64,000 nt of DNA from Ramazzottius varieornatus (lineage: Eukaryota > Animalia > Tardigrada), in contig BDGG01000011.1 in NCBI GenBank assembly GCA_001949185.1, positions 264,123 through 328,122 on the forward strand, given 5' to 3'. Positions 1 to 64,000 of this stretch are shown here, one piece after another. The notes beneath the pieces were generated by a model that did not search any database, was not told the origin of the DNA, and worked only from the letters and a program-made list of their open reading frames with translations. Each line of letters opens with the position of its first letter. Within the stretch, counting starts at the first letter, position 1. Made by a program: the position numbers and the translations under genes.

Positions 1-752
1 GACATTGCAGTGGTTTCAAAACAGTTACCCATGGTTGAAGGTGGGGAGATCTTGGGCGTGGTAGGCTGAGATCGATAGATACGTTTCTGTGATTTCGGAA
101 TGCGGCCTAGTCTGACCGCTGAAAGTAAATTTATGTCAGGTAGTCTACGAGCGCATTGAAAACAAAAGGACCACGTGACTGACCGTCCAAGCTCATTCCT
201 TGATTCACGCACTTCTCGAACCTGCAACGTTTGCAGCGAACCCGGCTGTCAAAGCTGATGTGGCATCTTCCACCCATGTAACACTTGTATTCGTGGAACC
301 GGGCGAGTCCTCGCTTGAAGAACGCCTGGAACAAGTACAAATAGTGGGTTTGACGGGCAATTACTTGTGCAAATTAGGTAAATAATAAACTCAAAAATCA
401 TTCCGAGACTCGAATTTCGAAGAAGCTTTCCTTCAGCTACGTAGAGTTGTCCCGTTTTCGGTTTCTGGAAGGGTTTTCATCATCTGTGTCCTGGTCATGT
501 GACAGTTCGAAAACCGGTTTTTTCGCTTTCGGTAGGTATTGCTTTGATGTGAGAAACATCAGCCGATATACATGTGATGAGAAGGTGGATGGAGAAAGCT
601 TCAATGTGAAGCTGACGATCAATATGTTTCGACCGCGGTGGAAAACATGCAGTTCCTACCTTGCATCCTTCACAGCTTTGCACTCCATAATGGACACCAG
701 TGGCTTGCCCTTCGCAGATCCGGCATACAGGGATTTCCGCGTAGTAATCCAT
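1..752 (-). CDS. Nuclear hormone receptor, N-terminal part (C4 zinc-finger DBD plus T-box); continues beyond the window's left edge
   Basis: Exons 752-660, 325-184 and 118-1 (GT-AG introns) give MDYYAEIPVCRICEGQATGVHYGVQSCEGCK|AFFKRGLARFHEYKCYMGGRCHISFDSRVRCKRCRFEKCVNQGMSLD|AVRLGRIPK. Both C4 fingers are complete and the T-box is NR1-like. An upstream exon cannot be excluded. Confidence 0.93.
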
Positions 753-3137
753 CAAATTATTTTGAGTTCCACTATTAAAGTCAAACAAACCCAAACGGGG
801 AAAAACCCACAGCTCACTACAAGGCCTGTCTACAGCTGTCACGTTATGGTTTGAGCCAAACAAATGTTTCAGAGTGGTGGAAGAAGCGAACTTTGAGCTC
901 TTTTCCAAGGTATTCGAGAAATGTCTCCACAGCAGATATTTCTCGATACAGTGCAGAAATTATCGATCGCGGTTTCAGTGGGCGGATGCTAAAGGTTGAT
1001 ATGGCCACTCACAGTCGTCTTAATGCCAACAAGTCACTCACCTATGTTTTATCAAACTTCTGCCTTGCGTTTTATCGTCCGGATTCTACCTGTGATGTAT
1101 GCCGATGGGGGGCGTAACCAGCTACAAACTGACGTCAGCGCTGCGCATTTTGGTTTCTGACGATGCCGAATGCCAATTGTCGGGCATATTTGCAACTCCT
1201 ACTGTAAAGTGCCGATCAGGTGGGTCACCTTACGGACCCGGTTCGTGAAAAAAGACTGTTCGGATAGTGGGTGAAATATTTGGTCGATTTGTGTACTGAA
1301 CAGCTGATCCATATGGCATCACACACAAAACCCAGAACTGTCCGCGCAGGGCGTATTTTACGCACGGACCTGGTCCGTAACGTAACGCAGCTGATCAGCA
1401 CTTTACAGTGCATTTCAGTCAAAACCAGCCCTAGAAGTGCCAGATATTGCTTTTTCCAGCCCAGTCTTCTCTGTAAACTACGGTTCTGTCGCTTTCGAAT
1501 ACTGGATGCATGGTACAAGATTCAGAGAGCATACGGAAGTATCCGGCGGTCGCAAACGCAACAAGGACACAGGCACTGTAGCACGCTTTCAACCCACGTC
1601 TCGTAAAGAGCCAAGGCATGCGTGTACATCTGACAGGTATCAGACCATCGCAATTTTTTTTTTAAAGGGTTGTACAAGATCACGGGTTTTGCGCTATCTG
1701 TACGCTTGCTTGGCGGACGACAAGGGCCCTGATTCGGTCTCTAACCACATCCCGTGCTGTTCACCTGTATTCCTCTATCCATCCAGATCTGCTGGCGCCG
1801 AGGGCCATTACAGTACATCTTCGTAATCATCACCGCGGAGTGCGGGAGATGCGCCCACATGGAGGGGAACCCAGAGAAACACATGTTGCACAGCGCGCCG
1901 ATGATTCAGCCTCCACTTCATTCATGATCAGGCTATAATCATGATCAGGCATGATCGCTATAAGGGCATTCTCAAGCTAAGATGGGCGATTTTGTGTTTA
2001 TTTGAGTATCAGTGGAAAGTAGAAATCAATAAGTGATTTTTCTAACTGGTCTCATGATTAGGTAAAAATCAACTTCGAAGGGGAAACCAATAATGAAAAG
2101 TTTGAAAGTTACATGGTGGATTCTCATTTTTTGTATCCAAAGCATTCTAAAACATCGATTTTGTTGGATGTTTACAGTAAGCCTTCATCAGTGGAGAATC
2201 AACAAAAAGCTGCTTGCTTTTGTTACGCTTCTGTTGGCCCACGGTGTTTGAAGAGACATCTATTCTCCCATCGAGGATCGTCAATGGAAAATTCGGGACT
2301 TCGGCGGTATGACGGGTACATGTTCATACTGTAATAATCATCAATAACAATGAGGAAGTGGTTTGCGCACAGATTCGCACAGGGCGTGGGGTACGACACT
2401 AGGTGGCGCCGCGATTATGGACCGCGACTTTTGCCCGAAGGGTAAGTGGCTATTGTATTTTGAAGAAGTTGTCGAATTTTTTCAAGGACCACAGTCAGTT
2501 CCACAAAAACCGTTTACCCTTGCCGCACTGTTCCTAGCTTCTTTCCTTCCTTTTGCAATGTCCATTGCAGTTCTCGTCATCGAAGTACAGTGTGCCGAAT
2601 CAACTGCTTAAACAACCGTCCGAGACCTCCTCTACTGTGATGATCAGGCAGCTTGTCTTCAACGTGACCAGGAAGCTGCAGAACCACAGTAAAACATCAC
2701 ACTGAAAAATATCCGGGCGGTAGTATACGTTGACTGTATAGACCCTATTGACAAAGGGTAAGAAAGCTCGCAGCATACTAGAATCGTATGCGTAACAGGT
2801 CTGACTATGAAACAGTGTTTCGGTCGGAATATGATCGGATACTAGGTGGAAACTAGATGGAAGCAGACTAAAATTACTTGGTTTTTTCCTTGTTTCCATA
2901 CTTTCTAGGTGTTTTCAGACCAGAACACTGTTCCATAATCAGACCTGTTACGCATATGATTGTAGCCAAAATCACCCTTCTAGTATCATTCGGGAGAGGT
3001 TGAGATCCCATTGCTGAAAATGCCGAGTGTAGTACCACAGTGAATACAGAAGTCCCGGGTTTTGAACAGTAGCTGAAAAATGACCAGTTGAGAGTCCAGT
3101 TGGCGGTTACCGGGTCACGAAACTTCGCACTGATAAT

Positions 3138-3480
3138 GGGATTATGCCTGTCCTGACATGCCGATGGTCAAACGGTCCAGACTAAACGATAGAGGATGGT
3201 TTCTTCTAGTATCTGAGCCCAGTAGCTAGGTACCGGAACGATCCCGGAATAAACTACAAGACTCAGAAGTGACGCCAAATTCGCTTTTAAACAATGAACA
3301 TAATGGCTGATTATGTTAACTGTCCATAATTCGCTGTCTTCACTGTAAATTCCGAGTCCTGCAGTTCATTCGGGGATCGATCCGGTATATAGCTATCTGG
3401 CTCAGATGGGGGAATAAACTCTCCTCTATCCTTTGGTTGGGATGGTTTGACCATCGGGATGTCAGGACAGGCGTAATCCC
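3138..3480. repeat. Diverged inverted duplication: two 131-bp arms (3138-3268 and 3350-3480) around an ~80-bp spacer
   Basis: gggattatgcctgtcctgacatgccgatggtcaaac...gactcagaa aligns colinearly with the reverse complement of 3350-3480 (gggattacgcctgtcctgacatcccgatggtcaaac...gactcggaa), with many substitutions. Confidence 0.85.
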
Positions 3481-4006
3481 CTTGTGACTTGGCAAATCGT
3501 AACAGCTGAAACGTTGTGTTGGACGCCCAGGACATAACAGCACATATGAAAACCACTTCACCACCAGAAAGTCAACGGGACGAATTCGCACTCGTGACGC
3601 TCGTCGCCGATCCTCGTCAACGTGCGCTGTGGGAATTTTCCGTCCTCCAAACGTTACTTCTCTCATGGGATTAACGGTGGTCCTGTGATCCTGAATCTTG
3701 ATCGTCGCTTAACAAGCAAGATTAGAGAGGTCAAAATCATAGCAAACATTGAAACGGGAAAAAACGTCGCAACGATTAACGTGTATCAACGGTCCTGTAT
3801 TGTGTTTTGAATAACAATTGGTTGGTTGTTATAACTGATAAATTATGGCGCTGAAGGACATCATGGAGGGACGGTTACGTTGTGTAGGTCGAATAAGACA
3901 AGATTAGGGTCTTTGCGTTTTGCGCACATGAATCAAACAGACGACATTTAATTGATTTTGAAAATTATGTTTCATAAAATCATTTGCTGAAACGTTTGAG
4001 AGATTG

Positions 4007-4425
4007 CAAAACTCGTGGTAGCTTGAGATAAAGTGGGAATGGAATTTATATAATAAACGAAGGATCTCAATCGCACTGATTCAGTTCCAATCTGCGGGAC
4101 CGACAAGGAAACTTCGAAACGCTTTGGCCAAATCCTTTGGTTTCCCTCTCTCAAACAACAGTACAGTTTCCCTGACACTTTTCATCATGAAGCAACGCTA
4201 CTGGCGGAACACCAATTTATAAACCCGACAAGCTGAAGACGTACAGTAAAATTGCGGCATACAGTCATCGTCATGGGTCATGGGCACCCGTGGTCTTACT
4301 TTGCCTCCTTATAGCTCCCAAACCCGTCGTCCAGTTTTGCTAATTTGAAATGTGTTCATGAAATGTTTTTTTATGTCTTTTTGAAATGTGCGTTCCCACT
4401 TTATCTCAAGCTACCACGAGTTTTG
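4007..4425. mobile_element. MITE-like element with perfect 33-bp terminal or subterminal inverted repeats
   Basis: caaaactcgtggtagcttgagataaagtgggaa (4007-4039) is the exact reverse complement of 4393-4425. The interior has no credible coding sequence and the TSD is unclear. Confidence 0.7.
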
Positions 4426-4504
4426 TGTCTCGTAGAGGGAGATCTGAGGTTTCTGACCGCGTGACGTTTCGGTCATTTCTTCAATTAATCAACCGCAAAG
4501 CCTC

Positions 4505-4610
4505 GATGGTCGGACAAGGAAAAAAGGGTCATTTTTGGCTGCCGATCTCCCGTCACGTGTCAGGATTTTGGGGAAGCCCAAACGGCCTAAATGTAGCAAA
4601 TACATCGATC
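4505..4610 (+). repeat. Dispersed repeat, similar to ~9075-9172
   Basis: tcggacaaggaaaaaagggtcatttttggctgccgatctcccgtcacgtgtcag resembles tcggacaaagaaatcagggtcatttttggctactgacttcccgtcaggtgacag. Confidence 0.65.
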
Positions 4611-5241
4611 TATCTGCTACACTGGAAGCAGAGCAGGCGTTTGCCTTTGAGAAAGCGGAAATCAATTAATCTGGAGGCAGAATGCGCAAGGGACTATACT
4701 GTATATCGCTATGATCTCCTTCGAACGACCTTAATTCTAAACAGCTTCAACTCAGCGTCGACCTTGAAGTGATAGTTCGCTCTGGTTTGAGGGAAAAAGA
4801 CCAGTTGAGTAAACTCAGTTGATGGGCCGTTCACAGGCCTCATGAGTCAGGACTGTATCATGCAGAGTCATGATCCACTGCGACTGTTGACGTTTGGTAA
4901 GCTTTCCTTCTTAAATGAAAAATGACCGAGCCGCAGTTCAACATAGCTTCCTCACATCATCAGAAGCGAATAGTAGCTGAGTCAACTGAACCAGGGATGC
5001 CAGTTTGAGCTCTAGATTGCCTCTACCGTAAAAGCTAGAGATCGTTATGTCGCAAATTCCGCTGGTCTGAGCACCACAGTGTGCAAAGTCCGTCGTGTTC
5101 CAAGTGGAAAATTACTCCTCGTACGGGAACTTGCTCAGAGTTCAGGGATAAGCCAGGCAATCAGAGCCTTCTCCGGACTGGCGACGTCAGATTTTATGCT
5201 TGATATTATTCCGCAATTGCTCGGCCTTCGCAGCGTGAGAC

Positions 5242-6854
5242 ATGCATGAGTTGGACCCGGTTCCAGACGAGGAAGCACGCGGTGCTGCCCTTGTCAGCCA
5301 TGTATTCCTGAACTACCTACAGCTCTCCGGCCTGTATTCGCTCATCACCGATAAAAATGGCGGGAGGCAAAAGTTTTCTGTGCAGTGGTGCTGGGTCGTC
5401 GCTGTCGCGGTACCAGTTCTGTCGCTCATCAACTTTGCGGACTACATCATGTGAGGGACCACTCCTTCGAAATGAGTATGGTATTATCTTCAGCGTTTCG
5501 CTGCATTCAGTATTGTAATTGGTTGCAAGACCTTTCTGGAGGAGATTGAGTCCATGGAGTTCTTCGAACTCATCACCCATTTCGCTCGCGCTGACGTCAC
5601 CTTGCAGACGGCGGCCATGGTTTTGGTCTTTTTGCTAAACAGAAACCAGGTCTATCATCTTGTCTTCGCCATGACGGCTCTTCTGAAGGGTATGCTACCG
5701 GAGAAACAGCTGAACAGAATTCGCAAAACGAGCTGCGTTTTTGCGTTTGGGTGGATTGGCTTGTGGCAATGCATGCACTTGATTGGTTACGTTGCGTACA
5801 TTTGGGACGACCTACGCTGTTGGGAATATCTAATCCGCCCTACCTATTTCCTGTCGACGGGCAATAATATGCCAACGTACCTGGATTACTTGATCACGGG
5901 TAGCAGCAAGCTGTTGGACACCAACACGGAGCTGACCGCGCAGTGCTTTTATTTCAGGCTGGTGTATTGGATGGGTACCGGTTATCAGGATACCCAGCAG
6001 CGACTAGAAAGGGCTTTGCAAATTGGAGATGAAAATGCCCAGATGGATATGGTCTAAGAAGTAGAACGTCTGTATCTGCGACTGCGCACCGTAACCAACA
6101 AGTTTAACGATTGCATTGGAACGATCGGCTTGTTGATCTACCTGCGGGATGCATTGTCTTTTATGACAGTAACGAGCCTGGCTCTACGGGTCACCCCGCT
6201 TCGAGAGCCCAACCAGAGCCTGGAGGACTACCAAGCAAACATAATATTCAACGAGAGCCAAGCCAGGCATGATACCGTTGTTGGATGTATCGGCCTGGCG
6301 AACGCCATGGTCCAAACGATCCTATGTCTTCGCTGCCACGGCAAGGTGAACAACTAAGACGAACTATGACAGATACCGTACGGTACTTATGCTTGACATA
6401 CTTGGGCTTTTTCCGTTGAACAGGTTCAAAGAATTCGGAAAACACTGCAAGAGTTCGAAGCCACTGCGAGGTCATCGACGATGCAAGTAGAATACCAGGA
6501 GATGTCTGGATATATCGACTCGACGAGTGGCGCCATCTCGGCAGGTGCGCTGTTTATCACCAAACAACCCATCGCGAGCGTATGTGGCGCTTGTATTTTC
6601 GTCTTTAATGAAAACATACGTCAAAAGGTGCATTTCTGATACGCTATTATTTGTTTTAGGCTGTTGGATTGTTCGTTGGCTATGCTGTTCTCATTTACCA
6701 GACACGCGACTCCATTGTGGGTGACCAGCGGTACGCGAAGAAAAAGGATCTGCCTCAACTAGCCGACCTGATTATAGACTTTTGGGCGAAAGGAACGTTA
6801 GTGAAGTGTTTTGAAAAAAGACGCGTCTTGCAGCCCGTGAGAAGTACGGCGTAG
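5242..6854 (+). pseudogene. Gustatory-receptor-like (7tm chemoreceptor) gene with a single in-frame TAA at 6055-6057
   Basis: Exons 5242-5450, 5511-6345, 6424-6579 and 6660-6854 have canonical splice sites and several hydrophobic helices. The C-terminus AISAGALFITKQPIAS|AVGLFVGYAVLIYQ matches the GR TM7 signature (G.f.i...TY.i.l.Q). The frame continues past the stop (MDMV*EVERLYLRLRTVTNKFND). Confidence 0.7.
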
Positions 6855-7329
6855 GCTTCGAACTCGGCGACCCGAGGAAGTTTGATTCACTTGATGGGCC
6901 CGTTAACACATTTTTGTCCAAATCTTCATCGTTGAACCTTGTCCTATTTAAAGACTTTTCAGATATCAGTTTAGACGTCATAATATTATGGTTAAAACAA
7001 CAGTGATGATGCTTACGTGTATAAATTAAGTCAACGCACAGCCAAGAGGAGAACTCGAGTGGAACAATACAGAGTACTTAACGCTGGCTAGCTGGACGCA
7101 CGAATACAGGTATGACATAACATTACCGTGCGATTCTAATTCTGACGGAGCAAAACGGATGCATTAATACAACTGACCTCAACGGCGGGCCCAGAATTTG
7201 GAAAATGTAAGCTTTCCACTATAGTGGAACTAGCTAGACTGTCGGTTCCAGCATCTGCGGTTCGCTGCTCTGTTCGTTTTGCGGGTTAAATTTTTTCGGG
7301 AAGTTTCGGTGATGGCTACAGTAGACGCT

Positions 7330-10300
7330 TCAAACGGCACTCTCGCAAGTAGTTTGCCGTTCAAACGGTCCCACAGCAGTCGCACTTGCTAGAGGAAATG
7401 TGGCGAGTCGCTTCACCGGTAGATGCCGACGTCGTAAACCAGGTTCGGAAGCCTTCCGCCCATGAAGAGAGGTTGGCCTGCCTTGCGTGGTAACAGAGCG
7501 CGCGGTGGAATCCCCACGGTGTAAATTCGGACCGCAGGTTCCATAGACCGATAGGTTGTGGAATATCTGGACGAAAGCTTGACGATACCGTGCACTGTTG
7601 AGTGCATAAACTACGATATATCACCGTTCGAGAATACGGAGTCAGTGAGATGATCACCAAACCATACTTATTGGATTGTAGACAGCCGCCGTCTTGGCGA
7701 AGATCGCTGGAATTTGGCAGATGACGGGGGTAATATACTCGGTAGCGCCCAGGATGGCTAGCAGGGATACGATGGCGTACGGTGTCCAAGCTATTGCCCA
7801 TCCAGCCACGACAAAAAAGCTGGTCTTCGCCGATTTTGTTTGCTGCATTTCTTGACGCTTTCCGACAGTGAAAGACATGCTTCTGCCGGCATATAACGTA
7901 CTCAGCACGTTGCCCCGGATGACCACCACGGAGATGATTCGGATGTAGGCTGTGAAGATTATAATAAGCGGAGCGAAGTATGCGCCGACACACCTGTAGC
8001 AGTTGAAGATCACAATGACAAAGGTAATTAGAGAAGCCAGCGTTTTGGTAATGCCTTTGTGGGTATCTATTATCGGCTTACGTACATTGATGCGATGTAA
8101 AACCTGTTGTTGAAATTCGTGTCCAGAAGGTTGAACGAGCACGTCGTTAGGTATCCTTCAGGTGCCTAAAAACAGATTGTTATTTTTGTGGGTGAGTGGA
8201 AAAGCCGTGATTCCCTACATTCCCTACTTTAAGGTCAGGTTGTTTAGTGCAAGCTATTCTTCATAAATCACCACTTCCTGATGATTACACAATATAAATT
8301 CCCGCGGAATTCCGATAGGGCATCACTTGATCAAATGCGAGACATTTCTGGCGAGTTCACTTATCCAAAAAGTAACCTTCTTTCTATGCTGTCATATTCA
8401 AAGCCGGAACCTGCTGTTCTGCAACTTCCACTGTACTTACGTAGGGGGGAAACCAGGGAGTTAGTGGGATTACGGCCCAGATGAAGCTGTAAAAAGATCT
8501 ATCTTTTAGTACTTGTTGAACCTGTATGCATTGAAAATTCAAACGTCAGCAAAGGCTAGCATCCTCGACCGGCAGCCACCTGTAAGTCCATATGACTAGA
8601 AGGGAAAATTTCGAACGCCGGGCGGTGATCAGATTCTTGATAAGTCCGTATGGCTTGCTGAAAAACTCGGTAATAAAGTGTCAACTTTAAGTTTGTTCGA
8701 CTTCCGTCTTATCAGTTTAGCATGTCGATTGTATGATCTGGTCAATCGAGGGTAATTTGTTCGACTGGCAGTTATCTCATGCGGTTCTTGACTGTCCCGA
8801 CCAAATATGCCGAAAGTTCTTGACGTAAGCCTGCAGCATTCCAGCTGCAGCAGTTCTTGCAGCCACAGTCATGGGTCATCATAAAGCCATTGTCCTCTTT
8901 TGCTTGGACATATCATCTGATCCTTCGTCCGATTTTCATAATTATGACACGGTCATTTAAAGCACACATTTTACTCTTCGATCGTGTGGCAGAGGGCCAG
9001 AGGTGTCTTTAATCAGAGTCCATATACCCTCCATATGGACTCTGCTTTAATTTAATCTGTCAAGCGGCGAGCATGGGTGTTTCGGACAAAGAAATCAGGG
9101 TCATTTTTGGCTACTGACTTCCCGTCAGGTGACAGATTTGTGGAATAGCTGAAATCAAGAGGCAAACACATTGTTGAACACACCACACCAAACGAGACCT
9201 CCAGGAAAAGCTTCTCATAAAAGTTTCTGTATGGATCCTAGAGCCCACTTTTCACACAAATCAGAAAGATAAATTTTCTTCTTCCTCAGTTTTGCATATC
9301 GCAGCACAAAACCATGTTATCTGAACGAAACAAAATTTCTGCTGTTGGTACATACCTGTTTCGCAGAAATCGGTTGAGAACGGAAAGACACACTGTCTAT
9401 CATAAGTATCTGGGCACTTCCACCTTAGTTCGAAAATTCATGACTTCCTTCATTGACAACCGATCCTGACGATCTAAAAATTCCTAGTGACGTTGATTTT
9501 TCGTCTTCACGATCACGTGATTCTCGTGAAACCTGATCAATAATTCAACTTATACCACTCGGCCTAGAGTCCTCTAAAAGCAACTTGTTTTCTGCACCGT
9601 GCTGAGGCTGCCAACCAAGCCCTAGCACAATCCGCTTGTTTGCGTAACGTGTTGATAGAACCAATATCGGCTTTTCACAAGGCCACGTGCAGCCAAAAAG
9701 AAGATCATTTTGTGCAATCGAAAGAAAAACAAAGGCTATGCGATGGCCCCTAACTGTGACTATACCATATGACGAAGCATCGGTCCAGAGCCATGGCTGC
9801 AAAGTATTGGTCGGGTGAATTGAAAAGTTGCAAAGGTCATCACAATGCAAGGGGGTACATTACCAGTTACGGTTATGATGGATGCGGTTCCGCAAAGCGA
9901 GCCGGTGAATCCGTAAAGCTGACAGCCTTCAAGAACATTCAGTTGAGAGAAACTAGAACATTAACACTTAAAAGACAAAGGGGGTACCCCGGCTGCTTGG
10001 CGCACCCCAAAAGCCTTGCGGAATGGCTTCTGTCGAACCTTTTCGTCTTGAATTTTCGCGTTTGCTTTCACAAACGTTGTCGCTTCCAGTTAAAAAAACC
10101 GTGAACTGGCTAGCTTTCTGAAAATTTCGAAAGAATATTTCGTTTTTGACCAGCTTTTGTCTTGAGTTGACAAACCAAATTTTTACTTAAGAGCTGGCTG
10201 ACGAAAAGCCTCCTTAAAAATTGGACAGAGAGCTAGCACATTGGTACCGTCTTAGAAGCTTCAGTATGTTCCATGCTGCGTGACCAGTGGTTACAGCAAA

Positions 10301-11019
10301 AATGAGAAAATCTGGCTTTTTGGTTCACTTAGTGGCACATTCTACTCGAAAAATGCGAAGCGTACATGTGATGATTCGCCCGATCTGATCCCACCCCATG
10401 ATTTCAGCCAGTTTAAAGTTGGGGAAGGTGATCTACCCCCCTTGTACTCCCAGAGCTCGGAATTGCGTGGTCTGTTAAGTGTTAATATGCACCGACAACG
10501 GTTGCGGTGAGAATGCAGTGCAGAAGTTACACCCTTACCATAATAGCCAAATACCCAGCGAGATTTGAAGCTGCTCGCTGCGTACATCGGAGACAAGATG
10601 GAAGTCATCAGCAAGTCACTGATAGCTAAATTCACCACCAAAGTGTTTGAGCGACTTTTCAAACGTTTTGTCCTGCAGAGTGAAAAGTCATGTGAACGAG
10701 CGTACTTTTCCGTCGGCTTCTGGCTTTAGTCGGCAGTAGATCTGCGCCATCGTGAAGCGAATTCGGAAAGATCGTACCTTCGAAAGATGAATATGACAAA
10801 GCTGTTACCGCAAAAAGCGGCTATACCAATTAAAAGAATCATGATTCCGGAAGCGACATGGAAGGCTTCGGACGCCTGCTCGTGCTGAAGCCAGTGGGGA
10901 TGGATGAGATCGACAAAATTGTCGTTTCCCCAGAGCCATAGGAGTTGTCGGTGCGATCCAGTAAACGGTGATACTTTTGGGTAGTTGGCATTGTCGCTGC
11001 ATTTGCTGGGAAAAAGCAT
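7330..11019 (-). CDS. Opsin, rhabdomeric-type (probably non-visual r-opsin), 9 exons
   Basis: Exons 11019-10778, 10672-10539, 9926-9864, 9796-9766, 8657-8580, 8486-8441, 8165-8086, 7993-7668 and 7610-7330 splice in frame. Motifs: IHPHW, NLAISD, GCQLYGFTG, LDRC, YAPEGYLTTCSF, AWTPYA, and the Schiff-base Lys in FAKTAAVYNPIIY. Confidence 0.95.
9014..9044. mobile_element. 31-bp perfect hairpin flanked by 7-bp direct repeats (micro-MITE or transposon remnant) in an opsin intron
   Basis: ctttaat|cagagtccatat-accctcc-atatggactctg|ctttaat: 12-bp perfect inverted arms, with ctttaat at 9007-9013 and 9045-9051. Confidence 0.65.
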
Positions 11020-13136
11020 TGCGATGGTTTAGACGTACCAGCAACAGCAGCACTAAAAGCCTAGTACAACTTTCTAGTTTAAGTTACAATTTCTCCTCGA
11101 GATAGCCAGAAGGTCCCGAGGAGTCAGTCTTCGGAACGAAACACTCGTTGTTTCAACGGTGTTGGGAACAGTACTGTACACTCTTCCAGATTTGCGTCAT
11201 AATGCTAGGCTAAAATATTGCACGACAATCGTTTAGTACTGCAACCTCTCGTCGTCGCTAACGAGTGGAGTAGACGCGTAATACTGCCCGGGATAGCTTG
11301 TTTTTTACTGAGTAACAGACGTCAAGGAACATCTGGTAGGCAATTTGCGTTCAAAGCTCGACGCAATCTGCGCCGAACCTCGTAATCACACTTGAAAGCT
11401 GTCAGAACTAGCGGCCACAGCCAGTTCCATCCCGACTTGGCTCGAGAAGCAAGATAAACAACTGAAACGAGGAAACGGTTCACAGTTAGTACAGTGTCAA
11501 TTGACATTTGACCCCTTTGGAGTTTGGACCCCGCGTAGCCTCTAAGTCCACCCTGGGTTCGTTTGGGGCCAACATTGAGCTACTGGTTGAGCCTTTGGGC
11601 AGCCCTCCTGCCGCCTGAACTATTGATTTTAGCCGGTTTTATTAGGCTGACTTTTTGACTGGCTGTTCAGAACGTGACGTATCAGCACGCCTGACGCCTG
11701 TGTAGGGTGACGTACAAGGCTCATATGCGATCGTTTGATCGCTCTGACTGACACGTGCTCGCAGTCTTCGGACTGGTGCCCGAAAGAGCTTCCCAAACTT
11801 CCGAAAACTGCTGACTCACACAGCACTCTGGCAAGCTCTTCCGGGATTTTCCCTCAGTTCAACTTGCCTATATTGTAGGCAACGTTGTCTGTGCACTGTG
11901 CTTGCTGGCACAGAAACGTACGCCGTCGTACAACACTCGTTTGATACGAACCATATACATTCACTCGCGGCGGGCACGGCGGTGTTTTGAATTATTAAAA
12001 GTGGCTATACTATTGATGTTCTGTGCGACAGGAGGACCCAGCAGCAATATTTCGGTTCCGGCAGCCTATTTGTGGTCACAACGTTTTTTAGCTCCGAACC
12101 AGGCTTTTTCGACATGAATTTTCCAGCAGTTTTAAGGGGCATTGAGTGCTAGCTTCGCCACGGATAGAAGTTACACAAAACTGTTCGCGCTTTTGAGAAG
12201 AGCTTGCCGAAAAATCTGGGGGTGATTAGTAGCTGAAGCACCCCCACATGGGAGTTTATTGTTAGAACAGATGCAGACGCACATTCGGGCCGTATGATGT
12301 CGTTGTGACGTCAAAAGTCTGTCAGTCGGAACTTCGAATCACTTCAGACTTGTCTGACGAAGTCATCTGACCACTGGTCACAATGGTGTCCCTCGATGTT
12401 TGCTACACTACATTGCATCAGCCGTTAAACTTTGCCCTTGGGGTCCCAAAACCTTAAAGTCGATTCCTGAACAATTTGGTCGACGATCGTTATGCCCAAA
12501 AACGGGCTGCCGTATCTCCTTTCCATACACTCATTTTACGGATCCACAGCATTACATTATCCACAGCAAAATTGAAAATTCGCACTTACGCAACTCCAAA
12601 AGAGGAAACGTTGATTAAATCTCGATGCCATTCGCTCATCATAACTACTGGCTGCTCCATATAACCCTTGCGAATCATAATGTATTCATATAGTCGCACA
12701 AAGTATTCGTAGTGGCTCGGTGCACGAACTTCTACACGAACAATTTCTTGTGCACGAGCATTTAGTGCGTACCATGATTAATATGAGTGACAGCTCGTGC
12801 AGATTTTTCCTTTACCAAAAGTGTGTTCTGGTTAATGCTAGCTGACAACGAGTTCCACATCTGCATTTGTCAAAAGAGATTCTGTAAACGTGATTAATTC
12901 ATCCACCAGAGATCATTCGTGGTGAATTTAATGAACAATGACAAACTTTATCTACAGTGCGGCTGACAAAAATTGGTCCATTTGTCATAAAGGATTTGTT
13001 TATTTAGTTCTGCGGGAAAGTGATCGATAGCGATGGGAAAGATAGCGGACCACCAGAATGAACCTTCGTTCTTCGTCGTGCACCCTCCGCAGTTCAGTTT
13101 TGCACGATTCCTCCCTCATCTACAATTTGCGCTAAG

Positions 13137-13742
13137 ATGAATATTATGTCTCACCCTTTGGTACCAAATGTCACTTCCTACAACGCGACAACCTCTGCTG
13201 CCCTACGAACTGCGAGTCTAGCCTGTTGGCTAGCGTTCTCAACACTGATTGGACTGTGTTTGCCTTTATGGGTTCTGATCAGAAGTTCTGACGTCCGAAC
13301 ACCCTTTACGTATTAGGTTCTGAATATCCTGGCGGCTGGATTGGTTCTGGTTGTTTACGTTGTGCTGATGGCTCGTGACACCGGCTACGGAGTTTCAGGC
13401 GTTGGTTGGGCGTTGTGCCTGTTGGTCGATACTCTGCTCAGTTTGGTATCGTTGGTCCTAGTTTACACTGAACTTGCCATCAGTCTCGCTCGCACCAGGG
13501 CCCTCTTCTTCCCTCCGCACTTTCGCAGCCATCAGCAAAAACATTGCGCCAAACGCCCTTGCATTGTAATCTGGGTGTCTGCGTCCGTCCTTGTGCTGCC
13601 GTTCTTGATATCGAATTATGAGTACGAGTGCCGCCAAGCAGAACCCATCGGACTATGCCTCGGTTTATCGCGCATTTTTCAGCCTAACTACTTTAAAGTC
13701 CTTGCTACTTTCTCTGCATACCTCCGGTGTCAATCGTATTGA
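13137..13742 (+). pseudogene. Intronless class A GPCR-like pseudogene fragment (about TM1-TM5)
   Basis: N-terminal NVT/NAT sequons; TM1; VRTPFTY*VLNILAA with an in-frame TAG at 13314-13316; TM3 ending LAISLARTRALFFP; TM4 VIWVSASVLVLPF. The frame ends at 13742 and no TM6/7 was found. Confidence 0.65.
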
Positions 13743-15195
13743 CGTATCCAATATTGTACCGAAAGTAGGCTAGTTTACAGAAAACTCTTCTTGTTTTCCG
13801 TCTTGCTTGCAGAACTATGTTGATTGCGTTGATCTAGCAGGCGACTTGCTAAATTTCACTTTCAAGATGAGCAGCTGAGGGCTATTTATCTCGAAAGTGA
13901 AATCAGCTGGTCTCATGCACGCTTCACTCGAGATCTCAGAATTTCACTTCTCAGTTGATTTCCGATTCCCCGTGCTTCTCATCGCGAGACATCTTTCCTC
14001 GGTCGGGGTTCTCAACACCTATTATCTTCGAGGATATCAGAGACAGAGAGTAGCTAGAAAGAAAGTCTGGAGTTCCAGCCCAGTCAGGAGGCAAAGTATG
14101 CCCACAAACCCACCCCGCAGAACTCGCGCATTTCCTGTTTGTTACGCGCTGTTTTCGAAATTCTGAATTTTACTCAATCACGTTTGATTTGGGGTATTCA
14201 AAATAATAAAGCAAGCAGTTTTCCACTTGAACAAGTTTTTGAACCCCATGGTACGGTAAGGTCACTGAAGTGCCCGAAACACCTGGTGCCCAGAGTGTTG
14301 ATGATTTGATAATGCGCTGCTTGCGTCCGACTTCGTTTGAACGCTTTGCGGGAGTTTGCGTCACATTTAGGAGAGTGATGACATGACACGGTAAACGAGT
14401 TGACTATAGACCGTCCCATCCGGGCTTCGGGGATGCGACCAATTACGAAAGCTGTGCAGGTCTTGGTGAGCGATTCTCCATCCTTCCGATGCAATACCTC
14501 GCGGATATACGGGCCATCTCAGGAAGTCACTGAAACGAAACTGCGATCAGCCTGCGTTTAGGAGAAAGACATAACCTCAACGGCAACACTTGCTGCTAGT
14601 GCTCCCGCTAACACTGAAGACACGAGGAGAAGACAAGTGACGAACAGAGGCGCAATTATTTGCGCGTTATAATGTGAGCTGCAAATCGGTTGATTAGGGG
14701 GTCCCCAACCGGGACGATCCGGCGGAGGTCGACTTTTGCCTCCACCCCAATAGGCTCCAGTTGTTTTTTCCAACTGTAAATCGAGCAGCAACTATTCCGG
14801 CAAGTGCCAAAAGGGACATGTGGGTTCGGCCAATACAATTTCGGTCAATACAGTTGATAGACCATCACCAGGCAGTGCTTCGAGGTAGAAAGAGTTCGTT
14901 CAAGATTCTGAGAACGGAGTAGAGCAAATCCGGCGCATCATCCCCCTTATAGGCCGAATGCGGCGTCGCCCATGTCACATTCCGTAGGATATCGGGGTTC
15001 AAGAATCGGGTATTAATAGCATTCGAGCTACTTGTACTGCAAAGGCTGGCTCGATGATATGGTTATTCGGCTTTGTCAGGGAGACGAAGGGAAAAGCTTC
15101 CGTACGCACTGTGCCAAACAACTTCCCCAAAAAGAATATGAGATACCCCAATTTTGTTCTGCATACCAATTCTGTTATCGTACCATCGTTAACTA

Positions 15196-15933
15196 CATCC
15201 CACCCAAGCCAACTCGCTACCACCTGGCATTTGGACGAGGAAAGAATGCTACATTCCCGTTCGTGCTTCCCGTTTCTCCATACAACTTTTCAAGCTGCTT
15301 CGACTGAGCTACAGTATGATTCGTTCAGTTATGGTGACAAGCTGATTGAAAAACTTGACTACTATGACTTCCAATGGGGAAGACATACCGCCAAGGCGTA
15401 AAACGCAGTCTGCAAAATTCCATGCTTAGTTCTTATCCTGACATTGATGTAAATAAACATATAACTATTCTAATAGCCGAAAAGAATTGAGAAGGACCAG
15501 AAAAGGTCCAAGCAAATTTGACAAACGATTTAAAACCGTCGAATAGGACCGTTTTGCTGGGAAAACTCGTTTTCGAAAAAATTTCTGACCGTCTTCCAGA
15601 ACGTTTGATTTGCGGTTCCAGCCACTTTTCTTTTAGCTCAATGTTTGTATTAATTGTTCTTGGTAACCGTACCGCGGAATGCCAACGCAAAACTGAGAAA
15701 CAGTTTTTCGAAAACGGATCCGAAGATGACAAAAGATGGTGCGTTTTTCACTCAGCACCTCCCCGAGGTTAACGTCGATCATGACTTTCCGTAAGCAGAC
15801 TTTTTGCCAATAATTTTCCGAGAGGCAGCAAAGAGAATGCTAAACCGGGGAAAATTGATTTCGAAGTGGAAAACTAATCGAGTCGAGCTGGCCTTGGAGA
15901 AATGAGTGGTAGCAAGTTGGCTTGGGCGGGCTG
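15196..15933. mobile_element. Non-autonomous Tc1/mariner-like element (TA-flanked, ~28-bp imperfect TIRs)
   Basis: ta|catcccacccaagccaactcgctaccac (15194-15223) matches the reverse complement of 15906-15935, ta|cagcccgcccaagccaacttgctaccac, at 27/30. Both ends are flanked by TA. Confidence 0.6.
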
Positions 15934-17382
15934 TATCTACGCATTCAGTTTCAGTTTTAGCCACAGCAGTACTCAGTGGTATTACTAGGAAATTATTGTT
16001 GATGACAATAATTGTTGTTAATGCGGTAGTTGATAAGCCTTCCTTCTCTTTCAAGCTCATGGGCGGACATGGCGAAGGCTGATCAATACATACAGGCTTC
16101 CGCCCTTATGTACATTGTTCTTCCTCGTAGGTTCCCTTAATGGCATTTCTGTCTTGACCATTCGCCATGTCCGGCTGTGGGCTTCTCCCGCATAACATGG
16201 CTGTATGAGCTACATGTTCTGTCTGAAAATCCTCTCGAGAAGATGTTCTCGATGAATAACTCTAGTTTCGCTCTTTATATCGCGCGAACTTCTTACCACC
16301 ATCCCACCGTTCATGCTTTTCTCTTTTTACTTCCAATAAAAAACTGGGGTCTCTGAGCTCGCTAACGGGGCTGTTGCAGCTCAGAGCAACAGGTGGAAGG
16401 CTGATGCGCTAAGCCGTCACTTCCGCCTCGGTCTCACACACAGACTGTGAGCCAGCTCTAGTTGCATCGACGACACCCATCGATGCGTTCAGACCGTCCC
16501 AAACTGCCCAAATAAAACTACACCCTTTTTTCTGCTTATCACGTTATGTTCATTGATAAATATTTTCACGAATATTGTACGTGTCCATCTATACCGTGGT
16601 AGATCTCCGGAACGTGCTGCGGGCATGTGAACGGGATTTTTAGCACCGTATCAGTGATTCAGTATGTTCGAAGCGGAAGAAGGAGGTCGACATCCGTTCA
16701 TAGGATACGGTGAGGAGTTTACTCGGTCCGTTTGGAGACTTTACCACCTGCAGACATACTTGGAAATGATACGTCTGTAGACACCCCAAAGGTGGTGGTT
16801 CCCAGAGACAGTTTCCGGGTCTGATGGTCCCTTCGCAATGCGACCTCTACGAGTTGCTGTGGCGATGTCAGGCTTTAACCTCGCTGTGTTACATTTGTCA
16901 ACTGAATAACGTCGTCGAGGTGCATAACTTGAGCTAGTTTTGGCTTTGCCATCCCTCGACTGAATCGAGCTGAATTGCCACTGATTCTTGGCCCAACAGA
17001 CTGCCGATTACCGACCCTTCGGCAACTTTCGTACGTCAAGCTGAGCTGCTGCTTGACGATTTAACTCCAAGTATTGCAGAGACATGCATCTTTACAAGCT
17101 GGATTAATTGTACTTTGGTCTGTAAGCCGGCATATCAAAGATGATCAGATTCTTGTACTAGAACCAACTGAAGAAAAACATGGTTGGTCGTATCGATAAT
17201 CTGGTTCTATGTAACTGCCCAGCAGTATACGTAAAGAAGGAGCTCATTGTTAAGCCATATCAGCTAGCCCGCAAACGGCAAGATCTGGATAAAGCTGAAT
17301 AGTGGGGTAATAGGAACACTGGAACTGAAGATTAGACTAGAAAAAACGAAAAGAAGAAAGGTAAAGTACCGCTGGAGGTACG

Positions 17383-22457
<5,075 letters not shown>

Positions 22458-25400
22458 TCTGTATTCGGAACCAGAACAACGCCGATTTTCGCTTCCACTT
22501 ATCTGTAATCAAAAATCAATCTATTACCAGCATAATGCGGTGTGATTAAATCCACGTGCGCTCCCCAATCAATAAAAAATGGCTGATTCTGGTTGATCGA
22601 TAGCAACGATGATTTTTCTTCACGTAGCGGAAAAATTTCCGAAAAGTCAACAATAATAAAAATTAATTGGCTATTTACACGGGAGAGGGTACAATTGACG
22701 TCACGGTACTTGATGGGACAATGGTGTCCTGCGATACAACTGGGTACTCTTGAGGCTACGATGCTCGAGCTACGGCATTCCACGTTAGCATTGCCTCCGT
22801 TCGGTTCGTCGCTTGACAGGACATTGTCTAGCGGCTCGTAAAATCGTACCTGAGCTGACAGGAATGACAATGGGCAAAGCCTGCAGCCTCAGCCATTTTG
22901 CGTCACTACACCATCGGCGTACTACCGTCAGATCACACAACCCAAGACCCAAGATATTTCCAACAGATCCCGCGTCACTTTTTCCCGCAAAGAAATTGCA
23001 GTATATTATTAACAGATATTTTAAGCATGTTGTGAAAAAAATGTGAAATCCGAAGACATGTTTTCAGATGGAACGGAGGAAGTTTAGCGTCATGTATTCG
23101 TCATGTAAAGCTTGCTGGGGAAAAGATGCCTTTCGATCGAGCCTACAGAGTCACTCGTGCGCTGGCATACACAGACGCATGTTTCCTCGTCCACCTTTTC
23201 TCTTCGGCGAAAGAGATGGAACGCGAGAACGTAATGCTTAAGCACAACATCAGCCCATCGTTGAGTAACACGTGGCGGATCGATGGGGATGTAACCAGGC
23301 TGTACAAAGAGTCTTTCAAGCACAAGCTGACATGCGACGAACCATCACTTATTCAGTCTAACACACATTATAACCCCCCTGAAAATCACCAAAGGTCTGG
23401 CTAAATTACCTCAATTTCTTCCCAACAAAAAGACTGTCAAGATTTTCGTGGTATAGACTCGTTCCCAAAGACGTCATACGAAGCTTCACATTCGCTCTCC
23501 AGTTTCAACATGTTTCATAATCGCCTATCAGGCAAATCAGAGAAGACAATGAGCGAACAAGCGACGCCATACCTGGTATATTCGTAGAAAACTCCCAGTG
23601 ATGACGGTAGCAGACGTTCCCGTTGGGTGTCGAATTTACGAAGAAAATTTCTAAAGACGGCCCAGCGGAAGTGTAAGAGTGATATTCCTTCCTTCTTTTC
23701 CCGAAAAACCCGGAGGTAAGTTTAGTTTCGAACAAGTCCACACCTTGTCACAGTGCAGTCCTACGAAAACTAGTTGAATATTATATACTTTTAGTGGTAA
23801 TGAGTGTACTCTAACAACATGGCAAACAAAGACAAGTTGTCGAAGTACATAACAAACAGGCTAAAACAGCTGCCGTCATCGAAAAGTTTCCCTAGGTTAC
23901 TCATGTAATATAATTCTCCGTGATCACCTGAACAACACCTCATACAGCAACATACCTACTGTTGATGCTGGGGTACTCTCACACAAGAATCGGAACAAGA
24001 TCGAGGCATGACAAGAGGAAAGAAGGAAAAGATGGGTTCAGACATAATATGAACCGACGTCATCGTTGGCTGTAGCAGATTGCCTTATCGCCTTGATCGC
24101 TCCATAAAACTTGACCGTAATGGCGATATGCTCGCAAGAGAGGAAAGACGCGTAAAATTCCCAAGGCCTGACATCACGTTTCCACCATAACCATAAACAT
24201 GAATTATCTCCCTTACATCTGCATAGTGAAATAGATGCTTCTCAGTCGACCGACGCAAGAGCTTTTGTCGTATCCAGAATGGTGACGGAGGATGGGTGGA
24301 AAATATTGCCAAGCTGGAATCGAACAGATGTGGAACTCATACACACACGTACGGTACACAGTCGAGGCACCTGTAATGCCGTAGGACCGATCTTCGGGAC
24401 ATAGGCAATGGCAGTGCCGTAACAAGACCTTATCGACCAGAAGCGGGGTTAAGGTAATGTCAAGAAGTGTAGGTACACAGTCGGTTATATATACGCTATA
24501 CTATCGTCAGGCAGTATTCTATGCACCAGCTGTTCCGTGAATGACAGAACGCCCCAGCGATTGTGTCGTCGAAACTATCAAATGCATGTACTGTTCTCAC
24601 AATCAACAGTTCGATCAATCGTCAGGAGAAGACTGCTTTTCCCATGTACGATCTGAAGCTCAATGATCAACTTATCAATGTACAAAAAACAGGAAGTTTA
24701 CTTCCTTGTTACGAAATAGCCACATCTCGCTTACGCTGTGAAGAGACTAATACCGTATGTGTAGCGCTTGGAGGAGCAGGCCTAATTTCGCATTAACCAC
24801 GTTCCAGTAACGTCAGAAGCATAACAGATCAGCAGTGGCATGGCGTCACACTGGAGTAAATTCCCCTAAACTGGGGGGACAGCTTATCGTTATTCATTAG
24901 CCAATGGATGACTCTCCAAGGGTAGGTCTGTTTTTGTTTCCGGGTTGGGACTTGGGAGCATGACTTGTCACGATTGAAATTGAAACACAGCCTTTGATGT
25001 TAGTTGTGAGTTTCATTACACATGGACGTTCATCTCGATAGGTTGGTCGTACTGTGCATTCACGTACAGATTCCGCGTGCATGCAACATGCCTCCAGCTC
25101 TCGACGGAGAACCCGGCATTTTGTGGTTGAGCGACTGGCGCTAACCGGCTCAGTTTGTTCAAACATGAAAGGTTGACTTGAAGTTGCCTCCAGTCACTTC
25201 GTATAAAAGTCCAGAAGTGGGCACACCTTTTCCGTCACGCCATTCAGCTTGTTAACCCCAAATTGGGACGAGACTCGAACTGGGCTTTTTCTCCTTTGAG
25301 CAAATATTGTAACACGCTTACATGGGAACATAATGGATCGCATGCATCCATGGGCATGGACGGGCGACGGCGAACCTGTCCGTACATACAGCAGATACGT

Positions 25401-25469
25401 TTTGCGCGAAACTTTCTCGGACAACCCTGGCTGTGTGTGGATGCATTAACCACACGATCGATAATATAG

Positions 25470-25652
25470 ATGGAGCGATGTCACACCGTCGTCGCAGTTC
25501 TCGGTTTGTGCGGTCTATTTACTGCGTGCGCCACTGTAAACGAAGCTAGCACGACGGGGAACGGCAACGAAGTGCAGCCGGAAGCTGCCTTAGGAGACTG
25601 GAGCGAACAAGTCTGGGAAATGGAAAGCACAAGAGGGCGCCACCTCGTCTAA
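25470..25652 (+). CDS. Possible small secreted peptide (60 aa), unverified
   Basis: MERCHTVVAVLGLCGLFTACA resembles a signal peptide and is followed by an acidic segment. No homology was recognised. Confidence 0.25.
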   Translation: MERCHTVVAVLGLCGLFTACATVNEASTTGNGNEVQPEAALGDWSEQVWEMESTRGRHLV

Positions 25653-26581
25653 ATTTCCTTCACCATCGATTTCCAGTCGAATGAATGCTCTATTCGCGGA
25701 GCATGTGCTAAACTAGCTAGTGGTCCTGACCACTGGGAAGGCCGATCGAGCAGTTAGTATTGTCCGATTAACTGGCGCATCTTTTAACAGAATAGAGTTT
25801 GCGGTAAAGCCATGACTGAACATTCTGATTAGCACTGAAATCGTGGGACTTATAAAGGCCTCGCTCGCTCGGCCTGAATATACTGGGTACAGCTGAATAA
25901 CCGAAAAGCTTTTCGGTTTTCTCAGTTTCATTTTACTGAAGAATTATTGATACACGTTACTACAGAATTTGGTTTCAAGCTGGATGATACTGGTAGTTTA
26001 GGATGGAAGAAAAAAGCACAAGCAGACTACACAGATTTGAAGCGAGCTGTGATGTTTTGACCAGAACCAGTACTGTATTCTCTCCGGTAATCTCCGTACG
26101 TCACAGCCGATATTTATGTTAGGGAGTTTGCGAAGCAAGCTGTCAACTTTTCATTTACGTCACCTCACTAGGTCATTCTGACGAAAATTTGTGAACACTG
26201 ATTTACTCTCCCGAAGCGAAGTTTCTAAGTCCGGTTCTTCAATCTACTCATCCTTCACAGTAATCGTACAAGCATGTTAGAAAATCAGAGTGGGACCCGA
26301 ACAAAAAAGTTTTGCTAGAAAGAATGCAACAAATAGCTCAATGCGAATCACACTTACGATTGATTGCTTATGCTTGATTGAGTGTGAGGACGACACGGTT
26401 TTGCCGATGTGGCGTACACCGCAATCTCCCTGTTACATCGTTTGTAGAAACCGTTCGAGTGACGTACGGAGATTACCGGAGAGAATACAGTACTTGAAAT
26501 GAGGTCCAAGCAAATTAAAGCGGCGATTGCGGAAAACCCCGTTATGTATCCGGTAATATTTTCGAGAAGACGATGGCGTTT

Positions 26582-26995
26582 TTAAGCGGTATCCACCGAC
26601 TGTCCGAAATATCTCTTGTAGGCGTCCGGGTCCGCAGCCGGATTCGCAGCTTGTCTCTTTAGTCGCCGAGGACCAATGCCACCATCCATAGCCGCCGTCC
26701 ATCGGCCTTCGCTCGGTAGGTATCCCTCTTCGTTGAAGAATCCACCAAAGGGCGTATAGGCTGGAGCGCCCGATGCTCCGGCGGATGGTAGGTCGTCCAC
26801 GGAGAAGAGGTCTTGGAGGTTGTAGTTGAACTTGGGGAAGCCCATGAAACCCACTCCGCCACGCTTTCCTGGCTGCCACGAGTTACTGTACTGGAAATGT
26901 TGTCCGTTGGCCATGGTCAAGAGCCCACTGAAACAGACCACGAATAACTCAGCTATCAAGATTCTTCTGAAGAAGGAATATCCGTCGGCTGTCAT
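26582..26995 (-). CDS. Crz: Corazonin/GnRH-superfamily neuropeptide precursor (137 aa, single coding exon)
   Basis: A hydrophobic signal peptide (…ILIAELFVVCFSGLLTMANG) is followed directly by QHFQYSNSWQP-G-KR (pyroGlu start, amidation Gly, dibasic site). Compare insect corazonin pQTFQYSRGWTNa. Further RRLKR and KR sites follow. Confidence 0.88.
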   Translation of the reverse strand: MTADGYSFFRRILIAELFVVCFSGLLTMANGQHFQYSNSWQPGKRGGVGFMGFPKFNYNLQDLFSVDDLPSAGASGAPAYTPFGGFFNEEGYLPSEGRWTAAMDGGIGPRRLKRQAANPAADPDAYKRYFGQSVDTA

Positions 26996-27615
26996 TTTGA
27001 CCGCAAAGTAAAAGAACTGCTCGTGAAGCTGAAGGAAGAAGACTGTCTGCTTTTACTGTTCGGATTCCTCTTTCAAAGCTCCAGCCTTTTATGCCTGTTT
27101 TTTCCGGAAGGCGTTAGTACCTGTAATTCGTATGGGCTCAGTTCGTCGTCTTCTGTGCTACATCGTGACAGGTAATTACCAGCCTACTCCCCGTTTACAT
27201 CCGCCTGAAGACCTTGCAGTGGAGTGCATACCTGAAACTGATGGTCGGCGACGTGGGCCGGTGCCTACCGTCCTGCCAGCTCGGTCGTGTTGTGCAAGAT
27301 ATTTCAGGTTTCCGATGACACCGACCATGAATCACCGGAATTAGAACGGCCTAACTACCTGTGATGAGACTCGTAGGTTGTTGCCATAGTGCAAAACACT
27401 ATCGGATGATGCCTGTTTTTGCGGCGAGATCGGTCCAGCCAGCGCGCTAACATTACGTCCGGGGTTTCCCCGCAATACGTCAGAGCTTATACGGCACACA
27501 AAAACAACCCTTATTTTGATACAACTGGTACACGACGTTTGCAATCGATGGCAAAAAAATATAATAACGTTGAAAGCATGACCAAGAAGCGTAAGTGCTC
27601 GAGCTAGTGCGCGGC

Positions 27616-30600
27616 TTACGGGCCAGCTGGTGAGGTTGGGTCGCCGTCGGCTGTAGGTTTCTTGCTTTCTTTATAGCCTGCGCTAGATTCCTGAGCAGAC
27701 TTGTCCTTTCCGCTCTGTCCTTGATGCTCTTCTTTGGACTTATCATTCTTGGATCCTCCGCTTTGTTCGGCCGGCTTCTTGCTCGGGTGTTCGTCGCCGT
27801 CGCCTTTGTCCTTCGCTAGCTTGGACTTGCCTGAGCTGTAGCTCTCTTCCTTCGACTTGGATGGCTTCTTGTTTGGACCGTCGTCATCATCGTTATCGTT
27901 CTTCGGAGGACTCGCTTTCTTCGGAGGTTCGCGGTCACTGGAAGAGGGCTTATGGTTGCTTTCCTGATTGTAACTATCGTCTTTGGACTTGGTCGGATGT
28001 TCGTCGTGGTCCTTGCCTTTTGTGGGCGTGTGATCCTTGGACCCTCCCCCATGTTCCGCCGGTTTTTTGCTGGGGTAGTCATCTCCGCTATTCTCACCCT
28101 TCGGCGGCTTGGACTTGCCCGGGCTGCGGCTTTCTTCGTTAGACTTCGATGGCTTCTTGTGCTCATCGTTGTTGTTCTGGCTCTTTGGGTAGGTCGGCTG
28201 CTCCAGAGGTTCGTGGCCGCTCGAAGAAGGCTTGTGGTTGCTTCCTTCGTGGTGACTGGTGTCTTTAGACTTGGCCGCATGTTCGTCCTGGTCCTTGCCT
28301 TTGGCGGGTTTGGGGTCCTTGGATCCTCCACCATTTTCTGCAGGCTTCTTGTTCGGGTAGTCTTCGCCATCGTCCTCGTCCTTCGGCGGCTTCGACTTGC
28401 CCGAGCTGTGGCTCTTTTCCTTGGACTTGGATGGCTTCTTGTTTGGACCATCGTCATCATCGTTATCGTTCTTCGGATGACTCGCTTTCTTCGGTGGTTC
28501 GCGGTCACTGGAAGAAGGTTTGTAGTTGTTTTCCTGGTTGTGACTGGTATCTTTGGAGTTGGTGGTTGGATGTTCGTCGTGGTCCTTGCCTTTGGCGGGT
28601 TTGTAGTCCTTGGCTCCTCCACCCTGTTTTGCAGGCTTCTCGCTCAGGTGCTCGTCGCCATGGTCCTCGCCCTTCGGTGTTCTTGATTTGCCAAAGCTAT
28701 GGTTCTCACTCTTAGGCTTCGGTACCTTCTTGCTGGGATATTCCTCCTCGTCGTTGTCGTCCTGCTTCGGGTAGGTCTTCTTTGGAGATTCGTGGTTACT
28801 TGAGGAAGGTGTGTTGCCCTTCGAATGGCCTTTGCTGCCGCCTTCGTAGCCCGATTTTTCCGGTTTTGCTGATTTGTTTGGGAGGTCGTGGTTGGATGAG
28901 GACTTACTGCCGTGATCCTTCGCTGGCTGTTTGGAAGGACCAGAATGACCGTTGTCCTCCGTATTGCTGTATTCGTCCTGCTCGTTCTGATCGTGGCCTG
29001 GTGAAGTCGGGTGATCTTCATCACGATCAGGCTTGCTCGACTTGCCGTGGGCGTTGCTTTTGGAAGGGCCAGTCTTGGCTGGGGTATGACCTTTGCTGGA
29101 AGGATACCTGTTGGGGTCATCGCGATCGTCATCAGCCTTAGTTTCGAGATACGTCTTCTTTGGTGGGCTAGGTTTGGTTGCGGGATGGGAGGTGCCTGTC
29201 TTTGGGCCTTTACCGGTGGGAGACATCGATTTCTTGTCATTTCCACCTGCGACAGAAATCATTTGAAAATCTGTGCAAAAACAGACGGAGATAAGTTCTG
29301 ATCTGATATTCTACCTTTGGACGATGTCGCAGAATAAGTTTGACCGTAGTCTTTGTTGCCTTTTGGTTGTGTTTTCTTGGGCGGAGATTTCGCACCTAGG
29401 ACAAAACGATAACGTACAGATTTCGGTAATTTGAAAAACGCTATCGGTACAGTAACTTATTCGGTGTGGGCTTGTGGGAATTATCTTAAAATTATCCAGT
29501 AAACCTCTCCCAGCAAAGTTCTCTTGATCAATTCTCACCTGCAGCTTTGGAAGCCGGATACTTGGCGGGTGACCCATGTTTGGAAGGCATCGTCTCCTTT
29601 CCACCGCTTGAGGATGGCTTCCCTTTCGGTCCTGACTTCCCGCCTTCCGGCTTGACACCGTATCCCTTCTCCGGAGTTTCTTTCGGCTTGGTGCCACCTT
29701 TGGTGGCATACTGACCACCTTTCGGCTTCGGACCATGACTTTTGTCGGGTGTTTTCTTCGACGTACCCTTCGGTCCTGGGTACGCTCCAGGCTCACCTAG
29801 TCAAAATACTGTAGTCGAACAAACCATCATATGCCGATTACTGTTTTTGTTCTAGAATGATTACCTTTAGGTCGACTTGGTTTCGACGAAGGCATCTTCC
29901 CACCTTTCGGCTTAGTTTCACCCTTTGCTTTCGGACCTTTCCCGTAATCTTCTCCCTTATCGCCTTTCGGTTTAGCCTGGTAACCTTTGGGTTTCGAAGG
30001 AGTCTTGGGATGCTTAGTCACCGGAGGTTTCGGTTTGGGCTGAGGCTTGTATGGCTTTGCCGGTGGCTTCTCAGAAGGCTGCGGAGGTGTCTTTTGGTGT
30101 TGGTGATCTTCCCTGTCGTACGAGGGCTGAGTTTCACCGGTGTGTTCCGGCGTAGCGTACTCATCCGTCTCATCTACCGAAATACAAAAAAGATATCATG
30201 ATCAAGGTATTGTACTGGGGCGTCACGAGTAAGGGGACATTACCTTGTTTATTCTGTCCATCCTCGGACTTTCCGTGCGATTCTGCTTCTCCGTCTCCGT
30301 CATCTTCGCCCTTCGAACCATCATGCTCGTCCTCGTTTCCACTTTGGGCATTCTCATGGTCCTCTCCGTTGCCGTTTCCTTGTTCGTCTTGACGGGTAGA
30401 GTCGACGCCGTTGCCTTCCTCCTGCTCATCGCTTTCCTCGTGCGAAGAACCTTCATCTGCATCCTCTTCCTCGTTGTTCTCGTCACCGAGATCACCATTC
30501 TCCTTCTCGCCGTCGTCTTCGTTCTCTTCATGTTGTTGGTCATCCTCGTCTTCTGAAGTAACTTCCTCTTTCGTCGCAGGTGCGGCCTCACTTTTGGTCA

Positions 30601-32804
30601 ATTCCTCATTGTCATCGTGCGGCGGATAATAGAGGGGTGGTGAACGGTCTTTGGGCGGAGGCGGAATCAGTCCACCCTTCGACGGTGGATGGGACGCCTT
30701 AGGCTTGTTGGGGGCGGGAGCCGGCTTGGCAGTTTGCTTTGGAGCCGGTGCATATGGATTGTGCTTGGGTGGATGCTCCGGTTGGTGCGGCGGGGAGCTG
30801 TGGCCTGCGTGTGGTGGAGGCTGTGGATCCTGTGGGTGAGAAGGCGTATAGGGATGTGGCTGAGGGGGCGACCTGTGTGGTTGTGGTTGCTGGTAGGTGG
30901 GTTCATGCGGTGGCGGGTGTTGTAGCACTTGGTGGGGTACGTAGGGAAGGTGGTCGGGTTGAGGTTCGGCATAGTTGGGTAGACCGTCGTACTGCTCGGA
31001 TGGTGGCTGCTTCTTGGAAGGCAAATGTGACGGTGGTTGTGGTGGCAGTTGAGGCGCTGAAAAGTAATTGGGCGACTCGATGTATCCCGTAGGTGGGTGA
31101 TGTGGCTGATGCTCAGCTGGCGGTAACGGATGTGGACGTGGTTGAGGGTAATGTTCAGCGGGAAGTGGCGGTTGGTATTGGTCCACGGGTCGTTGCGGCG
31201 GTTGAAGTGAAGGTGGTAGACTCTTTTGAAGGCGCTCTAGGTACGTTTCAGCAGGCGGCGTATTTTCAACCGGAAAATACGAGGGCCTGAGGAATGAAAC
31301 AAGCCATTAGTTTATGCCAGACGAACAAGCGGATGGTTTTAACGTACTCTTCTCGTCGTGGGTTGTTTAGCTGCATCGGCTCCCTCCGTTTCGGTTCCTG
31401 CTCTGATCTTTCTCGACTGTCGTCGTCCCGGTCATCGGAGTACTGTGGACGTGATGGTGGAGGTCGCAGCGAACCGTAAGGTCTCTCTTCTTGTCCATCT
31501 TCATCATCTTGCTCGAGTGGCAGCGGAGGCTTCTTCTTCGACGGTCGAGGTTTGTCGTCGGACTCTGCAAGGATGGAGTGACAGACGGTCTTGACGACTT
31601 CAGCCAAATCCTTCTTGGGCGAGGTCCTCGGCTGGTCAGATTTGGCCAGTTCGCGCACGGTGCGTTCCAGCGTTTCTTTAATCTGCTCCATGGACAACTG
31701 TCGTTTCTTGGAGGAACTGGAAGGGTACTTGTCGGCCAGGCAGCTGAGGTCGGTGCAACCGGATGCTGGTGTACTGAGCATTAGCTGGACGATAGCCGAG
31801 ACGCAGTGTTCCAGACGTAAGGTTGACTTCGTCGTGCATTTCTCGTCCCCATCACGGTCCGCATCCCGATGACGTTGGTTCTTTGGTCCATCGCTCAACA
31901 GCCACTGCAGAACCAACATACGTCGGCATGAGTAAGCTTTATATTGGCAGGAGAGCCCGACAAACACCCCAACGTAACTGTCACGCACCTGCATACTGGG
32001 CACAGCACGTGAGCTGTGCATCCCGTTGTTTGCAGGTGCGCGACTTAAGACATTTACATGCTTTTGATATTGCAATCAACACAAAACAGTCGTACCTTCA
32101 TGTCACTTTTCGTCGAGTATCCAGTTTCTTCTTTCTTGCGTGTCATCCGTGGACCACCGTGGTTATTTCCGGAAGAGCCGTAGTCATCTTTCCGGTTCCG
32201 GTCGCGTCCTCGGTCGGGTTCACTAGGGTGATCGCGTTTTCGATCACTCGGACGATCGCGGTCCCGTTCGGTTTTCTCGGGCCTTTGACGGCGATGTCCT
32301 CCAGATGTGTTTCTTGGCGGACCGTAGTCTTCGTCTCGTCCTCGATCGCCTCGGCCTGGTTCTCGATATCCTGTCATGCGCGAGCCCTGCGATGGTTGTC
32401 CACCGTGGGATCCACCTGTTCGATTACCGCCATATGACGGACGATCCCTCAAAGGCTCATCTGACAGGACGTACCTGTCATCGTTTCCTACCAAGCAGAA
32501 ACATCAAAGTCGAAATTGGTACATGCACCATGTTAATGGATCGGCTTCTAATTTCAACCGTCCTTAGAGGTTTTTTGTGGAAGAAGTTATGAAAGTACTC
32601 ACTCGACGACGTCCGTCTGCTAGTCAGAGATCTGTTGTAGGGACCTGACGATTCGCCGTACGCATCGTCGTACCCAGCTTGCCGCCTAAGTCGCCTCAAC
32701 TCGCGAGTATCTCCTCTTGAAACTCCATCTTGCAAAGCAGTCACCAATACGGAAATGAAAGACGCGGAGAGTACCAACAACGACACGGTTCCCAAATTCC
32801 TCAT
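27616..32804 (-). CDS. ~1463-aa secreted, largely intrinsically disordered modular repeat protein (7 exons)
   Basis: Exons 32804-32603, 32487-32096, 31904-31348, 31286-30244, 30173-29865, 29796-29539 and 29246-27616 all have GT-AG boundaries with compatible phases (4392 nt). Signal peptide MRNLGTVSLLVLSASFISVLVTA and a furin-like RRLRR site. Confidence 0.85.
27700..28810 (-). repeat. Coding tandem repeat, about four ~95-aa (~285-bp) units in the last exon of the secreted IDP
   Basis: Units follow the pattern SSS(N/D/G)(H/R)E.P.K...KKPSK...GKSK.PK....D.YP.KKPA..GGG.KD.KP.KGKD.DEH. Units 2 and 4 are near-identical 570 bp apart (tcgtcatcatcgttatcgttcttcgga at 27881 and 28451). Confidence 0.85.
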
Positions 32805-33328
32805 GTTGTTTGAGACAACATGGAGGCAAATCGAAGAAAGTCAAAATCACATAATGACATTAGTCCCACCAAAGCTTCCAGTTGTAGCTTGGTAAGGTGT
32901 TCCAAACTTTATGTTGATCGAATGGTAAACTCCGTGCGAGGTTTCTGTTGCATAATTATCCAAAAGAGTATCCCTGTTGAGTAACCCAAATGCGAACAGC
33001 GAACGTCCTTTTTTTATATATGGTGGGGAGAGACCCTTGCCAGTTTTTCAGACTATCACACCGTGCATCGAGCAGAACAGCGATAACACCACGCGAGAAA
33101 CCGTGAACCAAGGACAATCCGCCAAAGCATTATTTCATGCGGTATAGAGGGAGAAAACAACATCCTTGACCGAAGTCTCTGAACGAAATTTGATTCGTGC
33201 AAGCAAAACTAAACAACACTAAAATACTTATTTCTAAACTTTACCAGATTCTCTCCATCGCGCTGTTATCACACAAGAGAGTGAAAATACTCAGACGTTA
33301 CCGATCGGACTTCGCACTGTAGTACTGT

Positions 33329-34490
33329 TCAGGCGGCTGCTCGATTGTCCAGCTCCTCCAACATATTGTCGGACAACGAGCAGGAGACGCCCACTCCGTC
33401 GGGTTCGACAAACATTTTTGCCACTTTGCCGTTTTCAATCAGCATTGAAAATCTAGAAACAAGCAAATGCCAGCAGTGAAAAAACAGCCGTTGATTCTGG
33501 GGATACGTGTAGAATATTCGAATTCGTCTAAGAGCTTGACAAACAAACTAGACAAGATTGTCTTCCAAGTGGCGCACGTTTCCAGTAGTGTCAGCCGTAA
33601 ATATGCGTTACTTGATAAAACAGCCTTGCGGCGCTGGTTTGTCGAGCTTCGCCCTTTCTCTATGAAATTACTAAATCGACGAGCACGCTTGTGCCATGCA
33701 CGGCCTTGTCAATTACTATCATAGAATAAAGGCAGATTGTCCGGAGATGAACCAACTTCACTGTGCTGCAGGGTATCTCTGATTCCCAACCCCATGAAAC
33801 GGTGCTTACCTCTTGGAACGAATCCCACCAAGCGGTGCCAAATCTTTCTCCATCTTTAATGCTTTCGTGACTTTGGCTTGGGGGTCCGCCAACATATGGA
33901 CCTTTCCCTCCGTTTGCCGTTCATTTGCCCAGGCTGTCATCCTAAACACACATCAACGCATGACATCAGTATGTATGTCTTGCATTAAACTAGGGAAAAT
34001 ATGACGTCATAGGCCATCGAGGCGAACCTACACAAATTGATCATTCACGGCTATACACGCGATAACTTCGATGCCTTTTTTTTGCAGCTCATCAAAGTTG
34101 TCCACATAACTCGGGAGATGCTTCTGTAACAGCAAAGAGATCGTTCTTTGGACTGTTCGGGCCCAAGACCAGCTTGCAGGGTAAATCTTACCCCATCGCA
34201 GCCAGGCGTGAAGGCGCCAGGCACACCAATAAGAATTCCTCGCTTCTTCCCGAAAAGATCGGCCAGCTTGATTTTAGTGCTCTGACCTTCAATTAGCTCT
34301 TCATTCGGCAGCTTGTCGCCTTCCTGCAAACCAACATCCAGTCATTCACATTACTACGATGTATGCCACTTTGAGAACAGCTGCTTACCTTGATGGCTAA
34401 TGACGCCGTCACATGAAGCGCTCGAGTGCCCGCTGGCCCTCGCGCGCAGGTCCTGACCACGGAATTCGAAAGGATTCTTGCAGCGAACAT
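33329..34490 (-). CDS. PRDX5: Peroxiredoxin-5 (atypical 2-Cys) with mitochondrial presequence
   Basis: Exons 34490-34389, 34323-34192, 34123-34032, 33941-33810 and 33452-33329. Motifs: [42 protein letters not shown], and resolving Cys in [11 protein letters not shown]. Confidence 0.95.
33554..33622. repeat. Fixed-spacer palindrome family, single copy (PRDX5 last intron 33453-33809)
   Basis: aagattgtcttccaagtggcgcacg-N23-tatgcgttacttgataaaac. Confidence 0.75.
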
Positions 34491-35103
34491 AATGAATCGT
34501 GTACCTCTTTCAGTATCTGGTGATCGAAAAGGGTATGCTCCTCGAATCTGGATCGGACAACAATACAATTATCTTCGCAGGGAACCAAACACAGTACGGT
34601 TTCCCTCAACTGACTTCAATGACGTCACAAATGGTCAGCACCGCAGGGCTTGCTGTTTACTGGCTATCCTCCAAGGTTGGCACGATCTGCAATGATTCCT
34701 TAGCTGCACGTGCTGCGGCAAGCCAGTCCACCTGGAATCTCACATTTCGTTCTCATACCGCGTACAATTAACCCTTCACAGATTCATCAGCCATCTTACT
34801 CTTCGACTTTGCTTATGCGCCAAATTCCGGGGGTACTTATGGGATGGTCTACTCAGTTCGGGAGCCGTGACGGGCAGTAGAAGGGTCTCAGTGAAGGAGA
34901 AAGCCTTGGAAGGATCGGCGAAAGCGAATGCTTTATCTTTTGGTGTCTGGTAAGCCTTGATTGTTTGATTAATCCAAAATATTGTTTGTTAACTGGGAAA
35001 TTCTTCGTAGTGTTTCTTCTCATGTTCGGCCTCGAAAGTATAATCTGGCTTTCCTGTACTGTATTGTGTTTTACAGGCATAGGTAGTGCGGTGGATATTT
35101 AAG
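34491..35103. promoter_or_regulatory. Probable bidirectional promoter region between PRDX5 (-) and MTF-1 (+), with a perfect CRE (TGACGTCA, 34620-34627) and a CACGTG E-box (~34707)
   Basis: Head-to-head start codons are ~610 bp apart. The motifs are read directly; their function is inferred. Confidence 0.5.
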
Positions 35104-37957
35104 ATGAGTGAGCAGAATAGTTTGAAGATGGAAGAGGAGGAGCCCGAGGATATGGCTGGACGTTGTATCATCTGGACCGAAGAGATTAGCAACTTGGAAA
35201 CACCATTTTTCACGCTCGATGTGCCCGTTGATGCCTACCTACACGACGCCTTAATGGCAGAAGATCATGGTGTAGTGCTGTCGAAGGACGACGAGCGAGC
35301 GCTAGACCAAAGTGCAGACGGCGAAACCGAGAATGAATTGTAAGATGTCCTGGACGAGGAATCTCCCCCCTATCTAATGTTATATTCCTCACCTGACCAT
35401 ATATGTTTCGTCTGCCAGAGCTTCTCAAGACGCTAACGATTATTCGGACGCACCGTTGATGCCGGACGGTCGACGCGCGACGTACACGGTGATTCCTGGC
35501 GACGACTTGCATCCCAAGCGTTATCGCTGTGATTTCAAAGGCTGTGATCGGACTTACAGCACGCAAGGAAACCTCAAAACCCATCAGAAGACTCACCGAG
35601 GTACGGGCGACGTGTTTCTTCTCGTTTCATGACCTTTTGGTAGTCGGATCGTCCCGGAGAATTTAGAGAAAACTTTCTTTTACGGAATAAAAGCAATAAT
35701 AACGCACATCCCTGATTTCTGAATATCTTAGGAGGTAGTTGTGAGGTTTGACGTCATAGTTCGACGTTATGTTAGATGCGCATCCATGACGTCATGCGAC
35801 GGTTCTCAGTTCGGCTCGAAAACAACCGTTGTTTTGACTGTCTTCGGTGCATGCAGTCACATAAATTCCGTTTCGTTTTCTTCCAGGTGAATACACGTTC
35901 TTCTGCCGAGCCGAAGGTTGCACCAAGCAGTTCTTAACGTCTTACAGTCTGAAGATCCACACAAGAGTCCATACGAAAGAGAAGCCATACGATTGTGGAA
36001 TCGGTGGCTGTGTGAAAGCCTACAACACTCTCTACAGGTAATACCTTCCTCACCCGTTTCGTCCTCGTCATCTCCTGAAACACGATGTACAAAAAAGATA
36101 TGTTTGTAGGCTTAGGGCTCATCAACGTATCCATAGTGGAGATACATTCAAGTGTGAAATGTGTGACAAATCTTTCACGACATTGAGTGACTTGAGGAAA
36201 CATGCGCGAACCCACACGGGCGAAAAACCTTTCCTGTAAGTCAAACTCTTCCTGGATTCTCGTTCCCCATGTTTTATGCCTTTCTCTTTTACATAGATGC
36301 GGACGAGAAGGCTGCGGGAAACGTTTTTCAGCCAGCCATCATCTGAAGACGCATGTTAGAACGCACACTGGTAAATGTGGAAATCTCTTAACAGACAGCC
36401 AGTCAAATTTTTGCCCTGTATTTTACTTTTGTTTTTTTTGTGCAGGAGAAAAGCCGTATATATGTGGGGAAAAGGACTGCACGAAGTGCTTCAGCACGCA
36501 ATATAGTCTCAAAAACCATATCAAACGTCATCGACGAGCAGCGTTGAAAGGCCTTCCGCAGGTAGAAATTCCCGTCTCTGATTCTTGAACATCCAGAATT
36601 CTCAATTATGCCGCTTGTCTTACAGCCCCCTCCCGCCTTTGTGACAGTCGTGGAAGAAGTCACAGAACCTGTCTTAAGCTTTAGTCAACCGGACGAAGAA
36701 ATGCCTCTGCTGGATACGACGGACCTGGGTAAATTCAACGAAGTTCCAACTGGTATGGTCATCGTATTCTGTATTGATATTCAGTCTTCCAGCTGACGTA
36801 ATAGATTTCGAAGATGAAATTTAGATTAGTTTCATTGTTCGGGACCCAGAAAAAGAACATTGACAAGATTGTCTCACCAAGAGGCGCACGCTGCCAGCCA
36901 ATGACGCTTAAGGCGTGCTCCACCTGGGAAAGCTGGACCAGATCGCTTACCAAGTGGCGCACGCTCCCAGCAAATGATACCGGCAACGTGCGCCGCTTGG
37001 GAAAACGATCTTGCACGTTGCGTTTGCCGGCCCCTCAGTTTTATTCGGTTCCACTCACGAACGAAGTTGCTTATAGTTGCAGTCCCTGCCGAAGCTTTCA
37101 TGCCACTGGAACCCCCTACAGCGAGCGTTGTTATTGCAACCTTGCCAGCGCCCATCGACATGAGCGTAAAGCCAGCCACAGTCAAGAAGAAACCTATCGT
37201 CTCCAGCCCACCAGCCAAAACTCGCCAGAAAGTCCCCTCTCAGACCTTTACTCAACCTTCCGAAGCACATGCACAAGTAAAAGTCACACAAACACCTGTA
37301 CCGGCACCACCCGCACCCATGATACCACCTCAGCCACCACAGCAACCACTTCTCCTTCCGTCCTTCGGGTCGTTAGTAGTCAAACAGGAAGACGGCATGT
37401 CGCAGGTCTTCCTTATACCCCAGTCATCCCTCAATCTGAACAGCACATCTCCTCAGGTTATACTCAGTCAAAGTCAGACAACCGCATACACTGCCACACA
37501 AACACCCATTCAGCCAAAGCCGATCAAAGCACGGCCTAACAAACCTGTAGCAAAACGGCCCGAGTCAGTTAATGTAAAAGCTGACCAGCCCGTGGCAAAA
37601 AGGCTCGAAAGTGCAGCCAAGAAAGTCAGTCAACCTGTCGTTAAGAAACCAACGGGTAAACCCGTCGCCAGATCGACCGCTGGTGGAAAACCCGGTGGGA
37701 AAGGCGCAGCAAAAAAGAGTCCAGTCAAGAGTTCAGTTTCCTGGGCATCGTCCAACACGATGACACCGTCTAACCTAGGGTTGTCGCTGAGTAACTTTGG
37801 TTTTGATGGGAGTGTAACCCAGATGGCGGACCAGTTGTTTGAGCCCACACCTTTCGGTGCCCATCTGTTTGATTTCAGTGATCTAACTTCGGGTACTTCG
37901 GGGCTACATTGTAGTGATTCAAACGCGAGCTTTATGGTAGCTTTGTCTTCTTCGTGA
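35104..37957 (+). CDS. MTF1: Metal-responsive transcription factor 1 (six C2H2 zinc fingers plus Pro/Ser/Thr-rich C-terminus)
   Basis: The spliced fingers [27 protein letters not shown]|[34 protein letters not shown]...[10 protein letters not shown]|[10 protein letters not shown]...[20 protein letters not shown]|...[16 protein letters not shown]|...[10 protein letters not shown] match the MTF-1 finger array. Confidence 0.93.
36865..37010. repeat. Fixed-spacer palindrome family, tandem pair with 73-bp period (MTF-1 intron 36729-37082)
   Basis: ccaagaggcgcacg-N23-cgtgctccacctgg then ccaagtggcgcacg-N23-cgtgcgccgcttgggaaaacgatc. Confidence 0.9.
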
Positions 37958-40900
37958 TCAAAATCCCCACTTCTGTTTTTTTCTACGCTGGAATTCTTTT
38001 CATTGGTTCGTTTTGATAAGTCTGAAGGTGGTTTGCATGTACAGCTACTCCAACTCATTCGTTTATTTATTAAAATTAATACCTTAGTAGGCCGCTACGA
38101 GTAGTTTTCACTCATCTAGTTGGGGACACTTCGGCAAGTCGGTTTTAAGCTTTTTTTCCATGGCTTCTTCATGCAAGCGAATAAGTGAGGTAAAATCTTT
38201 GCAAGGTGAAAGAAGCGAAGCTGCCATCATTGGCTCATCAATCTTCATCACAGTTCATGGCGATAGCCGCACCGATAACCACATGTTTTTCATGCCGAAC
38301 TTATCAGTAATTTCATCTTGACGAGCGTCGTAAAATAAGTCGAAGCCGCTCATAAGTACGGCTACAACACTTGGCTGAGCTTCAGCTCCAGACATCTTCA
38401 CCCCATAAGTTTCCTCCTCACGAAGGAGGCAAATCTCCCGGTGGCGACCCCTATGGTGCTAAATTCTCCTCTGCATATTTATTCGGAGTGTACCCGAGTG
38501 AGGCGATATTGTCTATTGCGAATATTGGTTTATTCTCCCGGCAAAGTTTGTGCGACATGGGCAAAGCATCGGTTTGATGATCGAGAAAATATTTAGAAAT
38601 GGCGGCCACTGCAGCCTTAAGAACACATTGCTAACAAAGCGTGATATTATGCCTACTGAATGGCGCCAGTGTGCGAAGCGCGAAAAGAAGATGCAGCTGA
38701 ACAAGTGCGCCACTTGACATCACTTTTGTTGTAATGACTAGCGACATGTTGGCCATGTTTCAAATGCTGCAGATGATGCGGTGGCCGCAGGCAGCCACTA
38801 TATCATGTCGCCATAATCTTCACGAGACATTGATATTAACGATCATCACCATCACGTCTTCTGTAAGGTTACGCACCCAACCATCTTGCCGTTCTGCTCG
38901 ACTTCTTCAACACCGAATAAATAATGGTCGTACTGGCGAATGTCTTCAAGAGGAATTTCGTGACCTGGACAGAATGAGGATCGTCTGCCGATAACAAGGA
39001 AGTGCCGCTGAAATTTGTGGAATGTACTCAAATATTGTGGTCACATGGAATGCTCTGAATCAACAGGGTCGCATTCCATATTCTGTCCGTTACTATGCGT
39101 ACACAAATGTGAAATAAAAAAAATACCGTACTGTTCTAGAATGACTCCCGGGAAAAGTGTACGTTTACGAATAACGGTGCGAGAAGAATTTCCATACAGG
39201 CGCGGTTTATGGAAGGTACAACGTTTTTGTGTGCTCGTTGACGCGTATCGAACTCAAACTCCCGTGGTGAAGACAATATGGCTTCTCATGCGTAAATTCT
39301 CGTGAGATTGAAGGACTCTTCATTCGAAAGGCATTCCAAGCGTAACATCTGGATTAACGCATTTATAGAGCTATACTGTGCCAGAGGAATGCTGGCAGGA
39401 ACCCGACCCGTATGGCCGCAACTCGAGCTCGGATCACAGTTACGAGGAGAAAGTTTAACGATGTCGCATCATTTTAATTACGCCATTTGCGGTCGAATGG
39501 CGTTATCATCTCATGAATTCGAAGATCGATGAAATGGATGTCCTGCTGAGCTCGAAAATTTTACCAACACAAAAGCGCGTGAAGATCCACCTGCACTGGT
39601 TTATGTGCACGAAGCAAACAGATAAGCTGGCTCGCCAATAGGCGGCGCATTTCCATCTTGTGTATCTTTTGACAGCAAAATTATTGGCGAGATAAGCACC
39701 GTTAGCAGCATCACGAAGGGATAAGAATGCCGGTCAGGACTTGGTTGACTCTGGCTAAACGGAAGCGTTTTCCTTCTTATCAGTAGAAGCTTCTGGCTGG
39801 TTTGATATGCGGCTACGGTTAGTGCGCATGCCGATAGTGGTAGAGGCGTATTTCCGCCTGTCGCTTCCACAAAGCTAATTTCCTTTTCACGGCCTGCGTG
39901 GCGGTCTCCCTTCAAATGGTAGGATAACAACAACTGTCTTTTCATCGATCGGCGCAACCTTGCCGCATGTGATCTTTTCCTAATTGACTCTTAGCGTTTA
40001 CTTTTGCATATCCGCAAATCGATCCTGCTCTTTGTTCGGTGAACTGGGCATCGGAACGCTTGCTGGGGGGGGGGGTGAAAGTATCAAAGACAGTATAGCG
40101 ATGCTTTAGGAGCACTGTGATGGAATGATGCGCTGTTTCAGCACTGCGGACATTTCTGATTTCCGTGTAGTCTGGATTGTTTACCTCATGGTCCACTTGC
40201 TCAAGCTGGATGAGCTCAAGATTTAGAAGGTCATATCGATCTTAATTGAAACATAACACCAAGTTGAACTTGAACTGTGACCAGTCGCCTCTTCTCTGAC
40301 TTTATACGCCATCACCTTTTGACCTGTTTCTTCTCTCTCAGAGTTTGGAAGCAACAGCGAGGATCAGATCACTTTCCCATCCATCAACATTGTGTGAAAT
40401 ATATTGGGCCATCGTTTACTTTTGATCCTTATTTCCTGATTGCCAGTTGACTTTCGCACTTGCCATGCGATCCTCCAACTGGCTGGCGTTACTGTATATT
40501 AATATTTCCAAACTTTATACAGTTGGCTAATCGAAGCGTTCCTGCATGTGCGTTCGATGGCCAGATATTAAAATCACGTTATATCGGTCTCACACATCTT
40601 TCCTACTGTTTGCCTTCCAGGCTGCAAAAAACGAGGCAGCTGCATTCCGTTGAGCGATTTTGTAATTACAATGTTCTTGCTCCTGAAAGACACGCATCGA
40701 TGACGGATGACTATCAATGGCTGTTGAGCGTGTTGCTAAAGTAAAAGGAGGACGATCTTGCCGTGCTTTGCGAGGCTTTGCCACACCTTCTTTTTGCTCT
40801 AGCATTTTGTACCACTGCAAATCGCCATTATTGCCGCCAGCGACGTAGCATTCAAACCATACTTCTACGGGCTGCCATTCAATATTTCGCCGCTGATGGA

Positions 40901-41224
40901 ATATATCTCGCTCAACGTCAAGATATCATGGTTGACTTGATGAATGGTGGTGGCTTATCGGCGTAGCCCATGTCTGCTCTCCCATATCGTTGTTGTTGCC
41001 TTCCGCAAGAAATTCATAATCAAATTATAATCAACCTCCTGTGTCAACGTGCCATGTTCACCCACCGGAAGCTCACTCGACACCTAATAAACCTAACATC
41101 TGATGCGGAATAAGGAGCGCCAGATTACTGAGGAGCGAATTGTTGCGGCACACTGAATTTTATCTTTGCACAGTTTCTGTTTCACTTCCGTGTTCGGGTT
41201 ATCCCCGCGACATAAGTCTTTCCG

Positions 41225-44200
41225 ATGGTTTTGATGGCTGGCCCGCGCAAATCCCTTCCCGGTCTGCACGACCATGCTTTGCATGGACATCGCAGTGAGG
41301 AGTCCATGCCGCTGAGCGAATCTGCGCTACTAGAGGACTCCCCTGTCCACATGAGCTCGCTGCGGACTCATGATGACCAGACACCGTCCATCCACACTAC
41401 GGCCACCACGGCCAGCACAGACTCCGCCGACATCGGTGAAATCTTACCAGACAATCTCCAACACGAACCCTTACCCCATCCCACTACCGGTTTGCTCAAT
41501 CATGGATGGGATTCCCCTACATTCTTGGGCCTCAGACCGAAAACCTCAAAGAAGGGTATGTCGAAAAAACCCAGTCACTTCTACCGATTGAATGATTAAG
41601 TCGGGTCTTCAGACTGGCCATGGAAACTACTTCAAGTGTGTTTTACCGGCTGGGAAGACGACCAGGCTAGCTCATCTGGAGGAAATACTGTCCAACTCGT
41701 AACAAGGTATGTGTAGGAAATAACTGTCGGCCTTTTAGGCGGGTCAAATTTCCGGCTGTATCTTCGACGGCACCGGACTTTCCTAGTCTCCGTCTCCTTG
41801 TGTCTACTAGCCTGGATAATATTCACCGTTGTAACGTTGTATACCTTGGCGAACCTACAAGCTCAGTGGCACAGGCAACTTGAGCTAGCTTCGTCGCAAT
41901 GCCCATGTCTTCCAGGCACCCTTGATTCCGGTACAGTATCCTCATTTAATATCTCATTTGCTTAGCCGGTTGTCTCCGCGTGAAGTCCTTCAGGGCCCAT
42001 GATGGTGTTATTTCCTTGACAGGCCGCAAGCAGAATGAAGTCGACAGGCTCACCAGTAATAACTGTAATTGCACAAAGGCTTCCAGCGCTGCTCCTACAG
42101 CTATAATACCCATGGATGAGAAAAAGGATAAGGAACCGGAAGTATGCACCACCTTCCAATGCGTTACCACAGGTTGGTGCGACGTGCCGTACATTATTCC
42201 TACATTAGCCCTGAAATATCACTACGTAAACCGCTAAATTTGGAATTTTCTTGTTACGATTTCCTGTAATCCGAAACTCTAACCAGAGAGTCTAAATCAT
42301 CACTTCGGTTTGCTCCTGTACTGGACAGGAAGATAAAAATGTTGCCGTTTATAACACAAGTGCTCGTAGATGTGCCACTGCAAAAGTTCGCTGCGTCCGC
42401 GCATCACGTTATTGTACACGTCAAGTACAACGACGGTCCGGCTTTACTGCCTGCTCAATGCCCCACGGGGGTGCATCGTGACTTACGCGCACGTACTGGG
42501 CGGACGCAACGAGAGTTTGCAGTATTTTCCGTGGTAATTTTTGTTTGTCATTAATCGTGTGTTAACCAAAGCTTTTGCCACAAGCTGGAAACTGCCTCTT
42601 GACAGCTCGTCTTCTGAATTGCATGTTAATGACGCACTGAAGCACGGACGATAATTTAATTATATTATAACGATAATGCATTGAGGCGTCAACATTAGGG
42701 CGGCAGTCAATCGTGTATATAGGATAAACAGCTGACACTACTGTATGTCAGTTGTTTCTGTCAACAAAGCCGTTGTTCCTGCAAATCTCCCCCGTGCATC
42801 CCTTCGCACACTCGGATGCATTCTTAGCGGTTGTTTGTCGCATGAAAGTGACAGGTGTCAAGCGCAGACGGCAACAAACAACTGACATGTGCAGCCATCG
42901 ACGATGAATCGCATAGAAGCTGATTTACACAACCATTGGAAATAGAGCTGTTGAAAGGACAATGACGTTGTCTGTCTTCTGTAGCGGCGCGTTTAATTTC
43001 CGCAATGGATTTCAACGTCGATCCCTGTGAAGACTTCTTCAACTACGCCTGCGCCAACTGGAATAAAGAGCACATTATCCCCGATGATCGCACATCCATT
43101 TCCACATTTGAAGTTATGGCCGATAAACTACAGATTCAACTACGACGTACGCCAAAATCATATGTCACTAATTACACTTTCAGATAAAAACCACTAGTGA
43201 TATTCAGGTCTTCTCGAGGACACATCACAGAATGGAAAGGTGCAAGACAATTCCACCAAGCTGACATCGCAAAACATTTCCGGAGACGCCATGAAAAAGG
43301 CGAAGGTGCGATAACTCATCAGCTAAGAATAGCCTTCCTCCACGCTCTTAGAGAAGTGTAAAAAATTGGTTCTCTGTACGCTCCTCCAGTGTAAACTACG
43401 GGACGGAGAACAAAAAGCAACAGGCCTTCCAGAGAAAGTAACTTGCGCTTTTCAGAATCGAAACGAGAACGCTTTTTCCAGGTGCTATTTGCCTCCTGTA
43501 TGAACGTCACTCAGATTGAGGTACAGGGCGATCAACCCTTACGGGACCTAATGCGGTCTTACGGACACTGGCCAGTAGCCACTTCCTTGTCCTCCATCCG
43601 CACTACCACCACCCCCATCAGCACGAACCCAGGTCCTTCTCAGTCTTCTCTTCCAGCCACCAACATGTCCGTGGAGGAGCTGCTGGCTTCCATCCACCGC
43701 GACCTCAATATTGTCATTGTCATTGATCAATGGGTTGGGCCGGATGATAAAGACTCGGAAAAACACATTCTACAGGTGAGGTGTATCTGTGAACTGTTAT
43801 TGTTACTTCCGTCTCACTTTGTCCATCATTGAGCAGATTGACCAGCCAGATTTCGCTCTGCCCAGTCGTGATCATTACGTTAATCCGCAATGGGCCAAAG
43901 ACTTGGAAGCCTATCTGCAATACATGGTCGACATTGCCGCCATCTTTGGACGCAATAGTGAGACCAGCAGTGGACGAGTGGATAAAACCATCCGACGGGA
44001 ACTACGCCAAGCACTTCAGCTGGAGATTGATCTGGCCAATGTACGCAAGCATCAATAACAGCGTCGAGCAACCGTAGAAAAATGCGCTGTTTGGGATTGC
44101 GAGACACCTGCTAAATGGAAAAACGCTTATTATCGACTCCGAAAGAACGATATTGAAATATCAGTAACGCAAGCAGATAGGTTATCCACGCCGTTCAGCC

Positions 44201-47133
44201 TTGTTTCCCTTAACGCTGCATCAGAAGAAAAATGAGAGCTGAGCAAACAAACTCGGCGTGATCAATTTGAGAAGCGGCGCACGCTCTTCGCTAGTTTTTC
44301 TGAAACCGTGCGCCACTTGGGAAAGCTCGATATGATCGATCACCGAACTGGCGCACTTGCCCAGCCAATAATACTCGAAACGTGCGCCACTTCAAAAATC
44401 ATCGTTGCCGAGTTTGTTCGCCGATCTCCCAAAAGCCTAGTTGCAATATCGGAAAATCCTGAGCTAGGTTATGATATTCCACAGGCTAGTTCACCCGAGT
44501 CAGAGCGTCAAGCAACCCGTAGCGCTCTGTACAACAAGATGACACTCGTCGAACTCCAACAAGAAACGCCCTCATTCAACTGGAGCCTATACTTCCGGAC
44601 CTTGTTAGGCTATTCCCTTAACTCAACCGAACCTATCGTGGCTTACGGTTTACCCTACCTGAAATCCGCCACCACCATTATCCGGAGGTACACCCGCCGG
44701 CAATTATGGAACTATGCATTGTGGAGAGTGGCCATGGAGTTGGTCCCCCACCTGTCGTCAGCATACCTGGAAGCCCGCGCTAACTTTCACAAGGTCCTGA
44801 TGGGCGTATCCCAGCAGCGGGCTAGATGGCAGCAGTGCATCGACTTTGTTAATGAGAAGATGGGCATGGCTACTGGCGCCCTCTTCATCCGTGAACATTT
44901 TAACCAACAGAGCAAGGACAAGGTACTTCCCCCTCTGAAACTCCATTCTATTAGCTTTCGCGTTTCCGTTTGATGAACGGTTTTTCAATAGGCGCTGGAA
45001 ATGATTCACATGATTCGGGAATCCTTCATCGAAATGGTTGATGAACAGACTTGGATGGAATCTGAAACGTCAAACAAGGCCCGAGAAAAGGTAGCGTGTT
45101 TTCGACATTGGAGGCTTCTGGTGTTCCCTGACTAAAATTTACCGGATCCTGCATCAGCACAATGATTGGGACACTCGGAACCCAGAAGGAAAAGCGCTGT
45201 TATGACCAGTTGAAATTTTTTAACCTTGGCGAATTTCTGCTGCCGAAGTCTCATTTCGTCTCTTGAAAAATTTAGGGTTCTGTAGTAATCGTCTGCTGCT
45301 TTTCAGGCTCAATTTATGAATGAGAAAATTGGATATCCCAACTTTTTGCTGAATACAACCGCACTCAACAAGGAATACGAAGCTGTAAGCCACCTGTTGC
45401 ACTACGCTTGAATTCAAACTTACAGAGCTGAAGCTTTGCCTGATTACAGCTGATCGTAACCGACGACGTCTTCGTGGTCAACGTCGCCCGCATATTAGGC
45501 TATCAGTCCAAGAAAAACGTCGACCGATTACGCCAACCTGTGGACGCTGAAAGGTACGAGATATTTTTCCGAAAAGAAGAAAAATTGACCCCCTGATTGA
45601 GTACCGGCTGAATACGCAGGTGGACAACGAGTGGGCCAGCCATCGTCAACGCTTTTTACAACCCGAACAAGAATGATATTGGTAAGGGCAAACTGTTCCG
45701 TGAATCATCTGATTTCCCCGCAAGTGCGCGGACCGCTTCCTCTGTTGCAGTTTTCCCAGCTGGTATTTTGCAGCCGCCCTTTTACAGCGCTTCATATCCA
45801 CGGTGAGTTCCTCTCGAAAATATTTACGTCCTGCCGAGATTTTCTGCAGGAAGAAGATTGCATGTACTCGACTTGGTTATCAACGTATATTAACGTATCT
45901 TAACGGATCGGGTTTTAGATCAATGAATTTCGGCGGTATTGGAGTTGTGGTCGGCCACGAAATATCCCACGGCTTTGATATGAAAGGTAACGTGAAGAAC
46001 CATGTAGTACATTCAAGTGCATATATACGGAGATACTGTATATGTTGCAGGCCGGCAGTTCGATCGATACGGTAACCTGAAAGAATGGTGGAACAACGTT
46101 ACCGCCGAGGCCTTCTACCGCAAAGCTGAATGCTTCGTGGACCAGTACTCGCAGTACATCGTCGACGAAGTCGGCCTCCATGTAAGTTCTAGAAAAGACC
46201 CAATGCCACGGGTAGTTAACCCCCATGAGACCCCGCATTTCTCTACCTTCGGCCATTACTTCTCATGGGTATTCAATCATTCATCAATTAACAATACCTT
46301 CTGTTTTTATTGCAGGTGGATGGCCGACTGACACTGGGAGAGAACATTGCCGATAATGGTGGGCTAAAGCAAGCCTATCGGGTACGTTGGCTGTTCCTGC
46401 TCTGCACGTCGGAAGATTTTGGACCGGTTGACCTGGGTGGTTGGTTTTCCTTGCAGGCCTATCATCGATGGGTTGCTCGTAATGGGGCGGAAGAACGCCT
46501 GCCCGGTTCCAATTTGACGCATGATCAACTCTTCTTTCTCAACTATGCCCAGATCTGGTGCGGCTCTATGCGCATCCAAGATGCTATGAACAAGATCTCG
46601 GCTTCCGTCCACAGCCCAGGACCCATCAGGTAGCACAGTCTGCTCGCTCGACATCCGTACATAATTACTTCGGTTTCAATTTGAAGCCTGCTAAATATTC
46701 AGCACACAGCAAGCCAGGCTAAAGGTCCAAATTACATAACACATGCATCACACCACGCTATGACTGATGTGATCCGTCGCACGCACTTGGCTGCAGTGGC
46801 CATGGCCAGCAGTATTGAAAGCTTCGAATAGGTTCTGTATTTGAAATCGTACAACTGTGTACGGATTTCGGGCGAGCGGGCTGTAGATTTTGAGTGCCTT
46901 TGAGAAGAACTGAATCAAGCGTCAAGGCTGGCACCAATAGGCTGTCACAAAACTAACCTTCGGTGAAGGCACTCTTTACTAACTTAAGTATGTATCAAGT
47001 ATTTATACATGGCAATGTCGTTGTCAGGGTTCTTGGACCGTTGTCCAACATGCCGGAATTCTCCAAGGCATTCAGTTGTCCTGCCGGTAGCCGCTATAAT
47101 CAGCCCGCTCACAGGCAATGCTCATTATGGTGA
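41225..47133 (+). CDS. Neprilysin / M13 zinc metallopeptidase (type II membrane protein, Nep1-like), multi-exon
   Basis: TM segment [22 protein letters not shown]; EVCTTFQCV; [19 protein letters not shown]; [12 protein letters not shown]; GHEISHGFD (HExxH); ENIADNGG; VHSPG; ends CSLW*. The start codon is uncertain (41225, 41234 or 41306). Confidence 0.95.
44260..44403. repeat. Fixed-spacer palindrome family, tandem pair with 74-bp period (neprilysin intron 44041-44484)
   Basis: gaagcggcgcacg-N23-cgtgcgccacttggg then cgaactggcgcact-N23-cgtgcgccacttca. Confidence 0.9.
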
Positions 47134-49614
47134 CTCACTACGCTTCTTCTCCTCCTTGTTCTGCACCAATGGAATTTTCTCTATCGAGCTACTACCAAGA
47201 ATGTGCAGCTCTATTGACAGTCTTCAATGGTAGTGGACAAATTTTGTACTTGTCAAATCTAATGTAAAAACTTATTCGTCAAACCAAAGTTCTGTTTTTT
47301 TCTGCCAGAGCTCTTCTTTCTGGTATTTGTTTTATGACTTTTCATCCCGGTTACAGATTCTTCGCACAGCCATTACTGTATATCAGAAGAAAAATGGATC
47401 CGGTTGTGCTTGATTAAGACAGATGTTAATTTTTAATCCCTGCGTGTACATTGAATGCAGACATCTCTGCACGCAGGCTGCTCGAAAATCTATCCCAAGC
47501 GGTAGGCGTCGATTCAAGGCTGGGCTTCAACAGTTAGCGACTAGTGTGCTGGGAATAAAGGGGGCACGAAATTTGGGTATCTTGCATGGTGTAAAGCAAG
47601 AGTCATCAAGAGTGTTGTTCAACGAGCCATTCATCCGGAAAGGTGGCATGCTATCGTGACAATGAAGTTCTTAACTTCAGTAATCAACATCCCCGGCATG
47701 TAATGCGCAACGTCACTCGTCAAAATGAAGAGATGGGTGTGAACAGACGCGGCCATGCGAGACCGCCATGTCGGAATTTGCCCATCTTCCTCACTCCCAC
47801 GTTGTAAACACGGAACTAAGCTTTCCAAGCAGACTTCGAAGCTCAAGTGCTGCCGAAAGTTAGTGCAGCCATGACGTTACATTGCGGGCGTTATCTCATG
47901 TAGCCAGTCTACGTCTGCAGAAGTGGGACCAGGTTACCAGGAAAACGTATACCTGTGGCTTCTTAATATCATACGACAGCTCACAAGGGGATTATTCCAA
48001 TCCTTCGCCGCCTCTAATCCCCAAACTGACAACACAGGTGGAAAGGAGAGAGTCTCTTCCACAATCTAAGCCGAAAACCTAGTCATCGTACCGTTCCTGT
48101 AAGAAACTGCGGGAGGCCGAAGTAAAGAACATTCGACTGAACCAGCACAATCAGCCTTGAGGTCCATTCTATAACGACTGAGTTTTCGTCTTCAGTAATC
48201 AACATCCCTCCGCAACATTAAGAGTTGGGGGGAAGGGGGTGTCGCATGACAGGTTGGTTTTCTCGGTGTTCGGTCGCACTCGCCCGGCCTTCCCAGTGGT
48301 TGGAACCACTAGCTAATTACACTACGAGGGAAGGGTTGTAAGAATAGCTATCCCATACCGGGTCTGTAAAGTTAGCCGTCCAAGTTCGCCTGTTCTCTCC
48401 TGCTTACTCCCAATGATTTATGGATAGATCGATAGATCGATAGATGAAATAATGGGCTATCGAATGATTTTAGGTACAGTCAACGTGAAGATTCGAAGAA
48501 TCCAAGAGATCCGCAATTAAGAAACGTTGAATCCCATGTTGAAAAGCGAAGACTGACAATCAAACGGTCAATCAAGCGGAAGACGCTACAGCCGTGGCTA
48601 ACTTTACAAACCCGGTATGGGGCGGCTAAGTTTACGACCTTTACCTTGTACTGTTTATGCGTCTGTAATTCGCTGTGCGACATTCTTACTTGTCAAACCT
48701 AGTACCTCGATTCAGGCCACAGTGACGTCACCACCGCGGGAAGATCTGTCCACTTTTCCCGCCCTTCATGGCTCTATCTGCAGCAGCAGACCTGTATACA
48801 ATTTTCTGTTGAAATGTTTTTGTTTGGTGCAGTCTTTCCTTATGTAATGTGGATAAGACCTCCCCGTCGTTTGAAAGGGTGAGCATAGATTAAGGCTATC
48901 ATCTGAGCAGCGGGAGGTGTGGATTCGTTGACTGGAGCAACAAAACTCAGTGGAATAACAGACCTCCACCGCGGCTCTCTGGAGAGTTGATGTTATTATT
49001 TTTCTTGAATTAGACTGTTTGCCACCGAGCGCCGCTGGATGATTGTTCGAGCTTGCGGCTGGGTAGCTCTCTATAATTTGGATGGAGGTTGTCAAACAGC
49101 TGACCTTCAAGTCCTTAAATACCCAGCATGACAGTCTGAATGATGGGTATGCAGATTTGACTTTAATCGTGCGCGTCATAATTACTCAGATGCACCATAG
49201 CCAAAGGGAGACCTAGACAGCTATCATTCCCGCGTTCCACTGTACGTGCCAGCACCAGTGTACTCTTCCCGCGGCTGCCGCAGGTTCGCTGGATTGGCTT
49301 GCCCGCAAGCATACTTCCTCGCGTACCACGCAACCCGCCCTTCTCATTATGGACCGCATTACGCTCCGACACCCATCATTCCATCCCATTTCATTAAGAT
49401 AACTTTTCACGTTGTACCCGTCGGCGTGTGGTGCCTCTCAGCTTCCACACTATCTTGTGATTGTTTCTCCCACTACGTTTCGGGAATTCTTTCAGTTCGA
49501 GTCATAATGTACATCGCTAATACTGTGCGAACATTGATTCTTCGAACGCATATCTGGACAGACCTAAGCTTCCTACATTGCGAGGAGCGGGAACACGGAG
49601 GTTGAGGGGCTTGG

Positions 49615-52600
49615 ATGGTTCGAGATGATGCAATGAATGTGGATGTTTCAGATTTCAGTCCGCCCAGAAAACAAAAATTCAACGACTCTTTTGACGTCGA
49701 CCTGTTAAAAATGACCACGTCTACCTTCACTGAGAGTCCTTCCTCTCAGCACGACCCATCTTTGTCCAACAATGCTTTCCGTCCCTGCGAGGCACTCCAT
49801 CAAAATTGGACATCGCCTATCGAGGAAATTGCCACCTTCATCACGACGTACAACCCTCATTACTTCACCAACCGACCGTGGATCATTAGGTGCGTACGTA
49901 CCTCATCACCATCATTTTCAAGTACATCGTTCCAACATCTGCGCAAGTTAGTACTTCAAACTGAACGTTACTCCTCTTTATCAGTGGTCTGTTCCTGCTG
50001 GCCGTAATTGGGTTGGTGGCCAACTGTGCGGTCATCTGCTACATAGCCTGCCTGAAACGTGCTGGCCACATGTCGGCCTTGAACTTGCTGGTTCTCCAGC
50101 TGGCCGTGGCCGATACCCTAGTCTGCCTCTTCTGTCTTCTGGCCGACGCCATCTGGAACATCACCATGAAATGGAATGGCAGCACTGAACTTTGCCGGTT
50201 CGTCAAGTTCATGCAAATGTTCAGGTACATGCATCAGCACCTTCTGAGCCATTCGCGGTTTGGCCTTGTAAAAGCAATTAGTGACAAGTGAGACGCCCAC
50301 GATTTTTTCTCGGCCCATCCAGGGCAGTGTTCCGACCTTCACCGAAATTAGTCTATCCTCACTTGCCAGATTGGCGCTAATTTACATATGGTTAAAAGAA
50401 AATACCAGGCAGTTACCGCAATTTAGGGGCCAGTAGGCTGATTTAATTATGATAAGATTCCATTTGAGATTTGCCCAATATTTCCCTTTTGCACACATGC
50501 AACGGCTGGCTGGCAAATTGCACCACCGTTGCTTCACGCTACGGGTTCATGTGGACGGATTACTTCCGTTTCCGGCAGCCCTTTCACGCTTCGGCTTTCG
50601 CAGAGGACGACTCTTTTGAAGAGCGGATTTCTGGCCTAAAATGCCTGCACCCTCCGTCTTGACAAACCAAATCTCCACTCTGAAGGACACACACTCTGCA
50701 CTTCGTCCCTATAAGCTTTCTCACAAAGCCCATGAAACGCAGTTGAGTTCACTTTTGAACAAACCCGAACACTCTCCAAGAGATAAGAGGAACGATGGAG
50801 AGAAAGGAACTGATCTGAAAAGCAGAGATGTAAATCTGGATAGTCGCCTGTCTCCTCGTGTTATCAAGGAGGTTTCCTATCTGCAGAAGCATCTGCTCGA
50901 TCCTGTTGGTAAAGTAGCCGGAAGTGAGTCGATGTTGAAGTGATGGTGATGAGCACGAATGTCGTGCCGGATGACGCCTTAATTCTTCGAGAGAGCAGAG
51001 TGCTAACTTAATTAGTCCGTTGTTGTCTTCTTCTGGACATTAGTGTGGTAGGACATTCCTAGAACATTTACGAGAGACATTTAATTGAGGGTACACCTAG
51101 ATTGAGTAACTTCCCTTTCGCTCATAATCGATTACCGTCCTCCGTTGCACGACATTATATAATATTAGCCTCGATTACCAGTTACGGAGGTTACGCCTCT
51201 ACAAGGGATTCGACATCCAAGAACCAGGAAGCGACATCGTTGCGTCATTTTGAACGAAGATTGATAATTAATTTTCCTAGTTGTCTATTACACGACGCCT
51301 TGTTGCAGTTTATACGCTTCCACCATGATCCTGACAGGAATGACCGTGGAGCGTTGCATTAACGTGACTTATCCCTTGTCCTTATCGCGCGCAGATGCTG
51401 CGCTTTCACGTTCTCGCATCATCTCCGTCGCCGCTTGGCTTCTCGCCGCCCTTTGCAGTATTCCTCAAGTACGAAGAGAGCAGTCACATTCAACTGTTGA
51501 GATGAGAGCCTCCCAACACGAAAGCTTGCCAGAAACTAAATTCATACGTTTCTCTGTCGTTCAGGCAATCATCTTCCACGTGGAAAGAGCCCCCACCTGC
51601 ACGGACTTTCACCAGGTAGGAATATTATTTTTCCTTCCACGAACTAAACCTCAATTGAATCGCAAAACAAATTCATTTTGACAAACCTTTTGAAGAATAA
51701 AAGGGAACGTGGGACGTGGGAAAGGATTCACCCAGATCGTATCCCCAAGTGGCGCACGCCCACCGCAGTAACAAGGAGAATGTGCGTCACTTGGGACAAC
51801 GATCTGAGCGAGACCGTCTGACAACTTCCCAAAGAAGAAATTACGAAAAATAAAAATTATAAGACAGAATTTAAAGCTATGAAAGAAAATGAATACATAG
51901 TGATATGAAAATTGATATGTTCTTTTCTGTAGTGCGTTACGCACGGAGCCTACAGTTCCCGACTTCAAGAAGTGGCCTACACCATGTCGACGTTGTGCAT
52001 AATGTTCGTTATTCCTCTCATCATCTTTGCGGCTTGCTTCATCATCTTCTTGAAGACGTCCCAAGAATCCCGGATTGCGCTAGGTATTTACTGAGTTTAG
52101 TCCTATTCAATGCATGCTTCACCCATCAGCGACCAACGCTGGTCAAATGGCTGATCGAATTACCCTCGATCACAAAAAGTCCCACAATCCGTAAGGTTCA
52201 AATGCCCTTATCGGTTACACGCACGATGAGAAATTACGGGCCAGGTCTTTTCGCTACAGCGGTACGGAAGCACGTACGTAACTTGATTGAATTTCCATGC
52301 TGCTATCTTTCCCATAATTTCTCGTCGTGGTGTACGAGGTACTGTCAAACAACAAAGGGGCAAACAAAACAGGCAGGATTAATTTTTCCGATATTGACTG
52401 CGGTAAGCTATATTGATGAATGGAAGGTCTCGGAAGGGATCTTTAAATGCCGTAATTCCCAAATCCAAGCATAACGCTAAGTAATGCCCAAAACCAAACG
52501 CAACACTAAAATTGTGGAAATGCCTCCTCGAATACGAAAAACTGTGTAGATGAAAAGCTGGAAGAACACAATAAAATCTTGGTACTTTTAAAAATCTGAA

Positions 52601-53462
52601 TATCTCATCTGAAAATTCTGAGCGAAAAAAATTGTAGAGTGTGAGAGGTTGAGAGCGTTTTGAAAAGGTTGAAGTTAAGGCTCAGAGTATTTTAAAAAGG
52701 TCTGATAAGGTTGAGAGAATTTTGAAAAATTTATGTTTGCTCTACAGGAAAAAGCCCATCCAAAATAGTGCTGGGCCGGAATGCCACCGAGCGTTCTCGT
52801 CGAAGAAGTACTCTGGCGGTGACCTTGATGGCCCCCCACAATCTGGCTATTTTACTGCATTCCAAGTTATTCCAGCTGCACCGAACAGTTAGTGCTGTCA
52901 GCTCCACTGAGAGGGATGGACTTCACGAGCCCGATACTGCACTGGATTCTCCTTCAGCTTTGAATATTGAGTTGCAACACGTCAACCTACCTGCAGATTA
53001 TGGTCGGCGGCTGTACCGACGAACTCGCCGGTTTTCCATCTGGATGACCTTCGGCATCGCCCTGGCTTACATCGTTTGTTGGGGTGAGCACCCAGCTACC
53101 GCAAAAACTTTACTCAATTTTCCTTGTTTTCTTCTAGCGCCGTATTATATCTCGATGCTCGGGTATCTATTCGACTGCGAAATTTCCAACGGTTGGATGA
53201 CAATCATTCTCTCTTTCGGTAAGTCTTCAAAAACAAAAGTCACGAAACATCGATGTACTTTCTTCTTCTTACAGGAATGACTTCCACGTTACTGAATCCG
53301 GTGATCTACGGTATCTTCAAGTTCATGTCGATCCGTCGTGAGCGTGTCGATATCATACCCAGCTTAGTCATGCAGTTGAAAGAACTCAATGAGAACGGCC
53401 CAGTGTCGGGAACCGAAGTACACCGTTCGTCAGCGACTTTACCGAGCCGCACCAAGCTCTAA
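49615..53462 (+). CDS. CrzR: Corazonin-receptor-like GPCR (GnRH receptor superfamily), 8 exons
   Basis: Exons ~49615-49889, 49985-50224, 51309-51468, 51565-51615, 51933-52083, ~52748-53083, ~53138-53218 and ~53275-53462. Motifs: LAVADTLVCLFCLLADAIWNITMKW...CRFVKFMQMFSLYAST; ECL2 IFHVERAPTCTDFHQCVTHGAYSSRLQEVAYT (CrzR-type F.V.RGPF...F.QCVT.G.Y...WQE..Y); CWAPYY; NPVIY. Confidence 0.85.
51735..51804. repeat. Fixed-spacer palindrome family, single copy with a 22-nt spacer (CrzR intron 51616-51932)
   Basis: gatcgtatccccaagtggcgcacg-N22-tgtgcgtcacttgggacaacgatc. Confidence 0.9.
52646..52729 (+). repeat. Short degenerate minisatellite (~30-bp unit, about 3 copies) in a CrzR intron
   Basis: aggttgagagcgttttgaaaagg / aggctcagagtattttaaaaagg / aggttgagagaattttgaaaaa. 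Confidence 0.6.
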
Positions 53463-53845
53463 CTCTTAGAAAACTACGGTACCAGGAAAGTCGGCGTGCG
53501 CAATATCCGACATGCAGTCCGTATTTCCAGGAGCGCCTGAAGCTAATTAGCTTTGGGACCATTGAATTGTTAAGGCGATTGAAATCATTTCCGTCCGTTC
53601 CTGTTCAATAATGATGCACGCGCACGTCTTTCATTTGTGTAAGAAGAATTCACCGATTAGAAGCTCAGTGCACTTATTTTTAAAAACTTAATACTGTTTT
53701 TGACTTTTCATTTCACTCTTTCATCCCGAGTAGGATCCCTTGACGCTTTCGCAAAACCGAATGAACAATATCACACGATGCATGGTACTGTGACTTCCGC
53801 AGGAGATCACGAATCAATGCTAACTGCCACAACAATTTCCTGCTT

Positions 53846-54561
53846 TCAAAAGGTGGGTCTTCCGCCTGGAATAAAACTGAAATCGCTGGGCTTGAAGCCA
53901 ATGTTCTTAATGTTCTGGCTTGACATTCCGTTACTATCCATAGCTGCAAGAAACGGATCCAACTGTCAAAGTTTTAATTCAATTTGAGCTCGAAAAAACG
54001 CGAACTTACTGCCGACAGATCGGACCAAAGCATCAAACTCTGCGCGCAAAGCTCGCGCGTCAGGTGTGCCATGTCCGCCCATCATGCTACCCAGTCCCAG
54101 ATCGTTGAAACCTAGACCAGGAAACCTCACAGATTAAAAGAGACCGAATATCCGAATTCGAAACTTATTCCTTTTGACTAACTTCTCACGAACCTGAAGG
54201 TACAGCCATTGGCCCTGATCCGTGTCCAGAATCGGTGAAATCCTTCGGATCAATACCGATATCCTTGAAACCTACGAACCAATGGCTCGATCAGAGTATT
54301 TCGAACGTTGGATGTTAGACGGGACTCACCTTGTAAATTCTGGGCGGACATGGGTCCTCGGAAGGCACTCGAACCACTTAGTTGAGCTTGTCCGCTGGCT
54401 AGTGAGTCTCTTTCCGTAAAAGGCGTTTGCATTCCGGGCATCGGTACAGCCGGTATCGCAGGTGCTTGAAATCCACCACTGAACGGCGCAGCCCGGATAG
54501 CGGCCGGCACGGCCATGACTACCAGGATCAGGATAAAGGCCTTCACGTTGGCGTACGACAT
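53846..54561 (-). CDS. 143-aa secreted protein of unknown function (3 exons)
   Basis: Exons 54561-54330, 54111-54010 and 53943-53846 splice in phase. Signal peptide MSYANVKAFILILVVMAVPAAIRA; ends NIGFKPSDFSFIPGGRPTF*. A TATAAA lies upstream at ~54682-54687 on the minus strand. Confidence 0.75.
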
Positions 54562-55306
54562 CTTTCCGAAAAACCAAATCCAGATATTCGCTCCGCAAAG
54601 TTCGACTTTAAACAAAATTTCCGTCTTGTGTTACCTAACTTGTACACTGTAAATTGAAATTAAAACTGCAACGACGACCATTTATACATATAGCTGCAGT
54701 GAAGTTCAAATATTTAAAGTGTACGAATGCTCAATGATACGTTCAAAAAACTCTTTGTTTTTTCTATTCTCTGCTGTATGTATGTATGAATGATGACCCA
54801 CTTTTAGATGCTCTTGATCTTTCTTGACAATGTTGTCGTACGTGCCGACGCTGCATGACCATGATCACGCGAAGTCGCGCAGTGAAGTTGCCGCACAAAG
54901 GACCATCGTTGTTCGTTCGTCGTACACCTTTCCGAAAGTCATTGTTCCATTTTTCAAGAATACCAACTTCGAGCCAGTATCATTACCATCAGTTTCACAA
55001 ACAGTTTTACCATCGTTCATCACTCGCCTGAAGAAGCAACTACAAAAGCAGAGCACACAGAAGGAAAAACGTGTCATGTTAAAATCAAAGCAAAGTATTC
55101 ACACAAGTGGACAAATTTGGCACCGGAAAATACAGCCTTTTTCTAAACCCATCCATGTGAAACCAAATAATGGAATTCCAAATACTACCAAAAACAGAAC
55201 AAGGACATGCATAAACGATGAAATCAAAATTCATGGAACCGATGATATTCGACGGTATCACAAAAAGCTGCGCAGTGGAAAAGGTTTTGCACATCAACGG
55301 AATTTA

Positions 55307-57852
55307 TTAGAATTTACTCTTGATCCATTTCCAGGGATGACTCTTGAACCTGAGCTTCTTGGCACGTCGGGCTACTTGAGAGCGAGGTGTGTTGGACAGT
55401 TGATCGTAAGACTGGGACGTAGTAGGGACATTTCGCTCACCATAAGGTGCGCTGTCGTCCTCTTCTCCAAAGCCGTAAGCCGGGCTGGAATCTGCGCTGT
55501 GCGGCGACTGTGGACCGTTATTGTCCGAAGACGGCGAATAGACCTGCAAATAGATAATCCGAAGTTCAAAGAGAGACCGTGGGAAGCTCGGAAAGGAACA
55601 AAACTACGACTGCACAAACCTACATACTGATACATTGGCGTGATCCACTGGTGGATGTACGCAGGTTCACGACACGGAACAGACGACCAACCTGCTTACA
55701 GGCACGTCGGCGTTCACAAGCAACTTCGTACATGCTGGTTCACGACACCAAAATCCGATATCAAGGTCAAGCACCAGCATAGCAGCGCTTGGTGCTACCG
55801 AATGGACTGATGTTCGCCAATTCTTTGCTAACGACTGTTTGCTTACCAGATGGTTGATATTCTCTATGATGGAGGTTCCTTCGACGAACGAGAGTCTTCT
55901 CGGCTTTTTCACTGACTCTTTCTCCTCCACAGCCTTCCTCTGCATGACTTCGGGTGGATGTTGCTCAGTCACAGTCTCGTTTCTGGACTTCAGCCCCGGT
56001 TCGGAGGATGGAGGTCGCTGTCGCGGACTGGATGTGGAAGTGGTGGCTAGCGGATTGGCCCCAAAGGTAGCGTGACTACTGGTGCTCGCCGTCATCGAGA
56101 ATTTCTCCATTTGAGACAGGTCCGTCGAGAAGTAGCCTGAGTCGCTGAGAGGAACGAAGAGGAAGGAATCCGGCTCGTGGAGGAGAAGCTCGTCCAGAGA
56201 ACTCGTGAAACCGAAATTGAGGAGCTGCTGCTGTCTGTACTGAACTAACGCTCCTGGAGAAAGCTCGGTCTGAAACAAAACGTAATATAAACCAAACCAC
56301 TTGATGCTTTTAGTACAGAAACGTGTCCCATGTATTACATGTATTATTTTCTATTTCTTTGATTCTTATATTCCTTTATTTCTTTATTCATTAATTCGCG
56401 GGAGTTCTGCAGACAATTCGACCAGATCGTTTTCCCAAGTGGCGCACTGTTTCCGTGACATTAGCTGCAACAATGCGCCACCTGGAGAAACCATCTGGTT
56501 CACTTTTTTGCCGAGTTTCGGTTTATCGAGCCAAGTTTCTCTCCGTCTATTTTTTAAGATTCTATACCCGCGTGGGCGAGAAGCTGGAGGCCGGCCTTGA
56601 CGAACTTTCCTCTTCTTCGGCCGCGGTTATTCCGCTTCCGGAATACGAAACTCTTTTGGCACTCTGGCCGCTCTTCCGCCTGAAAGATTTCGAAAAGAAT
56701 GACGACAGTCTTCTCGTCAGAGTCTTCTTTTTCTTGCCACTAGCGTTGTCCCCTTGCCCGTAGGAACTATCATCACCGGTCAAGGCTGTCCCTGCTAGAC
56801 TCAGACCTCCTTCGCCTTCACTGTATAACGACTGCCGCTGCCTTCGATCTCGTCCGTCTTCAGTTGAGGACGTTCTACGTAGCTTCACCGACGTCCCACT
56901 TTGACTCTTGGCTTTTGGGTCGTCATCTTTCAGGATCGTGGCGGTGATGGACGCAGTGGACAATGTCAATTCACCACCACCTAACATCAGAAAGATCGAT
57001 TTAGAAGGTCGTCCATCGGCATACATCACACCCGGCAATTTCAATGATATAATCGTATGTAAGTGCTTGCAAGACTGGCGGCGTCCAGTTACTCGACCGA
57101 AAATTTACTACGTGTACCTGCATCATGACGCTTTGATTCATTTTCCGTTGAAACACCTTCATTTGCTCCAGAAACGTTCTGCCCATGTACCGAGACGCTA
57201 TCCACGTCCACAGGGATATTCTGTTCATTCTCAAGGCCGGTGATGGGAACGACACTGTCGTCTCTCTGTATTCCACTCCGTTTCAGCCAAATCTGCTCGG
57301 CGTTCTCTTCTGGTAGGTCAAGTAAGTCGGGAGCTTCCTACAGAAGAAACCACTCTAAAACCCGTGGCCAAACAATCCTCACGTATATAACCTAATCGGC
57401 GATCAAGGCTAAGTAATCCGCATTGATCGCTCAAGGACGACAAAAAACAGGCAACTTTGTCAGCTCAACTCGCATATGACGTATTGCTTCCGTGTGAAAC
57501 ACAGTGACCACGCCTTGCGAACTGTGTTGGTCAAGACGACGTCATGCGCGGACGCATGGCACATTCATGGCTTCTCGATTCTTACATTGGATCGGAGCAT
57601 GTGATGGCTATTAAAGCGCCTTGTTCCATCCAATTCTTGTCCGTCATTCTCCGCAGCTCCTCCTTGACCCGAAGACATTCCCGAGACGTGCCGAGCGGAC
57701 ATTTTGTTGAACTGTCCCTCGGTGTGAGCATGCTTTAGTTTATTCTGACTGCTCACTACATTCGAAGCTGCATCCTCCAGCCCCATCGAGAAATCCGTCT
57801 TGGTCAACACATACGATGTCGGAGAAGTTTCGCTTGGAAACGTTGGATCCAT
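55307..57852 (-). CDS. ~568-aa Ser-rich, probably disordered protein of unknown function (5 exons)
   Basis: Exons 57852-57586, 57337-57118, 56980-56568, 56269-55700 and 55543-55307 are all GT-AG and phase-compatible (1707 nt). No domain was recognised. Confidence 0.7.
56425..56495. repeat. Fixed-spacer palindrome family, single copy (intron 56270-56567 of the Ser-rich gene)
   Basis: gatcgttttcccaagtggcgcact-N23-aatgcgccacctggagaaaccatc. Confidence 0.88.
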
Positions 57853-60800
57853 CTTTCCCAGATTTTAAGAAGGAGAACAGATCATTGGGAAGAAATCTTC
57901 TGCAGTTGATTTTCCGTGGAAGATTCGGGGGAGGGAGAAGATATTGCCTGCAGACAGAGAACGTTAGCGATATGAATATGCTGCCTGCACTGAAAACTTT
58001 GGGCCAACATTAGTGCTTGATAAGGGTTGATGAGGGTGCATGTTCAAGAGGATGCGATGAAGAGAGCACACAAGTTTGATCACTTACTTGAAACAACGTT
58101 ACCGTTAACGACGCTCACGTTGCAAAGCCCATCATCAACAATCCGTAATGTTCTTCCCTTGCGAAATCAGCACTCCCATATCGATATCTTTCCCGTCGTC
58201 AGCGCATTCCCACCGCTTCCACAGACGACTGGAGCAACTGGGATGAGCAACTCACGGGAAGTCGGGAACGGCAGCAATTTCAGAAGGAAATCATTTTCGG
58301 AAACGACTGCACAAGCCACTTCATCAATCAATCAAGCTAATGCCGTTGTGCGAAGCTGGGTTGCAGGCTTAAGTGCCATTTGATGTCACGAGACGTCTGG
58401 CAAAATGCTGAAACCTGCTGGTTATAGTCTCGTCACACACGACGTCATGCGTGGCCTGAGAACAGAAGAGCAGTATGAGTCAGGATGAGCAGTCTGGTTG
58501 ATTCATCAGCTGGACTTATCGACTGATTTCTGTACTGAATACTCGCCCCGTGGCGCCGGACTTTGTACTCAACCGCACAAATGATGGACTGTGGCAAAGT
58601 GTGGAACCGGAAAGGTCTCTGACAAGTTTGGGCAGAAATAAGTTTGAAAGGCTGATTAGGATCTTTCCCGCCTCGAAGCTTAAACCGCCAGCTGTCATGC
58701 TGAATGGGAACAAACGGTGGGCCAAAAGAGGTGCGTGCACCGTGGACACTTTGCCCTAGCGTGTAGAAAGTAAAACAAACCAATAACTTTACTCGGACAT
58801 CATTTCTTCCTTGTCGATTGCTGATCGACTTTTCCACATTGGACTTCGGTGGAAATCAAAATGTGGGGAATAGTAAGTGTCCAAAATCCCATTGTTTTGA
58901 AGCCTCGACTGCATCACGGATCCTTTTTCTCCAGCTGTGGAAGATTAGCCTCTGCTGCGCGGTGCTCTCGTCTGGACTATTGGTGCGAGGATTAGAAAGT
59001 GGATATTACCGCATCCAAGCCGAACTTCTGCAGTTACAAAACGTACCGTAATCTTTTCCTTTATTTACTTGCGAGTATTCCATCGTTCGGGAGCCTGTGC
59101 GTCTGTTAACTTCCTCCCGTGATTATTTCTTTTTGCTGTAGCCTCTGGGGGTGAGACACGATGGAGCTCTTTGCGACAGTAGGGTTTCTCCTTCCCATAA
59201 ATAGCTTCCTTACTGCTTGAGTGCGCTTCATATAACTGGGTTTCTGTCCGGTAGATTTTGGAACATGTGATCCTGTTATAAAGGTGTTCCTGGACACGTA
59301 AGAGATTCAATGCCAAAGTCCCGCCAGCACGGTTTGCATAACGCGACGCACCATACGGGATCTTAACATCCGTTTTGCGCTCTTGAAGGTCCAGACCAAT
59401 GGCAGCCTTCCCTGGAGCCCGATACATCTCTCAATACCAAAAGATCTTTACAGCCACCGATCAGAACGAGCCTCTCATCAACAAAATGGTGCATCTGCAT
59501 ACTTATAACCTATATTGCTATTCACAGATAACTTGATAGAGGAATTTCTGAGACAGGTGACAGAGGACGTCTGCGGACATCCGTTCACGGTAAGTTTTGG
59601 CTTGCGAAGTTCAGTTAACAGTCGACATAATCTTGCCCCTTCTTCGTAAACTCTAGCAAGCCAATTTGCGAGCCTACGTCAAAGACGGTGAGTTCCTTCA
59701 CTTCCTTGTCCGTCAACTACAGTAGATACTGTTTTCGGGTCAATATGTCATAAAGAAATATCGCTCTCACAGCTTAGAATTTTTTCCAGATGACAGCTTT
59801 CTTCGACTGACCGATGGTGAGGTTTGAGATATCCAACTAGATGGTATACCGAGTTCGACAATTTCCAGTGTTCCACTGCGTTTTCCCCAACGTGTTCTTT
59901 CAGACCACATCAGTGATTTCGATTGTCTATTCTCTCCTTCGCTCGATGTACCAATGGGTACGGACGAGAGCACAGCGATATGGTCCAATGGCCAGCCTTG
60001 CGTCGGTACCACCCAACCCGGAAAAATCAAGTACACACTTTCTACCACCCAGTAAAATTCCTGTATACACAAAGAGGACGGTAGTATTCTGCAAACATGA
60101 AAACGATCGTGCTGAATCTGCGTACGACCGTCCTCTTTGTGTATACGATCAGTCAGTTTTATTTACCTCCCAGTTTTAGCTTTTGGTCTTTCGGGTCTGG
60201 GTCTTGTTTTTGCATGTACCTCGATTTTCTCACCAAAGCAACACTAATGACCAGCGGTCAGCAAAACCCAGCACGCTGAAAATTGTTTCTACGGTTTCGG
60301 GTGGTTTTGGTGAAATTTGGTGTTTCGTCTCTTCGCGCGAGACACGTGCACGGTATTCGCTTAGAAAAAAACTGGAGCACTGGGGACAGTCTTATCTATC
60401 GAAGCCGAGCCTGGGAAGAATTTTTTAGTCATCAGTGCGGTCAGAAGAAAATCAAGACGACCAGTTCTCCCTTTTGAGATTTGGCGTTTATGGCCTGCCA
60501 ATTATCCGAATTTTGAAATTTCGAAAATTGCCTATTGATTAGACCGGCCTCCGCAACACGGTACCAGCCGATCGTGCTGAGAGAGGACGGTCGTATCTTC
60601 CTGTCCTTTTTCACTGGTGGTGGTGACTGCCGGAAGTGATGCCTCTCGCATTTTCAGGTTGTTCTTCCGTTATCGAATGTACCGAATTTCGCCTGAAGAA
60701 TGCGGTAAGCTGTCCGTTACCACCAACGCCCCTGTGGTCCAACCTGAAATCCATACTCCCGTCTCGGCCACACAAATCTCGGCTACGGTCCGCCACGCTA

Positions 60801-61312
60801 TGGCATGAAGACTTTTGAGTTCTCAGCACTAAAAAGCTGCAAATGATGGTGCTCAGGTCTACTCCTGGACGCTTACCGAACGTCAACGTATGTTTACGTT
60901 TTTACATGTTGGTATTTAGACCTGGGTGAATGATTGACCATTGTTGTTGACTGCTACCAGCAAGTTCACGTAACATGAATTTAAAAATGAAAAATCTACA
61001 TTGTATACTTCGAGTTGCATTGTCATGTCCTTCTTGCACTTTGTCTTAAAGATTGATCGGTGTTGCCCATGAGCTCATGCGCAGATAAGGTGATTCGCAC
61101 CCAAGATTACCGTTAATCTAGGGAAACCGTTACTCAATATGGACAGTCCCAGTACGAAGGCTAATCCGTACGCCACCTTTTTCGGGTAGCTACCAACCCA
61201 GAGCAGAAACAGTTGGACGTTGCAATCCAGCTAACCTATAATAAACCGCTCCATCTGGATTTTGTATTCGACCTGTGCTGTTGCTCCATTTTAGCAAAAC
61301 CCGGACTTCAAC

Positions 61313-63147
61313 ATGAAATTAAGCTGGATATTACTAGCTGTGTTGGCCCAGGTATGTTTGGCAGAACTTCCCTTGATTTTTCCGTCAAGCTACGCACAGC
61401 ATCTGCATCTCTAAGAGGCAATTACAGATTAAATTAATTCTGCTGCAATATTTAGTATGCCAGCAGCGAGCGTATCTCCAATGTGGAATCGCCGACATGG
61501 GGTCGCCGCGCCACCGTCGAACCAGGCTCATACGGAGCTCGTGTAGGTGACCGTTCCCCCACCTTTGAAGGAGACCAAGAACTTGTCGTTCGACCTTACG
61601 ACTGGTCGGCCACCGACTCGCCACGTCGCTTCACCCACACCTGGGAGCGCAGTGATGCTCCCACTGGTCGCGTCTCTTACCTGAGCGGTCTGACCACCCA
61701 AGATCCCCTCTACACCTACAACCGTGCCAGCTCGGCAGCCGGCTACCCAGCAGGCTCGGGAAGCTACGCTTCCGCTGCCGGTTATCCTGCCGGGTCCAGC
61801 GCGTCCAATTACGTAACTGCGCGACGTGGATCGTATCAAACAGATAAATGGGGAGATGTCATCACAGGCGGCGCCACCACCCAGCCTTCGCTGTACTCCC
61901 CTTATGACCGTACCACCGATCGTTGGGGTAAGAGCATACTGATAAGGATCACGTTAAAGTTTATTATGTCTACGAAATTAAAAAAGAAAAATACAAATTC
62001 CGTTGTGTAGGTTCGAGCGGTGGTGATCGGGACTCAGCTTGGGGATCAGCTGGTTCTTCTTACGGTGGCCGCACAACTTCCCGCTACGGATCGTACGGAT
62101 CGGACACCACCAGGGGTCGCTATGGTTCAGGCTCTGATCGAGATCGAGAATGGTCCAGCGTTGGTTCCGGCTCCTCAGCTGGACTGTCTCCCTACGCTGC
62201 TCGTGATCGTTTCGACCGCAATGAGGCTTACCTTCGCATTGACACCGAACTGGTCAAGCTGACCAACGAAAAGGTCTCACAAACCGACGAACTTTTCCAG
62301 AAAAATATATCTATCAATAACTTATGTTGTTTTCAGGGTCTCGTTAGCACGGGAAAATCCTGCGACACTTTCGGAGCCTGTGACACGGTAAGGTATTCAC
62401 CATTGCCTGAGCCACTTACAAGCATTTTTCTGCAGTTAGTACTGTACATGTATTTTGTTCAGCGATGCCAGATATTAAGGCATTTTGTGCGTGTGTAGAT
62501 TTGCTTTGGTTATATTGACACCGAACGACCCAACGCCGAGTTCCCCGGATCGCGCGACAGTAAATACTGGCCTCAAGTATGGTACCTCTGTGCAGCTTCT
62601 GCTTCGTCCCCCGACATTTCCCTGACGATGATTACGTCCAAGCGTTATTTTTACTTCCAGCTTTTCGAGACCGATGACAACAACAGCCCCGCTTTCACCA
62701 AGGCTAACTTGACTCGCGACGTTTGCGGAGTTCCGTACCGCGTAAGCTCTTGGGCAAGACAACACGCATGAATTATAATTCTTACCTTGATTTTGGACTG
62801 TAGAGCGCCGTTCTTCGAGTGTTGTGCGAGGACAAAGACGGTATCGGCGCCAACGACCTCATCAACAATTGGGACTGCAACATTCAGCGCGACCCTGAAG
62901 GCGAAACCTACGCTTCGTGGCATACCGGCGAATGCCTTGCCAAATTCCAAGCTGACAAAATGAAGTAAGCTTCCTCTTCCTTCAAGTTCTTCACTTGTCA
63001 ACCGATCATCTCTTCTCCCACAAAATGCCAAATCTGACTAACTTTTACAGATTGACTTTCCGTTACAAAATTTACCAAATCCCTAAGAGCCGTTGCGACC
63101 CCAAGAAAGGAGCCTTGCAAGATACCACCACTCCAAGAAGCGGTTAA
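61313..63147 (+). CDS. AMNP-like (tardigrade anhydrobiosis-related Mn-dependent peroxidase family) protein, 413 aa, 8 exons
   Basis: Exons 61313-61351, 61456-61927, 62011-62273, 62337-62387, 62499-62576, 62661-62741, 62804-62964 and 63051-63147. A signal peptide and a long G/S/Y/R-rich disordered region precede a Cys-containing globular domain with SCDTFGACD and a downstream EDKDG. This fits the C-D-x4-C-D plus DxD metal site I recall for AMNP. Confidence 0.72.
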
Positions 63148-64000
63148 AAAACTTCATCAACCAGTTTGATGTCAATCCATTCAACCAGATTTCGTTGTCC
63201 ATTTGTCCGTTACACTACCTACGTTCAATATCCTCTTCGAAAGAACTTTTCATGAACTGTACGCAACTTCAGCCACGGTACACGTACGTTGAAGATTAGA
63301 AGACAATCTACCCATGATATGTTTTACATAACGGAGAAAAACTCCCCACCAACGCATTGATTAGAGGAAAGGGTCGCAGAGAGCAGCGGAAGGAAATGGG
63401 CTGAAATACTGCGCGCCTGTGGCTCGAGCTGTCGAGGCGAGCAGCATGTGATCATAAGCGCCTGGAAAAAGCAATCGACATCGAGAACCAGACAAACCAG
63501 TTCCCGGATAGATCATCAGTCGGATGGCGCTCAAATGTAATCATGGTGGTACATGTTGAAGGCGGCAGCTATGGAGTGTAACTATCGGTCAATGACCAAG
63601 TGTACCCTGTGGAAAGATCTTTTAGCTTCCGCCATCAAACACCAACTTCAAACGACTTACCACATCACCAAGGAGACATCCCAACCATCTTATGGAAATA
63701 CTCCAGCACAACCCAAATTTTAGCGACAAAGAAAATACTACAGTAAAACCAAATTATAACGATAAAGATTAACCGTAGCAAATTACTGAAATTTTTAATG
63801 TCGTCCGTCCGGCCAGTTTTCCTACGAGGCAAAAGACGTATTGTGCGGCTGTGAAGCCTCGTCTCTGCGTAACAAAATGGCCAGAAGGACTCCATCATGA
63901 ATTTTGGAGTTTTGCTTCGGGAAACCCAATGTGTGTGCGGTATTTTTCTACCGCCTTTTTGCGGTGCTGAGTTCGGCAATTTTGCAGCGAATCTCCGAGT

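What the first reader, a model, noticed from the sequence alone, without database searches (positions are those of the whole stretch)
26582..53462. Corazonin-like ligand, a neprilysin and a corazonin receptor co-located within ~27 kb: a possible clustered neuropeptide signalling module
Seen: a precursor giving pQHFQYSNSWQP-amide (26582-26995), an M13 neprilysin (41225-47133) and a GnRH-family receptor with CrzR-type TM2-3 and ECL2 signatures (49615-53462). Established: corazonin acts through CrzR, and neprilysins inactivate small neuropeptides; ligand and receptor genes are generally not linked in animal genomes. Inference: this may be a physically linked ligand, off-switch and receptor set, possibly co-regulated. 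An opsin in the same window is suggestive given corazonin's links to photoperiod and stress in insects, but that could be chance.
Basis: partly seen in the sequence, partly recalled or inferred. Interest (0 to 1): 0.8.

Follow-up and report, generated by a model that had tools for sequence, protein, structure and literature searches.

The report
Tardigrade corazonin genes, likely chance neighbours
In the water bear Ramazzottius varieornatus, real genes for a predicted corazonin-type signalling peptide, a peptide-cutting enzyme and a corazonin-type receptor lie within 27 kb, but unrelated genes sit between them, the receptor is one of several copies, and enzyme and receptor are not neighbours in two other tardigrades, so the grouping is likely a by-product of gene shuffling.

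Summary
The window is from Ramazzottius varieornatus. All three genes are real and at the stated coordinates: an intronless precursor predicted to give pQHFQYSNSWQP-amide, an 18-exon M13 neprilysin (RvY_14837) and an 8-exon receptor (RvY_14838) with corazonin-receptor motifs. The 'module' reading is mostly not supported. Three unrelated transcribed genes (a low-complexity secreted protein, a peroxiredoxin, MTF-1) lie between peptide and neprilysin. The receptor is one of at least 5 corazonin-receptor-like genes in this genome, and there are at least 5 M13 peptidases. The receptor's orthologues in Hypsibius and Paramacrobiotus lie on other scaffolds than the neprilysin, which stays with CMIP in all three species. 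A fly neprilysin cuts corazonin, but also 15 other peptides of the 23 tested. Left open: I could not find the peptide's orthologue in the other two species, so an older peptide-receptor linkage is untested. Chance of one such pair is small (0.08%), or about 2-14% per genome over all neuropeptide pairs (assumed counts). A side finding is the tardigrade expansion of corazonin-type receptors. The scan's earlier notes showed no matching finding (4 look-ups).

The parts
26582..26995 (-). Single-exon corazonin-type precursor, 137 aa: predicted signal peptide, QHFQYSNSWQP, Gly, Lys-Arg, then associated peptides with further basic sites
   Evidence: unspliced RNA-type contigs; a public 110-aa model starts at Met28 and so lacks the leader
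26870..26902 (-). Codons of the predicted mature peptide pQHFQYSNSWQP-amide (11 residues; Gly and Lys-Arg follow)
   Evidence: 6-8 of 11 identities to six published corazonin-type peptides
27414..32804 (-). Intervening gene 1: multi-exon, predicted secreted, low-complexity Pro/Lys/His/Asp-rich protein with a 282-bp tandem repeat (ends approximate)
   Evidence: ORFs; spliced RNA-type contigs of 4.7-4.9 kb; repeat 27748-28677; no Pfam hit for the one exon tested
33009..34568 (-). Intervening gene 2: peroxiredoxin (Prdx5-like; the subtype is my reading of the sequence; ends approximate)
   Evidence: Redoxin/AhpC-TSA hits below the curated cut-off; spliced RNA-type contigs
35076..38077 (+). Intervening gene 3: MTF-1-like zinc-finger transcription factor (RvY_14835; ends approximate)
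   Evidence: table row
41225..47133 (+). M13 neprilysin, 18 exons, 935 aa, predicted type II membrane zinc peptidase (RvY_14837, assigned from gene order and family); the best fly match of its Hypsibius orthologue is Nep1
49615..53462 (+). Corazonin-receptor-type GPCR, 8 exons (49615-49889, 49985-50224, 51309-51468, 51565-51615, 51933-52083, 52748-53083, 53138-53218, 53275-53462), RvY_14838; long third intracellular loop, ERC in place of DRY
17386..23063 (-). CMIP (RvY_14829), flanking marker that stays on one scaffold with the neprilysin in three tardigrades (5' end approximate)
   Evidence: LRR hits; table rows
7333..11028 (-).
   Evidence: 7tm_1 in two exons; TM7 lysine motif

Best explanation
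Three ordinary neuropeptide-related genes are neighbours in Ramazzottius, likely because within-chromosome shuffling put one of several corazonin-type receptor copies next to an older CMIP-neprilysin block, and they likely do not form a selected, co-regulated unit. Shown: gene structures, motifs, transcripts, intervening genes, paralogue counts, and different scaffolds for neprilysin and receptor in two relatives (the scaffolds are read from accession numbers and best-BLAST tables). Inferred from the known pathway: the precursor is secreted, cut at Lys-Arg, amidated at Gly and cyclised at Gln to pQHFQYSNSWQP-amide. That peptide would signal through one or more of the genome's corazonin-type receptors via Ca2+/cAMP, possibly but not necessarily this one. 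The neprilysin would act as a broad surface peptidase that can cut it among many other peptides.
For: (1) Tree of 16 tardigrade receptors: RvY_14838, Hypsibius OWA52473 and Paramacrobiotus XP_055345632 form one clade, support 100/99. (2) The Hypsibius neprilysin orthologue BV898_10937 is inside scaffold MTYJ01000097, with 3 genes seen upstream and 6 downstream on it. OWA52473 lies between genes of scaffolds 269 and 270. (3) In Paramacrobiotus, neprilysin and CMIP are on NW_026570428. The receptor is on a 911,753-bp scaffold, probably NW_026570281: 7 of 7 rows seen (of 21) with nearby accession numbers on both sides are there. (4) 12 Ramazzottius genes from RvY_14819-14848 with a visible Hypsibius match map to 7 scaffolds, in line with the published low gene-order conservation. 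(5) Three unrelated transcribed genes intervene. (6) At least 5 receptor paralogues and 5 M13 genes in this genome. (7) Fly Nep4 cuts corazonin, but 16 of 23 peptides tested in all. (8) In humans, ligand-receptor pairs are no closer than chance.
Against: Taken alone the coincidence is unlikely: 0.08% for one named pair within 22.6 kb in 55.83 Mb, 0.4-1.4% with 5 receptors and 1-3 ligands, and 0.2% for one of 5 M13 genes falling in the gap. The peptide gene's orthologue was not found in Hypsibius or Paramacrobiotus, so its linkage to the receptor or to the neprilysin there is unknown. The Hypsibius receptor lies within two genes of a scaffold end, and its neighbour BV898_16925 was not seen. Synteny rests on accession numbers and best-BLAST columns of truncated tables, not on DNA. 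Neprilysin and receptor are adjacent and on the same strand, about 2.5 kb apart in coding sequence.
Confidence: 0.75

Rival explanations
1. Peptide and receptor are an older linked, cognate pair that was duplicated or moved together, and one inversion in the Ramazzottius line placed the neprilysin, MTF-1, peroxiredoxin and secreted gene between them.
For: Low prior chance of the pair. The present order and strands (CMIP, peptide -, three genes, neprilysin +, receptor +) could arise from an adjacent pair by one inversion (inference). Corazonin precursors are reported as duplicated in tardigrades (Koziol 2018, recalled; not held), which would fit paired duplication.
Against: No positive evidence. 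The peptide lies inside the CMIP-neprilysin interval that is conserved without the receptor. Gene order decays fast between these species. In humans there is no excess of close pairs.
Confidence: 0.12
2. The first reader's module: ligand, off-switch and receptor are held together by selection and co-regulated, possibly as a new arrangement in Ramazzottius.
For: All three are transcribed in the same RNA-type runs X12 and X16 (contigs only, so no levels). A fly neprilysin does cut corazonin. The three-way coincidence is rare if named in advance.
Against: The neprilysin-receptor adjacency is absent in 2 of 2 relatives. Three unrelated genes intervene. The enzyme family is promiscuous, and this enzyme's closest fly match is Nep1 rather than the tested Nep4. 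Ligand and receptor of a neurohormone are usually made in different cells (general knowledge), so co-regulation in cis is not expected.
Confidence: 0.07
3. Not exclusive of the others: this receptor copy is not the receptor for this peptide. It has diverged and answers to another tardigrade corazonin paralogue or ligand.
For: At least five receptor clades in the tardigrade tree. The window's receptor has ERC for DRY and a third loop roughly 50-60 residues longer than its two orthologues. The clade P0015/P0016 looks closer to canonical corazonin receptors in TM7 (by eye).
Against: The TM2, TM3, ECL2 and TM7 motifs of corazonin receptors are kept, and the peptide is a typical 11-mer.
Confidence: 0.4

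Closest known systems
Arthropod corazonin (pQTFQYSRGWTNa; centipede pQTFQYSKGWEPa) and lophotrochozoan corazonin-type 'GnRH' peptides (scallop pQNFHYSNGWQPa, leech pQSIHFSRSWQPa); PMC5592718, passages
   Same: 11 residues, Gln1, Ser6, Trp9, amide donor plus dibasic site directly after a leader; 6, 7, 8 and 6 of 11 identities. A pattern built around the peptide pulled 14 arthropod-type corazonin genes among 20 metagenome hits.
   Different: Ser in place of the usual Gly8 (as in the leech). No intron in the coding region, whereas the insect gene has one (PMC5024129, passage). No Pfam hit and no detectable whole-precursor homologue outside one close relative.
Corazonin receptors (CrzR) of arthropods, annelids and molluscs; sequences read in the PMC5024129 supplement
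   Same: TM2 FC...W, TM3 QMFSLY.ST, ECL2 P...DF.QCVTHG.Y, TM5 QE..Y, TM7 FGM...NP.IYG.F. AKH/ACP receptors have MP.E..W, R.FG.YLSS, QCV.F and FA..NSC instead.
   Different: Member of a tardigrade expansion (at least 5 in Ramazzottius, 9 in Hypsibius, 9 in Paramacrobiotus); ERC for DRY; long third loop; ECL2 starts HVE as in AKH receptors; ligand untested.
Drosophila neprilysins Nep1 and Nep4 (M13); PMC5140268, passages
   Same: Predicted type II membrane zinc peptidase with HExxH, GENIAD and CxxW; Nep4 cuts corazonin at T/F and G/W.
   Different: The best fly match of the orthologue is Nep1; the cleavage data seen are for Nep4; substrate range is broad, not dedicated.
Anecdotal ligand-receptor linkages in animal genomes (HGF-MET, MST1-RON, IL-1 cluster); Hurst and Lercher 2005, PMC1309615 (abstract, sections 3 and 5)
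   Same: A ligand gene near a gene of its receptor family; such cases once predicted a true pair (MST1-RON).
   Different: This case is much tighter in bases (22.6 kb) but in a 56-Mb genome. The human test found no excess of close pairs over chance.

Membership tests
Corazonin-type precursor | Signal peptide followed directly by the peptide, then Gly and a dibasic site | tested here: met
   (hydropathy only; no signal-peptide predictor available)
Corazonin-type precursor | 11-mer with Gln1, Ser6, Trp9 | tested here: met
   6-8 of 11 identities to six published peptides
Corazonin-type precursor | Gly8-Trp9, seen in most members | tested here: not met
   Ser8; the leech peptide also has Ser there, so the feature is not absolute
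Corazonin-type precursor | Activates a corazonin receptor | not testable with these tools
   needs a cell assay
AKH / ACP peptide | 8-10 residues with Trp at position 8 (AKH); QxTFSRxW start (ACP) | tested here: not met
   11 residues, Trp9; definitions
Corazonin receptor | Class A 7TM receptor of the GnRH superfamily | tested here: met
   Pfam 7tm_1; top 3 PDB matches are GnRH receptors, E 3e-31 to 2e-26
Corazonin receptor | CrzR-type TM2, TM3, ECL2 and TM7 motifs, and no AKHR/ACPR/GnRHR TM2 motif | tested here: met
   4 of 4 CrzR-type patterns present and the alternative TM2 pattern absent in P0003; patterns drawn by eye, checked against AKHR/ACPR
Corazonin receptor | Groups with CrzR, not AKHR/ACPR/GnRHR, in a tree with reference receptors | not testable with these tools
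   No reference receptor was among the fetched proteins. Indirect support: two members of the tree (OWA50872, and the match to OWA52782) have fly CrzR as best hit, and a separate gene (RvY_15579) matches AkhR
Corazonin receptor | Activated by a corazonin-type peptide | not testable with these tools
   needs a cell assay
M13 neprilysin | HExxH, GENIAD, NA(F/Y)Y, C-terminal CxxW, N-terminal membrane anchor, M13 domains | tested here: met
Functional gene cluster (ligand-peptidase-receptor module) | Members adjacent, without unrelated genes between | tested here: not met
   three transcribed unrelated genes between peptide and neprilysin
Functional gene cluster (ligand-peptidase-receptor module) | Neprilysin-receptor linkage kept in relatives | tested here: not met
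   different scaffolds in 2 of 2 species
Functional gene cluster (ligand-peptidase-receptor module) | Peptide-receptor linkage kept in relatives | tested here: inconclusive
   peptide orthologue not found
Functional gene cluster (ligand-peptidase-receptor module) | Closer than chance | tested here: inconclusive
Functional gene cluster (ligand-peptidase-receptor module) | Co-expression | not testable with these tools
   only assembled contigs were available

The most novel reading that the evidence does not exclude
Tardigrades expanded corazonin signalling into several receptor lineages, and this peptide gene and RvY_14838 are a cognate pair kept in tight linkage across eutardigrades. Genomic position would then sort ligands to receptors in the expanded family, and this would be a rare case of a conserved neuropeptide ligand-receptor linkage.
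Probability: 0.1. Interest if true: 0.65.

Novelty: new member of a known kind. Interest (0 to 1): 0.2.

Why it matters
If the linkage were conserved and cognate, it would be an unusual exception to the finding that ligands and receptors are not closely linked, and a shortcut for pairing peptides with receptors in an expanded family. On present evidence it is a likely coincidence. What remains useful: a corrected, signal-peptide-bearing model of a tardigrade corazonin precursor that can be synthesised and tested, and evidence that eutardigrades carry five or more corazonin-receptor-like genes. I did not find that expansion described in my searches; the key paper on tardigrade neuropeptides (Koziol 2018) was not held and may cover it.

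Tried and rejected
No whole genome was held, so there is no direct paralogue census or empirical count of close ligand-receptor pairs. Searches for orthologues of the precursor found only one close unnamed relative, P0002. The ESM Atlas gave only leads under 0.9 for the precursor, several of them neuropeptide precursors, and generic GPCR clusters for the receptor. A degenerate corazonin pattern in metagenomes gave 14 arthropod-type corazonin genes and 6 chance-like hits of 20, none recognisably tardigrade. None of the 20 loci had a receptor match, but the flanks are mostly under 10 kb, so this is not evidence. Supplement look-ups for RvY_14830-14832 and for Hypsibius genes between CMIP and neprilysin found no precursor row; the tables were cut when stored. 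A paper search for the accessions found 0 papers. No RNA holder was listed as RNA on record; the runs used are guessed RNA and contigs only, so expression levels were not compared. No complex prediction was sent: the peptide is 11 residues, below the tool's useful size. An AKH/ACP identity was rejected for both peptide and receptor. My first recalled label 'Nep4' for the enzyme was dropped after one search gave Nep1 as best fly match. The opsin link was not pursued: it lies 15.5 kb further off, beyond another GPCR and CMIP, and its position in relatives was not seen. Earlier scan notes: nothing relevant. Supplements of PMC10730642, which may list tardigrade corazonin accessions, could not be read.
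Full report
Source. A receptor exon (49986-50222) matches one database protein at 100%: RvY_14838-2 of the tardigrade Ramazzottius varieornatus, GAV04571.1, on a 1,810,422-bp contig. Published table rows place neighbouring RvY numbers on scaffold BDGG01000011.

The peptide gene. 26995-26582 (-) encodes 137 aa: a hydrophobic leader, then QHFQYSNSWQP, Gly, Lys-Arg. It is the only motif of this kind in six frames of the window, and a degenerate pattern matches once against 0 in 100 shuffles. The same pattern pulled 14 arthropod-type corazonin genes among 20 metagenome hits. The peptide shares 6-8 of 11 residues with six published corazonin-type peptides and fails the AKH definition of 8-10 residues with Trp8. 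Guessed-RNA contigs of runs X12 and X16 cover the gene unspliced, and X16 reaches past the first ATG; X5 gave little cover. A public 110-aa model starts at Met28 and so lacks the leader. Processing to pQHFQYSNSWQP-amide is inferred from the standard pathway, not shown.

The neprilysin. An 18-exon model over 41225-47133 gives 935 aa with 17 of 17 GT-AG introns, a predicted membrane anchor, HEISH, NAFY, GENIAD and CSLW. Pfam agrees, and contigs join 10 listed introns (table cut). By gene order and family it is RvY_14837, and its Hypsibius match has fly Nep1 as best hit. Fly Nep4 cuts corazonin but hydrolysed 16 of 23 peptides tested (PMC5140268, passages). Cleavage is therefore plausible and unspecific. 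At least five Ramazzottius M13 genes appear in partial tables: RvY_14837, 17472, 06594, 07001, 07469.

The receptor. Eight exons over 49615-53462 reproduce GAV04571.1 exactly, and its best solved relatives are GnRH receptors. Compared by eye with reference sequences in the supplement of PMC5024129 (passages and parts 2 and 4 of 5), it has the corazonin-receptor forms of TM2, TM3, ECL2, TM5 and TM7 and lacks the AKH/ACP/GnRH TM2 form. One AKHR-like trait is the HVE start of ECL2. A pattern check found the same in the window's receptor and most of the 14 tardigrade proteins. I could not build a tree with reference receptors, because none was fetched. Indirectly, two relatives in my tree have fly CrzR as best hit, while AkhR matches a different gene, RvY_15579. 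Caution: one vasopressin-type row also had CrzR as best blastx hit. The search returned 14 proteins among 7,998 scored candidates, all tardigrade. A tree of 16 of these and their cluster members shows at least five clades, with RvY_14838, Hypsibius OWA52473 and Paramacrobiotus XP_055345632 together at 100/99 (midpoint root; paralogues known only from tables are not in it). Counts, combining sequences and table rows: Ramazzottius at least 5 (RvY_14838, 13137, 07326, 07874, 13521), Hypsibius at least 9, Paramacrobiotus at least 9.

The neighbourhood. The peptide ATG and receptor ATG are 22,620 bases apart. Between peptide and neprilysin lie three transcribed, spliced genes with no known link to neuropeptides: a low-complexity predicted secreted protein, a peroxiredoxin and MTF-1. 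The opsin is real but lies 15.5 kb beyond the peptide, past another GPCR and CMIP.

Conservation. I used best-BLAST columns in the supplements of PMC11233135 (rows only; the large tables were cut when stored and hold part of each gene set). CMIP and neprilysin share a scaffold in all three species: RvY_14829/14837; BV898_10929/10937 on MTYJ01000097; LOC129601005/129601017 on NW_026570428. In Hypsibius the neprilysin is interior: BV898_10929-10931, 10940-10942 and 10944-10946 are on the same scaffold, while 10932-10936, 10938, 10939 and 10943 were not seen. The receptor orthologue OWA52473 falls between OWA52471 (scaffold 269) and OWA52474 (scaffold 270), whose Ramazzottius matches are on other scaffolds. 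In Paramacrobiotus the receptor orthologue is on a 911,753-bp scaffold. The 7 rows seen (of 21) with accession numbers on both sides are all on NW_026570281. Numbers can interleave between scaffolds, but scaffold sizes fall with accession number, so NW_026570428 is probably under 0.3 Mb and not that scaffold (inference). MTF-1 is on a third scaffold in both species. Genes just downstream of the receptor (RvY_14839, 14840, 14841, 14843, 14848) stay together on Hypsibius scaffold 16, without the receptor's orthologue. In all, 12 genes of this region map to 7 Hypsibius scaffolds, matching the published picture of linkage without gene order (PMC5531438, passages). The neprilysin-receptor adjacency is thus absent in 2 of 2 relatives. 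Given that Paramacrobiotus is the outgroup (general knowledge), it is most simply a Ramazzottius-line arrangement.

What is left open. The peptide's orthologue was not found in either relative. The Hypsibius receptor sits within two genes of a scaffold end, next to an unseen gene, BV898_16925. A single inversion could have separated an adjacent peptide-receptor pair. So the three-gene module is not conserved, but the two-gene linkage is untested.

Chance. With a 55.83-Mb genome, one named pair falls within 22.6 kb with probability 0.08%. With five receptors and one to three ligands it is 0.4-1.4%. Over an assumed 30-150 ligand-receptor pairs it is 2-14% per genome. One of five M13 genes inside the gap has 0.2%, and one of an assumed 50-200 neuropeptide-related genes has 2-8%. 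These figures assume uniform placement, and the pair and class counts are my assumptions. The coincidence is uncommon for one genome but expected now and then in a large scan. In humans, ligands are no closer to their receptors than chance (PMC1309615, abstract and sections 3 and 5).

Literature. No paper in my searches describes this locus or a corazonin ligand-receptor linkage (listings and abstract starts only, unless named above). Also seen as passages: PMC10730642 (mentions hypothetical tardigrade corazonin; supplements not readable), PMC7854359 (Ramazzottius expanded class A GPCRs), PMC4923880, PMC5592718. Koziol 2018 (Gen Comp Endocrinol) is recalled only, as reporting tardigrade corazonin with duplicated precursors; it was not held and may already list this precursor and the receptors.

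Verdict. Observation confirmed and identities right; the module reading is largely not supported. Best explanation: chance neighbourhood after rearrangement (0.75). Rivals: an older peptide-receptor linkage (0.12) and a selected three-gene module (0.07). New member of a known kind; interest 0.2.

Noticed in passing
P0003-P0016, P0019-P0021; table rows: Eutardigrades carry an expanded set of corazonin-receptor-like genes (at least 5 in Ramazzottius, 9 in Hypsibius, 9 in Paramacrobiotus) in at least five clades; most public names call them GnRH receptors.
   Followed up: partly
window 26914-26995 (-): The public 110-aa model of the precursor starts at Met28 and loses the predicted signal peptide; an RNA-type contig extends past the upstream ATG.
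   Followed up: yes
window 17386-47133: CMIP and the neprilysin stay on one scaffold, 8-12 gene numbers apart, in all three tardigrades, although genes between them (for example MTF-1) differ.
   Followed up: partly
window 27414-32804 (-): Large spliced gene for a predicted secreted low-complexity Pro/Lys/His/Asp-rich protein with 3.2 copies of a 282-bp repeat; no Pfam hit for the exon tested.
   Followed up: no
window 53600-54630 (-): A small predicted secreted protein (probably RvY_14839, with a Hypsibius match) converges on the receptor; RNA-type contigs run across both, with minus-strand introns at about 53943-54010 and 54108-54191, suggesting overlapping 3' ends.
   Followed up: no
window 52748-53138 (+): The receptor's third intracellular loop is roughly 50-60 residues longer than in its two orthologues; the second public isoform (RvY_14838-1) keeps a 54-base intron inside TM6 and is probably non-functional.
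   Followed up: partly
window 39600-41114: Neprilysin transcript contigs extend well upstream of the ATG, past 40500; a separate annotated gene number (RvY_14836) falls between MTF-1 and the neprilysin and may be a spurious model. Contigs of run X16 carry about 195 extra letters near 41114.
   Followed up: no
window 1-14000: A nuclear-receptor zinc-finger exon (498-959, -), a membrane-protein-like ORF pair with no Pfam hit for the ORF tested (5476-6357, +), an opsin (7333-11028, -) and an unclassified class A GPCR (about 13062-13742, +).
   Followed up: no
window 33563-33586 and 36946-37014: Short sequences here recur at many other places in DNA and RNA contigs (many loose ends), suggesting a dispersed small repeat.
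   Followed up: no
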